Source of the DNA: Nitrospirota bacterium
Lineage (GTDB): Bacteria > JACPQY01
Length of the DNA stretch: 59,011 bases
Assembly: GCA_016180645.1 (NCBI GenBank)
Contig: JACPAV010000008.1
Coordinates: 62,001 to 121,011, forward strand
Reading direction: 5' to 3'
The notes below the pieces were generated by a model, which had not been told where the DNA came from, searched no databases, and worked only from the letters and a program-made list of their open reading frames with translations. Below are positions 1 to 59,011 of this stretch, one piece after another. Numbering within the stretch: position 1 is the first letter of the stretch; every line of letters begins with the position of its first letter. Made by a program: the position numbers and the translations under genes.

Positions 1-1043
1 CCCTCCGATACCATGTCTGACCAATTCGAGAGAATGTCGTGAGCCTCCCCGAATCGGCCTGTAGCCAGACACAGTCCTCGGAGCGAGATGAACGTATCCC
101 GCCCCCAATCGGTGAACCACGGATAGCCGGCCACAAGAGTCTTGCCTTCTCCCCGCTTGGTGGCATCCAGCCAGTCGCGGGACGGCCATGCCGTCCTGGC
201 GCCGCCTCGTCGCACCAGGTAAGAATCAGCAGACTGGTGGAGCGGCGAGGAGAAACGCTTGCGTCGGTTCAACTCCGCCTTTCGATGAGCCTCAAAGCGC
301 GACCTCGCGTCAATGGTGGCGTCCACGGATGAACCGGCCTGCTCAGCCGATAGAATCCAGATCGCCGGGCCTGCCGACAGATCCCACTTCATCACACCGG
401 GCGATCCGAGATCCTCACTGGAATCCAAGCCCCGGTCCCGCTCTTGGGCGTACAGGAAGTTGCCGTACCAGGTCGGCTCATGGCGGTACGTACCGTTCAT
501 CCGACTGACCACTCGTGGATGGACGGCATAGGGTCTCCAAGACACGTAACCTTCACCCGCCCCTGACTCAAAGTTGAACGATGGGTTGTTGTGGTGCAAC
601 GAGTGGTAGTCACGACCTGACAGGAAGGGACGGACACGAAGCCGGCCTGGCTGCTTCTTGCCAAGCACTTTCCAGGAGATGCACACGGATTGTGTCTCGT
701 GCGGCACGAACAGCTCGTGCAGGAGGCGCGTCCCGTTCTCAAACTGGAACGTCCATGTGGGCCACGGGTCGGGCTTGAAGGAATCGATTCGGGTCATTCC
801 ATCCGGATGCACCACCTCCGGCAGGTATCGCTGGGAGGTGATCGCATAGCTGCCCTCCGGGGTGTCGACCCAGGCGTCAAACCCGTTGACGAGCACCACA
901 CGGCCGGCGGGGGGATCCGTGGCGACGAGAAGGAGGGCGTGGTAGCGGCGGCTGCGGATTCCGGAAACTGTTCCTGACGCGAACCCACCGAGGCCGTCCG
1001 CCTCCAGCCATTCCGCGTTGGGATCGAAACCAAGACCCTCCAA
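1..1043 (-). CDS. Glycogen debranching enzyme / amylo-alpha-1,6-glucosidase (GDE_N + start of GDE_C), 3' part beyond the left window edge
   Basis: Manual translation of the minus strand (not in ORF track, no stop in window): EWLEADGLGGFASGT..RRYHALL..FLSGRDYH..AGYPWFTDWGRDTFISLRGL. Probable TTG start at 1043, with an in-frame TAG just upstream. Confidence 0.88.
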   Translation of the reverse strand, partial: MEGLGFDPNAEWLEADGLGGFASGTVSGIRSRRYHALLLVATDPPAGRVVLVNGFDAWVDTPEGSYAITSQRYLPEVVHPDGMTRIDSFKPDPWPTWTFQFENGTRLLHELFVPHETQSVCISWKVLGKKQPGRLRVRPFLSGRDYHSLHHNNPSFNFESGAGEGYVSWRPYAVHPRVVSRMNGTYRHEPTWYGNFLYAQERDRGLDSSEDLGSPGVMKWDLSAGPAIWILSAEQAGSSVDATIDARSRFEAHRKAELNRRKRFSSPLHQSADSYLVRRGGARTAWPSRDWLDATKRGEGKTLVAGYPWFTDWGRDTFISLRGLCLATGRFGEAHDILSNWSDMVSE

Positions 1044-1058
1044 CAGAATGACCTATTC

Positions 1059-1116
1059 GTAGGGGGGCATCTTTAGATGCTCCTCTTATCGGGAGGGTCT
1101 AAAGACCCCCCCCTAC
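1059..1116. repeat. GTAG-tagged REP-like doublet (two hairpins, GTAG...CTAC ends)
   Basis: GTAGGGGGGCATCTTTAGATGCTCC-TCTTATC-GGGAGGGTCTAAAGACCCCCCCCTAC. Closely matches the reverse complement of 58963-59011. Confidence 0.8.
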
Positions 1117-1133
1117 CCATTCTGCCAGGGACT

Positions 1134-3815
1134 CTAGATGGCATGTCGGGCCAAGTCTTGAAACAGTTTTGCAACGAGCGCGGTCCAGCCCGTCTGGTGG
1201 CTGGCTCCCAAGCCCTTGCCGGAGTCTCCGTGGAAATACTCGTAAAAGAGAACCAGGTTCTTCCAATCGGGGTCCCGGGCATATCGCGCGTCGTCACCGT
1301 GGCAGGGCCGTCGTCCTTCCGCGTCCGGCAGGAACAGACGGGACAGCCGCGTGGCCAGTTCGTGGGCCACTTCCGACAGATTCATCCTCCGCCCGGACCC
1401 CGTGGGACATTCCACTCGAAACTTGTCGCCGTAGAAATGGTGATACCGTTCCAGAGCCTCGATGAGCAGGTAGTTCAGCGGGAACCAGATCGGCCCGCGC
1501 CAATTGGAATTTCCCCCGAACAACGCCGTGGTCGATTCTCCGGGAACGTACTCCACGCGATATTCGTCGCCGTTCAAGCCGAAGACGTAGGGATCTTCGC
1601 CGTGCGCCTTCGAGAGCGATCGGATGCCGTAGGGCGACAGGAACTCCTTTTCATCCAGCAGGTAGCGCATGACTCGCTCAAGGCGCCGGCGACTCGGGAT
1701 GGCGAGCAGCCGATGGCTGTGATTTCCCTCCTCCACGGACTCCATGTACGAAATGGTCTCCGCAAGATCCTTCCTGTTTTCCAGAAACCACTTCATTCTT
1801 TTCGAGAAACCCTTCAATCGGCCGATGGTTTCCCAATCCAGAACCTCCACGGCAAGAAGCGGGATGATCCCCACCATCGACCGTACCCGCAGCGGGATGG
1901 TTCGTCCGCCAAGCAGGAGCTGGTCGTAGTAGAACCCATCCTCTTCGTTCCAGAGTCCGGTGCCCCCAAGAGTGTTCATGGCGTCGGTTATCGCTACAAA
2001 ATGTTCGAAGAATTTCGAGGCGACGTCCTCGTAGGCGGGTTCTTCCTTCGCCAGTTCAAGCGCCATGGCCATCATCGTGGCGGCGTAGAACGCCATCCAG
2101 GCCGTGCCGTCCGCCTGTTCCAAGTGCCCGCCGGAGGGAAGAGGCTTGGAGCGGTCGAACGCGCCGATGTTGTCGAGTCCCAGAAAACCGCCGGCGAAGA
2201 TGTTGTTTCCGTCCACGTCCTTCCGGTTCACCCACCACGTGAAGTTGAGAAGTAATTTCTGAAACGTCCGCGCAAGGAAGAGGCGGTCGCGTTTTCCGCG
2301 GGCGCCGGTCATCTTGTACACCCTCCAACACGACCACGCATGAACCGGAGGATTCACGTCGTCGAACGCGAACTCGTAGGCGGGCATCTGGCCATTGGGG
2401 TGCATGTACCATTCGCGCAAGAGGAGGATGAGCTGTTGCTTCGCGAACTCCGGATCAAGTTGCGCGAAGGGAATCATGTGGAAGGCGAGGTCCCACGCCG
2501 CGTACCACGGGTACTCCCACTTGTCCGGCATGGAAAGAACATCGCGGTTGTAGAGATGGACCCACTCGCGGTTGCGACCCTTCCGGCGATTCTCCGGCGG
2601 CGACGGTTGTGAAGGATCGCCTTCGAGCCAGTGGCCGACGACATAGTGATAGAACTGCTTGCTCCAGAGGAGTCCCGCCTGGGCTTGCCGAACCACGGAG
2701 CGGGCATCCGCCGAGAGCGAGTTGGGAAGTATCTCCTCGTAGTAGGCATCGGCTTCTTCGATCCTCGTGGCGAAAACACGGTCGAAGGCTTTCCCGAACG
2801 TGATGGAGTTCCGGTCTCCTTCACGCCGAAGCCGGAGGGAAAGCGAAACCGTTTCGTTCGGCGACAAGTCCAACGTGTAGTGCGCCGCCGCTTTCGTCCC
2901 CACCGCCGCGACATTCACGGCCTCGCTCCGGCCGTGGACCACGGCGTCGTGAAACCCGTCCTTGGAAAATCGCGCGCCGTTCTTGAACCCGTAAAGGCGC
3001 TCGAAGTTCGTTTCGTTTTCCGTGAAGAGGAAGGCCGGCAGGTTGCCCTTTGGGCTAGGGCCCGCGTCCAGCCGGTATCGGCCAAGGGAAACGTGCTCAG
3101 CCGATATCGCATTGGCCGACATCAACGCGAGCGTCGGTTTCGGCCAATAGCCTTCGCCGGACCTGCCCCACGACCATGTGTTGCGGAACCAGAAAGTCGG
3201 GAGCACGTGCAGGACCGCGCGATCCTTGCCGTGGTTTTCGATCGTCAGCCGGATAAGAATGTCGTCCGCATCAGCCTTGGCGTACTCCACCCAGACATCG
3301 AAATAGCGGCCCTGATCGAACACGCCCAGATCGGCCAGTTCGATCTCGGGATGCGATCGATCCCGTTTCCCTGCCTCCTCAAGGAGACGGCCGTATGGGA
3401 ACTCACCATGCGGGTATTTGTACAGGGCCTTCATGTAGGAATGCGTCGGCGTGGAATCGAGGTAGTAGTAGCTCTCCTTCACGTCCTCACCGTGATTGCC
3501 TTCCGGGCCGGTGAGACCGAACAGCCGTTCCTTCAGAATCGGGTCCTTTCCGTTCCAGAGCGCCACGGCGAAGCAGAGGCGGCCTTCGCGGTCGGAGATC
3601 CCGAGTAGGCCATCCTCCCCCCAGCGGTACGCCCGACTTCGGGCATGATCGTGCGGGAGATACGACCAGCATTCGCCTCCGGGGGAATAGTCTTCCCGCA
3701 CGGTCCCCCACTGCCGCTCCGAGAGATAAGGCCCCCAGCGCTTCCAATTCTTCTCGCGCCGGGCGTCCTCCGCCAAACGCAATGCTTCAGCTCCGGCATG
3801 ATTCCGTTTGTTCAT
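1134..3815 (-). CDS. GH63-type (MGH1-like) glucosidase
   Basis: 893 aa; [46 protein letters not shown] and [15 protein letters not shown] motifs. Confidence 0.9.
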
Positions 3816-3895
3816 ATCGAAGACAATTCACTCCTAAGGTTCAAGAACTCCTGCTCGGGAACGCCATTTGCCCGAACACACTTGTCCGCGGACCA

Positions 3896-4144
3896 CTAGG
3901 CCGCGTAGTGGTGGAGCAGCTCGGAGACAAATGCCTGGTAGGGAATTCCCAGTTGCCTCGCCTTCTTCTTGATGCTCTCCAAATCCTGACGGTTCACCCG
4001 GATATTCAGGACGGCGTCCTTCTTTCGGCGCGCAATAGCCTGCGCGATGGCTTCGAACTCCGCCCGTTTCACGGGGCGGTACTCGCCCCGTACCAAGGCG
4101 CCTTCAATCGCCCTTTCACTCCGGCTCAGATTCATCCTTTTCAT
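3896..4144 (-). CDS. BrnA-like / CopG-RHH antitoxin
   Basis: 82 aa from ATG 4144, with ATGA overlap to the toxin stop; C-terminal KKDAVLNIRV..IKKKARQLGIPYQ RHH signature. Confidence 0.78.
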   Translation of the reverse strand: MKRMNLSRSERAIEGALVRGEYRPVKRAEFEAIAQAIARRKKDAVLNIRVNRQDLESIKKKARQLGIPYQAFVSELLHHYAA

Positions 4145-4401
4145 GCCAATTCTCCCTTCTTCCACATTCGCGTGTATTTCCGGCTGGGGAAAAGCGTCTT
4201 CAAGAAAACGGTCTCTCCCCTTGCCACATAGGGCACTACCCAAATGTAGCCCCCAAGTTCGAAGAGCAGGATATTCTGGTGCGAACGGCTCGGGTGCTCC
4301 TTCACGGCTACCAGCCTTGCTCGGACGATCTCCTCGAAAGAGACGCCCCGTTTTCTCTTCAGCTTTTTGCTCTTGGAAAGAGCCCACCGGACATCGGCCA
4401 T
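4141..4401 (-). CDS. brnT: BrnT-family toxin
   Basis: 86 aa; W..K.KKLK..RGVSFEEIV..VVPYV..FLKTLFPSRK pattern, directly upstream of an RHH antitoxin. Confidence 0.75.
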   Translation of the reverse strand: MADVRWALSKSKKLKRKRGVSFEEIVRARLVAVKEHPSRSHQNILLFELGGYIWVVPYVARGETVFLKTLFPSRKYTRMWKKGELA

Positions 4402-4409
4402 CTCATGGA

Positions 4410-4438
4410 GTTGTAATACAAATGTATATACTAATCAA
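4410..4438 (-). promoter_or_regulatory. Probable promoter/operator of the BrnTA pair
   Basis: AT-rich patch. Minus strand reads TTGATT-N17-TACAAC (weak -10), with inverted repeat ATACA-aa-TGTAT (4416-4427) in the spacer. Confidence 0.45.
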
Positions 4439-4722
4439 GAGGAGGGGAGCACGCTCAACAGGTCATGTCAAGCGCCAAAACCCAAAACTCAATATTCAAT
4501 TGCCCCGACGTTCTTATCTGGGGAGGGCCCCCACCGCGGGAATCGGGCATCGAGAAGAGTGGATTTCCTCGGGAGACCAACCCGAACGCTCCCTAATCGT
4601 CACACTCCATGACTCCCGAGCGCAAAAGCGACGGAGGTCGTGCTCTTGGACGATAATCACAACCGGATCGCGATCCGTCAACCGCGGCACCATGACCTGA
4701 ACGCCCGGAATACGCCGGATCG

Positions 4723-5283
4723 ATGAAAAGGACGAACGAGGTCGAGACCTTCTGCCGCCAGGTGCGCGCACGGTCCGCCGAGAACAGGCAGGCTATGCTC
4801 GCCGTGCGTGCTTTGCCAGGGCAAATGATCTCAGTGCTCCGCCAAGAGATCGACTCTCCGGTGCGTGTCGTCTTCCTCTTAGCGCAGGATGATCGGGACT
4901 ACCGGCAGACGCTCATCGAGGAATCAGTGTCCGGACAGCGTTGGCGCAGACGCAATTCCAAGCAGCATGTAACCGACCGTGAGATGGTTGACCTAACCAA
5001 CACCCTTCACGGCTGGACAAGGTCCGTATACGCCTTCGGTTGCGCATTCGTCCACCTTTCCAACTTCCACGACCATCAAACCCGAGATCCGTTGGACCAG
5101 ATTTCCGCGGCCGAGCGAAATGCGGTTCTCGACCACCTTCGCCATTACCACGGTGGCCCAAACGGAGCGGCACCCACATTCTTGGAACTTATGCCATTCT
5201 TGCCAAGGGTCTTTGCGAAAATCGCCGACAACCTGGAGTGCTACGTGAAGCAGCTTGAGCAGGACGACAACCTGGAAACGTGA
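4723..5283 (+). CDS. Hypothetical protein (accessory)
   Basis: 186 aa ORF with globular composition, located between two TA pairs. Confidence 0.65.
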   Translation: MKRTNEVETFCRQVRARSAENRQAMLAVRALPGQMISVLRQEIDSPVRVVFLLAQDDRDYRQTLIEESVSGQRWRRRNSKQHVTDREMVDLTNTLHGWTRSVYAFGCAFVHLSNFHDHQTRDPLDQISAAERNAVLDHLRHYHGGPNGAAPTFLELMPFLPRVFAKIADNLECYVKQLEQDDNLET

Positions 5284-5384
5284 GACGGTGCCACGATAGC
5301 CAATCGGGATCTGATCCCAGCTTCTACGGAGAATCTTCGCCGCACTTCTTGCCGGTGCGCACCAAAACGGGTACTCTTGGAGCT

Positions 5385-5588
5385 ATGGCGATGGTCCGGA
5401 AAGATCCCAGGCGTGCATCCCCGAAAAGACCCGATGCCGCGAAGGCACGCGCCGCGCTCCACAGTTTGCGCGCGAGCCTCGCGAAAAAATCCTCCCGTTT
5501 CGAGGGCATGACGGAGGAGGAGGTGATTCGGGTGTTGAAAGAAACCCGACGCCGGCTTTGGGAGAGAAAGCTTGCTGTTGGTGCTTGA
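5385..5588 (+). CDS. Putative antitoxin of the PIN toxin
   Basis: Short basic ORF (MTEEEVIRVLKETRRRLW) overlapping the start of the PIN gene. Confidence 0.6.
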   Translation: MAMVRKDPRRASPKRPDAAKARAALHSLRASLAKKSSRFEGMTEEEVIRVLKETRRRLWERKLAVGA

Positions 5589-5994
5589 TTCGAATGAGTA
5601 CATTTTCGGCATTGCGCCACCGGGGAAGTCCTCATGCAGGGCTCTGCTAGACGCGGTCCTGGCGGATCCTCTCGCCAACTCGCTCAGGATTCCCCGGACC
5701 ATTGTGGATGAGGTTCGCGGGAATCTCGCCTCAGAAGATTTCAAGACATTCATGACCTTCATCAACGCCCTTGCCATAATTGACGAGGACTTCGAGGTTC
5801 CCTTTGAGACGGCGTGGAAGTATGAGGCGAAGGGCCTGAAACCCGGGGATGCGTTCATTGCCGGATACACAGAGTGGGTCGGCGCAAACTTCTTGGTGAC
5901 GGAGAATCGGCGGGACTTTCTTCACCGTGCAGGCGAATTTCCCTTCAAGGCGGTAAATGCCGAGACTTACTTGAAGCTCATCAAGTGGAAATAA
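5572..5994 (+). CDS. PIN-domain (VapC-like) ribonuclease toxin
   Basis: LVLDSN..E..GDAFIA..LVTENRRDF acidic PIN motifs. Confidence 0.8.
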   Translation: MLLVLDSNEYIFGIAPPGKSSCRALLDAVLADPLANSLRIPRTIVDEVRGNLASEDFKTFMTFINALAIIDEDFEVPFETAWKYEAKGLKPGDAFIAGYTEWVGANFLVTENRRDFLHRAGEFPFKAVNAETYLKLIKWK

Positions 5995-6022
5995 GCACCC
6001 GCAATCGCAACCGTTGAAGGCT

Positions 6023-7261
6023 TCAGGCGGCGACGGGCTGGAAACGAGAGCGAAAAGCCTCTTCGGTCATCTTCGCGGCGGAGGCGAGCCGCCGAACTTC
6101 CTCTGTCGATTCGAAATCGCTCTTTCGCAGACGGATCATGTACCGGAGGGCCACCTCGTAGCTCTCCGACTCAACATCCACCAGCCTGAGTCTCGTCCGG
6201 CCCGTCTGAGGGTCCACCATCGCGCCGAACGGAATGGGAACCACCTTGCCTTCCGACAGGGCCACCATCACATTGGGTCCGGATTCCAGGAGGAACTTTA
6301 CCGCGGCGTGACCCAGAGTGCGGGTGTACTCCAGGTCAAAGGCAATGGGCGCCGCACAGCGGAGTTCATAGCCGATGTTCTTGTCCGAAATAGGAATGGA
6401 CATCCCGCGCTCTTTCAGGCTCTGTTCGATCCGGCGCTTCATGAATTCGGCAAAGCCCAACTCCGCCAGCCGGAGGTGACCGTGCTCGTCCGTTCGGGCT
6501 TCGTCCAGTCCCTGCAGGCCGTCGGCCCTCAATTTCTCGGCCACACCTTCGGCGACCACCGCCACGCCATCGTCTTTGCCCGCCGCGCGCCGCTTGATCA
6601 TCGCGCCCTCTATGATGTCGCACACATGGCGCACGGACACCATGGATGGAAACTCCTCGGGGATGACCGCCAAGGTGGCCCCGGCGGCACGGGCGATGCC
6701 GAGCGCCAGGTGGCCCGCGGAACGTCCCATGGCGACCACGATGAACCACCGTTGCGTTGTACGGGAATCCTCCATTAAATTGCCGACCAGTGCGGCGCCC
6801 AGCTCGCGCGCCGTTTCGAATCCGAACGTCGGCATTCCGCTCGGGAGCGGGAGATCGTTATCGATGGTCTTCGGCACGTGAACCACGTTCACCTTCCCCC
6901 CGCTCGCCTCGTGGAGCTTCACGGCGGTGGTGGCGGTGTCATCTCCCCCGATTGTCACGAGGTGCTCAATCCCGAGCGCGGCGAGGCCGTTCAGAACGTT
7001 GCGCATGCTCTGAGCGTCCTTCGTCGGGTTGGTCCTGGAGGTCCGGAGGATGGAGCCCCCGTGCGTATGAATTCTGGAAACGTCCTCAATCTTGAGCGAT
7101 TCCACCTGGCTGACTCCTCCGGCGGCAAGGTGTTTGAACCCGTCCAGGATTCCCACCACCTCGCATCCCCGGTTGATCGCCTCGATTGTCGCCGAGCCGA
7201 TGACGCCGTTGATCCCCGGCGCCGGACCGCCGCCAACGATGATCCCGACTTTTCTTGTCAT
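6023..7261 (-). CDS. pfp: Pyrophosphate-dependent 6-phosphofructokinase
   Basis: GGGPAPGIN, GGDDT, PKTIDND and MGR motifs; GGDD plus Lys indicates the PPi type. ATG 7261 overlaps the glgA stop. Confidence 0.85.
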   Translation of the reverse strand: MTRKVGIIVGGGPAPGINGVIGSATIEAINRGCEVVGILDGFKHLAAGGVSQVESLKIEDVSRIHTHGGSILRTSRTNPTKDAQSMRNVLNGLAALGIEHLVTIGGDDTATTAVKLHEASGGKVNVVHVPKTIDNDLPLPSGMPTFGFETARELGAALVGNLMEDSRTTQRWFIVVAMGRSAGHLALGIARAAGATLAVIPEEFPSMVSVRHVCDIIEGAMIKRRAAGKDDGVAVVAEGVAEKLRADGLQGLDEARTDEHGHLRLAELGFAEFMKRRIEQSLKERGMSIPISDKNIGYELRCAAPIAFDLEYTRTLGHAAVKFLLESGPNVMVALSEGKVVPIPFGAMVDPQTGRTRLRLVDVESESYEVALRYMIRLRKSDFESTEEVRRLASAAKMTEEAFRSRFQPVAA

Positions 7262-8676
7262 GCGGGCTTCAAGGAATAGAGCAGTGCTGCGTAGGCTTCC
7301 GCCGAGTGATCCCATGAGAAATCCTGCTCCGTGCAGGTCTTCCGCAGCATCGACAGGCCGCCGTTCGCGCAGGCTTCCCGCGCCCGGCCCAGCGCGTCAA
7401 CCACCGAATCGGCCGTCAACGGCGAAAAGAGGAATCCCGTTCGACCCTCCTCAATGGTATCGATCAAGCCCCCGACCCGATGGGCTACGGGAACCGCCCC
7501 ATAGCGCATCGCAATCATCTGGGTGAGTCCGCACGGCTCATACCGGGAGGGCACGAGAAACAAATCACTGCCGGCGTAGATACGGCGCGCGAGTGCGTCG
7601 TCGAAATCGACCTTGACCGCGAACCGTCCGGCCAACCGCCCGCCGGTCTCCCGCACCGCCTTCTCCAGCGCCTCGCTCCCCCGACCGAGCACGGCCATCT
7701 GCATACCGCTTTCGACGATCCGATCCGCCGCTTCGCACACCACGTCAATTCCCTTCTGCGGCGTAAGCCGTGAGACGATGCCCACGAGGACCACTTTCGG
7801 ATCCATTTCGAGGCCCATCTCTTCCTGCAAGGCGGCTTTCGACGCCGCCTTCCATCGATCAAGCGAGAGGGTCAGTTTCTTCTTGAGAGCCTTGTCCTTG
7901 CGCGGGTTCCACACCTCGGAGTCGATGCCATCGAGAATGCCCGTGAGCTTGGCCGCATATTTCCGCAGGAGACCATCGAGCGCAAACCCGGCCTCGGGGG
8001 TCTGGATCTCCCGGGCGTACTGCGGACTCACTACGTTCACCGCGTCGGCAAACACAATCCCGGCCTTGATGAAATTCACCTTCCCGTAGAACTCCAGGAC
8101 CTCGGTGTTGAAGTCCTCCGCCGGAAGTCCCAACTCATCCAGGACCTCCTTTGGGAAAACGCCTTGGTATCCAAGATTATGGATGGTGAGAAGGCATCGC
8201 AGATTCGAAAGCGCCGGATCTTCACGATAGGCGGGATACCGCCGCAGGAGGTACGGCACGAGGGCCGTGTGCCAATCGTGCGCGTGCAGGACATCGGCTT
8301 CGAACAGTCCCTGCCGCACCCCTTCAATCGCGGTAAAGGCGAGGGCGGAGAATCGCCGATGCTCATCCGCGACATCCCCGTCGGAATCGTTGTAGACGTA
8401 GGGACGATTGAACAACGAGGGTGCGTCGAGGAAGGCCCACCGCACGCCCCTCTTCTCTTGCGTGAACACCTTCGCCGGGATGGCTTCCCCGGCGAGTTCG
8501 AGCCGGATTTCCCGGCCCCCTTTGATCTTGATTGAGGTCGGCCGGTACATCGGACTCAAGACCGTCACTTCAAATCCCTTTCCGGACAACGCCACCGGCA
8601 GCGAGCCCATGACGTCTCCGAGCCCGCCCACTTTGCTGTATGGAAACACTTCCGAAGCCACCATCAGAACACGCAT
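7258..8676 (-). CDS. glgA: Glycogen synthase
   Basis: MRVLMVASE..KVGGLGDV, HAHDWH, TIHNLGYQG, PSRYEPCGLTQ. Confidence 0.95.
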   Translation of the reverse strand: MRVLMVASEVFPYSKVGGLGDVMGSLPVALSGKGFEVTVLSPMYRPTSIKIKGGREIRLELAGEAIPAKVFTQEKRGVRWAFLDAPSLFNRPYVYNDSDGDVADEHRRFSALAFTAIEGVRQGLFEADVLHAHDWHTALVPYLLRRYPAYREDPALSNLRCLLTIHNLGYQGVFPKEVLDELGLPAEDFNTEVLEFYGKVNFIKAGIVFADAVNVVSPQYAREIQTPEAGFALDGLLRKYAAKLTGILDGIDSEVWNPRKDKALKKKLTLSLDRWKAASKAALQEEMGLEMDPKVVLVGIVSRLTPQKGIDVVCEAADRIVESGMQMAVLGRGSEALEKAVRETGGRLAGRFAVKVDFDDALARRIYAGSDLFLVPSRYEPCGLTQMIAMRYGAVPVAHRVGGLIDTIEEGRTGFLFSPLTADSVVDALGRAREACANGGLSMLRKTCTEQDFSWDHSAEAYAALLYSLKPA

Positions 8677-8678
8677 CA

Positions 8679-9671
8679 CTACACCCCCCGTAAAAAAGTG
8701 GCCGCCTCTTCGGGCGGCGCGGGATTGATGAAAAAACCCGCTCCTTTTTCGAACCCGGCGATCCGGGTCTGTATGGGCGTGATTTCGAAATGCCAATGGA
8801 AGGAGTCCTCCACGCGGTCCCCATCCGATGGCGCGGAATGAAGGTAGAAATTGTACGGAATGTGGCCGAGCGTCCGGTCCAACCGGCGGAAGATGTCGCA
8901 GAAGATGGCCGAGAGGTCGTCGAGCTGGGCGTCGGTGATGTGTTCATAGTAGGCGGCGTGATGCCGGGGCGCGATCCATGTCTCAAACGGAAATCGCGAG
9001 GCGAACGGTTCGAAGGCTACGAAATCCTGCGAGACCGACACGATGCGCTCGCCCTGGTCCATTTCCTGCCTCAGGATGTCGCAGAAGATGCAACGTTCGC
9101 GGTAGGTAAAATGGAATTTGGCGCCGTCCATCTCCGTGGCCAACTCCCTCGGGACGATGGGCAGGGCGATGAGCTGGCTGTGCGGATGTTCCAGCGTGGC
9201 GCCGGCTTCCTCGCCGTAGTTCTTGAAGACGACCATGGAACGCATCCGCTTGTCGCGCTTCAGGTCGTTGATCCTTTCCCGAAAGACCCACAGATTGTCC
9301 CGCCACAGGGCCGTCGTACAGGTCGAGAGTTTTTCATCGTGCTTCGGCGACTCGATGATCACTTCGTGCGCGCCAACGCCGTTCATGATGTCGTACACGC
9401 CCAGACCCCGACGGTCGAGTTCCCCCTCCACCCGGAGCGCAGGGAACTTGTTGGGCACCACCCTCACCCGCCAAGCCCCGTCTCGGCCGTTCAATCGCAA
9501 GATTTCGGGCGGCGTCAGGTGTTCATGGCCCACGCAAAAAGGACAGTTGCCTTGCGAGTCCGCCGAGGGCGCCGTCATCGTGATCTCCCCGAAATCGGAG
9601 GCGCGCTTTCTCCGCTCGGTCGATATGATGACCCAGCGGCCGGTGATGGGATCCTTTCTCAGCTCAGGCAT
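8679..9671 (-). CDS. galT: Galactose-1-phosphate uridylyltransferase-family protein
   Basis: ELRKDP, CPFC, VVPNKFPAL, EHPHSQ active-site motif. Confidence 0.88.
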   Translation of the reverse strand: MPELRKDPITGRWVIISTERRKRASDFGEITMTAPSADSQGNCPFCVGHEHLTPPEILRLNGRDGAWRVRVVPNKFPALRVEGELDRRGLGVYDIMNGVGAHEVIIESPKHDEKLSTCTTALWRDNLWVFRERINDLKRDKRMRSMVVFKNYGEEAGATLEHPHSQLIALPIVPRELATEMDGAKFHFTYRERCIFCDILRQEMDQGERIVSVSQDFVAFEPFASRFPFETWIAPRHHAAYYEHITDAQLDDLSAIFCDIFRRLDRTLGHIPYNFYLHSAPSDGDRVEDSFHWHFEITPIQTRIAGFEKGAGFFINPAPPEEAATFLRGV

Positions 9672-9702
9672 GGGTGGGCCTAGAGCTTAGCATAGATCGT
9701 TC

Positions 9703-11769
9703 CTACACACTCCACATGCGGTCCTCGAAGTCCGCCGGGGGCACGTCGAAACTCAAAAACCCAAGCCGCGGATATCGATCCTCCATCTGACCCTTCCGGC
9801 GCACCTCCACCACAAAGTACACGCGGGTTCCGGCCGGTGCCTGAAGCGGTTCCAACGGAACGCTCATCTCGATGACCTTCTGCCGCGCCGCCACCACCTT
9901 GCCCACCGCTGCGAATCCCCCTTCGGGCGTCCGGCTGAGGAGCGCGCCTTCCAAGGGAAGGATCTTGAAGTCCCGCAGCCCAAACACGAGATGGACGTGC
10001 AGATCTTCCGCTTCCTCCTCCGGCTCGGCGGGATCGAGGCGGAGATAGAGATGAGTCGAATCGAATCCGTAGTAGATCCGGTTCAGGTAGCCCACGCCCG
10101 CCGCGAGTCGTCCCGGATCACTTCGGCATTCGTAAGAACCCGCCGCGTACCATTCCGCGTAGCCCGAGACCAGCCCGTCGATCCGGGGCGAAATGAATCC
10201 CACGGGGCCGCGCGACTCCTCCATGATCCGGACCGGTTCCAGGAGATACGGCGGCGGCTCGCACCCCACGGCGTTGTAGACCTCGATCAGGTTGTTTCTG
10301 AACAGGAGGTCGAAGGTGTCGGCCTGATCAGTATGGAATGAATCGCCGTACCACCAGAACCAATCGCTCCCCTCCGCCGCGTACATGCGCTCCAGCGCCT
10401 TCTCACGAGCCTCCGGGGTCGATTCCCTCCGCGCGAGAAATCCCCGAGTCTTGGCCAGGATCTCCCACGCACGGTTCTTCCCCGCCTGCCCGATCCACAT
10501 TTCGAACTTTCCGTCGATCCACGAACCCGTTTGGATTCGGTCCGTTTCCCGAATGTCATCGCGCGGATCGGCCAGCACGTCGGACGGCGTGACCAATTCG
10601 CAATCGGACGCATGCTTGAGGACCTCCACGAATTTCTTCAGGAACGGGCCGCCGTGCCACGGATAGTACTCCCAGGGATTCTCCCCATCGAGGGCCAGGG
10701 AAAGGACCCCCCCCCCGGAGCCTCGCGCCGTGGCAAGCCGGCGTTCAAAATCGTTCACGGCATCCGATTCGTGCATTTTGTGGTATTTGAATCCGAGTGC
10801 GTCCGAAATCGCCCGGTCGCGAAAGAAGACGACCACATCGCCGTTTCCCACCCGCGTTCGCCAAGCCTTTCGATGGTCGCCGCCGGAGGGCATCAGCGCC
10901 TGGTCCGTCATCACCCAGCGCACCCCCTTTGAGGCGAGAACCGGGATCAGCTCGGGACACATCGACCCCTCGGAGGGCCACATTCCCACCGGACGCTTGA
11001 GCTTTTCTTCGATGAACCGGAGTCCCCGGTCGATCTGGGCTTCCGCGTCATCCGGATAGGAAAACCCCACGGCGGGCAACGGTGCCGAGGGCATGCACCG
11101 GCGGGCGTAGCCGGTATCCAGGAGGAGCGGCAGAACCGGATGGTGCAGAGGGCTCGTGGATACTTCCGTTTTGTCCAGGATCCGGCGATGCAGCGCACGC
11201 GATTCCTTCAGGATTTCTCGTTGGCAGTCGAGAACGAAGACCTTGTCCTTCTCCGTGAAGTGCGTCCCCTTGCGCACGAGCTCCGTCAGATCGGGATGCG
11301 ATTCGAGAGCGGTGAAACCGAACCACGTCAGGTTGAACCACACCTGAAGATCGCAAAGATCCGCCTTCGTGAAGGACATGGCCAGATCCTCCATTTCCTC
11401 CGGAGTGATCCGTTTCCCGCGTTTCTTGAAGAGCTCCCAATAGCGCGGGTACGGCTGGATCATCGTGTCCGGGTTGCAGGAGAAGAAATCCATCAGCAGC
11501 GCCTTGCGGTCGGCCGGCGTAAGTTCCCCGGCGGGCTTCTCCGTCAGGAGCTCGAAGGCGTCTTTCGTGCCCTGGACGTACATGTCGAGCTGCTTGAGAA
11601 GGGAGGGCGTGATGTTCAGCGTGATCTTGACGCCTTCGCGTTCGATCAGCGTGAGGACGTCGTGATACCCGTGGATGGCGTGAAGGCGCACCCACGGAAG
11701 GAGCAATCTTCCGGAAATCGGATCTTGGTACAGCGGCTGGTGCATGTGGAAGAGAATGACCAGCCTCAT
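9703..11769 (-). CDS. Glycoside hydrolase family 57 (amylopullulanase-like)
   Basis: HMHQP, WPSEG, LDGEN and AEGSDWFWW GH57 conserved regions. Confidence 0.9.
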   Translation of the reverse strand: MRLVILFHMHQPLYQDPISGRLLLPWVRLHAIHGYHDVLTLIEREGVKITLNITPSLLKQLDMYVQGTKDAFELLTEKPAGELTPADRKALLMDFFSCNPDTMIQPYPRYWELFKKRGKRITPEEMEDLAMSFTKADLCDLQVWFNLTWFGFTALESHPDLTELVRKGTHFTEKDKVFVLDCQREILKESRALHRRILDKTEVSTSPLHHPVLPLLLDTGYARRCMPSAPLPAVGFSYPDDAEAQIDRGLRFIEEKLKRPVGMWPSEGSMCPELIPVLASKGVRWVMTDQALMPSGGDHRKAWRTRVGNGDVVVFFRDRAISDALGFKYHKMHESDAVNDFERRLATARGSGGGVLSLALDGENPWEYYPWHGGPFLKKFVEVLKHASDCELVTPSDVLADPRDDIRETDRIQTGSWIDGKFEMWIGQAGKNRAWEILAKTRGFLARRESTPEAREKALERMYAAEGSDWFWWYGDSFHTDQADTFDLLFRNNLIEVYNAVGCEPPPYLLEPVRIMEESRGPVGFISPRIDGLVSGYAEWYAAGSYECRSDPGRLAAGVGYLNRIYYGFDSTHLYLRLDPAEPEEEAEDLHVHLVFGLRDFKILPLEGALLSRTPEGGFAAVGKVVAARQKVIEMSVPLEPLQAPAGTRVYFVVEVRRKGQMEDRYPRLGFLSFDVPPADFEDRMWSV

Positions 11770-11787
11770 TGGATCTCCTCGGGCCGG

Positions 11788-13038
11788 TCAGCTCAAGACC
11801 GTCCCCTTCGGAATCACCGTCAAGCCGGACTCGGTGACGAAAAACCGTTTCCGATCTTCCGCATGGTTGAACCCGATCTGCATGTTGTCCGGAATCTTCA
11901 CCCCCACGTCCGCGATGACTCGTTTCATGCGGACATAGCTCCCCACGTTCACTCCCGGCATGAGGATGGATTCCTGCACCGTCGCGAATGAATCGACCCG
12001 CACCTCGGGAAACAGAACGCTCCGGCTCACTTCGCCGCCGGCCAGAATGCAGCCCTCGGCCACCATGGAATCCAGCGCCATCCCCATTCGATTTGAATCC
12101 CCTCCTGAGAAGACAAATTTCGCCGGCGGGAGATCGAAGTGGCCGCACCGGATGGGCCAATCCTCGTTGTACAGATTGAAGTGCGGCGACACGCCGATCA
12201 GATCGAGGTTGGCATCGAAGTAGGATTCGAGCGTCCCAACATCTCTCCAGTAGGCCGTTTCCTTCCCGGAAACCCCAGGGACTTCATTCTCGTGAAAATT
12301 GTAGGCGAAAACGCGATGCTGCTCGATCATCCTTGGAATAACGACTCTCCCGAAATCATGCGACGAATCGTGGGCTTCCGCGTCTTCTTTAAGAACCTGC
12401 TTCAAGACATCGGTATTGAAAATGTAATTCCCCATTGAAGCAAGGACCTGCCCATCGCTTTCCGGATGCACATCGGCGGGCTTCTCCCGGAACTCGGTGA
12501 CGCGGCCCTCGGCATTGACGTCGAGCACGCCGTACAGGCGCGCCTCGTGAGCCGGACGCGGCACGGCCGCAATCGTCAATTCCGCCCCGGCCCCGATGTG
12601 GAACTTGAGCATCTGGCTCACGTCCATTTTGTAAATGTGATCGGCGCCGAAGATACACACGAAACGCGGGTCCTCGTTCTCCACCAGGTTCAGGTTTTGG
12701 AAAACGGCGTCCGCCGTTCCCATGAACCACCGTTCCCCCACGCGCATCTGGGCGGGCACGGGATCGATGTAGTGATTCAGGACGGAGGACAGCCGCCAGA
12801 CCTTGGAGATGTGGCGGTCGAGCGAGTCGGATTTATACTGGACCAGAACCTTAATCTTGTAGAATCCCGAATTGATGAGGTTGGAAAGGACGAAATCGAT
12901 GAGCCGGTAGCGTCCGCCGAAGTGGACTGCCGCCTTCGCGCGATCCCGGGTCAGTGGGAAGAGCCGCTCGCCTTTCCCTCCGGCCATGACGAACGTCAGC
13001 GCGTCGTCATTCTGCGGACAGACTACGCACTGGGTCAT
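11788..13038 (-). CDS. glgC: Glucose-1-phosphate adenylyltransferase
   Basis: MAGGKGERL.PLTRDRAK, GTADAV.QN, ADHIYKMD, EKP, ASMGNY, YWRDVGT. Confidence 0.95.
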   Translation of the reverse strand: MTQCVVCPQNDDALTFVMAGGKGERLFPLTRDRAKAAVHFGGRYRLIDFVLSNLINSGFYKIKVLVQYKSDSLDRHISKVWRLSSVLNHYIDPVPAQMRVGERWFMGTADAVFQNLNLVENEDPRFVCIFGADHIYKMDVSQMLKFHIGAGAELTIAAVPRPAHEARLYGVLDVNAEGRVTEFREKPADVHPESDGQVLASMGNYIFNTDVLKQVLKEDAEAHDSSHDFGRVVIPRMIEQHRVFAYNFHENEVPGVSGKETAYWRDVGTLESYFDANLDLIGVSPHFNLYNEDWPIRCGHFDLPPAKFVFSGGDSNRMGMALDSMVAEGCILAGGEVSRSVLFPEVRVDSFATVQESILMPGVNVGSYVRMKRVIADVGVKIPDNMQIGFNHAEDRKRFFVTESGLTVIPKGTVLS

Positions 13039-13365
13039 GCTCTTGACGGCCGTGCCTCCTCCCTTCGCTTATACGCTCTCAACGTCGGCGGGGTCCATGA
13101 CTCGCATCATACAAAACCGTCCGGCCCGGCGCCAATGATCGCACCCTTGAGATTCGGACGGGCTGGGTATATGGGGAAGTCATGACCAGGGATGGCACTC
13201 GCCTCGTTCTCCGGCCATGCCCGGCCGGGGCGACCGTTGCGAGCGCCGCGAGTCTCCTGCGCGTCGGCACGGCCGACCGTTCGTGAAATGTATCCCCCCC
13301 GCGGCCCGCTCCAACCGCGCATCGCCCTCTCCGCGGGGCTCCGGGGACGATGATAGGATGAGCCA

Positions 13366-15183
13366 TTGAATCCCCGCATCGCGTACTTCACGATGGAGAT
13401 CGGCGTCGATCCCGCGATTCCGACGTATGCCGGCGGACTCGGCGTCCTCGCCGGTGACACCCTGCGCGCCGCGGCCGATCTCGCTCTCCCCCTCGTAGGC
13501 GTCTCGCTCCTCCACCGAAAGGGCTACTTCCGCCAGCGGCTGGACAAGGAGGGCAATCAGACCGAAACGCCGTGCGACTGGAATCCCGAAAAAGTCTTGG
13601 AACCGCTCCCGGCAAGAGTTTCGATCGAGCTTGAAGGACGAACGGTGCGGGTCGGCGTGTGGCGGTTTCTTATCCGGGGCACGGGCGGAGGCGCGGCGCT
13701 GGAATCTTATGGTGATTCCACCCGCCGTCCCCGAAGTGGAGCGGAGGGGGTCGTTCCGGTCTACTTCCTCGATACGGACCTTCCCGAAAACACGCCATGG
13801 CACCGATCCCTCTGCGGCGCACTGTATGGAACGGATCTTCGATATCGTTTCTGCCAGGAGGCCGTGCTCGGCCTCGGGGGCGTGGCCGTCCTCCGGGCGA
13901 TCGGGCACGAGAGCATTCGGTTCTTCCACATGAATGAAGGACACTCGGCCCTCCTCACGCTTGCCCTTCTCGAAGAGCGGCTTCCGGGTCGAAGATGGGA
14001 ATCGGCCACGGAGACAGATCTCGACGCCGTACGCCGACAATGCGTCTTCACCACCCACACGCCGGTTCCCGCGGGACACGATCAGTTTCCGTGCTCGATG
14101 GTCGCCGAGGTGCTCGGCCGGGTGCGCTCGGACGCCCTCGATCGGCACGGCTGGTGCGATCGGACCCAGCTCAACATGACCCACCTGGCCCTCATGCTGT
14201 CGGACTACGTGAATGGAGTCGCCATGCGGCACGGCGAGGTCTCGCAGGATTTGTTCCCCGAGACTCCCATCGAATCGATCACGAACGGTGTGCACGCGGG
14301 GACTTGGGCCTCCCCGTCATTCGCCGCGCTCTTCGATCGCTACCTCCCCGCATGGAGAGGCGACAACTCCTACCTTCGATATGCCATCCGGATTCCACCC
14401 GCCGACATTCACCAAGCCCATGTGGAAGCGAAGGCCGCTCTCCTCGCCGAAGTGGAGCGCCGAACTCACGTCCGCCTCGATCCCAACGCCCTCACGCTCG
14501 GATTCGCCCGCCGGGCCACCGCGTACAAGCGGGCCGATCTCCTTTTCACCGATCTGAACCGGCTGAGATCCATCGCCTCCCAGCACGGCCGCCTCCAACT
14601 TGTTTTCGCGGGAAAGGCTCACCCGAATGACGAACCGGGAAAACATCTGATCCGACGGATCTTCCAGGCTTCCGCGGCCCTTTCGGAAGCGGTCCCCGTG
14701 GTGTATCTGGAAGAGTACGACATGGCGCTGGCCAAGACCGTTTGCGCAGGGGTGGACGTCTGGCTCAACACGCCCCAGCAGCCTCTCGAAGCTTCAGGCA
14801 CAAGCGGCATGAAGGCCGCGGTGAACGGCGTCCCCAGCTTGAGCGTCCTCGACGGCTGGTGGGTCGAAGGGCATGTCGAAGGCGTGACCGGATGGTCCAT
14901 CGGCGGCCATTGGGAGGACCTGAAGGTCCTCCCCTACGAAGCATCCCGTAGGGGCGAGGCATGCCTCGCCCCTACGGCTCCCTCTTCTTGGGCTCACAAC
15001 GATCGCCGCGGTGACGAGGTCCGTTCGCTCTATGACAAGCTCGAACAAACGATCCTGCCGCTCTACTTTCAGCGACCGGAGGAATTCGACCGCATCCGCC
15101 AATCCACCATTGTGGTGAATGGGTCCTTCTTCAACGCCCACCGCATGATGAACCAGTACATCCGCAACGCCTACCGGGAGTAA
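13366..15183 (+). CDS. glgP: Alpha-glucan phosphorylase, with two repeat-derived in-frame inserts
   Basis: YFTMEIG..YAGGLGVLAGD, MNEGH, FARRATAYKR, EASGTSGMK (PLP lysine). Confidence 0.93.
   Translation: MNPRIAYFTMEIGVDPAIPTYAGGLGVLAGDTLRAAADLALPLVGVSLLHRKGYFRQRLDKEGNQTETPCDWNPEKVLEPLPARVSIELEGRTVRVGVWRFLIRGTGGGAALESYGDSTRRPRSGAEGVVPVYFLDTDLPENTPWHRSLCGALYGTDLRYRFCQEAVLGLGGVAVLRAIGHESIRFFHMNEGHSALLTLALLEERLPGRRWESATETDLDAVRRQCVFTTHTPVPAGHDQFPCSMVAEVLGRVRSDALDRHGWCDRTQLNMTHLALMLSDYVNGVAMRHGEVSQDLFPETPIESITNGVHAGTWASPSFAALFDRYLPAWRGDNSYLRYAIRIPPADIHQAHVEAKAALLAEVERRTHVRLDPNALTLGFARRATAYKRADLLFTDLNRLRSIASQHGRLQLVFAGKAHPNDEPGKHLIRRIFQASAALSEAVPVVYLEEYDMALAKTVCAGVDVWLNTPQQPLEASGTSGMKAAVNGVPSLSVLDGWWVEGHVEGVTGWSIGGHWEDLKVLPYEASRRGEACLAPTAPSSWAHNDRRGDEVRSLYDKLEQTILPLYFQRPEEFDRIRQSTIVVNGSFFNAHRMMNQYIRNAYRE
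14912..14977. repeat. Two GTAG-type REP palindromes inside glgP
   Basis: GGGAGGACCT-GA-AGGTCCTCCC-CTAC (10-bp stem) followed by the perfect 32-bp palindrome CCGTAGGGGCGAGGCATGCCTCGCCCCTACGG (14946-14977). Confidence 0.9.
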
Positions 15184-15184
15184 G

Positions 15185-17029
15185 ATGGCGGACAAGATGG
15201 AGGCCCTCCGAAGGCTTGCGGAACTTCACGGTGTCCAGACCACGTACTACACGATCGAAGGCCAACGGCGCGACGCCAAGCCTGAAGTCCTCCTTGCCAT
15301 CCTGAAAGCACTCGGCGCGCCGATTCAGCGTTTGGAAGACGCTCCGGACGCCTTGCACAGATTGCTAGACGCCGCACAGCACCCCCCATCCGCACCTTCC
15401 TCCTCAAGGGGGGAAGGGATGGTAGCCGCACCCTTCATGGGTGCGTCTTCAGACGCAGGCATGAAGCCTGCGCCTACCCCCTCCCCCTCGAAGGGGGAGG
15501 GTGAGGGTGGGGGTGGGGGTGAGACCTTACAGCCCCTGAAGGCCTGGTCTCCCGGCAGCGGTGAACGCCGATGGGGGGTGTTTGTCCCGCTCTATTCTCT
15601 CCGTTCGTCGCGCAACTGGGGCGTCGGCGATTTCACCGACATTGAAAACCTTGTGGATTGGGTCGGCGGTCTCGGAGGAGGAATCGTCGGCACACTTCCC
15701 CTCCTGGCAACCTTCCTCGACGATCCCTTCGCCGCATGCCCTTACACACCGGTCAGCCGGATGTTCTGGAATGAGCTGTTCATCGATGTCGAAGGCATCC
15801 CGGAATTGGCGGACACACCGGAAGCCTCCTCGCTTGCGTCGTCAGCGGATTTCAGATCGGAAATTCGCGAGCAACGCGAAATACAGCTCGTGGACTACCG
15901 GGGTGTCATGCAACTCAAGCGGAGGGTGCTGGAGCGATTGGCCGACTCTATCTCTTCACGGCCCGGCGGCAGGCTCGATGCATTCCTCGCATTCCGCTCC
16001 GAGCACCCGAGACTGAACGACTACGCCCGATTCCGCGCGGTAGGGGAGCGGAGCCAGCAGCCTTGGAGGACATGGCCCGAGCCGGCCCGGAACGGCACTC
16101 TCACCCCGGGCGATTCCGACCCCCGCGCCGAACAATATCATGCCTATGTGCAGTGGATCGCCCACGAGCAGTTGACTTCTCTCGCGCGGCGGGCACGAAT
16201 GAAGAATGTGCTCCTCTACCTCGATTTTCCCCTGGGGGTTCATCCCGACGGCTACGACGCCTGGCGGTTCAGCGAGATGTTCGTCGAGGGTGTTTCCGTC
16301 GGCGCTCCTCCGGATCCCTTTTTCTCGAAGGGCCAGCGTTGGGGCTTCGCTCCCTTGCACCCGCAACGGCTACTCGACTCGGGGAACCGGCTGTGGTCGG
16401 ACTCCATCCGCCACCACATGGGCTGCGCGGGAATACTCCGAATCGATCACGTTATGGGTCTCCATCGCCAATTCTGGATTCCCGATGGTTTCGAAGCGAT
16501 GGACGGTGTCTACGTGCGGTATCCGAAGAGCGACCTCTATGATGCGTTGTGCCGGGAATCGCTCGCCCATGAAACGATTGTGGTGGGTGAGGACCTCGGG
16601 ACCGTTCCCGAGGAACTTCGGCCTGCCCTCCATGAGCGTGGGATTCTCCGCCTTTTCATCCTCTCGTTTGAGCAAGACCTCACCGGCGGGCGGCCGCTCC
16701 CAACGCCTCCCTTCGACTCCGTCGCCGGGCTGAACACGCACGACATCCCGCCGTTCGCCGCCCTCTGGGGTGATCGCCCGAATCGATCGGAGGCGTTGCG
16801 CCGCTGCCACGATCATCTGGCCGGCGGGCCGGCCTTCGCGACGCTCGTGAATCTCGAAGATCTATGGTTCGAAACCGAACCGCAGAACAGGCCGGGCACG
16901 ACCGACGAATTCCCCAATTGGAGGCGGAAGGCGCGAAAAACATTTGAGGAATTCTCCTCGGACGGGAGCATCATGCTGGCGTTGAAGCGAGTGGACCGGC
17001 TCCGGCGGGGAGTACCTCCGGAATCTTAA
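15185..17029 (+). CDS. malQ: 4-alpha-glucanotransferase (GH77) with a repeat-derived insert
   Basis: LYSLRS..WGVGDF, GAPPDPF, LRIDHVMG, GEDLG, THD, NRPGT..NWRRK. Confidence 0.92.
   Translation: MADKMEALRRLAELHGVQTTYYTIEGQRRDAKPEVLLAILKALGAPIQRLEDAPDALHRLLDAAQHPPSAPSSSRGEGMVAAPFMGASSDAGMKPAPTPSPSKGEGEGGGGGETLQPLKAWSPGSGERRWGVFVPLYSLRSSRNWGVGDFTDIENLVDWVGGLGGGIVGTLPLLATFLDDPFAACPYTPVSRMFWNELFIDVEGIPELADTPEASSLASSADFRSEIREQREIQLVDYRGVMQLKRRVLERLADSISSRPGGRLDAFLAFRSEHPRLNDYARFRAVGERSQQPWRTWPEPARNGTLTPGDSDPRAEQYHAYVQWIAHEQLTSLARRARMKNVLLYLDFPLGVHPDGYDAWRFSEMFVEGVSVGAPPDPFFSKGQRWGFAPLHPQRLLDSGNRLWSDSIRHHMGCAGILRIDHVMGLHRQFWIPDGFEAMDGVYVRYPKSDLYDALCRESLAHETIVVGEDLGTVPEELRPALHERGILRLFILSFEQDLTGGRPLPTPPFDSVAGLNTHDIPPFAALWGDRPNRSEALRRCHDHLAGGPAFATLVNLEDLWFETEPQNRPGTTDEFPNWRRKARKTFEEFSSDGSIMLALKRVDRLRRGVPPES
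15380..15522. repeat. Composite palindromic repeat inside malQ: C/G-rich hairpin arms flanking a GTAG doublet (15422-15477)
   Basis: CCTTCCTCC-TCAA-GGGGGGAAGG, then GTAGCCGCACCC..GGGTGCG-TCTTCAGA-CGCAGGC..GCCTGCGCCTAC, then CCCTCCCCCT-CGA-AGGGGGAGGG-TGAGGGTGGGGGTG. Confidence 0.85.
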
Positions 17030-17031
17030 TC

Positions 17032-18957
17032 ATGTTCACCGTTTCCTCCGCGCTGACCGATCTGGATCTCCACCTTTTCAACGAGGGGACGCACGGCCGC
17101 CTTTATCGCAAGCTCGGAGCCCATTCGATCAATCCCCGGCCGGACTCCGGAGTGCGCTTTGCCATATGGGCACCCGCCGCGGAAAGCGTCTCCGTGATCG
17201 GCTCGTTCAATCAGTGGAAACCGAACGTCCATCCGCTGTCCGCGAAGGGAAGCTCCGGAATATGGGAGGGCACGGCGGAAAAAGCCCAGAAGGGCGATTT
17301 GTATAAGTTCCACGTTGTGCCCAGGGGCGGCGTCGCACGTTTCGACAAGACCGATCCCTTCTCGTTCTTCACGGAGCAGCCGCCGAAAACGGCCTCGATC
17401 ATCTGGAATCTCGACTACTCGTGGGGGGACGGCGAGTGGATGCACGGCCGTGGGGAACGAACCACCCGCTCCAAGCCGGTCTCCATCTACGAAGTTCACC
17501 TCGGCTCGTGGAAACGCGTGGCGGGCGAAGGTCATCGATCCCTCTCCTACCGGGAGGCCGCGGCCCAACTCTCCGATTACGTGAAGGACACCGGCTTCAC
17601 TCACGTCGAATTCCTCCCTCTCATGGAGCACCCCTTTTTTGGTTCATGGGGCTACCAGACCACCGGGTACTTCGCGCCGAGCAGCTACTACGGAACGCCG
17701 CAGGATCTGATGTTCCTGATCGATACCCTCCATCGCAACGGGATCGGCGTCATCCTGGACTGGGTCCCCTCGCATTTTCCCACGGATCCCCACAGCCTCG
17801 GAGAGTTCGACGGAACCCACCTGTACGAACACGCCGATCCCCGACAGGGCGTTCACCCGGATTGGAACAGCTACGTCTTCAATTACGGCCGGCATGAAGT
17901 CCGGAGTTTCCTCCTGAGCAGCGCCATCTTCTGGCTCGACCTCTATCATGCCGACGGCCTTCGTGTGGATGCCGTCGCCTCCATGCTCTACCGGGACTAT
18001 TCGCGCAAAGACGGCGAATGGATTCCCCATCCCACGGGAGGCAGGGAAGACACCGACGCCATCGACTTCCTGCGCCGTCTCAACGAGACCGTCTATCAGG
18101 AGTATCCGGATGTCCAGATGATCGCCGAGGAGTCCACGGCCTGGCCCGCGGTATCGCACCCCACAAACACAGGCGGGCTCGGCTTCGGCTACAAGTGGGA
18201 CATGGGATGGATGAACGACACCCTGCGCTACTTTTCGCAGGATCCCGTCCATCGCAAGCATCACCACCCAAAGCTCACCTTCCGCCAACTGTACTCCCAC
18301 TCCGAGAATTTCGTGCTGCCGCTGTCGCACGACGAAGTGACCCACGGAAAGGGTTCGCTCCTCGGGAAAATGCCCGGGGATGACTGGCAGAAATTCGCCA
18401 ATCTTCGCCTCCTTCTCGCGTGGCAGTTCGCGCAGCCCGGCAAGAAACTCCTGTTCATGGGCGGCGAAATCGGTCAGCGAAGCGAATGGAATCACGACGG
18501 AAGCATCGAATGGCCACTCCTCCAACACGCACCCCACGCCGGCATCGGGAAGTGGGTCCGGGACCTCAATCGAATCTATGTAACCTCGCCCGCGCTCCAT
18601 GCCCTCGACTGCGACCCCGCGGGATTCGAATGGATTGAATGCAATGACGCTTCCTCCAGCGTGTTGGCTTTTCTCCGCCGCTCCGCTGATCCGGGAGAGA
18701 CCGTGCTCGCCGCCTTCAACTTCACGCCTGTGGTGCGCACCTCATTCCGGGTGGGCGTTCCCTTCGAAGGCGCCTGGCAGGAAACGCTGAACAGCGACTC
18801 CACACTCTACGGCGGGAGCGGCCATGGAAACATGGGCCAAGTCACGGCGATGGCCCTCCCCTCCCATGGCCGGCCATTTTCCGTTGTCCTCGCCCTCCCA
18901 CCCTTGGCGGCCATCTTCCTCTCGGCCCCCGTACCCGAACACGCTCCTGTCCGATAG
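17032..18957 (+). CDS. glgB: 1,4-alpha-glucan branching enzyme
   Basis: YEVHLGSW, SWGYQ, LDWVPSHF, LRVDAVASM, AEEST, LSHDE. Confidence 0.95.
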   Translation: MFTVSSALTDLDLHLFNEGTHGRLYRKLGAHSINPRPDSGVRFAIWAPAAESVSVIGSFNQWKPNVHPLSAKGSSGIWEGTAEKAQKGDLYKFHVVPRGGVARFDKTDPFSFFTEQPPKTASIIWNLDYSWGDGEWMHGRGERTTRSKPVSIYEVHLGSWKRVAGEGHRSLSYREAAAQLSDYVKDTGFTHVEFLPLMEHPFFGSWGYQTTGYFAPSSYYGTPQDLMFLIDTLHRNGIGVILDWVPSHFPTDPHSLGEFDGTHLYEHADPRQGVHPDWNSYVFNYGRHEVRSFLLSSAIFWLDLYHADGLRVDAVASMLYRDYSRKDGEWIPHPTGGREDTDAIDFLRRLNETVYQEYPDVQMIAEESTAWPAVSHPTNTGGLGFGYKWDMGWMNDTLRYFSQDPVHRKHHHPKLTFRQLYSHSENFVLPLSHDEVTHGKGSLLGKMPGDDWQKFANLRLLLAWQFAQPGKKLLFMGGEIGQRSEWNHDGSIEWPLLQHAPHAGIGKWVRDLNRIYVTSPALHALDCDPAGFEWIECNDASSSVLAFLRRSADPGETVLAAFNFTPVVRTSFRVGVPFEGAWQETLNSDSTLYGGSGHGNMGQVTAMALPSHGRPFSVVLALPPLAAIFLSAPVPEHAPVR

Positions 18958-19013
18958 CACCGCGTTTCTTTTGACAGCCACTCCGTGTCACGGGTAGACT
19001 TCCCGTTGGGCCA

Positions 19014-19976
19014 ATGGAGATCGGACTAGTCCACATGGTGAGGCGTTACGCATGGTTCCCGATACCGGCCTTGCTGGCCTCCGCACTCGTCTTCTCCTGC
19101 GGTTCCGATGGACCGTCGTTCGAACCGCCCCCCGCTCCCGCGAGAGGTCTACAGCTCCGCATGACGCCCTTCGATATCCAATCCAATCACGAGCGGGAAA
19201 TTTTCCAGGCCCGGCGGCTCGAATCCGACGAAGACCTCTACGTCAATCGAATCGAGGTTAAGATGCCCGAGGGCAGCCACCACTTCATTCTCTATGTAGC
19301 CGATCCGGAGCGACAGGACATCAAGGAAGGGACTCGCCAGTTCTTCAATTCCGACGATCCTCTTTTCGCAGAGCTCAAGTTTGGCGCCCGCGAAGGGAGT
19401 TTCGTTCTGGGCTCCCAGGAGCCCTACCTCAACATGCAGTTTCCAGTGGGAGTGGCCTTCAGACTGCGGGCTCAGCAGTGGCTCATCTTCAATTCACATT
19501 TCATCAACCTGGACGGCTCACATCCAATTCGCGGCGAGGTGGCCTTGAACCTGCACACGATTCCGGAGTCCGACGTGCGCCATCTGGCACGGCCCATATT
19601 CGAGAACAATCCACTCATCCTCGTGCTGCCCGGCGAGACTCGCACCACCGAATATGTGTGGACACCCGACCGGGACATCCAACTCCTCTCCCTCACTTCC
19701 CACATGCACAAACGCGCGATCGATTTCACCGCCCGGCTGATTGAGGGCGGTCAGAAGGTCGATCCCCCTCTCATGTCCACCCAAACCTGGGACCATCCCG
19801 CCGTGAGATATTTCGATCCTCCCCTTCCCATCTCGGAAGGTCAGGGCGTCAATTTCTCCTGTACACACACCAACGACAAGAGTATCCCCCTCATCTTCGG
19901 CTTCACCTCGGATGACGAGATGTGCATCATGATCGGTTTCTATTACGCCGAATCCGACCGCCTCTCCCTCCACTAG
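19014..19976 (+). CDS. Copper type II (PHM/DBH-like) monooxygenase-domain lipoprotein
   Basis: Lipobox-like VFSC; SHHF, NSHF, SHMH and EMC copper-ligand pattern. True start may be ATG 19035. Confidence 0.7.
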   Translation: MEIGLVHMVRRYAWFPIPALLASALVFSCGSDGPSFEPPPAPARGLQLRMTPFDIQSNHEREIFQARRLESDEDLYVNRIEVKMPEGSHHFILYVADPERQDIKEGTRQFFNSDDPLFAELKFGAREGSFVLGSQEPYLNMQFPVGVAFRLRAQQWLIFNSHFINLDGSHPIRGEVALNLHTIPESDVRHLARPIFENNPLILVLPGETRTTEYVWTPDRDIQLLSLTSHMHKRAIDFTARLIEGGQKVDPPLMSTQTWDHPAVRYFDPPLPISEGQGVNFSCTHTNDKSIPLIFGFTSDDEMCIMIGFYYAESDRLSLH

Positions 19977-20082
19977 GCCTGACACGCCCGCCCCGCCCCT
20001 GGACTCCCGGACTAAACGACAGTAGAACTCGCCTCAGGCAGGACGGAGATCGGTCCGAACCGATCCATGCCCACGAAACCGG

Positions 20083-20676
20083 ATGGATCCAATCGAAACG
20101 ACCATATCCCCCGCGAAGGAATCTCCCAACGACCGGGAGATCATCCGCGAGGTTTTGGGTGGCCACACGCAGAGCTACGAGGCGCTCATTCGCAGATATC
20201 AGGACCGGATTTTCGGATTTTGCATGACGACACTTTCAAACCGGGAGGAGGCCGAGGAGGCCGCCCAGGAGGTTTTCGTAAAAGCGTTTCGGTCGCTCGC
20301 CCGATTCAGGGGCGACGCAGCCTTTTCGACGTGGCTCATTCGGATTGCCGTGAACGAGTGTCGCGATGCGCTCCGACGGCGGTCCCGCCGCAGGGAGCTT
20401 TCCCTGGAGGAGCTGCAAGACAAATACGGAGAACAGGCCCGCACACTTTTTCTCGACCCGGCCGGGGAAGCCGACTCGGAGATGGCCGACCTCGTGGATC
20501 AACTCCTTTCATCTCTCCGGCCCGAGGAGCGAACCCTACTCGTCCTCCGCGAACGCGAAGGGCACAGCTACACCGAAATCGCGGCGATCCTCGGCTGCTC
20601 CGTCGATGCCGTGAAAGCCCGACTTCGCCGCGCCCGCCAGTCCCTGCGCGAGATGGCGCGACACTTTTCACCCTGA
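20083..20676 (+). CDS. ECF sigma-70 factor
   Basis: AEEAAQEVFVKA..F.GDAAFSTWL.RIA.N (region 2) and SY.EIA.ILG...VKARL.RAR (region 4). Confidence 0.92.
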   Translation: MDPIETTISPAKESPNDREIIREVLGGHTQSYEALIRRYQDRIFGFCMTTLSNREEAEEAAQEVFVKAFRSLARFRGDAAFSTWLIRIAVNECRDALRRRSRRRELSLEELQDKYGEQARTLFLDPAGEADSEMADLVDQLLSSLRPEERTLLVLREREGHSYTEIAAILGCSVDAVKARLRRARQSLREMARHFSP

Positions 20677-20722
20677 CTCAACGTCTAATCCTTCAGGCTC
20701 TTTTTGAAAATGCGTTGGACCG

Positions 20723-20845
20723 GTAGGCGCAGGCTTCAGCCTGCGTCCGAAGACGCACCCTAAAGGCCATGTTACATGCCGTGCCATCCGTGGCACGGCG
20801 ACATCTCATGGCCCCATACCGTCCTCGGCATGGGGGTGCGGCTAC
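20723..20845. repeat. GTAG REP doublet carrying a nested 67-nt element (20767-20833)
   Basis: Removing 69 nt restores GTAGGCGCAGGCTTCAGCCTGCG-TCCGAAGA-CGCACCCTAAAGGGTGCGGCTAC, near-identical to the reverse complement of 15422-15477. Confidence 0.88.
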
Positions 20846-20891
20846 CCGGACATCCCCTCGGAAGCGATGGGGTTTTCAAACAGAGCCTGAA

Positions 20892-21410
20892 ATGATCATG
20901 GACCACCGACAAGCTTGGGAGCTCCTCTCGCCCTATCGCGACGGCGAACTGAACAATGCCGACCAGAAGGCGGTCGCCGCCCACGTCGCCCATTGTGGAG
21001 AATGCCGATCCGAACTGGCCGCGTGGAACTCCATGGGCGCCGCCATCTTCCGTCGGCCCATGGCGGCCCCGTCCACCCATTTCTCCAGCCGTGTCATGGC
21101 GCGTTTGGCCGACCCTCCCATTCCGGTCTTCGATCCCGTTTGGCTCAGCCTGCGCCGCCCCGCTCCGCTCCGCTCCGGGGACGGCGAGCGGAATTGGGAT
21201 GCGGTCCTGCGCCGCTGGCTGATCCCTGCATTCGGCGCTGCCCTGGCCGCCGCGGCGCTGGCCCTCCTGGTGCCGGAACAAGATTCCACGGGCGCCACCG
21301 AACTCCTCCTCTTGGCCGATGCTCAGGAGGACTCCGGAACATTGGGGCCTCTCCTCGCATCAGAGATTGAAACTGATTCCTATGATGAACAGCTCTTGGA
21401 GGAACCATGA
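20892..21410 (+). CDS. Zinc-finger (HxxxCxxC) anti-sigma factor
   Basis: LSPYRDGEL..HVAHCGEC, one TM helix, downstream of the ECF sigma gene. Confidence 0.85.
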   Translation: MIMDHRQAWELLSPYRDGELNNADQKAVAAHVAHCGECRSELAAWNSMGAAIFRRPMAAPSTHFSSRVMARLADPPIPVFDPVWLSLRRPAPLRSGDGERNWDAVLRRWLIPAFGAALAAAALALLVPEQDSTGATELLLLADAQEDSGTLGPLLASEIETDSYDEQLLEEP

Positions 21411-21784
21411 GACCTTCCTGGAAAACGATCTCCGCCTCGTTGGCCGTTGGACTCCTGCTTGGCGCCGCTTTCGGATGGTGGGGGCACCGCATGCGCCTCG
21501 ATTCCTGGCGGGGCGAGCACCCCTACCAGCGCCTGCTTGAAAGATTCACTTCGAGACTCGACCTCACCCCGGAACAACAACGCCAGGTAGGCGCGATTCT
21601 GGAGGGCAAGCGCCAGAGGGTCCACGCGCTTCGGGCCGAAGTCCGCCCCCGATTCGATGACATCCGCCACACCACCGACGACGAAATCGCCCGGCTGCTC
21701 ACACCCGGACAGCGGGAACAGTTCGACACGATGAAGGCGCGGCGCGAGGAGCGTCGGCGGAAGCACCATCATCCCGACGAATAG
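21407..21784 (+). CDS. Periplasmic Spy/CpxP-like (heavy-metal sensor type) protein
   Basis: N-terminal TM segment, LDLTPEQ and LTPGQ repeats, His-rich tail. Confidence 0.75.
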   Translation: MRPSWKTISASLAVGLLLGAAFGWWGHRMRLDSWRGEHPYQRLLERFTSRLDLTPEQQRQVGAILEGKRQRVHALRAEVRPRFDDIRHTTDDEIARLLTPGQREQFDTMKARREERRRKHHHPDE

Positions 21785-21797
21785 TCGCCCCGCGTCC

Positions 21798-23051
21798 ATG
21801 TCTGTTCTGCTTGCCGTCGTTCTCATGCTCTCCCTCTCCCGGGCGGCCTCGGCGGAGTCCCTCACTTGGGACGCATGCCTGCGGGAAGCGTCCGAACGCA
21901 ACCCCGAGTTGGCCGCTGCACAGGAACGCCTCGCCGCCGCCCGCGAGCGCGCCACCGGTGCGTACAGCCCCTTCCTCCCGCAACTCTCGGCGGGCGCGGA
22001 CTGGTCCCGTGCCCGGTCTTCCGCCTCCGGTGGATCATCGGCAGCACGAAACGACGTGAGTGCGGGCCTCTCGGCCCGGCAGAATCTTTTTGCGGGCTGG
22101 AAGGATACCGCATCCCTCGGGAAGGCCCGCGCCGAACGGATGGCCGCGGAAGCCGACCTTCAGGACACCAGTTCCAGGCTCAGGCTGGACTTGGCATCGG
22201 CCTTCGCTCAGTTGTCCTTCGGCCAGGACGCTCTCCGGCTGGCCGAAACAATCCTCTCACGGAGGCAGGAAAACGTCCGGCTCGTCGAACTCCGCTTTGA
22301 AGCCGGGCGCGAGAACAAGGGATCGTATCTCCGGAGCAAGGCCGCCGGGAGTCAAGCCCGGTTCGAAGTCGCTCAAGCCGACCGCGCGCTCGGGGTGAAG
22401 CGCAGACAGTTGGCACGGATTCTTGGGCGGAACGACGCGGCCGACCTGGTCGTCTCAGGAGATGTTCCCCCGCTTCCCTCCGACCCCAATCCGGATTTCC
22501 GCGGTATCGCTGAGGATGTCCCCTCGCTTCAGCGCGCTCGCGCAGCCGTCGATTCGGCTGGAGCCGGCGTGGAGTCGGCGCGGGGCCAGCTCTTCCCCGG
22601 AGTCGACGCCCTCACCAGCTTCGCCCGCGGCGGCGACGAGTGGCCGCCCGATTCCAATCGTTGGTCCGCCGGCCTGTCCATGACCTATCCCTTCTTCCCG
22701 GGTGGAAGAACCGCCTATGATATTCGAAGCGCACGGGCCGAGGAGCGTCGCGCCGAAGCCACGCTGCGAGATACGCGTGAGCGCGCCGTGGCGGACCTGG
22801 AAGCGGCGCTGAGCCGATATCGGGACGCCGTCGAGCGCTACGGGGTCCAAAATGAATTTCTTGAGGCGGCGCGCCTCCGGGCCGAAATCGGCCGCAGCCA
22901 ATACACAAGCGGACTCTTGTCCTTCCAGGATTGGGACTTGATCGAGAATGATCTCATTTCGACGGAGAAATCATGGCTCGCCTCCAAGACGGACGTTTGG
23001 CTGGCACAGGCAGAATGGTTGAGGGCGCAAGGGAAAGGTCTGGATCGATGA
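21798..23051 (+). CDS. TolC-family outer membrane efflux protein
   Basis: Signal peptide, NPEL..A, two helical OEP repeats; lies in an operon with macA/macB. Confidence 0.88.
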   Translation: MSVLLAVVLMLSLSRAASAESLTWDACLREASERNPELAAAQERLAAARERATGAYSPFLPQLSAGADWSRARSSASGGSSAARNDVSAGLSARQNLFAGWKDTASLGKARAERMAAEADLQDTSSRLRLDLASAFAQLSFGQDALRLAETILSRRQENVRLVELRFEAGRENKGSYLRSKAAGSQARFEVAQADRALGVKRRQLARILGRNDAADLVVSGDVPPLPSDPNPDFRGIAEDVPSLQRARAAVDSAGAGVESARGQLFPGVDALTSFARGGDEWPPDSNRWSAGLSMTYPFFPGGRTAYDIRSARAEERRAEATLRDTRERAVADLEAALSRYRDAVERYGVQNEFLEAARLRAEIGRSQYTSGLLSFQDWDLIENDLISTEKSWLASKTDVWLAQAEWLRAQGKGLDR

Positions 23052-24024
23052 GAGTCAAATGGTTCATGATCCTCGCCGCGCTCGCGCTCCTGGCCGCCGG
23101 AGGCTTTTGGGCGCTTCGAAAAAAGGAGCGCAAGGCGGAAACCATCACCTACCGAACCATCCGTGTTGAGCGGGGCGACCTCCAGGTTTCCATTCTAGCT
23201 ACAGGCATCGTTCAGCCGCGCACCCGCGTCGAAATCAAACCGCCCCTCGGCGGCCGCGTGGAAGACATTCGCTTTGGAGAAGGGCAGAGCGTGCAGAAGG
23301 GGGAGGTGGTCGCGTGGATGAGTTCGGTCGAGCGCGCCGCCCTCTTGGACGCCGCCCGTGCCAAGGGACCGGAGGAATTGGCCCACTGGGAACAGCTCTA
23401 CAAACCCATGCCTCTGGTCGCGCCACTCAACGGGGTCATCATCGCGCGCAATGTCGAACCCGGCCAGAGCGTTTCGGCCCAGGACGCCGTGCTCGTCATG
23501 TCCGACCGGCTCATCGTCCAGGCCCAGGTCGACGAAACGGACATCGGGCAGGTGCGGGTCGGCCAGAGCGCCGAGATCGTCCTCGATGCGTATCCCTCCG
23601 ACCTCATTCCGGCGCAGGTCTCGCACATCGCCTACGAAGCAAGGACCGTGAACAACGTCACCATCTACGAAGTGGACATCACGCCGGGCCGCGTCCCACC
23701 CTTCATGCGGAGCGGCATGACGGCCAACGTCACCATGAAAGCCGAAGCCCGCAAGGGCGTGCTCGTGCTTCCGGCGGAGGCGATTCGGCAGGAGGATGGT
23801 CATGCCGTTGTCTCCGTGCCCGGCCCAACGCCGCGCCAACCCGGTTCGAGATCCGTCGAAACGGGCGTGACGGACGGCAAGCGCGTCGAGATCCGATCGG
23901 GGCTCGCGGAGGGCGACGTGGTTCTGATGAAAAGTTTCCGTATTCCCTCCACCGAAGGAACCAAGACCAGTCCCTTCATGCCGTGGGGCCAGCGCAAGGC
24001 CGGCGGCAAGGAGGGAAAATCGAG

Positions 24025-24028
<4 letters not shown>
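23048..24028 (+). CDS. macA: Efflux periplasmic adaptor (MacA-like)
   Basis: ATG 23048 overlaps the TolC-family stop; TM anchor, APLNG..GQSV, VDETDIGQV..GQ, GMTANV. Confidence 0.82.
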
Positions 24029-26118
<2,090 letters not shown>

Positions 26119-26181
26119 CCGGCCTCGCGTTGACCTCCGGAGGATTTCTGGATACAATCTATTCTCATTGAGGAGCACACG

Positions 26182-26508
26182 ATGATTACCATCACCGAGA
26201 AGGCAGCCGAAGAATTGAAGAAACTTCTTTCCTCCGAGGAGGAGTTGAAGCAGCCGGTCCTCCGTCTGAAAGTGGTCCCCGGCGGATGCTCAGGCTATTC
26301 GTACGCGATGGCGTTTGAAGAAGGCGCTCGAGCCAACGATGCCATTGCCGAGGTTCAGGGTGTGAAAGTGGCCATCGACCCCGACAGCCAGCCCCATCTC
26401 AAGGGCTTGCATCTGGATTTTCAGGACGGCCTCACCGACGGCGGTTTCAAGATTCAGAATCCCAACGCGAAATCGACCTGCGGCTGCGGCTCCTCGTTCC
26501 AGACTTGA
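26182..26508 (+). CDS. A-type Fe-S cluster carrier (IscA/ErpA/HesB family)
   Basis: GGCSG and NPNAKSTCGCGSSF. Confidence 0.93.
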   Translation: MITITEKAAEELKKLLSSEEELKQPVLRLKVVPGGCSGYSYAMAFEEGARANDAIAEVQGVKVAIDPDSQPHLKGLHLDFQDGLTDGGFKIQNPNAKSTCGCGSSFQT

Positions 26509-26521
26509 GTTCCAGACCTCT

Positions 26522-26574
26522 GTAGCCGCGGGCTTTAGCCCGCGCCTTCCACGCAGCCTGAAGACTGCGGCTAC
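26522..26574. repeat. GTAG REP doublet between convergent genes
   Basis: GTAGCCGCGGGC-TTTA-GCCCGCG..CGCAGCC-TGAA-GACTGCGGCTAC. Confidence 0.85.
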
Positions 26575-26599
26575 CCCTGATTGGAAGCCGCCCGCTTCT

Positions 26600-27199
26600 C
26601 TAGCTTGCGTTCCCGCTGCGGATCAGCGACATGAATTCATTGCGGGTGCGTTCGTCCTTCTTGAAGACCCCCATCATCGAATTCGTCACCATCTTCGCAT
26701 TCGCTTTCTTCACTCCCCGCATCGTCATGCAGAGATGCTCCGCCTCCATGCTCACCGCCGTGCCTTGCGGTTTCAGCGCGGTGTTCACGAAATCGGCGAT
26801 CTGTGACGTCAGCCGCTCCTGAATTTGGACGCGGCGCGAGTAGGCCTCCACAATCCTCGGAATCTTGCTGAGGCCGATAATCCGCCCCGATGGAATGTAG
26901 GCGATATGGCAGCGTCCAAAGAACGGCAGAAGATGATGCTCGCATAGGCTGTAAAACTCGATGCCCTTGACCACCACCATCTCATCGTACTGCGACTCGA
27001 ATAACGCTCCGTTGATCAGGGCTTCGGGCGTGACGGAATAGCCGGCCGTCAGCTCCTTGTACATGCGGGCGATGCGATCCGGAGTTTTGCGCAGTCCCTC
27101 CCGGCCGGGATCCTCCCCGACGGCCTTCAGGAGTTCGACGACAGCCGATTGAATGATCCCGTTCGAGCTGTGACCCGTAGCTTGTTTTTCTTCAGCCAA
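26600..27199 (-). CDS. folE: GTP cyclohydrolase I
   Basis: REGL.KTP.R, CEHH, GLSK, QERLT, HLCM.MRG. Probable TTG start at 27199 after GGAGG (track start 27223). Confidence 0.93.
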   Translation of the reverse strand: MAEEKQATGHSSNGIIQSAVVELLKAVGEDPGREGLRKTPDRIARMYKELTAGYSVTPEALINGALFESQYDEMVVVKGIEFYSLCEHHLLPFFGRCHIAYIPSGRIIGLSKIPRIVEAYSRRVQIQERLTSQIADFVNTALKPQGTAVSMEAEHLCMTMRGVKKANAKMVTNSMMGVFKKDERTRNEFMSLIRSGNAS

Positions 27200-27306
27200 T
27201 GGAACCTCCCACGCAATCCCCAATCCACGCTGGGACGTATTGCGAGACCGCGATGATCCCGCTTTTGGGTTGGACTGTCAAACTCCCGGTCTCCGACGTG
27301 GTCCAT

Positions 27307-27819
27307 TCACACGTCGAAGACCACGAACGCTTTCCAGCATGGCCGCCCTTGCCGCCGGATTCGGCTGATCGAGAGGCCGTGGAGTGTCACCGCTTTTATT
27401 TCATCCTTCAGTTCGTGGCGTGCCGGGTCAAACCGTTCGCCTTCTATAACCGCGTTCAGAACCAGCCGTTGTACCTGTTCAGCCCCCTCACCCTCTCCCG
27501 CCAGGGGAGAGGGAGAAGATTTTCCCCTCACCCTCACTGGTTTGGCGCGATTCACCGATACTCCGACTCTTCGACCCAGCCACCCTCCGGCCTGCTGCCG
27601 GTAGTGGACCTCCCGAAGTAGCTGATAAAGCAGATCTACCGGCGATGACGCCCGCACCTTCAATCGCCACGTCCGCCGAGGTCTGATCGTATTCGGAGTT
27701 GTAATAAGGTCGAAATAAGCGAGAATCGCGTTCCGATACAGCGCTCTCAGAGTAGCTCCATAAACCTCGATGGCTAGATCCGCCGTATGTTCAACCTGCC
27801 GGTAGTCAGGCTTCTTCAC
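27307..27819 (-). CDS. Archease with a repeat-derived insert
   Basis: EHTAD N-terminal motif, EIKAVTLHGL, VVFDV C-terminus. Confidence 0.88.
   Translation of the reverse strand: MKKPDYRQVEHTADLAIEVYGATLRALYRNAILAYFDLITTPNTIRPRRTWRLKVRASSPVDLLYQLLREVHYRQQAGGWLGRRVGVSVNRAKPVRVRGKSSPSPLAGEGEGAEQVQRLVLNAVIEGERFDPARHELKDEIKAVTLHGLSISRIRRQGRPCWKAFVVFDV
27483..27535. repeat. CCCTCACCC/CCCTCTCCC-type hairpin repeat inside the archease gene
   Basis: CCCCTCA-CCCTCTCCC-GCCAG-GGGAGAGGG, then a second CCCCTCACCCTC. Confidence 0.75.
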
Positions 27820-27840
27820 TCCGGCCCCCGCAGACAGCCC

Positions 27841-28869
27841 TCAGAGCGATTTCCAGAATGGCTTGAAGTTCTTCTTGAGGTCTCCAACGTAATCCTTTAT
27901 TCGGACGCTTGCCGCAGGAGTCTTTACCATCGGATCGTTCAGCAGCGCGTGGAAGACGGCCTGGGTGCCCTCCTGAAGTCCCGTTTCGGAATACCCACCT
28001 TCCAAGGCCACCACGAGCTTCCCATCGGCCGACGCGGACGCGACCGACTTCAGTGCTCGCGTCATGTAACCGTAGCCTGGGCCCGTGAGCCCCATCCCGG
28101 CAAGGGGGTCATCCTTGTGGGCATCGAAGCCGGCGGAGATCATCACGATTTGCGGACGATATTCCGTTGCGATGGGCAGGATCACCTCATCGAAAATCGC
28201 CCTGAACTCCCCATCGCCCTGCCCCGCCGGCAGGGGGACGTTGACCGTGAAGCCTTCGCCTTCCCCCATGCCGACGTCCCGATAGTGTCCGGTCCCGGGG
28301 TAGAACGGATACTGGTGGGTCGAGACATACAGACAATGTGGGTCTTCGAAGAATGCGTGCTGGGTCCCGTTCCCATGATGGACGTCCCAATCCACGATGA
28401 GAATTCGATCCAGCTTGTGCTTCGAGCGCGCGTAGGCGGCCGCAATCGCGATGTTGTTGAATAAGCAGAAACCCATCGCCCTGTCCCGTTCCGCGTGGTG
28501 ACCCGGTGGACGGACCATGGCAAACACCGAGTCCAGTTTGCCGTCCATGACCCGATCCACCGCCTCGCACAATCCGCCGACGGCCAGCACCGCCGCTTCA
28601 TACGAGCCTTCTGACGTTTGGGTATCGGCGTCGAGTTGCGCGCGAGGAGATCCCTGCGTCGCCCGGATCGTTTCGATGTGCGAAAGCGTATGGACGCGAG
28701 CGATATCCTCCTCCGTGGCCGGGCGAGGCACGACCGTATCCAGACGATCGTGGAGGCCGGAGGATGTCAGCCCGGACGTGATCCACTGGAGACGTTCCGA
28801 CTTCTCCGGGTGCTGCCAGGTGCGATGTCCAAGGAACACGTCCGAGTAAAGAAGACCCACGCGGGACAT
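27841..28869 (-). CDS. Histone deacetylase-family (class II-like) zinc deacetylase
   Basis: HPE..ERL, RPPGHHA, GFCLFNN, DWDVHHGNGTQ, SAGFD, LEGGY. Confidence 0.93.
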   Translation of the reverse strand: MSRVGLLYSDVFLGHRTWQHPEKSERLQWITSGLTSSGLHDRLDTVVPRPATEEDIARVHTLSHIETIRATQGSPRAQLDADTQTSEGSYEAAVLAVGGLCEAVDRVMDGKLDSVFAMVRPPGHHAERDRAMGFCLFNNIAIAAAYARSKHKLDRILIVDWDVHHGNGTQHAFFEDPHCLYVSTHQYPFYPGTGHYRDVGMGEGEGFTVNVPLPAGQGDGEFRAIFDEVILPIATEYRPQIVMISAGFDAHKDDPLAGMGLTGPGYGYMTRALKSVASASADGKLVVALEGGYSETGLQEGTQAVFHALLNDPMVKTPAASVRIKDYVGDLKKNFKPFWKSL

Positions 28870-28938
28870 AAATCGATCGTACCCGATTCCCCAATCCTTG
28901 ACGAGGTGGAGGCGTTCTCATAGACTCCCCACGGTTCG

Positions 28939-29814
28939 ATGACTGCCGGCAACGCATCCTTCACAAAGAGACTCGCCAAGCGCCTTCTCAAGTCGCACGA
29001 TCTGGATCGTATCCTTCAGATTCGTATTCACGACCAGGGGTGGGGCTACGACAAGTTCGGGATGGACAAGTATTCCGTGGCGCTCACGTATGCCATGACC
29101 AAGTTTCTCTACGAGAGGTGGTTCCGGGTGATGAGCTTCGGTCACGAGCACATTCCACGGAACGGACGGGCCATCCTCGCGGCAAACCATAGCGGCGTCA
29201 TCCCCATGGACGGTGGGCTGGTCGCTCTCGATCTCCTGCACCGGATGGACCCACCCCGTCTGATGCGAGCGGTGGTGGACAATTTCGCCGCCCGCTTTCC
29301 GTACATCAACATCTGGTTCAGTCGCGTGGGACAAGTCATCGGCACGCGCAAGAATTTCGAAGAACTCCTCAACAACGAGGAGCTGGTCATGGTTTTCCCC
29401 GAGGGCGCCAAGGGTCCGGGCAAGATGATTTGGGACCGCTACAAACTTCTCAAGTTCAACGTCGGTTTCATGGAGCTGTCGCTGCGATACAAGGCCCCGA
29501 TCATTCCCATCGCCATCGTCGGCGGCGAGGAGCAGGCGCCGATGATCGGGAACATCAAGCCCCTGGCCCGACTCGCGGGGATGCCTTACTTCCCCGTGAC
29601 CCCGTTCTTTCCCCATCTGGGACCTCTGTCCCTGTTTCCTCTTCCCGTTCGGTATCGCATCTACTATGGCGAGCCCTTCGATTTCCACAAAGAGTTCGGC
29701 GAGGACGCGGTAAACGATCCGAAGAAGGTCGAGAAGTGCGTCGGCATCGTGAAGGACAAGATCCACGACATGATCCAGAAGGGCCTCCGCGAGCGGAAGG
29801 GAATCTTCTTTTGA
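28939..29814 (+). CDS. Lysophospholipid acyltransferase (PlsC-like)
   Basis: NHSG.IPMD (HX4-5D), FPEG and PIIP blocks. Confidence 0.88.
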   Translation: MTAGNASFTKRLAKRLLKSHDLDRILQIRIHDQGWGYDKFGMDKYSVALTYAMTKFLYERWFRVMSFGHEHIPRNGRAILAANHSGVIPMDGGLVALDLLHRMDPPRLMRAVVDNFAARFPYINIWFSRVGQVIGTRKNFEELLNNEELVMVFPEGAKGPGKMIWDRYKLLKFNVGFMELSLRYKAPIIPIAIVGGEEQAPMIGNIKPLARLAGMPYFPVTPFFPHLGPLSLFPLPVRYRIYYGEPFDFHKEFGEDAVNDPKKVEKCVGIVKDKIHDMIQKGLRERKGIFF

Positions 29815-29913
29815 GTGGGAGAAACCAGCATGAAGTTCCGAAGGACGCTCCCTCCCGGGTTAGTTGTCCGTTCGGCGCGTGGCTCGCCTTGGTGGGCAGC
29901 ATAGGAGGAATCC

Positions 29914-31152
29914 ATGGCCGCTGAAACCAAGAACATGAGTCCGTTCTCGCCGAACAGTCCGGTGCAGGCCGAGTTGTTCGTGGGCCGCAGGGGCCAGATT
30001 CAGCGCATGGTAGATCGAGGAATCGTTCAGGTTGTCGCCGGCAAGCCAATGGCATTCTTCATCGAAGGGGAATACGGGATAGGCAAGAGCTCCATAGCCA
30101 ACCTGATTCGATGGTTGGCTGCAAGAGATTTCGGGGTTTTTGGTATCTATGCACCGCTTGGAGGCGCAAGAGACTTGCGGGATGTAGGAGAGATCATCCT
30201 CCAGCAGACGGTGCGAGCCGGCCACCTCGATCCGACTAAATGGGAGGGATTGAAAGACAAGCTCGCCAAATACGTTGGAAAGCAGGAGGTGTCGCTGTTC
30301 GGTTTCGGCCTGAACCTTGATCTTGCAGCGCTGAAGACCGATGCGCCCCAGATCGCAACACATTTCGGACTGCTTAGCTTCCTTGGAGATGTGCTCGGGC
30401 GCCTGCGCCGAGCCGAGCAGAGTACCAAAGGAATCATGCTGGTCCTGGACGAAATCAATGGCATAGCGGCTAACCCGGAGTTCTCGCGATTCCTGAAGAG
30501 CCTCTGGGATGCGAATGCCGCCGACCCATCACACCAACTGCCCCTGATGTTGGTTCTGTGCGGCACCAAAGAGCGACGATTCGACATGATGGCCCAGCAT
30601 GAACCTGTAGAGCGCATTTTCGAGCTTATCCAGATTGCGCCTCTAGACCAAGCGGAAATGGGGAACTTCTTCACCAGGGCGTTTGAAAGCGTTCAAATGA
30701 AGGTCGATCAGAACGTGCTGGAGTTCATGACATGGTATTCTGCGGGGTTTCCTCGGATCATGCATCTAGTTGGGGATGCGGCCTATTGGCTCGATACCGA
30801 TGGCGTCGTATCGAAGGACGATGCGATAGGGGCGGTATTGACGGCAGCGGAGGAGTTAGGAAGAAAATTCGTGGACGCTAGAGTATACGCCGCTCTACAG
30901 TCGGCTGACTACCAGGCCATTCTCCAGAAGATTGGGCAATTGGGACCCGCCGAAACGGCTTTCAACAGGAAACAGGTCCTTACGGGACTGACGGAGGCTC
31001 AGATAGGCAAGTTCGACAATTTCCTGACCAAGATGAAGCACCTGAATGTGATCAAGCAAGGGCCGGTGAGGGGTGAATATGAGTTCACTATGCGCATGGT
31101 GCGCGTGTATATTTGGATGCGTAGCACCCCCCCCGTGACCCAACCCAAGTGA
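29914..31152 (+). CDS. P-loop AAA-type ATPase (archaeal-ATPase/STAND-like)
   Basis: SPFSP..FVGR, Walker A GEYGIGKS, Walker B LVLDE, AGFPR; probable C-terminal winged helix. Confidence 0.82.
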   Translation: MAAETKNMSPFSPNSPVQAELFVGRRGQIQRMVDRGIVQVVAGKPMAFFIEGEYGIGKSSIANLIRWLAARDFGVFGIYAPLGGARDLRDVGEIILQQTVRAGHLDPTKWEGLKDKLAKYVGKQEVSLFGFGLNLDLAALKTDAPQIATHFGLLSFLGDVLGRLRRAEQSTKGIMLVLDEINGIAANPEFSRFLKSLWDANAADPSHQLPLMLVLCGTKERRFDMMAQHEPVERIFELIQIAPLDQAEMGNFFTRAFESVQMKVDQNVLEFMTWYSAGFPRIMHLVGDAAYWLDTDGVVSKDDAIGAVLTAAEELGRKFVDARVYAALQSADYQAILQKIGQLGPAETAFNRKQVLTGLTEAQIGKFDNFLTKMKHLNVIKQGPVRGEYEFTMRMVRVYIWMRSTPPVTQPK

Positions 31153-31160
31153 CCCCGGCA

Positions 31161-31223
31161 AAGGACAAAATCAACGACATGATCCAGAAGGGTCTGCGCG
31201 AACGCAAAGGGATCTTCTACTGA
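31161..31223 (+). repeat. Diverged duplicate of the last 21 codons of the acyltransferase (other copy 29752-29814)
   Basis: 53/63 nt identical by manual count; KDKINDMIQKGLRERKGIFY* versus KDKIHDMIQKGLRERKGIFF*. Confidence 0.92.
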
Positions 31224-31252
31224 CGCCCTCAGCCCGGACTGCCGTTTGAAGC

Positions 31253-32107
31253 GTGAGTAGGAGGAAGGCTCCCGCAGGGGCGCCGAGCAAGACACAGATC
31301 GACAAGCTCGGCGAGCGTCTGAAGTCTGGAAAATTAACCGATTCCGATTTGATTGCCCTTGACGAGTATCGACGGTCCTTCGGAGAAGCCTTTGAGCACG
31401 CCATGGGTGAAATCCGGGACAAACTCAAGCTGAAACCCACGGGAAGACCCGCGAAATCCACAACTTCCATCATTGAGAAACTTCGACGCGAAAGCATCCG
31501 CTTGACGCAAATCCAAGACATCGCGGGATGCTGAATCATCCTGAGTGATATCGTGGAACAGAATCGTGTTGTTTCGGACCTGACACGCCTGCTACCCAAA
31601 GCCGCCGTTGCCGATCGACGCGAAACGCCGAGTTACGGCTACCGAGCCGTTCATGTCATTCCTAGAATCAAGGGAAAGCTGATCGAGATTCAGGTCCGAA
31701 CCTTGTTGCAGCATCTGTGGGGCGATTTCTCCGAAAAACTTTCCGACAGGTTCGACCCTTCCATCAAGTACGGCGGAGGGGACTCTGACATCCGCCTAAC
31801 CCTCCATAACACCACTCGTGCCGTAGCCGCACACGAAGGGTTGGAGGAACGGCACGCCAGATTGGCGGCCAAATTCGAGTTGATAAAGCGGGCGCGAACA
31901 ACGAAAACCGAGACGCTATTTGATAGGGCAATTCGCGAGGTCCGAATCAGATTCATTAGGCTGGGATGGACATCAACTGACCCTATCCTTGATCTGGAGG
32001 GGGAACTTGAGCAAGCAACGCTGGAAATAGCTAGACAACGAGGTAAAATGGCAAACGTAATGGAAGAGAGCATCACTCGCGTAGAACGATTCGACAAGAA
32101 GGCCTGA
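31253..32107 (+). pseudogene. RelA/SpoT-domain (small alarmone synthetase-like) gene with an in-frame TGA at 31532-31534
   Basis: The two track ORFs share one frame: R.K...SIIEKLRR, QDIAGC*II, GYRAVH, EIQVRT. The stop falls at the Arg expected in DIAGxR. Confidence 0.8.
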
Positions 32108-32379
32108 TGCTGTTCCTCATCGAATATGATCGGAAGGCCGGCACCCTCGTCAAGCTGGTCCAATACTCGGATTCCGAGCGGAAGAAGGCCCAAGAGGAGC
32201 GCCTTCAAACCGAGCTCCGTTTGAACCGAGAGCATATTGAGCACGAGGTTGTGATCCTGGATGCGGCAAGCGAGGCGGCGATCCGGACGACACATCGGCG
32301 ATATTTCGAAGACATCCGCCAGATCGCCAGTTCACTCTCCAACGGCGGCCCCAAGGCAACCGCGCGCAATGCTATCTGA
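32107..32379 (+). CDS. Small protein translationally coupled to the RelA/SpoT-domain gene
   Basis: TGATG overlap; 90 aa MLFLIEYDR..EVVILDA.SE..THRRYF. Confidence 0.7.
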   Translation: MLFLIEYDRKAGTLVKLVQYSDSERKKAQEERLQTELRLNREHIEHEVVILDAASEAAIRTTHRRYFEDIRQIASSLSNGGPKATARNAI

Positions 32380-34471
32380 ACAGGACTTCGGATTTCCGGC
32401 GGGAGGAGACGGAGGCGGAGGCGGGGCGCATGAGTTCAACGAATCCCTGGAAATAGGGACACTCGCGCCGCTGGTTGTGCGGCATCCGTAGAAGCTCTTC
32501 CAACACTCCCGTTACGCGCCACGGCTGCCCCTTGTAGAGCTTGGGAGCCGCGAGGGCGTCGTAGATGTCGGCTGCGGCCACCATGAGTACGAGCGGATCC
32601 GTTTCCTCCTCCGATCCGCGGGTGGACTCAAACCGATAGAGACGTTGGAGCGCCGGCGCCAGGTGACCGAACTGGAGTTTCTCCAAAGCCTCGCTCGTCT
32701 TTGAGAGAAGCTCCCCCACCAACTCCCCGCGATGCCCGAAATGGAGATCCGGCTGGTTGAGCCGATCGGGCGACAACGCGTGTTTTCCCAAATCATGCAG
32801 CAGCGCGAGAAGCATGAGGTCCCCTTCCGGCACTTTCTCCGCTTCCTTCCGACCCTCCGCTCCGCTCCCGGCTCCGCCACCCGCAAGGAATCGCCGCAAG
32901 GCCACCGCCAGCGCGGCAACCGTCTCGTTGTGGAGAATGGCGCCGTCTCGCGCCTGGATGCTGAGAAAATCCACCATGCCTAGTTGCTGCTCTTTGATCC
33001 GACTCACCTCATCCATCATGGAAGAACACTCCTTCGCAAAGCGGCTGGTGGCGTCCACCCGGTTTGCATCTTGCCCCAGCGTTCGGACACCCGCCACGCG
33101 GAAGCAATCCATGGCCCCCTTCCCCTTGACCTGCTGGGCTCCCAGCGGTTCAATGGTGAAATACCGATCGATGAGTGGAACGGACTCTGCGGAAACGGTC
33201 ACCCCGCCCGCCGGGCACACTTTTTCCATCCGGCTGGCCACATTCACGGCATCGCCGAGGATGTCGTACAGGCTCTTGTTTGAAGGACCCAGGATCCCCG
33301 CGGTAATGGCGCCGGTGTTGATCCCAATCCGCATGTTGAGGGGGAACTGCTCGCGATGACCCGACTGGAGTGCAAGGGCGGCCAAGACGGCATCGATGGC
33401 GTGAGTGGGACTTCCAAAGGGGACACCGAAAATGGCCATGATCGAATCGCCGTTCGTCTTGTTCACATAGCCGCGGTAGCGCGCAATCGTGTCACCCGCG
33501 TGGCTGAAAAATCCATTGAGGCGGGAGAAGAGTTCGTCCGGCTCCATGCCCGATGAAAACTGCGTGAATCCCTCGAAGTCGGTAAAGAGAATCGTGGCCT
33601 TGAGTTTCCTCGGTTGAAGCTTGTCCTCGAGCAATTGCGGAATGACTTCCGGAGGGGCCATCCGGCCCAGAAGCTCCTCGCCCTTCTGCTTTTCCGTTCG
33701 CGCCGCATGGAGTGCGCCGGAGATCTCGCGGTTCGCCCCCTCCAACTCAGCCGTCCGCTCCCGAACCTTCTCCTCCAACTTCTCATTGAGACGCTTGAGC
33801 GACGCATTCGCCTGGTCCAGTTCAACCCGGCGTCGCTCTTCCGAGCGGTACATTCTAGCGTTGTCGATCGCCGCCGCGGCCTGGTTGCCCAGAATCGTGA
33901 GCAGCACTTCATCCAATTCATCGAAGGCGGCCATCTGCTCGCTTTCCACCGCCATCACGCCGATGAGGCGATCTTTCACCACCAACGGCATGGCGAGTTG
34001 GCTCTGCACCTTGGGAAGTCCCGGCAACGCCATCGTCGCAGTCGATGCGCCACTTCCGCCGGGGTTCATCTGCGCCCGGGCCGTGGACAGATAGGCCATC
34101 CCGGCCCCGATGTTCCCCATCCGCATCATCTTTCGCCGTTTGCCTACGACGCCTATCACACCCTGCCCCAACTTCACGCTGGCACCCGTCCCGTCCTTCT
34201 CATATCCGCGGCTCGCGGCTACTCGGAGGTCCTCCCCGGATTCCTCCGACAAGAGGATCATGGAGTGCTGAAATCCGAGGACCCTCCCCATCGAATGGAG
34301 AATAATCTCCAGCATGCGGTCCAGGTCGAGCGTGGAGTTCATCTCGGCGGAGATTTCCTGAATGATCCTGACCTGATCCGTCTTTCGCGAAAGATCACGG
34401 TTGAGATCCGCGATGATCTTTTCGTTCTGGAGGATTTGTTGGCGAACGTTCGGGACGGCGTCCTGGCTCAC
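32372..34471 (-). CDS. GAF - coiled coil - class III adenylate cyclase - HD-like domain protein
   Basis: GAF (G.GVIG.V..SQLAMPL..LIGV), VRERT.EL helix, FTDFEGFT, KTNGD, YDILGDAVNVASRME, then LLHDLGK..ADIYDAL..YK. Confidence 0.85.
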   Translation of the reverse strand: MSQDAVPNVRQQILQNEKIIADLNRDLSRKTDQVRIIQEISAEMNSTLDLDRMLEIILHSMGRVLGFQHSMILLSEESGEDLRVAASRGYEKDGTGASVKLGQGVIGVVGKRRKMMRMGNIGAGMAYLSTARAQMNPGGSGASTATMALPGLPKVQSQLAMPLVVKDRLIGVMAVESEQMAAFDELDEVLLTILGNQAAAAIDNARMYRSEERRRVELDQANASLKRLNEKLEEKVRERTAELEGANREISGALHAARTEKQKGEELLGRMAPPEVIPQLLEDKLQPRKLKATILFTDFEGFTQFSSGMEPDELFSRLNGFFSHAGDTIARYRGYVNKTNGDSIMAIFGVPFGSPTHAIDAVLAALALQSGHREQFPLNMRIGINTGAITAGILGPSNKSLYDILGDAVNVASRMEKVCPAGGVTVSAESVPLIDRYFTIEPLGAQQVKGKGAMDCFRVAGVRTLGQDANRVDATSRFAKECSSMMDEVSRIKEQQLGMVDFLSIQARDGAILHNETVAALAVALRRFLAGGGAGSGAEGRKEAEKVPEGDLMLLALLHDLGKHALSPDRLNQPDLHFGHRGELVGELLSKTSEALEKLQFGHLAPALQRLYRFESTRGSEEETDPLVLMVAAADIYDALAAPKLYKGQPWRVTGVLEELLRMPHNQRRECPYFQGFVELMRPASASVSSRRKSEVLFR

Positions 34472-34484
34472 GCGGCCCCCCCCA

Positions 34485-34913
34485 TCACGGCTTGATCTCG
34501 GAGGGAGGGATCCTTTCCTCGATGTTCTTGCGCACCGACAGAACCCGATAAATGTCCGCCGCCTTGAGCTTGAACACTCCGGACATGCCGGTCATGGAGG
34601 CGATGGCTTCGAGCTGCATGTCCATCGTATCGAACAGTTGGCCTTCGGTCTCCGAACGTTCAAATTGTATCTCCAAGTCCCACGTTTCGGCCGTGTTCGG
34701 GTCCGCGATCCACACGTAGGCATGGGGATTTTCCCTGATGTTCCGGCTCGTCTTGCTGAAAAACTGGAAAGAGAGGGCCACGTGATCAGGATCCACATAA
34801 TACACTTGCGAGACCACCGTGGTATTGGGGATCCCCTCCAACGAACACGTCACCAGATGGGCGGGAATCACGCCCTGCATGGCGGGTTTGATCTCGTCCG
34901 GCAGCAGGCCCAT
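34485..34913 (-). CDS. Pyridoxamine 5'-phosphate oxidase-like (FMN split-barrel) protein
   Basis: TCS.EG.PN..SQV.YVD..H.ALS.QFFSKT.RN.RENP. Confidence 0.75.
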   Translation of the reverse strand: MGLLPDEIKPAMQGVIPAHLVTCSLEGIPNTTVVSQVYYVDPDHVALSFQFFSKTSRNIRENPHAYVWIADPNTAETWDLEIQFERSETEGQLFDTMDMQLEAIASMTGMSGVFKLKAADIYRVLSVRKNIEERIPPSEIKP

Positions 34914-35383
34914 CAGGCCATCTTCTTTCCGGCCTCGGGGCCCGGGGTTTGGAGATAGATTTCCTTCACGATGACCGTGACGGCCAGCGAGGGCTTGTAG
35001 GCAAATCCCATGACGAGCGGTTTGATGATCGCCTCGGGATAACCGGCTTGGATCGACGTGGTCAGAAGTTTCGTCCGATAAATTTCCTGAATGGCCGCCT
35101 CTCCGGGTTCGGTGGGCCGGGATGTGGCGAACTCTCCCTTGAGTTGGTAGTTCTCGTTGTTCACGGGGGAGCCTACGCCGACGGCCACTTTTCCATTATG
35201 TTTGAGATTCTCCAACATCCTTCCGGACGTCTTATCGGGGATGAAAAGCGTGAGGGCCTTCCTATCCGCGGCCACAGTCATACCCATGGCCCACGTGTGA
35301 AGGGGTCGCAGCCTCTCGTCGCGCGTACCGACCCCGATGTAAACGGGGCCGTGCAGAAATTCAACCAACTTTTCGGGGATCAT
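34913..35383 (-). CDS. Pyridoxamine 5'-phosphate oxidase-like (FMN split-barrel) protein
   Basis: VGTRD..LRP, LENL.HNG.VAV, YQLKG, QTPGP.AG; 1-nt overlap with the next gene. Confidence 0.68.
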   Translation of the reverse strand: MIPEKLVEFLHGPVYIGVGTRDERLRPLHTWAMGMTVAADRKALTLFIPDKTSGRMLENLKHNGKVAVGVGSPVNNENYQLKGEFATSRPTEPGEAAIQEIYRTKLLTTSIQAGYPEAIIKPLVMGFAYKPSLAVTVIVKEIYLQTPGPEAGKKMA

Positions 35384-35507
35384 CGGAGGCCTTCGGTGCG
35401 GGAGTGTAGCGCCTCACCCGTGACCGATCAAGTCCCAATTGTACGCACCCCATGAAGTCGAGAGACAAAGCCTCACCACAGAAATCCCCTACGTAGAAAC
35501 GTGGCGA

Positions 35508-36260
35508 TTAGCTTTTATTTGGCTCATCTTCGCCGGGCTGCGCGGGCGCGCTATCAGTGCTCTTCGCTTTGCCAAGTTGCTCCCGCAGAGCCCGCACGGC
35601 GTCTGCCCGCGACTTCTTGTCGTCTGGCACGACGTATATCTCGTGCAACACCGCCTTCAACGTTTCCAAGAACAGGTGAAGGTGCTTGCTGTCCCATGCC
35701 ACCCAACTTTGTTCGTGAACGTGATCGCTGGTCATGTCTTTGACGTGGCCGAGGGTCTCAAAGAGTTCGGAGTCAACAGCCGGGTGTTTAGATCGCAAAT
35801 CTTTGATTCTGTCGTCGTAGTACTCGCCATCAGCCCCGTGGATCGCGAGCAGTTGGTAAATCGCTTTGCGTAGGCAAGCCGAGGCACCGGTGAGATAGTT
35901 CATCTTCGCGCAGCCCTCGGCTTCTGTCATGAGCTCCCGCAGTGCAGCTGGGATTCGACGGTCCACAACAAAGAAGGACGTTGGCACTGAGTAAAAGAAC
36001 GCTCTGTCGAGGTCTACATCCTCTCGAAAGTCAGGCCGGTCGGAGTATTCCGACTGAAGGTCTTTATAAGTAAGGTGCATTGAAACCTTCTCGCAGCTTG
36101 CGCATTGAACGCGCCACACGTCGCAGGTCTTTTGATTGGACCAGTTAAATTGCACACAGCCCAGATTCTTGTACTTGACGTGACGACGGTTGCAGAACGG
36201 GCAGTTATAGACGTCCGTCGTGATGAAGTATTTCGAATCGAGGTGTGATTGATCGTCCAT
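35508..36260 (-). CDS. Zn-ribbon plus DUF4145-like (HEPN-type) protein
   Basis: CPFC..CASC, then IP..LREL..EA..C....ASACLRKA and a C-terminal ..SDHVH; appears more AT-rich than its neighbours. Confidence 0.65.
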   Translation of the reverse strand: MDDQSHLDSKYFITTDVYNCPFCNRRHVKYKNLGCVQFNWSNQKTCDVWRVQCASCEKVSMHLTYKDLQSEYSDRPDFREDVDLDRAFFYSVPTSFFVVDRRIPAALRELMTEAEGCAKMNYLTGASACLRKAIYQLLAIHGADGEYYDDRIKDLRSKHPAVDSELFETLGHVKDMTSDHVHEQSWVAWDSKHLHLFLETLKAVLHEIYVVPDDKKSRADAVRALREQLGKAKSTDSAPAQPGEDEPNKS

Positions 36261-36275
36261 GCGGATTCGCCTTGG

Positions 36276-36343
36276 AGCCAGCGTTGTGGTTCAGCCGCGG
36301 CCGAGCCGAAGGCGGGGCCGTCGGCTGGAACCGCCGGCTAGTC
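36276..36343 (-). other. attC-like recombination hairpin with degenerate core sites
   Basis: Minus strand GACTAGC-cggc-GGTTC(C)AGCCG(A)CGGCC-loop-GGCCGCGGCTGAACC-acaac-GCTGGCT. Two unpaired bases match the attC pattern. Confidence 0.6.
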
Positions 36344-36554
36344 CGGACGCTCTCCGAGCGACCTCGACGAGCGAGTGGAGCGCCTTGTTTACGGCGGCGG
36401 AGTTCGGAAACACCGCCGAAACGTCATCGTCCAACACAACAACATTGGAACTCGCCTTCACGCGCCCCAAGTAGCGCCCGCGCTCCATTTGTGCGAAATC
36501 AGAGCGCTTATACTCCGGACGGAGATCATCTGAACCAGACTTACCTCTCTTCAT
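36291..36554 (-). CDS. BrnA-like antitoxin
   Basis: DDLRPEY..ERGRY..VVLDDDV..FPNS.AVN.AL; overlaps the brnT stop. Confidence 0.78.
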   Translation of the reverse strand: MKRGKSGSDDLRPEYKRSDFAQMERGRYLGRVKASSNVVVLDDDVSAVFPNSAAVNKALHSLVEVARRASGLAGGSSRRPRLRLGRG

Positions 36555-36813
36555 AAATCCGCCTTTCGCCTGGGGTTGCGATACGAGCGCTGATGATTCG
36601 AATGGCCTCACCACGCTCGATGTGAGCCACGACAAGGAGGCGACCCGCAGAAGACAACCCGAATGTTACCATTCGCTCTTCGTCAAGCGAATGGTCCGGA
36701 TCCGCACCTGTCGCCGCCAAGGGGTCGTAGAACACCGATGATGCCTCTTCAAACGACACCCGGTGCTTGCGAGCATTCTTCGCAGCCTTGGCCGGGCTCC
36801 ATTCGAAGTGCAT
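36541..36813 (-). CDS. brnT: BrnT-family toxin
   Basis: MHFEW..KA.KN.RKH.VSFEEA..EER..RIISAR.AT..ERR.YE. Confidence 0.9.
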   Translation of the reverse strand: MHFEWSPAKAAKNARKHRVSFEEASSVFYDPLAATGADPDHSLDEERMVTFGLSSAGRLLVVAHIERGEAIRIISARIATPGERRIYEER

Positions 36814-36860
36814 CCAGCGATTCTACGCATCCCCGCCGGAAAGGTCTAACGGAGCCGCGG

Positions 36861-37010
36861 CTACCAATTCTCGGGAGTGTGCTGGAGGCCGAGGTAGACG
36901 TAGCCAAGGATCCAGATGATGCCGGCCGCCCACATCAGCTTGATCCACAAAGGGATGCCGGTTTCCGCTGAATTCGGTTGTTCGTCCCGTTGACGATGAT
37001 CGTCGCCCAT
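36861..37010 (-). CDS. Small single-TM protein of the cbb3-like cluster, resembling an isolated CcoP N-terminal helix
   Basis: 49 aa, ETGIPLWIKLMW..IIWILGYVY; GGAGG RBS upstream. Confidence 0.55.
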   Translation of the reverse strand: MGDDHRQRDEQPNSAETGIPLWIKLMWAAGIIWILGYVYLGLQHTPENW

Positions 37011-37026
37011 GGATGACCTCCCGCCT

Positions 37027-37049
37027 CGCAGGCTGAAGCCTGCGGCTAC
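37027..37049 (-). repeat. Single GTAG REP hairpin overlapping a stop codon
   Basis: Minus strand GTAGCCGCAGGC-TTCA-GCCTGCG; its TAG is the stop of 37046-37306. Confidence 0.75.
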
Positions 37050-37306
37050 CGCTCCTCCGTGTCGATACCTTCGGCCTCGAGGACGCGCCGCTCCAGGCCG
37101 AGATGGCTCTTGAACGCGCCCGCCCTCGCATAGGCCCAAACGACCGCGCCCATTCCGAGCGCGAAAAAGCCGAAAAAAGCCAGGATGAAGAGCGCGGAAT
37201 CCCTTCCTCCCGCATCGCAAAACGGGCAGGCCAGTGCGGCTGCAGGCAGGATCAGCCCGCCGGCGCCACCGGCCAGGCGGACGAGGCCCAATGCGCCACG
37301 GTTCAC
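37046..37306 (-). CDS. Small membrane protein, CcoS-like accessory with a CxxC
   Basis: Signal-like helix, ACPFC, TM ending WAYARAGAF; overlaps the ccoO stop. Confidence 0.55.
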   Translation of the reverse strand: MNRGALGLVRLAGGAGGLILPAAALACPFCDAGGRDSALFILAFFGFFALGMGAVVWAYARAGAFKSHLGLERRVLEAEGIDTEER

Positions 37307-38556
37307 AACGCACCTCCGTAGAGCGTCGTTAGAAACGCCGCGATAGCCTTCCGGTCATCGGGTCCCAATGCAGGAAACGGCGCCATCGCTGAGCCCGACC
37401 GACCCTCTTGGAGAATCCGGTCGATGTGGGCGGGATCGAAAAGTCGGCGCATGAAGTCTTTCGGCCGCGGCGTCAGCGCCACGGCGGCCGGGCCGTCGCC
37501 CTTCCCCTCGAAACCGTGACACACGCCGCACTGGGAGATGAAAATGGCCTTCCCCTTCTCCGTGAGAGTCGGATCGGCGGCCGCGAGCGCCCTGTCCTTC
37601 GAGTCGACCCCGAAGGCGGACACGGCCTGCGCAATCGCCCACAGATCGCGCTCGGGAAGTTCGCGGAAGGAAGGCATGGCCGATCCCGGGATGCCGCCGT
37701 AGAAAAGCGTGTACACGTACTCGGGCTTCAGATAGCGCGCTCTCAGGTTCGATGCACTCGGGCGCAGAAAGGCGTTCGCCTGGCCGTTCCCATCCGCCAG
37801 CGCACCGTGACATCCGGCGCAATGTTCCTCGAACAGCATCTTGCCTCGATGCAAACTGGCCGGGTCCTCCGGGGGCGCACCGCTCACCGAAACCAACTGC
37901 GGATAGACCATGGCCTTCACCTGCTCCTCGAACGGCTTCCCCAGAACCTGGAGATACGCCACCAGATCCTTCGCTTCCTCCCTCGGCCTCGGCCCCGCCG
38001 ATGTTTCGTCGAAGAGAAACGCATACGGAGGCATGACCGAGAGAGGCACGACCGATCTTGGGTTATACAGGTGCGCGAAATGCCAGTCATCCGGTCGGCG
38101 GCCCGCCTCGCGACTCAGGTCCGGACCGATCCTGCGCGTGCCGAACAGATGGGGCACATCGTACATGCTTTCCCATGCTTGGCTGACCGGACCGTACCTG
38201 AAGGATTCACCGGACACAGGCCGGACGAACTGCGAGTGGCAATGCCAGCAGCCTTCCCGGATGTAGACGTGGCGACCCCGCCCCGCCGCATTGAGTTGGC
38301 CTTTGTCGTCCAGATAGGGATTCTTGAAACCTGCCGGCGGCTTTGAAACGTGCCGCAAGGTCGTCCACGGCGCCAGCCCCATCGCCACGATGGAGAAGAT
38401 GAAGAATCCGACGCCCGCGACGAGCAGGATGAACATCGGGCGCTCCGCCACTGGCGGTCCCCCTCTCGGGGGATCGGCGTCCTGCCTCACGCGCTCCCGC
38501 GGCTGTCCTGCCACAGGGCGTTCGGCGACGGGCCCTTTCTCCTCACCCACGGCCAT
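37303..38556 (-). CDS. ccoO: cbb3-type oxidase subunit II fused to two extra cytochrome c domains
   Basis: Y.REGCWHCHSQFVRP, GTRRIGPDL, HL.NPR...P.S.MP, plus CAGCH and CGVCH. Confidence 0.85.
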   Translation of the reverse strand: MAVGEEKGPVAERPVAGQPRERVRQDADPPRGGPPVAERPMFILLVAGVGFFIFSIVAMGLAPWTTLRHVSKPPAGFKNPYLDDKGQLNAAGRGRHVYIREGCWHCHSQFVRPVSGESFRYGPVSQAWESMYDVPHLFGTRRIGPDLSREAGRRPDDWHFAHLYNPRSVVPLSVMPPYAFLFDETSAGPRPREEAKDLVAYLQVLGKPFEEQVKAMVYPQLVSVSGAPPEDPASLHRGKMLFEEHCAGCHGALADGNGQANAFLRPSASNLRARYLKPEYVYTLFYGGIPGSAMPSFRELPERDLWAIAQAVSAFGVDSKDRALAAADPTLTEKGKAIFISQCGVCHGFEGKGDGPAAVALTPRPKDFMRRLFDPAHIDRILQEGRSGSAMAPFPALGPDDRKAIAAFLTTLYGGAL

Positions 38557-39937
38557 CCGCCTCCGGTTTCATTCGACTGCTCTTGATCAGGTTGATCGCC
38601 AGGAGCACCGTCGAGACGAAAAGCACAACGCCCGATACTGCGCGCGGCACCCAGAACGGCTCCGCGGCCTTGAGTGAATCGATGATCGAGAGGCCCCGCA
38701 TCCACGCGAATCCCTGCATGAGACCCGCGGCCGTATCCGGCACATAGTAGAGGAAGAAAAAGCCGATCAGGGCGAGCCAGAAATGCCATTCGGCCAGGGC
38801 ACGGGAGGCGATGGCCCGGCCGGTAATCCTGGGCCAGACGAAGTAGATGAACGCGAAAATCCACCAGGAGAAAACACCGAACAGCGCCAGATGGGCGTGC
38901 GCAACGATCCAATCCGTGAAATGGACGACCTTTTGAACGGACAACAGTGCGTGGAATGGCCCCTGCGTGCACGTCATGATGTAGGAGAAGATCCCGAACG
39001 TCAGGAAGCGTAGCGCGATGTCGTCCGCCAGCCGATTCCAGGAGCCCCGCATGGTCGCGAAGAAATTGTACACAACGGTATATACGACGAAGAGGAGCGC
39101 GCTCGTGAGGGGAACGGCCACCACCTGGAGCCACCATGGGATGGGGCTGTAAAAGTAGTGGTGGCTTCCACCGAGGGGATAGAGAAAGGCAAGCGTCCAA
39201 AATCCGAGGAGCGAGAGCTTGTGGCTCGCGATCGGTTTTCGCACAAGCACGGGCAGAAGGTAGTACGCGATCGCCGCTCCCATCGGCGTCACCCACATGC
39301 CCACGGCGTTGTGGATCCAGAGGCCGGAGAGCGCCGCGCCCGCCGCGCCGGGAGCCACGTGCGCCACGATCGTATTGGCCATCACGAAGTTCAGTGCCGT
39401 GAAGATAAACGCCATCACGATGTACCAGAGGGAGACGTACATCGATTTCACGCCTCCTTGGAGCACCGTTCCGACAGTGGAGAGAAGCGCCAAGACGAAC
39501 GAGGCGGCAAACAGCACGTCCGCCCACCACGGGGCCTCGGCATACTCGACGCCCTCGCCATACCCGGCCAGAAGACCGATGGCCCCGGCGGCCAGCGCCA
39601 CTTGCATGAACTTCCGATTGAATTGCGCAACCGGCTCGAGGAAAAGTCCTTTTCCCACCAGCTTCGGCACCGCGTAGAACGTGAAGGCCATGAATCCGTT
39701 GGACAACCAGCCGAAGATCACCGAGTGGGTGTGGAAGAACCGCAACCGACCGTAGTTCAGCCAAGGGACATTCCCCAGAAATTCCGCGGCGGCGGGGGAG
39801 GTGAGTCGATAGGCTTCCGTCAGTCCCGCCATCATTCCAAGAAGAAGCCAAACGAGCCCGGCAACGAGATGGAACTTTACCAGGCCGAGGGACACTTCCG
39901 TTCCGGCCTTCGCGGGCTCAGCGGACGGATTCGCCAT
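38543..39937 (-). CDS. ccoN: cbb3-type (C-family-like) heme-copper oxidase subunit I, divergent
   Basis: YGRLR..HT, EYAE, HNAVG, LY..GG.HH, HFTDW..AHAH; about 12 TM segments. Confidence 0.85.
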   Translation of the reverse strand: MANPSAEPAKAGTEVSLGLVKFHLVAGLVWLLLGMMAGLTEAYRLTSPAAAEFLGNVPWLNYGRLRFFHTHSVIFGWLSNGFMAFTFYAVPKLVGKGLFLEPVAQFNRKFMQVALAAGAIGLLAGYGEGVEYAEAPWWADVLFAASFVLALLSTVGTVLQGGVKSMYVSLWYIVMAFIFTALNFVMANTIVAHVAPGAAGAALSGLWIHNAVGMWVTPMGAAIAYYLLPVLVRKPIASHKLSLLGFWTLAFLYPLGGSHHYFYSPIPWWLQVVAVPLTSALLFVVYTVVYNFFATMRGSWNRLADDIALRFLTFGIFSYIMTCTQGPFHALLSVQKVVHFTDWIVAHAHLALFGVFSWWIFAFIYFVWPRITGRAIASRALAEWHFWLALIGFFFLYYVPDTAAGLMQGFAWMRGLSIIDSLKAAEPFWVPRAVSGVVLFVSTVLLAINLIKSSRMKPEADGRG

Positions 39938-39943
39938 GGTTAC

Positions 39944-42478
39944 TCATTTGGTTTCCCGCGGCGCCGCGTGCCGGAAGCGCGGCCGGAGGTCCGCCTTCAC
40001 TTGCGGATGCTTCTTGAGGTACTCATCTAAGTACCGCCACCCCGCGTCGTAAATATCCCGTTCCACTTCGTCATCCCACTCCTCTTCCTCGCCCAGCTCG
40101 CCTTTTCCCGCCAGCGCTCCCTCGAGTGCAGATCCCTTCCTCGGCGCCCCCTTCCGATACCACCACAGGACGTCCCCCAGAAGCGGGTTCCGATCGGGGC
40201 CGCGGAAATCCATGCGCATGGAGAACTCCGCTCCCACGGCCCTCGGGGGATTCACCTTGTCGGGTACGGTCCGCGGGATCGTCGTGTACGGCTCCGGATC
40301 GGTTTTCGACGAAAACGCATCCCAAAGCGGCGTGGCCAGACGGTCGTACCGGTTCATGGGCGGAATCCCGAAAATCAGCTCGAAGGTCCTGAACAGCGAG
40401 GGGAAGGACGTGTGCACCGAACTCACGTATCCCCGCTTCGCCCACGGACTGATCACCAACAGAAACGACCGATGATAGTCCACGTGATCCGAACCCTGCT
40501 GAGGATCGTCCTCCACGACGAAAATGGCGGTGCTGTCCCAGTACGATGAGCGACTGATGGCCTCGATCACGATACCCATAGCCACATCGTTGTCGTTGAT
40601 CATCGATTCAGGGCTGAGCGCGCCGGGCGAGGTTCCGTGCGTATGATCGTTCGGCAGCAGCAGGAACACGAAGGACGGAAACTTCCCTTCCTCCACGAGT
40701 TTCCTGGCCACGTAGCGCGCTTTCTCTTCGTCCTTCACGTCCGTATTGAAAAAGACGCCGGGAAATTGAAGGTCCGTATGATTAAACACGGTGTCGCCGC
40801 TCTCGCGCCCGAGTGTCCCGACCACTTCGCCAAAATTGGTGAAAGAGACGTTGTGCTTGATGAGGTGCGTGAAGAACGTCCCGAAATCCGGTTGTCCGCG
40901 CTCCATCGCGGCGTCCTCGGCGAATCCACCCGATCCGCGGTAGTCCTCCAGCCAGGTCCGTTCGATGTAATCGTTCACGAACGACGACGTCAGCCAGAGG
41001 TGGCCTTGAACCGATGTCTCCGAGTCGTTGTAGAAATTGTCGTGGAGGGTGAATCGCCGTGCGAGCGAGTGGAGGTTCGGCGTGATGTCCTCGCCGAAGA
41101 GAACGAGCGACGGATCGCGGTCGCCGCGATCAAGATCGCCCAGTACGGAGTCATACGTCTTGTTCTCCTTGACGATGAGCACGACGTGCTTGATGGGGGT
41201 CTCTCCGCCGGCCCTTGCGGGCACGGGGAATTTCCGGTCGCACGTGAACGGGAAGACCTGGTTGGGACGCCGGATGTTCTTCTCAGCTTGGGCTGTGAGA
41301 CCCGGAAGATCGAGTCCGGAAAGCGGAATCAGCGACACCGTGCCGGTCATTTTCTCCTTTCCGCTTTCGTCGTCTTTCTTGTAGCCAACGAGCGGTCCCA
41401 CGCCGATCCCCTTGCCGTTGGCGACCACGAGCGTTTTCCCCCCATCGGCGAGCGCCACCGCGGTGGGATACCAGCCGACGGGAATCGCGGACTCCGCGAT
41501 GAAGGTGGACGCGTTGTACAAGGTCACGGCGTTGTCCGCCGCTCGAGCCACGATCAGTTTTCCATGGACGGAATCGAGCGCGATCCCGGCCGGGCTGCTC
41601 CCCGGCAGTGGATTCCCCCCGTCATCCAAAAGGTCCGGCTCGCCGATGGCTACGGTCCTGAGCACGGTCTTCACGGCCGTGTCGATCCCCACGATGTTGT
41701 GTCCATCCGACACGGTCACGTAAGCCATGGCTTCATCGGGCGACAGGACCAGCCCTTGCGGTCCGCCCCCCACTCGAATCGTGGCAACGTCCCCCGATTG
41801 GAGGTTCACCACGCCCACCTTGTCGTCCCTGAATCCGGTCACGTAGAGTTCTCCCCGCTGCTCGGCCACCACCACGCCGTATGAGCCGAAACCGACGGCG
41901 ATCTCACGCGTCTTCGTCAACGTCGCCGCATCGATCTCAACAACATTCGTGCCGAGGAACTGACCCACCCACAGGATTTTCCCGTCCGCCGAGAGCGCGA
42001 TTCCGGCGGGATAGCCGCCCACCACGACTTGTCCTGCGAGAGTCACTTTCCCATCTCCCCCGATGTCGTAGGCCTCGACGAGCTTCGAATCCCCCCCCGC
42101 CGCGTAGAGACGCTTGCCATCCATGGACATGGCCAGACCGTAAAACGCGTTCTTTCTCTTGAGCTGCTGGACGATTTCGCCGGTCCGCACGTCGATGACT
42201 TGAAGCGCGCGGAACGCGTAGCCGGTATTGGAGACGTACGCCAGCGGGAGCGTCGGATGCGTTCGGATATCCACCGGGAAGCCGCCCACCGTCACCTGTC
42301 TGCCGGTCGGTGTAAGCGCCCGTCCTCCGGGAAGCAGGAATAACCCGTCCGAATCACCGGCCTTGCGAAGCGCCTCCGCGGTCGGCGCCACCCCGTCGCA
42401 CTCGCCCCCACCGGTGTTCGATGTTTCGCAACCGGCAAAAACCAGGATCGATAGCAACATGATTGAAGTCGTTCTCAT
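39944..42478 (-). CDS. YncE/YVTN beta-propeller plus phosphoesterase (alkaline phosphatase superfamily) lipoprotein
   Basis: Lipobox FAGC, propeller repeats (IPVGWYP), IVKENKTYD, PNDHT, EDD.Q.G.DHVD. Confidence 0.82.
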   Translation of the reverse strand: MRTTSIMLLSILVFAGCETSNTGGGECDGVAPTAEALRKAGDSDGLFLLPGGRALTPTGRQVTVGGFPVDIRTHPTLPLAYVSNTGYAFRALQVIDVRTGEIVQQLKRKNAFYGLAMSMDGKRLYAAGGDSKLVEAYDIGGDGKVTLAGQVVVGGYPAGIALSADGKILWVGQFLGTNVVEIDAATLTKTREIAVGFGSYGVVVAEQRGELYVTGFRDDKVGVVNLQSGDVATIRVGGGPQGLVLSPDEAMAYVTVSDGHNIVGIDTAVKTVLRTVAIGEPDLLDDGGNPLPGSSPAGIALDSVHGKLIVARAADNAVTLYNASTFIAESAIPVGWYPTAVALADGGKTLVVANGKGIGVGPLVGYKKDDESGKEKMTGTVSLIPLSGLDLPGLTAQAEKNIRRPNQVFPFTCDRKFPVPARAGGETPIKHVVLIVKENKTYDSVLGDLDRGDRDPSLVLFGEDITPNLHSLARRFTLHDNFYNDSETSVQGHLWLTSSFVNDYIERTWLEDYRGSGGFAEDAAMERGQPDFGTFFTHLIKHNVSFTNFGEVVGTLGRESGDTVFNHTDLQFPGVFFNTDVKDEEKARYVARKLVEEGKFPSFVFLLLPNDHTHGTSPGALSPESMINDNDVAMGIVIEAISRSSYWDSTAIFVVEDDPQQGSDHVDYHRSFLLVISPWAKRGYVSSVHTSFPSLFRTFELIFGIPPMNRYDRLATPLWDAFSSKTDPEPYTTIPRTVPDKVNPPRAVGAEFSMRMDFRGPDRNPLLGDVLWWYRKGAPRKGSALEGALAGKGELGEEEEWDDEVERDIYDAGWRYLDEYLKKHPQVKADLRPRFRHAAPRETK

Positions 42479-42479
42479 T

Positions 42480-43112
42480 TCAGAACCATCCCATCACGCC
42501 GCCGAAAACGGCGATGCAAACCGCATCGAAGGCGTAGATCGCGCCCACCGCCGCGAGTTTCCGCTTGATCGTCGACAGATCGTGCACCCAGAACGCCACG
42601 CTGAAGAGAGGCAAATAACCGAGCAGGAAAATCAGCCAGGGCGATCGCGCCGACCACCACGGGTAGTCCCACGTCAGAGCGCCGATGTGGTTGAGCGCCA
42701 CCTCGACGAGAACCGACACCACGCTGAAGCCGGCGGCCGCCACGAGCCGGTTGGGCAGCCCCAGCAGCTTCACGTGCGGGTCCTTCGGCAGGACCAGCGA
42801 AGCGGCCACTCCCATGATCATGAACATGAGACACGTCTCGATGTTCAGGCCGACTAGAATAAGATAGGAAGTCTCGCCCGGCTCGCCCCAGACGGGTGCA
42901 TGGTTTGTGAAATGGAACACGAGGCAGTTCCAGATCTCATTGAACCAGTCCATACCCCACAAGGCGAGACCCGCGAAAACAACGTTCCAATTCTTCCGCG
43001 CGATTTCCGCATTGTAAATGTAGATGACGATCACCAGGATGGAGATGACGGGCCACTGGAAATGCGAACCGTCCCTCAGAATGGATACCGCGCGCGCCGC
43101 CGACTCTGTCAT
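42480..43112 (-). CDS. Conserved-looking hypothetical membrane protein
   Basis: 210 aa with about 6 hydrophobic segments; operonic with the phosphoesterase gene. Confidence 0.7.
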   Translation of the reverse strand: MTESAARAVSILRDGSHFQWPVISILVIVIYIYNAEIARKNWNVVFAGLALWGMDWFNEIWNCLVFHFTNHAPVWGEPGETSYLILVGLNIETCLMFMIMGVAASLVLPKDPHVKLLGLPNRLVAAAGFSVVSVLVEVALNHIGALTWDYPWWSARSPWLIFLLGYLPLFSVAFWVHDLSTIKRKLAAVGAIYAFDAVCIAVFGGVMGWF

Positions 43113-43243
43113 CGCCTACCCTCTACCCCGCCCCTCACCCTGCGTCAACCGCCGTGAAGAGCCTGGCGCCGGTGGACTCCGCCCTCGATCGTTGCCGCAT
43201 GATGCATGAACAGGATAAGATGACCGACCATAGGAGGTTACCC

Positions 43244-44014
43244 ATGCGATATTCCAAAGTGGTTGCTCTCGCGATATTTTCGGCCGCGCTCTGCCTGCCG
43301 ATGGTCCATTCCCATGCCTCAGGACCCACCACACACGTTTCCGCCAAGGACGCGCTGAAGTTTCTGCAACAAGGAAACGCGCGGTTCGTGAAAGGAAAAA
43401 GCCGCCATCCGCACTCCAATGCGGCGCGAATCAAGGAGACCGGCAAAGGCCAGGCCCCCTTTGCCACGATTGTCGGCTGCTCTGATTCCCGGGTGCCTCC
43501 GGAGCGGCTCTTCGATCAGGGTATCGGTGATCTTTTCGTCGTCCGCGTTGCCGGCAATGTATGCGATGTGGATGAAACGGGGAGCGCGGAATACGGAGTG
43601 GATCATCTGGGAACGCCCCTCCTCGTGGTCCTCGGCCACTCGAAGTGCGGAGCGGTCACGGCTGTGGTCAACAAGGCCGAAGTGCACGGGAGCATTCCGC
43701 AATTGGTGGACAACATCGGCCCGGCCGTGGCGCGCGCGAAGGCGGCCTATCCTGCCGCCCAGGGCGATGACCTCCTCACACACGCCATCCGGGAGAATAT
43801 CTGGCAGAGCATCGAAGATCTCCTGCACAGCCCTCTCGTCCGGAAGCGTGTCGATTCGGGGAAGCTGATGATCCACGGGGCGGTTTACGATGTCGAGTCG
43901 GGCAAGGTGTACTGGCTCGGACGCCATCCGCGGCAGGACGAGCTTCTCCACGCCGTGAGTGAGTCGGCCCCACAGGAGCATGGCTCTGCGTCCGAGGAAG
44001 AGGCGGAGGAGTGA
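43244..44014 (+). CDS. Beta-class carbonic anhydrase (exported)
   Basis: CSDSR, RVAGN, HSKCGAV; AGGAGG RBS before ATG 43244; signal peptide. Confidence 0.92.
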   Translation: MRYSKVVALAIFSAALCLPMVHSHASGPTTHVSAKDALKFLQQGNARFVKGKSRHPHSNAARIKETGKGQAPFATIVGCSDSRVPPERLFDQGIGDLFVVRVAGNVCDVDETGSAEYGVDHLGTPLLVVLGHSKCGAVTAVVNKAEVHGSIPQLVDNIGPAVARAKAAYPAAQGDDLLTHAIRENIWQSIEDLLHSPLVRKRVDSGKLMIHGAVYDVESGKVYWLGRHPRQDELLHAVSESAPQEHGSASEEEAEE

Positions 44015-44069
44015 CCCGTCGGGAAAATAGAAACGGCAACAGCATCAGCACATTGAGGGAGGTAACATC

Positions 44070-44717
44070 ATGGAAAAAGTCGGTGTGATCGGTTCGGGAA
44101 TCGTCGGTGAGGTTTTGGCCAACGGGTTCCTAAAGCACGGGTACGAGGTCATGCGCGGGTCCCGCGACAAGGGGAAACTTTCGGAATGGAAGGCGAAGGC
44201 CGGTTCCAAGGCGTCGGCAGGCTCGTTCGCCGATTCGGCAAAGTTCGGCGACATCATCGTTCTGGCCGTCAAGGGCACGGCCGCGGCGGAGGCCGTGAAG
44301 CTCGCCGGAGTCGAGAACGTGGCCGGGAAAATCGTGATCGACGCGACCAATCCCATCGCGGATGAGGCGCCCGTCAACGGCGTCCTCAAGTTCTTCACCG
44401 GACCGAACGATTCGCTCATGGAGCGGCTGCAAAACGCCGCCCCGAAGGCAAACTTCGTCAAAGCGTTCTCCTGCGTCGGCAATGCCTTCATGGTCAACCC
44501 GAATTTCGGCGGGATGAAACCCACCATGTTCATTTGCGGAAACAGCGCCGGCGCGAAAGACGAAGTGAAGTCGATCCTGACCCGGTTCGGATGGGAGTTC
44601 GAAGACATGGGAGGCGTCGAAGCCGCGCGCGCGATCGAGCCCCTGTGCATCCTCTGGTGCATCCCCGGCCTCCAGCGCGGCCAGTGGAACCACGCGTTCA
44701 AGCTCTTGAGGCAATAA
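44070..44717 (+). CDS. NADPH-dependent F420 reductase-family oxidoreductase
   Basis: GSG.VG Rossmann motif, LAVK, IDATNP, VKAF. Confidence 0.85.
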   Translation: MEKVGVIGSGIVGEVLANGFLKHGYEVMRGSRDKGKLSEWKAKAGSKASAGSFADSAKFGDIIVLAVKGTAAAEAVKLAGVENVAGKIVIDATNPIADEAPVNGVLKFFTGPNDSLMERLQNAAPKANFVKAFSCVGNAFMVNPNFGGMKPTMFICGNSAGAKDEVKSILTRFGWEFEDMGGVEAARAIEPLCILWCIPGLQRGQWNHAFKLLRQ

Positions 44718-44726
44718 CCCCAGAGC

Positions 44727-45455
44727 GTGGATCCCATGAAACTCATGAATTGTCCCATCACGAAGAGGAGCCGGCTGTCGCACAAGGACCGCGAGTGCAT
44801 CTTCACGTCCTTCGCCGGAAAGATCAACAAGAGGTGTTTTCAGAAGGTCAAGAAGGATGAGCGACTGCTCGGGGATTTGGCGCGCGGCGTGGAAAAGGAA
44901 GTAGCGATTATGTTCGCGGACGTCCGCGATTTCACGCGCACGACGGCGGACATGCCCCCGGAACGCATCGTTCAACTTCTGGATACGATTCTTCCCGAAC
45001 TCCTGAACATCATCATCGAGAAACGCGGGGGAATGGTCGATAAGATCCTCGGTGACGGCATCATGGCGGCGTTCGGGCACCCCTACTCGGGCGGCGCGGA
45101 TCTGGATCAGGCCATCCGCGCGGCGGCGGACATGCAGGTGGCCATCGACGGCATGGGGTCCGTATTCGACCGGCTCGACCTGCCCCGGATGCGGCTCGGC
45201 ATCGGGATGAACTACGGCAAGGTTCTCGTGTGCCACATCGGATCGAAACAGCATTCCGAGAATACGTTCATCGGCAGCGCGGTGAACATGGCCGCGAAGA
45301 TGGAAGATATTGCCCTTGCCAACGAAGTGGTACTGGCCGCCCACGCCACGGAGCGCCTGCGGGCCTCGGAGAATCCCATTGCCAAACTTCTTGAGCCCGT
45401 GGATTCAACGCGATACGGCTCCGGCCATACGAAAATCCGCTGGCAGGAGCTGTAG
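44727..45455 (+). CDS. Single-domain class III nucleotide cyclase
   Basis: FADVRDFT, DKILGDGIMA, IGSAVNMAAKME. Confidence 0.82.
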   Translation: MDPMKLMNCPITKRSRLSHKDRECIFTSFAGKINKRCFQKVKKDERLLGDLARGVEKEVAIMFADVRDFTRTTADMPPERIVQLLDTILPELLNIIIEKRGGMVDKILGDGIMAAFGHPYSGGADLDQAIRAAADMQVAIDGMGSVFDRLDLPRMRLGIGMNYGKVLVCHIGSKQHSENTFIGSAVNMAAKMEDIALANEVVLAAHATERLRASENPIAKLLEPVDSTRYGSGHTKIRWQEL

Positions 45456-45508
45456 TTCCGGCGTCCCTGCACTATCCCGGAATCCCCGGGTTCCGAGGCT
45501 GCCGGCTA

Positions 45509-45829
45509 CTACGCGAGGATGTCGATCCGTCCTCCGGGCCGCGCATTCGGATTCGCCGCCTGACCACCGGCAGCGGTCACTCCTGATCCCTCAAGCGATT
45601 CTTGTACTTTCTGAACGATCCGGTGCTCGGCGGGGCTGAGCGGCCCCATCTGACCGGGCGCGTTCACCTCGTTCTTGATCCGACGACTCGTCACCGAATC
45701 TTGAATCCGAGGCGCCGACGGGTCCGCCCCATCACTCTGATCCGGACGCGTGGCCTGCGTTCGAACCCTTTCGACGGGATTGAACGCCTGTGACGCCCCA
45801 GCTCCGAAACCCTCAATGCGATTCGCCAT
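45509..45829 (-). CDS. Hypothetical protein
   Basis: Strong RBS before ATG 45829; C-terminal GGRIDILA motif. Confidence 0.55.
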   Translation of the reverse strand: MANRIEGFGAGASQAFNPVERVRTQATRPDQSDGADPSAPRIQDSVTSRRIKNEVNAPGQMGPLSPAEHRIVQKVQESLEGSGVTAAGGQAANPNARPGGRIDILA

Positions 45830-45958
45830 GATTTCCCCTCCCTTCGCTATTGATGACTCTCCTATTCTACCCCACTCTCCCAACTTCGCCAGCCATCGCC
45901 GGCCTCGATTGAATGCGGTTCAGGGCCAGACGCCATCATCACGCGAAATCGAGGGAAA

Positions 45959-46029
45959 CTGGGAGACTAGGATTCGAACCTAGATAAACGGATCCAGAGT
46001 CCGTTGTCCTGCCATTGGACGATCTCCCA
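45959..46029 (-). tRNA. tRNA-Gln (anticodon CTG), CCA not encoded
   Basis: TGGGAGA/TCTCCCA acceptor, GTCC/GGAC D-arm, ACGGA-CTCTGGA-TCCGT anticodon arm, CTAGG-TTCGAAT-CCTAG T-arm. Confidence 0.95.
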
Positions 46030-46037
46030 GAAATGCG

Positions 46038-47279
46038 TTAGGACGCGACCTTAGCACCAGCCAAGTCCGTTGACAAGGTTCCGTTGATACTTGGTGTGAT
46101 ACTTCGTTCCACGGAACCCCCTCCGGCAAGCCGCTCAACGGCACTCTGCTTGTGCGATGGCGACAGGTGCGCGTAGCGTAGGGTCATCTCAATCGTCCGG
46201 TGGCCCATTAACTCTTTCACGGTGGTCAAGTCAACCCCGGCCATCACAAGACGGCTGGCGAAGCTGTGCCGAAGGCAGTGGAACGTGAAGTCCTCGATCC
46301 CCGTCTTGTCGATCACATCCTCGAACCACTTGGACACGATCCACTTCCGCCGCCCCTGCCACCGGGGGAACACCGCATGCTTTTGCAGGATGGACGACGG
46401 CAAGGCCGCAACATTGCCCTTCTCCGTGGGTTGCAACGCGCCCATCCGCTCATCCCGCATCCGCCGGAGGGTTTCCCTCACCACGCGATTCATAGGCACC
46501 TGGTAGTTGCGCCCGCCCTTGGCCTCTTGAACGTCGATCACCCCCGCGGAAAAATCCACATCGCCCCACAGAAGTTCTTTCAGGCCGCTCAACCGGATGC
46601 CCGTGTGAAGCGCCAGCACCACAAAGGGCCTCTCGTCGTCCTTGAGCACCGCGAACACCCTTTTCTCTTCTTCGTCGGACAGGTAGCGGACGCGACGATT
46701 CTGCCTCTCCGGGTAGAACTTCACACCTTTGACGGGGTTCTTTTCCGCCTTCCCGTTTTTCATGGCCAGGTAATAGGCAGACCGTAGGGAAGCCAGGTAG
46801 CGGTTGATCGTGGTCCCCATGCAGGCTTGAGTCTTCCGGTTCTTCAATTTCCGCACCTCGGTCAGCTTCGTTTTCCACGTTTCGATCTCTTGCGCCGTCA
46901 CCGATCCGGCGGGTTTCGTTCCAAGGTGTTCGATCCAGTAGCCAAGCCGTTGCACGTCGTCGGCCCAACTCTTCTTGTTCGCCTTCCCCCACGTGATGAA
47001 GTCTTCCGCGATTTCCTTGAACGACACCGCCCGCCTTGCTCTCACCGCATCCGGCCTGAACTTTCCTTCGACAATCTCGTTCCGGCGTTTTCCGTAAAGC
47101 TCGATCGCCTTCCCCTTCGGCCCCACCCGCTCGCGGTGTAGCTTGCCGTCCCGATCCCGGTAGCGGATGTACCAGACGCCCGTGTTGACCTTCGCCACGG
47201 CGGGGACGATGAGGAAGTCTTCAACGCTGTACTTCACGTACTCGTAGACCCCACGCGGGTTCCTCTCACGCCTTGCCAT
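46038..47279 (-). CDS. int: Tyrosine integrase
   Basis: HTGIR.S, FHCLRHSFAS, LMGH..MTLRYAH (R-H-R-H-Y catalytic set); N-terminal arm-binding-like beta region. Confidence 0.95.
   Translation of the reverse strand: MARRERNPRGVYEYVKYSVEDFLIVPAVAKVNTGVWYIRYRDRDGKLHRERVGPKGKAIELYGKRRNEIVEGKFRPDAVRARRAVSFKEIAEDFITWGKANKKSWADDVQRLGYWIEHLGTKPAGSVTAQEIETWKTKLTEVRKLKNRKTQACMGTTINRYLASLRSAYYLAMKNGKAEKNPVKGVKFYPERQNRRVRYLSDEEEKRVFAVLKDDERPFVVLALHTGIRLSGLKELLWGDVDFSAGVIDVQEAKGGRNYQVPMNRVVRETLRRMRDERMGALQPTEKGNVAALPSSILQKHAVFPRWQGRRKWIVSKWFEDVIDKTGIEDFTFHCLRHSFASRLVMAGVDLTTVKELMGHRTIEMTLRYAHLSPSHKQSAVERLAGGGSVERSITPSINGTLSTDLAGAKVAS
46048..46076 (-). promoter_or_regulatory. Sigma70-type promoter inside the integrase 3' end, aimed at the tRNA
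   Basis: TTGTCA (46076-46071)-N17-TAAGGT (46053-46048), with a TGn extension and a GC-rich discriminator. Confidence 0.65.
46079..46109. repeat. 31-bp direct repeat, putative integrase arm-type sites (other copy 53774-53804)
   Basis: TTCCGTTGATACTTGGTGTGATACTTCGTTC is identical at both ends of the element and holds two TGATACTT units. Confidence 0.85.
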
Positions 47280-47463
47280 GCTTTCCCCCCTTCGTTTTGA
47301 ACGGCCTTCGACACGTCGGGCATGTTCCGAGAAACGACAACACCGCCCGGCGCATGACTTCGGACGCCGACACGCCCATTTCCTTCGCCGTCCGTCTCAC
47401 AAGGTCAAGCTCATTCTCACGGATTTGAAAAGCCGTCAAGGTGTAGCCTTGTTTCTGTTTCAT
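47266..47463 (-). CDS. RHH/CopG-like regulator with a C-terminal CxxC
   Basis: FQI..E.D.V...AKEMGVSASEVMRRAV, CPTC; overlaps the int start. Confidence 0.7.
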   Translation of the reverse strand: MKQKQGYTLTAFQIRENELDLVRRTAKEMGVSASEVMRRAVLSFLGTCPTCRRPFKTKGGKHGKA

Positions 47464-47469
47464 GGGGAC

Positions 47470-47498
47470 ACGATATTATAAGCCATTTTATATGTCAA
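47470..47498 (-). promoter_or_regulatory. Promoter for RHH-int (probably leaderless) with an internal operator palindrome
   Basis: TTGACA-N17-TATCGT, 6 nt before ATG 47463; TATAA-N6-TTATA in the spacer. Confidence 0.62.
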
Positions 47499-47531
47499 GC
47501 CCCCCCTTATCGGAGGCGCGACATCGAACCG

Positions 47532-47783
47532 TCAATCGAGTTCCGCCTCCAGCTTTTCCTGCATTTCAAGGTGGCCCACGAATGTTATCAGGGGCTTGAT
47601 CTGTTCCGCGTCCGCCTTGCCCTCCAGCACCGCCCACGCCGTTACCGTGAGGATCGAGCGAGCAGTTTTCACCGCTTGCGTGAAGCGGTCCTTGTCCATG
47701 TGGCGCCCAAGCTCGTCCCACAAGGCGGGAAGGTTCTCCGGCGTCCGCGGAATCTTTCTCGGTCGGCCTCTTCGATGGTTCAT
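47532..47783 (-). CDS. Hypothetical protein with N-terminal RRGRPRK
   Basis: GAGG RBS, 83 aa, helical character. Confidence 0.6.
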   Translation of the reverse strand: MNHRRGRPRKIPRTPENLPALWDELGRHMDKDRFTQAVKTARSILTVTAWAVLEGKADAEQIKPLITFVGHLEMQEKLEAELD

Positions 47784-48040
47784 CGTTTTACCTCACAAAA
47801 CTGAAAAATATCCATGGGGAAACGCGACAAAAAGGCCAGATATGGCGTCGAAAATGCCCTTCCGCCCTTGTTTCGGCGCTTCGATTTCATCTCCCGTCAT
47901 CACGTTCCGCGTGTTCTTACAGCGGGATACACCGGAAGGAGCACGGTGGGTCTTCAGAAAATACGGCGTGTTTCGATGTGGACGCGCAACGGGAACATAC
48001 CCCCTCCGTCATTTCTCTTGTGGATCGTCTCATCCCCCAC

Positions 48041-48415
48041 CTACGGATTCGGATGTTTGCCCGCACACCCTTTCTGCCCGCCTGGGGGGGCTTGCCGTGA
48101 TGATCCGCGGCAGTCTGCGCTCTCCCGCTTGGTGAGGCCAAGGGCGGAGAGGGTGGGGGCATCCGTAAAAGCCGGTCCCGCTTTGTGACCGGCTTTTCCT
48201 CTCCCCGGACCCGGTGCGCCCTTCGCTTTCGGCGTCTCCTTCAGGAACTCGCCCACCTTGCGCAATGCGCGTAGGCGGATCTCTCTCGCGTGGGCCTCAA
48301 GGCAACGGATCGTCCGGCCTGCCCGCCGAAGCCTTGGCGAAGGCGGGTACTCCAAGCGCCCGTCCTTCGCAGTAGCCTTGCTACGGAGGGTGGATCGGCC
48401 CTTGGCGTAGCTCAA
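48041..48415 (-). pseudogene. Probable remnant of a phage-type gene disrupted by palindromic repeats
   Basis: EIRLRA.RKVGEFLKETPKAKG..GRG..TL..LGLTK.ES resembles a common phage protein segment; the N-terminus consists of repeat sequence (48322-48393). Confidence 0.4.
48322..48393. repeat. Two bulged-hairpin repeats
   Basis: CCCGCC-GAA-GCC-TT-GGC-GAA-GGCGGG and CCTTCG-CA-GTAGC-CTT-GCTAC-GGAGG. Confidence 0.65.
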
Positions 48416-48454
48416 AGTTGTAGTTCCTTCCCGCCGGTGGTAGGAACCATTCCC

Positions 48455-48667
48455 ATGGCGGCAGAAGAAAGCCGAGATACAAAGAGAATCCGCGAATTGG
48501 TGGAAATCTTCAGACAGCTTGGCCTTGCCGCCGTGATCGGAGGAACGGCGGACGCCGTGGTGGATGGGACTCGCCTCTTGATCGACGTGTTCGGGATTGC
48601 GGTGGGGATCATCTTTCTTGGAGTCGCCGTTTGGTTGACGGGCAAGGGAAACGGCGATACCCTATAG
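48455..48667 (+). CDS. Small two-TM membrane protein
   Basis: 70 aa from ATG 48455 with two hydrophobic helices. Confidence 0.6.
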   Translation: MAAEESRDTKRIRELVEIFRQLGLAAVIGGTADAVVDGTRLLIDVFGIAVGIIFLGVAVWLTGKGNGDTL

Positions 48668-48669
48668 AC

Positions 48670-48786
48670 ATGGACGCGGCAAGCGCAGTTCTCTTGGGAG
48701 TCTTCACGAGTATGCTTTTGTTCGCCGTGGGCACTGTCATCTACGTGTCCCGCGTCACCCGCAAGAAACCGACCGTCCAGAACTGA
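48670..48786 (+). CDS. 38-aa single-TM peptide (below ORF-track cutoff)
   Basis: MDAASAVLLGVFTSMLLFAVGTVIYVSRVTRKKPTVQN; starts 2 nt after the previous stop; basic tail. Confidence 0.55.
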   Translation: MDAASAVLLGVFTSMLLFAVGTVIYVSRVTRKKPTVQN

Positions 48787-48850
48787 CCCCTTTCCCCTCA
48801 CTTCATCTCCGGCGAGAGAAAATCTGCTTGAACTCTTCCACCACTCTTTG

Positions 48851-48988
48851 ACCGCAACACCGCAACACTACACCCCTTAAAGGGGGTGTAGCTGTGTAGC
48901 GCAACATGTAGCGCAACATGTTGCACAGCAATAGTTTCAAGCACTTAGCCGAGCGCAACATCCGCGCAACATGGGGGTATGTTGCGCC
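48851..48988. other. Putative replication origin (iteron cluster plus hairpin)
   Basis: Six direct CGCAACA, two inverted TGTTGC, hairpin CTACACCCC-TTAAAG-GGGGTGTAG; directly after the primase-helicase stop. Confidence 0.72.
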
Positions 48989-48990
48989 CT

Positions 48991-50961
48991 CTACTTCTTG
49001 AGCCATTTGCGGGGTCCTCCGGGGGTGTCTAGGGCGTCGAATTTCCGCCCATCGTCCCGGCTGAAGACGGTTCGGATCGCGCTTTCGGTGATCCCCGTGA
49101 TCTCCGCGATCTCCGGGACAGTCTTCGGCCCGTTCTTCAAAGCCATCTCCACCCGCTGCCATTGGGCCAGGCCACCGGCCACGGCTTCCGGCATGGCGTC
49201 AAACTCGCTTTTCTCAAAGGTGATCCGGCCCCCCGTGAATCGGATCGTGAACCCCATCGGAGCTTCAAGCCTGCCCCCGTTGCACTTCCGGTTGAACAAG
49301 CCCACCTGGATCACGTCCTCGCCGGGGGCCTGCCCGCGTTTCATCTCCCACGTCGCCCGCGCCATGTTGTGCCAGTACCCGGAACCTATCGGCTTCTCCT
49401 GGGTGACGTTCTTCGCCACGTGCGCGATGACGAGGGAGGTCCCGCCGATGAAGCGGACGGCCTCAAAGAACTTCAATGCTCCCTCCGCCGACTCAAGCTC
49501 CCCGCCGCTGGCGGCCCCGGCTGAATCGTACACGATGAACGAATAACCGCCCTCGCCAACAAGCCGCTTGATCTGCCTCCGTTGATCGTACAGGGGACCG
49601 ATACACCGGCGGTAGCCAATGGGCGGAAGCCCCTGGTCGGTCACCATCTGCCGAAGGCGGGCCTTGTGTTCGTCCGAATCGGATTCCCAATCGAGATAGA
49701 AAGCCTTCCCCCATGTGTTGCAGGAGTCCATGAGGGGGCCGCATCCCCCTTGATGGGCTACGGCACACGCCAGGGCGAGAAGACTTTTCCCCGTGCCGCC
49801 GTCGCCGAAAAGGATCGTGGGAACACCCAGCGTCACGATTCGATCAATCAACCATCGCGTATCACGTGCCGTCATGGGCGCGTTCAGAAATTCCACCGGG
49901 TCACCCGTCTTGATTCGCTCTATGGCGAGCACGGCCACGCTCTCAAGCATCCCGGCCCAGCCGATCTGTAGCCTCTTCGACAGGTAGTTCACAAGTTGAA
50001 CCCGCGTCCCGGTGACAGACAAGTTCGTCCGCACGGGGCCGTGAATCCGTTTCGGCACTCCATCCCCGGTGCCCCGGACCAAAAGTTCAGCGTGAACACC
50101 CGTGTTCTCGGAGTGCACGCCGTCAAGCTCGATTTCGATCTTGTGTTCCGGCCAGGCGAACACCCACGCGCCCCCGCGATCCGAGAAATCGGGCGGTTCC
50201 TCGATCCCCAGCCGTTCCGCTTCGATCCGGTACCGCGTGATGGACTCGATCACGGAGCGAAGCTCCCCGGCGTCCATGGGGGGTCTGCACTTGTCGGCGA
50301 AGGGCCGGAGGATCGTAGCGATCACGTCCGCCGGGTGCCCCTTGGTGTGGAAGTATCCCGCAAGCCGGGCCGCGTCGGTGTTCCGGGTGCCTTCCGCCGT
50401 ACCCTTCGCAAGCAGACGGGATACCCAGTCTGGCGCGTCACCGTTGACCGCCGCTCCCGGATGCGCGTTGCCGTTTCCGTTCTTCCCCTTCAGGGCTTCC
50501 GGCAGATTCGACAGTACGGCAAGCGGAAGGTCCTTCAGCACGGTGTACGCCTTACCGCCTACCACGCTGGGGCAGGCCATGACGTAGCCCCCATCGCTTC
50601 GAACGTCCACGTGAGGGAGGAACCCCGCCCCAGTATGGAGTTCCGGCGTGTACTTGAAGTACAGGTGCATGCCCTTCGGCGTTTTCACCGTGAAGGTGTC
50701 ACCGGAGACACCGAGCTTCTTGAAGTTCTCCATCCCTTCCGGGCCGTCCAGGTCGATCACGCTGATTCCGCTTACGCTCCCCGTTACAATCGCCATGTTC
50801 GGACTTCCATGGGCGAACCACTTGCGGATGTCCTCCTCGGTGGGGCGTTTCGTCTGAAACGTCTTCCAGTCTACGAGCGGGGGATGTTTCTGACCCTCCC
50901 GGATCGGGATGACGGCGTACCCTCGCCGGTGAAGTTCAAGCGCGTCCGATAAGATGCTCAT
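48991..50961 (-). CDS. Bifunctional primase-polymerase / PriCT / RecA-like (AAA_25) helicase
   Basis: NMAIVTG..VIDLDG, TPKGMHLYF, DVRSDGGYV, EGTRN, GDGGTGKS, IVYDS, IAH. Track GTG start is 50973. Confidence 0.9.
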   Translation of the reverse strand: MSILSDALELHRRGYAVIPIREGQKHPPLVDWKTFQTKRPTEEDIRKWFAHGSPNMAIVTGSVSGISVIDLDGPEGMENFKKLGVSGDTFTVKTPKGMHLYFKYTPELHTGAGFLPHVDVRSDGGYVMACPSVVGGKAYTVLKDLPLAVLSNLPEALKGKNGNGNAHPGAAVNGDAPDWVSRLLAKGTAEGTRNTDAARLAGYFHTKGHPADVIATILRPFADKCRPPMDAGELRSVIESITRYRIEAERLGIEEPPDFSDRGGAWVFAWPEHKIEIELDGVHSENTGVHAELLVRGTGDGVPKRIHGPVRTNLSVTGTRVQLVNYLSKRLQIGWAGMLESVAVLAIERIKTGDPVEFLNAPMTARDTRWLIDRIVTLGVPTILFGDGGTGKSLLALACAVAHQGGCGPLMDSCNTWGKAFYLDWESDSDEHKARLRQMVTDQGLPPIGYRRCIGPLYDQRRQIKRLVGEGGYSFIVYDSAGAASGGELESAEGALKFFEAVRFIGGTSLVIAHVAKNVTQEKPIGSGYWHNMARATWEMKRGQAPGEDVIQVGLFNRKCNGGRLEAPMGFTIRFTGGRITFEKSEFDAMPEAVAGGLAQWQRVEMALKNGPKTVPEIAEITGITESAIRTVFSRDDGRKFDALDTPGGPRKWLKK

Positions 50962-51139
50962 TTTTGAGTTCACTGATTGAAACTAACAGCCAGTCCACCG
51001 CCGCGTGGAGGTTGGCTTGAATCGTATGATCCCGCCGGAGCCGCGCCCCGCATTCCGCGATCTTTCCCACAGCCTGGGAAAGCTCCTCGGCAATCCAACC
51101 CTCCGGGGTCCGGCGTTCGGAAAGTGCAATCCCCGTCAT
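50936..51139 (-). CDS. Small hypothetical protein of the replication operon
   Basis: 67 aa, ATGA-coupled to the upstream 35-aa ORF and overlapping the primase start. Confidence 0.5.
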   Translation of the reverse strand: MTGIALSERRTPEGWIAEELSQAVGKIAECGARLRRDHTIQANLHAAVDWLLVSISELKNEHLIGRA

Positions 51140-51243
51140 CCAAGAATCGAAAGGAGCAGACACCGAAACGCTTTCAACATTCGCCGCTGCCTGAAGTGAT
51201 GAAGCGCCAGAACGCGGTAGTTCTTCGACACATCTAAGCTCAT
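51136..51243 (-). CDS. 35-aa ORF, ATGA-coupled at both ends
   Basis: MSLDVSKNYRVLALHHFRQRRMLKAFRCLLLSILG; overlaps the HTH gene stop and the next start. Confidence 0.4.
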   Translation of the reverse strand: MSLDVSKNYRVLALHHFRQRRMLKAFRCLLLSILG

Positions 51244-51455
51244 CGATGCGCCAAGCCAAGGGGCATCCAGTCGCGGGGACAGCCGGCGTCGATCCAGAGT
51301 GCGAGAAGGTCAAGACGATACCGAACCGTCCTGCTCCCGCCGGGGTGGACAATCAAACACGCGGGTATCCGTCCTCGGTAGTGGAGTTGATACAACGTGC
51401 GATGCGTAAAGCCGAGTACCTTTGCCGCTTCTCTCGCTGATCCCAATTGAATCAT
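51240..51455 (-). CDS. Excisionase/AlpA-like HTH protein
   Basis: AREAAKVLG..RTLY..RGRIP..RTVRY..L.LWIDAGCP. Confidence 0.78.
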   Translation of the reverse strand: MIQLGSAREAAKVLGFTHRTLYQLHYRGRIPACLIVHPGGSRTVRYRLDLLALWIDAGCPRDWMPLGLAHR

Positions 51456-51465
51456 ACTGCTCAAG

Positions 51466-51550
51466 AGTCTACACCCGCGTAGAATCGCGGTCAATGACTA
51501 TCTGTCACTGTTACCGCGACAAAAGAGAGGGTGGTATTTGTCGCGGTAAC
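51466..51550 (-). promoter_or_regulatory. Promoter and operator of the xis-primase operon
   Basis: TTGACC (51494-51489)-N17-TAGACT (51471-51466); perfect 14-bp inverted repeat GTTACCGCGACAAA-N13-TTTGTCGCGGTAAC (51510-51550). Confidence 0.7.
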
Positions 51551-51561
51551 GTAGGGGGGGG

Positions 51562-52476
51562 CTAGTCCGGTGGGGGAAAGAACTTGGAAGCGCCGGTTTG
51601 AAATCTGTTGACTTGAACGCTTCGTTGCAACGCTCTTGCGGCGCTTCCCTTGGTCGAAATCCCTCGCTGATTCGTGAACATCGGCGCAAGCAGATGCAGA
51701 ATCAACCCCGACATCGAACGTTTTGGAGTTCTTCCCTTCTTTCCCTGACCCTTCGGGGTCGGATCGAGCCAATCCTTGATTTCGTCTGTCATGGTCGGCG
51801 CAAGGTCCGTGTTTGGAAAAGAAGCCAGCAACGCGGTTTCCCACCGTGGGTCTTTTCTTTGGCTCTTGTAGACCCCTTTCGGCATGGGCGGGAAGAGAGG
51901 GGATATGTGCTGTTTCAGTGTCCAATATGCCGTCGCCACAGCGACGTGAAAGTCTTTCGGTGTGTCAGGCTTTCTCTTCGGTAGCTGAAACTTGGACTCA
52001 AACAGCAATTTGAAGCGAGAAATCTTTTCCGATCCATTTTCGGCGTCCATAACCTCACCGACAAGCTCCCGGAACCGCTGCAATAGAACGGGACCGCTCA
52101 TCTTCCCGGCGTGATTGCGGACGAATGCAAGGAAAGCGTCACCGATGGTGCGTCCTTCCGGTGGAAACGTATTTCTCAAATCTCTCTCCAGGCTTGGGAA
52201 TACCCCCCGCAGGGGGTTCGGGATTCTGTCCCTTCGTGCCGAGTGCATTTCTCCATAGAGTGTTCTCGCGGTAGTCGGCAAAATGCAGGGTTGATTGTTC
52301 CAATTCGCCTTGATGTAGCTTTCCGGGGTCCACTCGGCGCGGCACCGGGCAAGACTGTTTACGACATCCTCACGATCCCGGTTTTCTTTCCTGCGCCGAG
52401 CATCCTCCGTGAAACGCGGTTCGATGTCGTCGTTTCTTGGCTCCCCATCCGGGGGCGTGAAATCCTTTTCCGGCAT
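51562..52476 (-). CDS. Hypothetical protein, possible element regulator
   Basis: Long ORF (track extends to 52680); likely ATG 52476 after a purine-rich RBS. Confidence 0.55.
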   Translation of the reverse strand: MPEKDFTPPDGEPRNDDIEPRFTEDARRRKENRDREDVVNSLARCRAEWTPESYIKANWNNQPCILPTTARTLYGEMHSARRDRIPNPLRGVFPSLERDLRNTFPPEGRTIGDAFLAFVRNHAGKMSGPVLLQRFRELVGEVMDAENGSEKISRFKLLFESKFQLPKRKPDTPKDFHVAVATAYWTLKQHISPLFPPMPKGVYKSQRKDPRWETALLASFPNTDLAPTMTDEIKDWLDPTPKGQGKKGRTPKRSMSGLILHLLAPMFTNQRGISTKGSAARALQRSVQVNRFQTGASKFFPPPD

Positions 52477-52664
52477 TCGTCGTTCCTTCCTTTCAGCCCG
52501 GCGCGAGTTGGGAGACACGCTCCGGCCTTTGTTCTCCTCCACGCCCTTCGCTTCATTCCCGGCAACCGATTCCCGTCCGGTCCCGGCCTTCCGTCTCCTG
52601 GGCTTTCCTATGCTCACCCTTGTGGCATGGGCTTGAGTTGCAGAACGCGAGCGGGATCTGTTCA

Positions 52665-53633
52665 CTATTTCGGGCACCAAGGTGCATCTTGGAGAGCCTG
52701 AGTTGAGTTGGCCAAGTTCGATTCGACATGACTTGAGGGAATCGCAAAATTGATGTTTTGGGAATCGACCAAAGAGTAGGATGCAATCCCGATCACCTGC
52801 CCATCTTCGGTGATAACGGGGCCTCCACTTGAACCGGGAGAAATGGGTGCAGTAATCTGAATGACATCAATCCCATGAACCATCTTCCGTCCGGCGACAA
52901 TTCCGTCGGATACCGTCGGTGACAACCCTGATTCGCGGCCACCGAGGGCCGAGAGTTCCGCGGCTCTCGGAAACCCAATGACATATACCTTCTGCCCTGC
53001 ACGAACGATTGTCTTTCCCATCACTCTTGCGTACTGTTCGGGATCTAGACCTAGACCCATGTCTGAGTCACCCAGAGATAACGTGTGAAGATATTTTGCA
53101 AGAGCGTCGGAAAATAAACTGCCCGTGAGGACCTCAGACCACAATTGAGTATTTTCGGATGATGTCTCCGCCCGACTAACGGCCAGGATCACAAGATCCT
53201 CCGATCTACTTCCATATGTGAACCCACTTAACTTCAGCCTGATTCCATCAGACCGAGCTATAGCGATCTGGTCCGGCCGGCAAAACCCGTCCAGGACGTG
53301 GTAGCTCGTGACAAGGTAGTTTGTTGCAAAGAAACCCCACCGAAACCGTTCCTTCGTCTTCCTCATCTGTTCGCGCATGGAGTCGGCAAATGGGTTGGCG
53401 ATCATGAAACCTGATCCGGTTCCTTTGGGCGTGCTCACCAGAAATGTGGCTTTTATTGCTCGATCAATTACCTGCTCAATTTTCTTTTCCTCACCTGTCG
53501 CGGCCACGGTACCGATGGTGATCGCCAAGGGGATCATCGACAGGCGCAATAACCACCGCTTCTGAACTCCGTGCGGGCCAGCAGGGCCGCACCTGCCCAC
53601 GCCATACTTACCTCTTTCCGAACGCTTCACCAC
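52665..53633 (-). CDS. Trypsin-like (S1/HtrA-type, no PDZ) serine protease with an N-terminal hydrophobic segment
   Basis: GTGSGF, VTSYHV (His), DLVIL (Asp), ISPGSSGGP (Ser), NFAIP. Confidence 0.85.
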   Translation of the reverse strand: MVKRSERGKYGVGRCGPAGPHGVQKRWLLRLSMIPLAITIGTVAATGEEKKIEQVIDRAIKATFLVSTPKGTGSGFMIANPFADSMREQMRKTKERFRWGFFATNYLVTSYHVLDGFCRPDQIAIARSDGIRLKLSGFTYGSRSEDLVILAVSRAETSSENTQLWSEVLTGSLFSDALAKYLHTLSLGDSDMGLGLDPEQYARVMGKTIVRAGQKVYVIGFPRAAELSALGGRESGLSPTVSDGIVAGRKMVHGIDVIQITAPISPGSSGGPVITEDGQVIGIASYSLVDSQNINFAIPSSHVESNLANSTQALQDAPWCPK

Positions 53634-53939
53634 GGAACTCCTACGCCCATTGTCGGGGCATCCCTGAAATCGTCACGGACGTGTGTGTATCGGGGGGAAA
53701 GCAATGACCTTGTGGCGATCCACGGGAAAGGTCCCGCTTGGTGTTGCCGGGGGGGGGGGGTGCCTTCTGCTACTTCCGTTGATACTTGGTGTGATACTTC
53801 GTTCATTGAAAAGCATTGTACAGCGTTGAACAGAGGGAACAAGGCCGCTCCCATTTATGCACGATCTCACGGGGTGTTACTGCTAAATCGAAGTACAGCG
53901 TAGAACGGCGAATAACAGGATTGACAGGGTGTCCACCCT

Positions 53940-53978
53940 ATCCAGAGTCCGTTGTCCTGCCATTGGACGATCTCCCAG
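53940..53978 (-). repeat. att core copy, equal to the 5' half of tRNA-Gln (through the anticodon loop)
   Basis: Identical to 45992-46030. Confidence 0.95.
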
Positions 53979-53993
53979 GAAAGGCCGGGGAAC

Positions 53994-54021
53994 AGGGTAG
54001 CGTTTTCCCACCTTTTTTCAA
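53994..54021 (-). promoter_or_regulatory. Probable native tRNA promoter, now facing into the element
   Basis: TTGAAA-N16-TACCCT with a GC-rich leader before the 5' tRNA fragment. Confidence 0.45.
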
Positions 54022-54070
54022 GATGCGCCCCTCATTGACTTGGCTTAGCCCGCGCGGGATGCTTCGCACG

Positions 54071-57000
54071 ATGATGGAATCCACCTCCGTTGCCGGATGC
54101 GATCTCGGAAAGTCGACGGCGAAATTCGTCGTGGGACGGATCGGACCGGGCCCCACGCTCTCCATCGATTCCAGTCACGTCGTCGATCACAACGGCAAAC
54201 CGCTCGAAGCTTTTCAACGGTGGTACCTGGATCACGACATCAACCGTTGCTCCGTCCTCGCGGCGACGGGCCTGCACGCCGACGAGATAGCCTCCCCCGC
54301 GCTCGGCGGGCTCCCCGAGGACGCCTGCCTCGAAGCCGCGCTCCGATTTCGCACGGACCTTGTCGGGCCGATCCGGGTCGTCAGCGTGGGGGCTCGCGGG
54401 TACGCCGTGCTTTGCCGCAATGAAGACGGTCGGTTCACCCATCTGCAAAGCGACAAGTGCTCTTCCGGCACCGGAGAAACCATGGTCAAGACCGCGGCGC
54501 GATTCGGCATGACCGTCGGAGAGGCGGACGAGCTCGCGCTGGGCGCCGATGAAAGTGTCGCGATCACGGCCCGCTGCTCCGTCTTCGCCAAAAGCGAGAT
54601 GACCCATTTTGGAAACCAGGGCGAAGCCGCCGACCGGCTGTTCAAGGGCTACTTCGAATCCGTAGCCCGTTACGTGTCCGCTCTCCTCAAGCGGGCGCAT
54701 GGCAACGGCCCGATTGTTCTCATCGGTGGAGGCAGTCGGATCGGCGCCTTGGTGAAGGCGTTGAAGGACGGCCTCGGGGGCGAAGTGATCTGCGATCCAT
54801 TCTCCATGACCTTCGAAGCCCTGGGCGCGTGTCAGATGGCGTTCGAGCACCATGTGGGCGGGAGAGAATGCGGTCTGCCGGTGGACGCCGCTCTCCTCGT
54901 GCAGCCAAAGGAACGTCGATTTCGCGTCCTGAACCCAGCGAAGCACTCTTCCCCTCGCGTGGTTCAACTCGAATCTCCAAGATGGGACAAATCCCCGTCG
55001 GGACCTACCCCCGTCGTCCTCGGTCTCGACCTCGGCTCGACGGGAAGCAAGGCGGTGCTTGCGGATATCTCCTCCGGCGAGCCGGTTCTCGATGTCTACG
55101 ACCGCACGCGCGGGAACCCCGTGGAAGCCGCCAAGCGATTGGTTCACTCGATCCGGGAACGGATGGACCCCGATATCCGTGCCATCGCGGTAACGGGATC
55201 AGGCCGGGAGGCCGTGGCCACCATTCTTCGCGCCGCCTATCCCGATGACATCAACCGCATCGTGGTGATGAATGAGATCATTGCGCACGCCGCGGCCGCG
55301 ATCCGGTGTGATGAGAAGCGAGGCGCCGGTCTCTCCGTGGTTGAGATCGGAGGGCAGGATGCGAAGTTTATCCAGATTGCAGGTGGACACATCGTCGAAA
55401 GCGACATGAACAAGGCGTGCAGCGCGGGCACCGGCTCCTTCCTCGAGGAGCAGGCCGTGTTCTACGGGGTCCACGACATCCGGGAGTTCGGGCGAATCGC
55501 CGCGGAGGCGAAACGCCCTCCGGATCTCGGGCAGATGTGCACGGTGTTTGTGGCGGAAGCCGCCGCTGAGGCGCACAACCAGGGTTTCGAGGTCTCCGAT
55601 CTGTTCGCGGGCTTCATGTACTCGGTCATTCACAACTACATCAACCGCGTGATGGGATCGCGGACGTTCGGTGATCGCATTTTCTTCCAAGGGAAACCGG
55701 CCTCGAACCCCGTGCTGGCTTGGACCTTGGCGGCGGTGACCGGTCGTGAAGTGATCGTGCCATCGAATCCCGGGGCCATGGGCGCGTGGGGCAGCGCGAT
55801 TTCGGGCCTTCAGGAGATGAAGCCCGAAGATCTCCGACGCGCAGGACGGCTCGACACGGCCCGATTCCTGGCCGCCGAGATGTCGGCACGTTCGGAGTTC
55901 CAATGTCGCGATCCCAAGTGCGAAACGCTGTGCCGGATCGAGAAGAACACGGTGGCCGTCGCCGGTTCAAACCACACCGTCTTCGCCGGGGGAGCCTGTC
56001 CGAAATTCGAAGTGTCCAGTCTGGGTAAGCCCAAGCTTCCCATCGACGCTCCGAGCGCGTTCGACGCCCGGGAGGCCATTCTCGCCCGCCACTTGGACGG
56101 ATCCGATAACGGCTCCCGCCCCATCGGCATCCCCGCGGTGGGTCCGAATCATACCTTCCTCCATTGGATGGTTACGCTTCTGCGCGAATGGGGACTCTCC
56201 CCGAGGGTTTTGCGGTCGGACGCCCGCTCGCTCAGCCGAGGGGAGGAGCGTTGCTACTCTTACGACGCTTGCGCCCCGGTCAAGATCGCGCACGGGGTGG
56301 CCGACGCCGAGGTCGAAACTCTTTTCTTCCCCAAGATCCTGGCCTACGGCGACCGCGAGGGGCCGGGCGGCGTGGTTTGCCCGATGGAGCAGGCAATGCC
56401 TGAAATGGTCGAACGGTCTCTCCAGGCGCGGGGACGGTCCACTCGTGTCATCCGACCCATTCTCGATTTGCGCAAGGGACTCCTCTCCGTGGCGGTGCTT
56501 GGCCGGCTTCTCGCCGTGGCGCGATCCCTCGGCATTCCGCATCCTCGCGCACTCCGGGGGGCGCTGGAGGCAGCCAGGGTCCAGCGCGAGTACGAAAAAG
56601 CGCTCTCAGAAATCGGAGAGCGCACACTCTCTTATGGGCGTAAGCACGGCATCCCCGTCGTGGTGATCTGCGGATCCCTCCATGTTGTGCATGATCGGGC
56701 GATCAATGCGGGCATCCCCGGCATCCTCCGGCAAAACGGCGCGCTGCCCCTTCCGGTCGACTGCTATCCCATTCCGGACGGCATCCATCACCTTCCGAAA
56801 GTACCCTGGGCAGACGCCAACCGGTCAATGCGCGTAGCCCTCGCCTGTCGCGCCCGGGGAGATGCTTTCCCGCTTCTCCTTTCTTCCTTCGGATGCGGCC
56901 CGGCCTCATTCGCCGAACACGTCTTCGACCATCTGATGACCGGCTATCCTCACACCGCCCTGGAAACCGACGGACATGGCGGCGCCGCCGGATACGTCAC

Positions 57001-58315
57001 GCGCGCGCAAGCCTTCCTTCACGCCGTGCGCAGCCATGGCATCAGGCCCATCCCCATCGCCCCCGAACGCCTCGCCCCCATGGAAGCGACGAAGGAGACG
57101 ACGATTCGAAGCCGGGGCGATTCGCGATTCGTCGTTTTTTCGATGGCCGATCGATTCACCTCCATCATGGCCGCCACCTACCGGTCCTTCGGCATCGATG
57201 CCGTGGCCTCCGGTCCCAACTCCGCCTCTACGCTCGCTCTCGGTCGCCGCGACTGCTCCGGAAAAGAGTGCATCCCCTATCAACTCATCTGGGGCGCGTT
57301 CCGGGACCATCTGGAAAAATATCCCCCCCGGCAGCCCACCGTACTGTTTCAAGTCTACGGCGAAGGCATGTGCCGCAATTGCATGTTCATCGTGAAGGAC
57401 AAGATGGCTCTGGAGCGGCTCGGGTTGGGGGACAGGGTGTCGGTAAGGGACATTCGGCCGGATGCCGCCATTCGATCGGCTTTCCTGGGGAAATTGTGGA
57501 CCGGGGTCGTTGCGTGGGATCTCATCGGCCAGCTTGCGGCCTACTACCGCGCGATCGAACGTGATCGCGGCGATTCGGATCGCCTCTATGAGCGGTTGTG
57601 CGACGAACTTCAGGTCCTGCTTGAAGGGTCTGGAATCAACGGTGGATTCGGCGCGGCCTTTCGAGGTTATTGGAAAGACCTGCTCGCCCTATTGGATCGC
57701 GCCTCGGCTGCTTTTGCGGACATCGCTGCTCGCGCTCGTCCAAACGGCGAATGGCGCACGGTCCTGCTCAGCGGCGACATTTACGTTCGACTGGACGAGT
57801 TCGGAAGCGACGGCCTCGTGCGGAAACTCAACGCTCTCGGCCTCTCCGTTCTGATGGAGCCGGCCAGCACGTTTGTGGAATACCTGGTTTCGGAGCGATC
57901 CGCCGAACTCGTCCGCCTCCCGACGGGCCGCGTGCAGAATCTCATGTTCAAGTACGGCACGGCGGCCACGCGGCGGCGACTGTACGGGCGAATGCGCGAA
58001 CGCCATCCCTGGCTCCCGATGCCGGACCCGCGTGGGATCCGCAAGGCATCGCACACCGTTCTGGACCGGCATCCTCTCGGCGAGGCCCCCGTTACGATCG
58101 GCAGCGTTCTCCACCATTGGAACGGCGGACACTGCGACGGTGTGGCCATTGCGAGCCCCTGGGGCTGCGGCCCCGCGCTGATCAGCGAAAGCCTCCTTCG
58201 TCATCAGGCCCAGATCCCTATGCTGGTCGTCTACAACGACGGCCTGCCGATCGACGAGAGAAGACTCAGGAGTTTCGCCTTCCGGCTCCAGCGGCAACCG
58301 CCTCGCGCAGGATGA
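54071..58315 (+). CDS. CoA-substrate-specific enzyme activase fusion (two BcrAD/BadFG ATPase domains plus DUF2229/2-hydroxyacyl-CoA dehydratase-like regions)
   Basis: DLGKST, KCSSGTG, RCSVFA; GLDLGSTGSK, EIGGQDAK, CSAGTGSFLEEQA, CTVF; C.PVK.AHG, SFGCGP, GKEC.P. The track extension to 53816 crosses attR, so ATG 54071 is the likely start. Confidence 0.88.
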   Translation: MMESTSVAGCDLGKSTAKFVVGRIGPGPTLSIDSSHVVDHNGKPLEAFQRWYLDHDINRCSVLAATGLHADEIASPALGGLPEDACLEAALRFRTDLVGPIRVVSVGARGYAVLCRNEDGRFTHLQSDKCSSGTGETMVKTAARFGMTVGEADELALGADESVAITARCSVFAKSEMTHFGNQGEAADRLFKGYFESVARYVSALLKRAHGNGPIVLIGGGSRIGALVKALKDGLGGEVICDPFSMTFEALGACQMAFEHHVGGRECGLPVDAALLVQPKERRFRVLNPAKHSSPRVVQLESPRWDKSPSGPTPVVLGLDLGSTGSKAVLADISSGEPVLDVYDRTRGNPVEAAKRLVHSIRERMDPDIRAIAVTGSGREAVATILRAAYPDDINRIVVMNEIIAHAAAAIRCDEKRGAGLSVVEIGGQDAKFIQIAGGHIVESDMNKACSAGTGSFLEEQAVFYGVHDIREFGRIAAEAKRPPDLGQMCTVFVAEAAAEAHNQGFEVSDLFAGFMYSVIHNYINRVMGSRTFGDRIFFQGKPASNPVLAWTLAAVTGREVIVPSNPGAMGAWGSAISGLQEMKPEDLRRAGRLDTARFLAAEMSARSEFQCRDPKCETLCRIEKNTVAVAGSNHTVFAGGACPKFEVSSLGKPKLPIDAPSAFDAREAILARHLDGSDNGSRPIGIPAVGPNHTFLHWMVTLLREWGLSPRVLRSDARSLSRGEERCYSYDACAPVKIAHGVADAEVETLFFPKILAYGDREGPGGVVCPMEQAMPEMVERSLQARGRSTRVIRPILDLRKGLLSVAVLGRLLAVARSLGIPHPRALRGALEAARVQREYEKALSEIGERTLSYGRKHGIPVVVICGSLHVVHDRAINAGIPGILRQNGALPLPVDCYPIPDGIHHLPKVPWADANRSMRVALACRARGDAFPLLLSSFGCGPASFAEHVFDHLMTGYPHTALETDGHGGAAGYVTRAQAFLHAVRSHGIRPIPIAPERLAPMEATKETTIRSRGDSRFVVFSMADRFTSIMAATYRSFGIDAVASGPNSASTLALGRRDCSGKECIPYQLIWGAFRDHLEKYPPRQPTVLFQVYGEGMCRNCMFIVKDKMALERLGLGDRVSVRDIRPDAAIRSAFLGKLWTGVVAWDLIGQLAAYYRAIERDRGDSDRLYERLCDELQVLLEGSGINGGFGAAFRGYWKDLLALLDRASAAFADIAARARPNGEWRTVLLSGDIYVRLDEFGSDGLVRKLNALGLSVLMEPASTFVEYLVSERSAELVRLPTGRVQNLMFKYGTAATRRRLYGRMRERHPWLPMPDPRGIRKASHTVLDRHPLGEAPVTIGSVLHHWNGGHCDGVAIASPWGCGPALISESLLRHQAQIPMLVVYNDGLPIDERRLRSFAFRLQRQPPRAG

Positions 58316-58341
58316 GGCCTGGACAGGGAACCTTGAAGTAA

Positions 58342-58443
58342 GGTTGCTTCGCTCCCCCGCGCTGAGCGGGGATTCGCTCGCAACGACATGACCCGGATGT
58401 CATTGCGAGGGACGGGCATTTTGGCCCGGACCGAAGCAATCTC
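58342..58443. repeat. Pair of divergent GTCATTGCGAG...CGAAGCAATC-type (CGTC-tag-like) hairpin repeats between convergent genes
   Basis: Minus copy GTCGTTGCGAGCGAA..GAGCGAAGCAACC (58387-58342); plus copy GTCATTGCGAG..CCGAAGCAATCTC (58399-58443). Confidence 0.75.
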
Positions 58444-58467
58444 GGCCGGGGCCGGCCCCACGCGCTT

Positions 58468-58806
58468 CTACAACGCGGCTTCGTTCTTCTCGCCGGTACG
58501 GATGCGGACGATCTCGAGCAAGTCGGTGACCCACACCTTTCCATCTCCAATGCGGCCCGTGAGAGCCGTCTTCGTGATGGCCTCCACGATCTTCGGGGCT
58601 TCGGCGTCCGTGCAGGCAATCTCAATCTTCACCTTCGGCATGAAATCGATCTGATACTCGGCCCCCCGGTACTGCTCCGGATGGCCTTTCTGACGTCCGT
58701 ATCCTTTCACTTCGGAGACGGTCATGCCCGCAACGCCCACCTGGCTCAAGGCCTCCTTAACGGAGTCCATCCGGAAAGGCTTGATCACGGCTTCAACTTT
58801 TTTCAT
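58468..58806 (-). CDS. glnB: Nitrogen regulatory protein P-II
   Basis: MKKVEAVIKPF, G.GRQKG...YRGAEY, GRIGDGK, RIRTGE. glnB versus glnK cannot be resolved from the window. Confidence 0.9.
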   Translation of the reverse strand: MKKVEAVIKPFRMDSVKEALSQVGVAGMTVSEVKGYGRQKGHPEQYRGAEYQIDFMPKVKIEIACTDAEAPKIVEAITKTALTGRIGDGKVWVTDLLEIVRIRTGEKNEAAL

Positions 58807-58962
58807 CGCTCACCTCCTCAACCAGGCTCACGGGGTAAGCAGATCATCCTTCGGCTCGCGGCGCAAGTCACGGGTGGAACCCGCCCTCCTGATGGGTGAC
58901 TCTGCTCGTCGGCTAAGCTCGACTTTTGCCATTTTTTGAAAGGTCTATGTTGGTCCTTATGC

Positions 58963-59011
58963 GTAGGGGAGGGTCTTCAGACCCTCCCGACAAGAGGGAG
59001 CATCTGAAGAT
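58963..59011. repeat. GTAG REP doublet, truncated by the window edge
   Basis: GTAGGGGAGGGTCTTCAGACCCTCCC-GACAAGA-GGGAGCATCTGAAGAT; same family as 1059-1116. Confidence 0.82.

Follow-up and report, generated by a model that had tools for sequence, protein, structure and literature searches.

REP and REPIN elements with their RAYT transposases (REPtrons) were reportedly described by Nunvar (2010) and Ton-Hoang (2012), and Rickettsia palindromic elements (RPEs) are said to have been described by Ogata et al. (2000). RPEs of the RPE-1 type are about 150 bp long, have a conserved peptide, and are not known to have a transposase. The REP/REPIN-RAYT system is treated by Bertels and Rainey (2011; PMC3116915). 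Intragenic GTAG and CGTC REPs are the subject of Di Nocera, De Gregorio, and Rocco (2013; PMC3733652). There, GTAG REPs, single or as dimers, occur in frame within known genes and add at least 20 to 30 amino acids (aa); certain genes carry two insertions, cases near the N terminus could be extragenic, and linkers and loops are proposed to be tolerant. Opitutus terrae and Rickettsia are the richest cases, and Additional file 3 names O. terrae, the richest species, about 70 times and R. conorii 28 times. RPEs are palindromic repeats that lie in frame in unrelated housekeeping genes and give an extra peptide at tolerant sites (PMC10969869), and the insertion sequences IS1397, ISPpu9/10, and others target REP hairpins (Tobes and Pareja 2006; PMC1525189). 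Here, a dense further case of intragenic GTAG REPs is described in a groundwater Nitrospirota bacterium, whose 4.7-Mb genome (65 contigs, 97% complete) comes from groundwater metagenomes. The phenomenon is already in print for Opitutus, Rickettsia, and others, and no new kind of biology is opened.

The window (the whole stretch of DNA analyzed, 59,011 nucleotides [nt], on contig C44) and its genome resemble the REP/REPIN-RAYT system in a GTAG tag with a stem-loop, hundreds of copies, inverted doublets, and, for two families, a RAYT gene flanked by the family itself. They differ in that a far larger share lies inside genes (48 of 147 islands of family F1 lie at least 90 nt inside a gene) and in that many elements are composites, which carry additional hairpins, inverted repeats on the outside, and another element nested within. 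With the intragenic REPs of Di Nocera et al. (2013; PMC3733652), our repeats share the in-frame position, the N-terminal caveat, and the idea of linker and loop tolerance; they come from another phylum, one absent from the passages of that paper considered here, include non-GTAG families on top of 72 intragenic GTAG events (52 of them robust, with coding signal on both sides), and occur genome-wide in metabolic enzymes and giant surface proteins, unlike the mainly repair-gene hosts given there. An earlier note on this DNA had compared the in-frame insertions with those of Rickettsia; the likeness stands, but the intragenic GTAG REPs already described in several species (PMC3733652) had been missed. 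Like RPEs, our repeats are palindromic insertions in frame in unrelated housekeeping genes; unlike RPEs, they lie mostly between genes, and cognate RAYTs exist for the main families. They are not filed as RPEs because the likeness is one of behavior only. As with the REP-targeting insertion sequences, one of our families (F3) is found within REP hairpins, at a constant position following GGC; unlike them, it is a 68-nt noncoding element without a transposase.

In-frame repeats in the window

Seven in-frame coding inserts were confirmed in the window, each with an extra length of 18 to about 47 aa. All seven are multicopy repeats, as identified by a BLAST search of the 4.7-Mb genome with the window, by profiles, and by a pattern search, and coding copies are 92 to 99% identical to dozens of intergenic copies (BLAST). 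Each insert coincides with a gap in the alignment to homologues or to a sister-genus orthologue (7/7), with homology resuming in the same frame on both sides; none introduces a stop codon, and the inserts are positioned between Pfam domains or in linkers. These alignments bear out two claims of the earlier note, that repeats lie in frame in seven coding places and that peptide segments were gained from multiple repeat families in intact conserved genes. Its description of the inserts as hairpins fits glgP insert 2, malQ, and MacB, which fold strongly (z -4.9 to -7.9 versus shuffles). The other four, in GDE, glgP insert 1, the anti-sigma factor, and archease, are matched in folding by shuffled sequence (z -0.3 to -1.6), so that “palindromic” is a weak label for families F4 and F7 and for the archease module. 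We put at roughly 85% the probability that several short palindromic mobile repeat families have colonized this genome and that in-frame copies in tolerant loops or linkers survive.

The window start cuts the glycogen debranching enzyme (GDE) gene (GDE_N + GDE_C by Pfam; 3..1043, minus strand; full gene, G000:C44:61010-63043), in which an F7 repeat (151..206, minus strand; BLAST and profile) adds 18 aa in frame (GGARTAWPSRDWLDATKR). This repeat has 18 BLAST matches elsewhere (up to 96% identity) and an F7 profile match at 145-209 (E 7e-13); its fold is weak (z -1.07), and the 18 aa are absent from 12/12 homologues.

The short-type alpha-glucan phosphorylase gene (glgP; 13366..15183, plus strand; Pfam and homologues) carries two inserts, both absent from 16/16 homologues, and its start region is overlapped by an F4 copy (13318..13385, plus strand; nhmmer E 7.8e-09). 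Insert 1 is an F4 repeat (13692..13760, minus strand; nhmmer E 4.3e-11) that adds 19 aa in frame at residues 108-126; the stretch 13680-13760 has only 2 BLAST matches, and its identity as F4 rests on the profile. The earlier note had expected inserts to map to surface loops. For glgP, the one protein modeled, placement was judged from pLDDT and strand context; insert 1 is a low-confidence loop (pLDDT <50 at residues 107-125, between two strands at pLDDT ~95), but residues 283-309 and 589-605 are also of low pLDDT, and the signal is not insert specific. Insert 2 (14910..14977, plus strand; BLAST) consists of two GTAG REP hairpins, an F5-type REP and a perfect 32-nt palindrome, which add about 26 aa in frame; it has 40 BLAST matches, contains inverted repeat I3 (100% complementary), and folds at z -7.90.

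In the adjacent 4-alpha-glucanotransferase gene (malQ, GH77; 15185..17029, plus strand; Pfam), a 140-nt composite (15377..15516, plus strand; BLAST) encodes residues 65-111 in frame. The composite combines an F1 REPIN with two flanking G/C hairpins and with outer inverted repeats (fold z -5.99); it has 106 BLAST matches of up to 94.7% identity, one of which spans all 140 nt at 92%. These 47 aa are absent from the nearest homologue (P0122), and further long open frames elsewhere in the genome encode the insert peptide as well. Because the sister genome G001 is without short-type glgP and malQ, the inserts in these two genes were compared with distant homologues only (~50-65% identity).

Between the ECF sigma and anti-sigma genes lies an intergenic composite (20695..20886; BLAST), an F1 REPIN with an F3 element nested in its second hairpin (fold z -7.91); the stretch 20695-20846 has 110 BLAST matches. 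The composite is noncoding, with the anti-sigma gene start placed at 20892. An open reading frame (ORF) starting at 20769, which would translate the repeat, was rejected: in the G001 orthologue, the start corresponds to 20898, and the two genes are separated by 27 nt. Within the anti-sigma factor gene itself (zf-HC2; 20892..21410, plus strand; Pfam and G001 orthologue), an F4 repeat (21148..21217, plus strand; nhmmer E 1.9e-11) adds about 19 aa in frame, and the stretch 21152-21194 has 16 BLAST matches elsewhere. The G001 orthologue has gaps of 16+1+1 residues at this insert and starts 2 residues later.

The MacB-type fused ABC transporter gene (24025..26118, plus strand; Pfam and PDB) holds an F1 REPIN of 129 nt, or 43 codons, in the linker between NBD and TM1 (24718..24846, plus strand; BLAST), with a 68-nt F3 element nested in the first hairpin. 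It folds at z -4.93, and its stretch 24725-24846 has 50 BLAST matches (up to 98.9% identity). The linker is 70 residues long, versus 20 in chain 5lil_A.

The archease gene lies on the minus strand (27307..27819; PF01951 E 2.8e-32, 165 residues on 136 profile positions) and contains, in frame, a CCCTCTCCC-loop-GGGAGAGGG + TGAGGGGG module (27480..27535, minus strand; pattern search) of about 23 extra aa, which are absent from chain 4n2p_A and from the G001 orthologue. The CCCTC..GAGGG hairpin module has 62 strand-hits in the genome by pattern and only 2 BLAST matches for 27480-27535, and its fold is weak (z -1.24). The earlier note was correct about an in-frame insert here. The plus-strand ORF at 27199-27621 has no Pfam match and was rejected as archease.

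The intergenic GTAG copies of the earlier note were all confirmed, at 1059, 20722, 26522, and 58963. Two are GTAG...CTAC doublets: an F2 REPIN with outer inverted repeats (1030..1125, doublet at 1059-1116; 133 BLAST matches, inverted repeat I1, z -5.05) and an F1 REPIN (26522..26576, doublet at 26522-26574; 12 BLAST matches, I2, z -3.69). A further F2 REPIN is cut by the window end (58911..59011; 165 BLAST matches for 58900-59011, up to 99% identity), and a single F1-type REP hairpin lies in intergenic DNA at 37027..37051 (23 BLAST matches).

Repeat families and RAYT genes in the genome

About 970 short repeat islands are present in the genome. Hairpins form at 849 of 20,281 GTAG sites (4.2%), with about 90 expected; six control tetramers form hairpins at 0.42-0.53% of sites. 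Recurrent types account for 669 of the 849. By the calls of a crude hexamer gene finder, which leave ~10% of the genome noncoding, 525 of the 669 lie between genes, 26 at the edge of a gene, and 118 within genes (spread over 52 genes). GTAG REPs are thus mostly extragenic, as the earlier note had stated. F1 alone has a weaker extragenic bias (88/147 islands intergenic), and 61 of the 176 F4 profile matches lie inside genes. Candidate inserts internal to genes number roughly 135. Of the 72 intragenic GTAG events, 20 are no more than ~40 codons from the end of a gene and could be extragenic. The Pfam scan covered 40 of the 52 host genes, of which 38 have domains at E<=1e-5; one match in UvrB, 11 codons from the start, is doubtful.

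F1 and F2 have a terminal GTAG followed by a short stem-loop, occur in high copy number, and give REPIN k-mer consensus lengths of 60 and 104 nt; longer forms of both carry outer inverted repeats, and copies are up to 98.9% identical. The inserts in glgP (insert 2), malQ, and MacB lie wholly within an ORF, in frame, and are absent from homologues. When 16 families are compared, the proportion of stop-free frames in intergenic copies and the intragenic share correlate in the expected direction without significance (rho 0.41, p 0.12), and GTAG lies in the stop-giving phase inside genes in 0/67 cases, an outcome that follows from ORF calling itself. F4 was considered as a mobile donor of ribosome sites or start codons and rejected, with only 9 same-strand copies overlapping called gene starts, at scattered positions. 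No Rfam family matches any repeat; a tRNA at 45959-46029 is all that Rfam identifies in the window.

The genome contains seven PF01797 loci, none of them on contig C44, in agreement with the earlier note, which saw no mobilizing enzyme in the window. Two ORFs, of 156 and 157 aa, pass NCBIfam NF047646 (“REP-associated tyrosine transposase”) at 100.5 and 88 bits (cut-off, 80), and both have an H-hydrophobic-H motif and a Y..NPV motif, read by eye from the sequence. One of the two RAYT loci (C25:35020-35427) has F2 REPs on both sides and the other (C25:105863-106204) has F1 REPs on both sides, which upholds the proposed association of the GTAG families with RAYTs. Of the other movers that the earlier note had suggested, DUF559 was not found in this 97%-complete genome, and the surroundings of the 5 GIY-YIG genes are free of repeats out to 1.2 kb. 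A GTAG tag is missing from the consensus of F4, F7, and the CCCTC module, none of which flanks the seven PF01797 loci.

Proposed mechanism and rival explanations

On the reading that we prefer, F1 and F2 are GTAG-tagged REP doublets (REPINs) of the classical kind. Each has a RAYT of its own, a HUH/Y1 single-strand DNA transposase encoded outside the window and flanked by its cognate family, and these RAYTs would be the movers of F1 and F2 copies. New copies would insert irrespective of genes, and those that break the frame, add a stop codon, or strike an essential part would be lost with their carriers. Purifying selection would act as a filter on intragenic copies, leaving a set that is in frame, stop free, and in linkers or loops. 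The survivors would be translated as 18 to 47 extra residues and are probably tolerated by the host proteins.

Metagenome assembly might have misjoined repeats into genes, and the assembly is indeed one of 65 contigs from metagenomes, in which short-read contigs break at repeats; yet misjoins would not yield 7/7 in-frame, stop-free inserts with homology resuming exactly, and contigs from individual DNA runs bridge gene-repeat junctions without differences (13000-14973, 14950-15434, and 24784-28000, including the archease insert), a comparison that is not independent, since the assembly may itself derive from 3 of the runs. At 13000-28000, no insert-free allele appears in the contigs of 4 DNA runs from one study (3 of them that possible source), although contigs drop rare variants; the run contigs break at repeats, the joints listed lead to other repeat copies, and no joint excises an insert exactly. 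We regard misassembly as extremely improbable. Just as improbable is the view that the extra segments are ordinary lineage-specific low-complexity loops that look like repeats by chance. The F4, F7, and archease-module copies are G+C rich and fold no better than shuffles, but E-values from BLAST and from profiles span 1e-8 to 1e-67, copies of each run into the tens, and copies lie in intergenic DNA too; the copy counts all but refute this view.

The host genes could also be pseudogenes or genes disabled by the inserts, their open frames a leftover. The sequencing runs listed for the glgP-malQ stretch include no RNA run, which counts neither for nor against expression. Strong hairpins in mRNA could hamper translation, but the inserts are in frame and stop free in 7/7 cases, coding scores are high on both flanks, the window proteins retain the positions that are invariant in their families, and the glycogen gene cluster that took five inserts has its other genes intact; we consider pseudogenes very unlikely. 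Domestication, in which inserts are kept as useful, either as RNA structures that tune glycogen operon expression or as functional peptide loops, is also unlikely. It draws on the five inserts in four genes of one metabolic cluster, against a far lower genome-wide density, on the different repeats in the same MacB linker in two genera, and on the known action of REPs on mRNA stability and translation (PMC3733652). Against it, the inserts are near identical to intergenic copies and show no trace of having evolved apart from them; sister-genus orthologues are without the archease and anti-sigma inserts; the same elements occur in proteins unrelated to one another, including many giant surface proteins; and tolerance alone predicts recurrent linker insertions. 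Survival of in-frame copies in tolerant positions is the reading retained here.

Implications and turnover between genera

These repeats indicate that REP-type elements, defined as “extragenic,” can add sizeable peptides to core enzymes of a free-living, deep-branching bacterium, in a phenomenon tied to identifiable transposases in the same genome. This matters in practice for annotation, since repeats may be the origin of odd loops, wrong start codons, and “hypothetical” peptides in genomes of this kind. The glycogen enzymes, MacB, and archease provide a natural set of tolerated insertion sites.

It is possible, though on the doubtful side, that this lineage is the densest case yet of palindrome-decorated proteins, with a layered ecology in which RAYT-driven REPINs come first, F3 enters REP hairpin loops after GGC and rides along into genes, and the enzyme-less F4 and F7 are genic as often as intergenic. 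If that were true, the genome would serve as a natural insertion scan of loops that tolerate 20 to 50 extra residues, because sister genera differ in their repeats at the same linker. Repeat content differs from that of G001 at 4/4 loci compared (archease, anti-sigma, the sigma/anti-sigma gap, and the MacB linker); the G001 MacB orthologue has a different repeat in the same linker, and the F1 family is itself present in G001, with 32 matches.

In-frame inserts in the window

The window (contig C44, 62001-121011) comes from the genome of a Nitrospirota bacterium (4.7 Mb, 65 contigs, 97% complete), and the sequencing runs containing this DNA are groundwater metagenomes. The first 19 kb of the window carried a glycogen gene cluster (debranching enzyme [GDE], GH63-like enzyme, PFK, glycogen synthase, GalT-like, GH57, glgC, glgP, malQ, and glgB), with an ECF sigma/anti-sigma pair, a TolC-HlyD-MacB export set, folE, archease (minus strand), and a deacetylase downstream (all Pfam). 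Elsewhere in the window there was a tRNA gene (45959-46029, minus strand), and direct repeats of 42 nt (45992/53940) and 31 nt (46079/53774) suggest a putative integrated element with a tRNA-derived repeat at its boundaries.

An earlier note on this DNA had described palindromic repeats in frame inside GDE, glgP (inserts 1 and 2), malQ, the anti-sigma factor, MacB, and archease. All seven inserts were found to belong to repeat families (BLAST, F4 profile, and module pattern). Searched against the whole genome with BLAST, the named stretches had tens to more than 100 copies each, with best copy identities of up to 98.9% (MacB insert), 96% (GDE insert), and 94.7% (malQ composite). glgP insert 1 and the archease insert returned two BLAST hits each; both were nonetheless repeat-family members. 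The former matched (E 4e-11) a profile built from 65 islands of family F4, which also picked up the copy in the anti-sigma gene and, where glgP starts, a third copy; the latter contained a CCCTCYCCC-loop-GGGRGAGGG module (62 matches in the genome by pattern search, both strands counted) that recurs as one of the flanks of the malQ composite. The third F4 copy (window 13318-13385) overlapped the glgP start region; genome-wide, 54 of 176 F4 profile hits overlapped a gene end, with only 9 same-strand copies over a called start, at scattered positions. The description as hairpins held for glgP insert 2, malQ, and MacB, where folding was strong relative to shuffled sequence (z, −4.9 to −7.9), but not for GDE, glgP insert 1, the anti-sigma factor, and archease (z, −0.3 to −1.6).

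Each of the seven inserts corresponded to a gap in homologues, a match that the earlier note had proposed to check, and the reading frame of homology was the same after the insert in every case. The GDE insert, an exact 18-residue gap in 12/12 homologues (58 to 63% identity), lay between the two Pfam domains, ten residues ahead of a conserved AGYPWFTDWGRD stretch. Relative to glgP, 16/16 homologues from many phyla lacked 19 residues at one site and, in a split gap, about 26 at another. The MacB insert occupied the interdomain linker, so that 70 residues separate the ATPase domain from the first membrane helix versus 20 in chain 5lil_A. Archease had 165 residues on a 136-position profile (Pfam), with a gap versus chain 4n2p_A and an orthologue 23 residues shorter in the sister-genus genome; at the position of the F4 copy, the anti-sigma orthologue from that genome lacked about 19 residues. 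Two placements were corrected: the archease gene is on the minus strand (27307-27819), the plus-strand ORF there matching no family (Pfam), and the composite at 20695-20886 lies outside the anti-sigma gene, whose sister-genus orthologue starts at the residue matching 20898.

In malQ, the repeat coded residues 65 to 111, and in the nearest homologue (P0122) the N-terminal helix region joined the GH77 domain directly. The insert position was the site of a whole extra domain in longer homologues. An N-terminal beta-sandwich domain (PF21226), present in most listed malQ homologues of about 700 aa, was absent from the N terminus of the window malQ (15185-15560) and from its nearest homologues (P0122 and P0239); the repeat was placed where this domain was lost. 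In the structure of glgP predicted with AlphaFold (17 sequences; mean pLDDT, 74; pTM, 0.68), pLDDT fell below 50 at insert 1 (residues 107 to 125), which is flanked by two strands with blocks scoring 95 to 96, and was likewise low at insert 2 (519 to 545), but low pLDDT was not confined to the inserts, since non-insert residues 283 to 309 and the C terminus also scored low.

Repeat families and RAYT genes

REPs, REPINs (inverted REP doublets), and RAYTs (REP-associated tyrosine transposases) are well-described systems. Self-comparison of the genome, with islands defined by at least three other copies, yielded 1,035 repeat islands, 987 of them ≤400 nt and together making up 1.7% of the genome. 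Family F2 was a 64-nt doublet (GTAGGGGAG..., 104 nt with outer inverted repeats) and F1 a doublet of about 60 nt (GGTAGCCGC...); further GTAG types were F5 and a 28-nt perfect palindrome. In a generic genome scan, 4.2% of the GTAG sites tagged a hairpin (849 hairpins), compared with 0.42 to 0.53% for six control tetramers.

Seven PF01797 loci were found, all outside the window, in agreement with the earlier note, which had seen no mobilising enzyme there. Two of the ORFs (156 and 157 aa) passed the NCBI equivalog model for REP-associated tyrosine transposase, and each was bordered on both sides by its own family, one by F2 clusters and the other by F1, which bears out the tie between GTAG families and RAYTs that the earlier note had given as established. 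Because this is the classical REPtron layout, F1 and F2 were classed as REP/REPIN systems with their own RAYTs. A Y1-transposase-like gene (316 aa, contig C48, 53629-54576) was flanked by inverted copies of a 27- to 30-nt repeat (F18), a TIR-flanked rather than REP-flanked layout, and four further PF01797 loci had no flanking repeats.

A 68-nt core, F3, was nested in REP hairpins (window 24733-24800 and 20765-20835), which accounts for the 43-codon length of the MacB insert. Its own hairpin showed compensatory changes between the window copies. Flanks paired across the junction (≥6 bp) in 31 of 50 full-length copies versus 19 of 2,000 random sites, GTAG or CTAC lay within 24 nt in 40 of the 50, and the junction came after GGC, in REPs of several families. 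From these sequence features, F3 looks like a small element targeting REP loops. Some insertion sequences are known to target REPs (PMC1525189); F3 likewise sits in REPs but, unlike those, is tiny and non-coding.

Copies inside genes

Genes were called with our own hexamer gene finder (3,881 genes, 89.7% coding; Pfam-supported window genes recovered). Among 970 islands of ≤300 nt, 341 lay inside genes, 155 at gene edges, and 474 in intergenic DNA, which was thus strongly preferred, the inside class nevertheless being large. Part of that class consisted of ordinary paralogous protein repeats (RCC1 units, F11/F12/F16/F19). For the palindromic families F1 to F7 and F10, 135 of 577 islands were inside genes, counted with 90 nt of gene required on either side. 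The genome-wide count of coding versus intergenic copies proposed by the earlier note gave, for recurrent-type GTAG hairpins, 525 intergenic, 26 at edges, and 118 inside genes, the last merging into 72 events in 52 genes. In 52 events the gene continued on both sides for 50 codons or more with a positive coding score; the other 20 lay no more than about 40 codons from the end of a gene and may represent gene tails or starts that were miscalled. These terminal, doubtful events include matches in SucC, GcvP, UvrB, MnmE, and the pol III delta' subunit.

Forty of the 52 host genes were scanned with Pfam (the other 12 being three ORFs of <130 aa, three window genes, and six on contigs C54 to C65), and domains were found in 38. 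Ten were giant RCC1-repeat proteins; others were FG-GAP, NHL, Ig-like, or C25-peptidase giants, and the remainder were ordinary enzymes and signalling proteins (PCMT, CheA twice, CheW, GcvT, Ppx/GppA, and a flavoprotein). At least 10 giants (1,300 to 2,400 aa; RCC1 repeats, Ig-like, and MopE-type motifs) carried one to seven GTAG hairpins each (contigs C10, C13, C20, C25, C28, and C44:103-4026), RCC1-type giants being the commonest hosts of intragenic REPs.

Turnover, origin, and distribution

Repeat content differed at 4/4 loci comparable with the sister-genus genome. There, archease and the anti-sigma factor were without inserts, and the sigma/anti-sigma gap, without the composite, was 27 nt versus 215 nt. 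The MacB orthologue was 80% identical outside the linker, which held an F6-type element (locus L046, 2145-2370) versus REPIN plus F3 in the window (24690-24900); this element had five other matches in the sister genome and about 20 in the source genome. Different families in one linker of two genera point to a permissive site struck independently.

The best reading is a two-step process of copying followed by purifying selection. RAYT-driven copying would scatter REP/REPIN elements over the genome, some mover would do so for the other families, and gene-breaking copies would then be purged. The survivors would be copies in loops and linkers that keep the frame and bring no stop, and these would be read as extra peptide. 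We infer the copying step from the REPtron layout and near-identical copies, and the selection step from the intact frames (7/7) and insert placement. Across 16 families, the share of stop-free frames and the share of coding copies correlated in the expected direction but not significantly (rho, 0.41; p, 0.12).

In-frame palindromic inserts are well known from Rickettsia and are described in a review (PMC10969869). Di Nocera et al. 2013 (PMC3733652) compiled a multi-species catalogue of GTAG and CGTC REPs located within known genes; O. terrae appears about 70 times and R. conorii 28 times in its Additional file 3, and the authors voice the caveats and the linker/loop argument given here. In our literature search it was the only paper to combine intragenic, in-frame REPs with RAYTs, and the one REP paper found to mention Nitrospirota just lists three of their genomes in a table. 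Since intragenic REPs were catalogued in 2013 and our literature search (Nitrospirota REPs, intragenic/in-frame REP/RAYT) found no account of such inserts in Nitrospirota, this genome is a new, dense case of a phenomenon already known in other bacteria.

The sister-genus genome had 32 matches to an F1 copy. The REP type represented by the 24-nt F1 hairpin is shared very widely, extending beyond this Nitrospirota lineage: exact matches to its degenerate pattern occurred in at least 128 stretches of species-representative genomes, and record titles among the matches listed (loci L093 to L172) name a dozen or so phyla, with Planctomycetota, Nitrospirota, Ignavibacteria, Acidobacteria, Bacteroidota, Desulfobacterota-type, Omnitrophota, and other groups represented. 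Horizontal spread or RAYT constraint may account for this wide sharing.

Follow-up and report, generated by a model that had tools for sequence, protein, structure and literature searches.

A reversed orientation of tDNA islands was reportedly named by Zhao and Williams in 2002 (J Bacteriol 184:859), and the islands that they described are said to have an attP centred on the anticodon, the element replacing the front of the gene together with its upstream region. In the window analysed here, a stretch of 59,011 nucleotides from an uncultured groundwater bacterium (Nitrospirota; contig JACPAV010000008.1, positions 62,001 to 121,011), a similar arrangement was identified, since an integrase-bearing island is flanked on one side by an intact tRNA gene and on the other, upstream of that gene, by a co-oriented 5' fragment. 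The element is a reversed-orientation (5'-fragment) tDNA island, a kind already documented, and nothing in it is different in kind from those islands. Specific to this case are the target, tRNA-Gln(CTG), the uncultured groundwater host, the gap of 7 nt between integrase stop and tRNA, and a good sigma70-like site in the last integrase codons. Islands with a 5' tDNA fragment account for 159 of the 3,919 in Islander (Table 1 of PMC4383910), which bears out the statement of the first-pass annotation that 5' duplication is the less common arrangement, and this polarity has been termed 'considerably less frequent' (PMC6563490). The locus as a whole is probably best explained as an integrative element of reversed polarity in tRNA-Gln(CTG), the tRNA being now transcribed from element DNA.

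Anatomy of the element in tRNA-Gln(CTG)

A repeat search of the window identified two exact 39-nt direct repeats (D3, 45992-46030 and 53940-53978, or 42 nt at 98%), which bound an element of 7,948 bp (Table 1). On the minus strand the repeat corresponds to nt 1-39 of tRNA-Gln(CTG), that is, to the stretch from its first base through the loop of the anticodon (34-36) and one base more, and BLAST found only these two copies in the whole assembly. ARAGORN recognises one tRNA in the window, and its call together with the repeat confirms both the duplication of the 5' half and the extent of the att repeat as they were first annotated. The displaced fragment is upstream of the intact tRNA in the tRNA sense, both being on the minus strand. 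The tyrosine integrase lies inside the repeat-bounded interval, whose 7,948 bp are within the filters by which Islander recognises islands, namely an integrase gene in the interval and a length of 2-200 kb (PMC4383910). Between the integrase TAA (46040-46038) and the tRNA there are 7 bases (46037-46031), nt 1 being therefore the eighth base past the stop on the same strand, as previously noted.

Table 1. Features of the element and its borders (window coordinates)
Feature	Position	Strand	Evidence
Intact tRNA-Gln(CTG); nt 1-39 in att repeat, nt 40-73 original host 3' part	45958..46030	-	ARAGORN; Rfam RF00005, 64.7 bits, full model
att core copy near integrase, tRNA nt 1-39	45992..46030	-	exact repeat D3
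Tyrosine integrase, 413 aa	46038..47279	-	PF00589 E 7e-29; phrog_1
Candidate sigma70-type promoter, TTGTCA-N17-(TGc)TAAGGT	46048..46076	-	sequence; PWM score
Arm-type site pair in integrase CDS, AAGTATCA at 46104-46097 and 46092-46085	46079..46109	-	31-nt exact repeat D4
Ribbon-helix-helix (RHH) protein, 65 aa, gene overlaps integrase start	47266..47463	-	PF01402 E 4e-4, at gathering score
Consensus-like promoter TTGACA-17-TATCGT upstream of RHH-integrase pair	47470..47498	-	10/12 in simple scan
Replication protein (prim-pol, PriCT, AAA_25 helicase-type), 660 aa	48991..50973	-	PF09250 E 3e-29; PF13481 E 3e-15; PF08708; PHROG primase/polymerase families
HTH_17 protein, 84 aa	51240..51494	-	PF12728 E 6e-7; phrog_66 'excisionase and transcriptional regulator'
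Cargo: 372-aa protein without known family	51562-52680 (within 51562..53633)	-	
Cargo: trypsin-like serine protease, 322 aa	52665-53633	-	PF13365 E 7e-16
Second 31-nt arm-type pair, 136 nt inside far-end core, other inferred attP arm	53774..53804	-	repeat D4
Displaced tRNA-Gln 5' fragment, nt 1-39, far end of element	53940..53978	-	repeat D3; own-genome BLAST
Stranded host promoter-like site, TTGAAA (54021-54016)-16-TACCCT (53999-53994), 15 nt before fragment	53994..54021	-	sequence

The integrase has the catalytic R-K-H-R-H-Y set: in an alignment of 30 sequences (A1) R229, K254, R337 and Y369 are invariant, and the conservation of H334 and H360 is 90% or higher. No conservation is seen in its last ~29 residues, a tail which overlaps an arm of attP. 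The 31-nt arm-type pair is present at both ends of the element in direct order, with two AAGTATCA units each, and exact repeats of 39 nt and 31 nt within 10 kb are far beyond chance. From these repeats the attP is predicted to be lambda-like, with arm-type sites on both sides of the core. It would measure ~284 bp and comprise the 39-nt core, an arm pair 49-79 nt to one side, which falls within the final integrase codons, and an identical pair 136-166 nt to the other.

According to this anatomy, the 7.9-kb element has integrated in reversed polarity, probably with the anticodon loop of tRNA-Gln(CTG) as its point of entry, its attP bringing tRNA nt 1-39 in place of the usual 3' part. The tRNA gene now consists of an element 5' half and a host 3' half, 7 nt past the integrase stop, and the host promoter-like site is left at the far end with only a dead 39-nt fragment.

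Some of the remaining genes may serve regulation. The RHH protein, for which no PHROG match was found, is likely to be a regulator or directionality factor, and the HTH_17 protein is a candidate for an excisionase (Xis-like) or a regulator. In the cargo, the protease portion shows similarity to RT-Protease_XI of PADLOC (E 1.5e-13). A defence-system scan matched only this protease domain and the reverse transcriptase is absent, for which reason the cargo was rejected as a defence system. The element had also been called satellite-like. This was not borne out, as families related to capsid size, packaging or helpers were not found among the 13 element ORFs (15 window ORFs compared with Pfam, 13 with PHROGs), a negative result that is weak because nine of the 13 ORFs had no PHROG match.

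Both att polarities within one integrase family

Among 80 genome loci encoding relatives of the integrase, 35 have a same-strand tRNA right after the integrase gene, as in the element described here, 26 have the usual convergent tRNA and 19 have none. Part of the homologs thus share the 5'-tRNA arrangement, and in this integrase family, which is widespread in soil and groundwater bacteria, the supposedly 'rare' 5' polarity and the usual one are of similar frequency. Polarity is clustered on a tree of 51 integrases, yet it changed at least three times. The integrated layout with a far-end 5' fragment was found in five independent genomes (L034, L042, L057, L059 and L078) and once more in the present genome, at a tRNA-Met. 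In free phage contigs, attP carries the 5' half in three loci (L110, L124 and L157) and the 3' half in six. By a crude greedy ORF count, which mis-called GC-rich genes, no clear difference was found between reversed and usual loci in the co-directionality of the element genes.

The far-end fragments comprise nt 1-40/41 in the reversed loci, whereas in the usual ones they begin at nt 29-33 and run to the 3' end. The only part common to the two kinds of block is nt ~30-41. In the present element the identity between the repeats stops at tRNA nt 39, one base beyond the anticodon loop. We infer that the crossover takes place in the anticodon loop, because it is there that the 5' and 3' blocks of the relatives meet.

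The tails of the integrases share the design seen here. In 49 of 61 tails, units of 7 nt or more are repeated in tandem at a spacing of 9-13 nt. Of 11 mapped loci, five have the unit pair of the tail a second time towards the far end (L042, L078, L034, L032 and L104, where it is located 140-180 nt inside the far-end fragment), and two more have a single unit there. As judged from these repeats, the use of the integrase tail as both coding sequence and arm-type site is a trait of the whole family. The first-pass annotation had given the tail a third function, that of promoter, which is only plausible.

Another motif near the core, YAA-N4-TTGAWW, which on the E. coli consensus we take to be of the IHF type, was found in 11 of the 35 reversed and seven of the 26 usual relatives. 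As it occurs in both polarities it seems to belong to recombination and not to tRNA expression. It is a feature of many relatives that is absent from the 100 nt examined in the present element. Its TTGAWW box was also considered as a -35 or -10 element and rejected, since it is placed 13-28 nt from tRNA nt 1, has the YAA four bases upstream and stands equally beside the tRNA 3' end in the usual loci.

Possible sources of transcription of the rebuilt tRNA gene

Direct reading of the sequence confirmed the TTGTCA-N17-TGn-TAAGGT site with a following CGCGTCC that had been described in the final integrase codons. TTGTCA (46076-46071), the 17-nt spacer, which ends in TGc, and TAAGGT (46053-46048) occupy the last 13 codons, with CGCGTCC and then the integrase stop behind them. 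A gap of 17 nt separates the -10 box from tRNA nt 1, and at the best native tRNA sites of the genome this gap is 9-34 nt. With a PWM of E. coli promoter frequencies, the site scores 10.57 (shuffle p 0.004), a value reached by 0.27% of 20,000 random 90-nt windows from the genome, and it ranks fifth among the 48 tRNA upstream regions. The matrix does carry information in this organism, because 10 of the other 47 tRNA upstream regions exceed the 99th percentile of the random windows. On the other side, the site matches the consensus at 8/12 positions plus the TG, which is under the simple-scan rule (4/6 in each hexamer), and its hexamers were not found to be conserved. There is no enrichment in the relatives (p < 0.05 in 3/35 reversed loci vs 3/26 controls, with median PWM scores of 5.8 vs 3.3), and the sister elements of the same genome score poorly, with 5.1, 0.06 and 2.2 (tRNA-Met on contig C32, tRNA-Leu on C36 and C28). 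Since these three sister elements have poor sites, an own promoter is not a design rule.

The site that presumably served the gene before integration is still recognisable. As first annotated, the intact tRNA is ~8 kb away from a sigma70-like, native-promoter-like site that stays with the displaced fragment (PWM 9.53, shuffle p 0.009, top 0.48% of the random genome windows) and now aims into the minus-strand genes of the element. That the element supplies a replacement promoter, as was initially proposed, is plausible: the score within the top 0.27% supports the proposal, and the 8/12 match, the lack of conservation, the poor sister sites, the E. coli frequencies behind the PWM and the chance of read-through tell against it. 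We lean slightly towards TTGTCA-17-TGcTAAGGT in the integrase tail as the source of tRNA transcription. The leader would be trimmed by RNase P, and read-through from the promoter of the RHH-integrase pair may be an additional or alternative source.

Read-through as the sole source is the explanation that survives best after this one, and we regard it as possible but rather doubtful. The tRNA would have no promoter of its own and would be cut by RNase P and 3' nucleases out of the RHH-integrase transcript, or out of a longer transcript from the stranded host promoter, the hexamers of the integrase tail being a chance by-product of the attP arm sequence. The 47498-47470 site is a better consensus site, at 10/12, and transcription that starts there may run on into the tRNA. 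The region has three simple-scan promoter sites in total, which equals the shuffle average. Between it and the tRNA there is only one terminator-like site on the minus strand, located inside the RHH gene, and the tRNA follows the integrase stop after 7 nt, a gap that is often of 0-30 nt in the 35 relatives. Moreover, good promoter sites are missing in relatives and sister elements, and the conserved element close to the core is the YAA-N4-TTGAWW motif of both polarities. Against this explanation stand the rank of the integrase-tail site, in the top 0.27% of the genome, and its position, which is like that of native tRNA promoters. Integrase operons are in general expressed weakly in the integrated state, yet this tRNA reads 69% of the Gln codons.

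A further proposal, which goes beyond the supply of the tRNA and which we consider speculative and unlikely, is that integration swaps promoters. The integrase-tail promoter would run the sole canonical tRNA-Gln(CUG) and the strong host promoter would aim into the element, facing the co-directional genes for the protease cargo, the Xis-like protein, the replicase and the integrase. In the circular form it would be the promoter of the integrase tail that transcribes this set of genes, together with the half-tRNA. As only the integrated form puts a complete tRNA, and with it an RNase P cut, behind the integrase stop, the integrase mRNA might be under a state-dependent control comparable in logic to the sib retroregulation of lambda.

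Another reading considered is that the cell can do without the split tRNA, which would be expressed poorly or not at all. In many bacteria the UUG species alone suffices, and a tRNA-Gln(UUG) was found on another contig (C7, 60.7 bits). If it wobble-reads CAG, the promoter described here would be under no selection. We judge this very improbable, because the tRNA is intact (64.7 bits) and its repeats are exact, because most Gln codons of the genome are CAG (69%), and because the copy with a CUG anticodon that is placed in an array is non-canonical. A single canonical tRNA-Gln(CUG) was found in the genome. The same facts bear on the earlier idea that precise excision is the only tolerated way to lose the element: the sole canonical tRNA-Gln(CUG) and the share of CAG speak for it and the tRNA-Gln(UUG) speaks against it.

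Regarding the state of the element, the contigs assembled at k=31 from four DNA runs all stop inside the 39-nt and 31-nt repeats, and no contig joint across the element was seen among them. Because of these breaks the integrated order rests on the assembly itself, and the integrated order and a circle beside an empty site agree equally well with the k=31 graph. An empty attB was not found in 40 other genomes (one of the same family and 39 sharing only the domain), and the tRNA-Gln of the same-family genome shares no flanks with this locus at the DNA or protein level. It is nonetheless highly unlikely that the integrated layout is a choice of the assembly and that the element is mostly a free circle beside a chromosome with an intact, promoter-driven tRNA-Gln: the 39-nt core is longer than k=31 and neither junction is bridged by the contigs of any run, but the contig of the window crosses both junctions, the depth of the element equals that of the flanks in all four runs (e.g. 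9.3 vs 10 and 11.3, or 41.5 vs 37.9 and 41.8), and the same layout recurs in the five independent genomes and at the tRNA-Met of this one.

Comparison with known integration systems

The preferred reading, an integrated element whose DNA supplies the tRNA transcript, leaves the known picture of tRNA-gene integration unchanged. The paired arm-type direct repeats on both sides of the core are like those of lambda-type attP sites, and here arm sites form part of the sequence that encodes the integrase tail. In Mx8 and SSV the integrase protein is changed by integration, unlike here, where it is left unchanged because the frame stops 7 nt short of the core. The present integrase frame also overlaps part of attP, and in this it is comparable to the integrase genes of those two systems (cited in PMC4383910), which extend into attP or span it. 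The element differs from P4-like satellites and PICI-like elements in that the Pfam and PHROG scans recognised no genes for capsid remodelling, packaging or interaction with a helper; it is like them in combining an integrase, a prim-pol/helicase and a small regulator of AlpA/HTH_17 type in less than 10 kb.

The case illustrates how an element may make its host depend on element DNA for a core component of translation, in this instance the sole canonical tRNA found for the most used glutamine codon. Its value is in annotation, through the exact element ends and the attP design, and as a compact candidate for element-borne tRNA promoters. A literature search on tRNA promoters combined with attP and integrase found nothing on this polarity. 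A parallel comes from mycobacteriophages with tRNA-dependent lysogeny (PMC10865867), in which an element-borne promoter demonstrated by reporter assay supplies a tRNA whose host gene is disrupted. In both cases the element takes over the supply of the disrupted tRNA, the promoter being only a candidate here. In the mycobacteriophages the tRNA gene of the phage is complete and separate and integration destroys the host gene, whereas in the present locus the element and the host each contribute one half of the gene.

A reversed-polarity island at tRNA-Gln(CTG)

The element is a well-preserved reversed-polarity tRNA-gene island, in which the tRNA gene follows the integrase stop on the same strand and the displaced fragment is the 5' part of the gene. 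The first 39 nt of tRNA-Gln(CTG), the single tRNA called by ARAGORN in the window, are exactly repeated in the same orientation at the far end (repeat search, D3), and BLAST against the 65-contig assembly found these two copies and no more genome-wide. Every recognisable gene in the 7.9 kb between the copies is on the minus strand. Given this repeat, the tRNA call and the 7 nt separating the integrase stop (46040-46038) from tRNA nt 1, the first-pass annotation had described the sequence correctly; of its interpretation, the 5'-half duplication stands, whereas the replacement promoter proposed in the integrase tail has evidence on both sides. The island is probably active.

Features of the tRNA-Gln(CTG) element and related features of the same genome (C numbers, other contigs; L108, a DNA locus covering the C21 array)
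Feature	Position	Strand	Remarks
tRNA-Gln(CTG)	45958-46030	minus	ARAGORN; Rfam 64.7 bits, full model
39-nt repeat	45992-46030; 53940-53978		tRNA nt 1-39
31-nt repeat (D4)	46079-46109; 53774-53804		exact, direct
Tyrosine integrase, 413 aa	46038-47279	minus	PF00589, E 7e-29
Ribbon-helix-helix (RHH) protein, 65 aa	overlaps integrase start	minus	
Prim-pol/PriCT/AAA_25 replication protein, 660 aa	within element	minus	
HTH_17 protein, 84 aa	within element	minus	matches PHROG of excisionases and regulators
372-aa protein	within element	minus	without known family
Trypsin-like protease	within element	minus	
Candidate promoter	46076-46071; 46053-46048		TTGTCA, 17 nt, TGc, TAAGGT
Promoter-like site beside displaced fragment	54021-53994		TTGAAA-16-TACCCT
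Promoter upstream of RHH-integrase (simple scan)	47498-47470		TTGACA-17-TATCGT
ACGCTGTAC	53888-53902; 53812-53826		far-end arm
ACGCTGTAC, inverted	47220-47235		integrase 5' coding region
12-G run	53749-53760		C on gene strand
GC-rich palindrome	48316-48347		
Element at tRNA-Met	C32:100938-117830		reversed type; fragment nt 7-37, 16.8 kb upstream
Element at tRNA-Leu(TAA)	C28:~82100-83775		reversed type; fragment 1.5 kb upstream
Element at tRNA-Leu(CAA)	C36:5284-6561		reversed type, probable
Dense tRNA array	C21:21779-25649		30 ARAGORN calls; outside window
Dense tRNA array	C29:62471-67783		26 ARAGORN calls; outside window
tRNA-like gene, anticodon UUA (stop-reading)	L108:9837-9911 = C21:23835-23910		tRNA-Sec model 27 bits
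tRNA-like gene, anticodon CUG	L108:9921-9997 = C21:23919-23995		tRNA-Sec model 24.6 bits

Four DNA runs of one study cover the stretch as k=31 contigs, which end within both repeats in all four; at k=31 the graph is identical for an integrated element and for a circle plus an empty site. The integrated form is nevertheless almost certainly real, on the basis of element depth equal to flank depth in 4/4 runs, a window contig that spans both junctions, and the same layout in independent genomes. Contigs of the runs also stop or diverge beside the 12-G run, which separates the far-end arm sites from the first cargo gene, and break at the GC-rich palindrome, which has 10-30 times the flank depth in all four metagenome runs. 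This palindrome is a short repeat common to many organisms of the sample; a low-complexity ORF of 124 aa that overlies it is unlikely to be a gene.

Transcription of the tRNA gene

The candidate promoter ends 17 nt before the tRNA. A heuristic weight matrix for sigma70 promoters, based on E. coli frequencies, gives it a score of 10.57, which is reached by 0.4% of shuffled versions of the 90-nt region (n = 1,000) and by 0.27% of 20,000 random 90-nt windows of the genome; with the two arrays set aside, it ranks 5th among 48 tRNA upstream regions. The matrix is informative in this organism: of the 47 other regions, 10 score above the 99th percentile of the random windows, their TTGACx-16/18-TAnnnT sites lying 9-34 nt upstream of the tRNA. 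The site stranded beside the displaced fragment scores 9.53 (top 0.48%). Against this high genome-wide standing, the tail site matches the consensus 8/12 and is absent from the output of a simple promoter scan of the region, which does return the site upstream of RHH-integrase, a possible source of read-through into the tRNA. Nor were the hexamers conserved in homologs: shuffle p < 0.05 was obtained in 3/35 reversed loci vs 3/26 usual-type tails taken as controls. The sister elements of the same genome score 5.1, 0.06 and 2.2. Weighing this evidence, we lean slightly towards a tRNA-Gln that would be transcribed from its own promoter in the integrase tail; read-through, against which the tail site's genome-wide and tRNA-region ranks argue, is possible but less likely. 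The two are compatible with each other.

ARAGORN calls a second tRNA-Gln(CTG) in the C21 array, but this falls below the Rfam threshold for tRNAs, and its best fit is to the tRNA-Sec model; thus no canonical tRNA-Gln(CUG) other than the window gene was found in the 97%-complete assembly. A tRNA-Gln(UUG) is present on contig C7, and in 1,489 long ORFs 69% of the Gln codons are CAG. The cell probably requires tRNA-Gln(CUG) in good supply, which favours an own promoter without proving it.

The C21 and C29 arrays are partly alike, in a genome with 104 tRNA calls in total, and 23 of the 30 calls on C21 pass the Rfam tRNA threshold. The UUA and CUG tRNA-like genes of C21, with long acceptor stems and a weak tRNA-Sec fit, fail the Rfam tRNA model; they may be non-canonical 'allo-tRNA'-like species.

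Integrase relatives and polarity

A search of 5.8 billion proteins gave closest integrase relatives at most 45% identical. A profile built from 30 of these proteins led to 80 genome loci, 35 with the reversed layout (same-strand tRNA just after the integrase stop, gap often 0-30 nt), 26 of the usual 3' type with the tRNA gene converging on the integrase, and 19 with no tRNA within 450 nt. Where the far-end fragment lies inside the available locus DNA, it corresponds to tRNA nt 1-40 or 1-41 in reversed loci L042, L059 and L078, to shorter exact stretches in L034 and L057, and to nt 29-33 through the 3' end in usual loci L032, L045, L054, L076, L082 and L104; thus the anticodon stem-loop is the common crossover region and polarity the sole difference. 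In the tRNA-Gln island the identity block stops at nt 39, one base beyond the anticodon loop, which places the crossover in that loop and the gene's 5' half on the element.

On a quick maximum-likelihood tree of 51 integrases (leaving out 10 loci with a match <850 nt or stops), polarity needs 7 changes, at least 3 of them forced by the starred branches; with the labels shuffled the mean is 16, and 0/500 shuffles were as low as 7. Among 80 free phage contigs examined, attP carries the tRNA 5' half in L110, L124 and L157 and the 3' half in 6 loci, the remaining ones having no match to a small tRNA library. In the genome of the tRNA-Gln island, the two Leu elements (C28 and C36) have near-identical arm repeats, CTACCGGAAGC, twice.

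Attachment site and known systems

The first-pass annotation held 5' duplication to be the less common arrangement, and Islander agrees, with a 5' tDNA fragment in 159 of 3,919 islands vs a 3' fragment in 3,760 (Table 1), its filters expecting 5' fragments upstream (PMC4383910). Reversed-polarity islands are therefore already known, and this element is a further example.

The 31-nt repeat contains two AAGTATCA units, 12 nt apart; one copy lies in the last integrase codons and the far one 136 nt inward from the tRNA fragment. In 49/61 integrase tails there is a tandem repeat of 7 nt or more, at a spacing of 9-13 nt; of the 11 mapped loci, 5 have the tail's unit pair a second time, 140-180 nt inward from the far end, and 2 more have a single unit there. 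The 'TDTxTDT'-like peptide recurring at integrase C-termini (alignment A1) appears to be the translation of such arm-type DNA repeats. The inverted copy of ACGCTGTAC gives an inverted repeat of 16 nt with 94% complementarity, and the motif is a possible target of the RHH or Xis-like protein.

Near the core, YAA-N4-TTGAWW occurs in 11/35 reversed and 7/26 usual loci, and its presence in both polarities makes it part of recombination, not of tRNA expression. Its distance from the end of the neighbouring tRNA is 13-35 nt, the strict form being in 18/61 loci (tails of L028-L107). The motif resembles the E. coli IHF consensus and has the appearance of an IHF-type bending site, with conservation in several phyla.

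Recombination of the two 39-nt cores would give a circle with an attP of about 284 bp, ordered as arm pair, 48 nt, core, 135 nt and arm pair. This predicted attP would have the same plan as that of lambda, with an arm pair on either side of the core.
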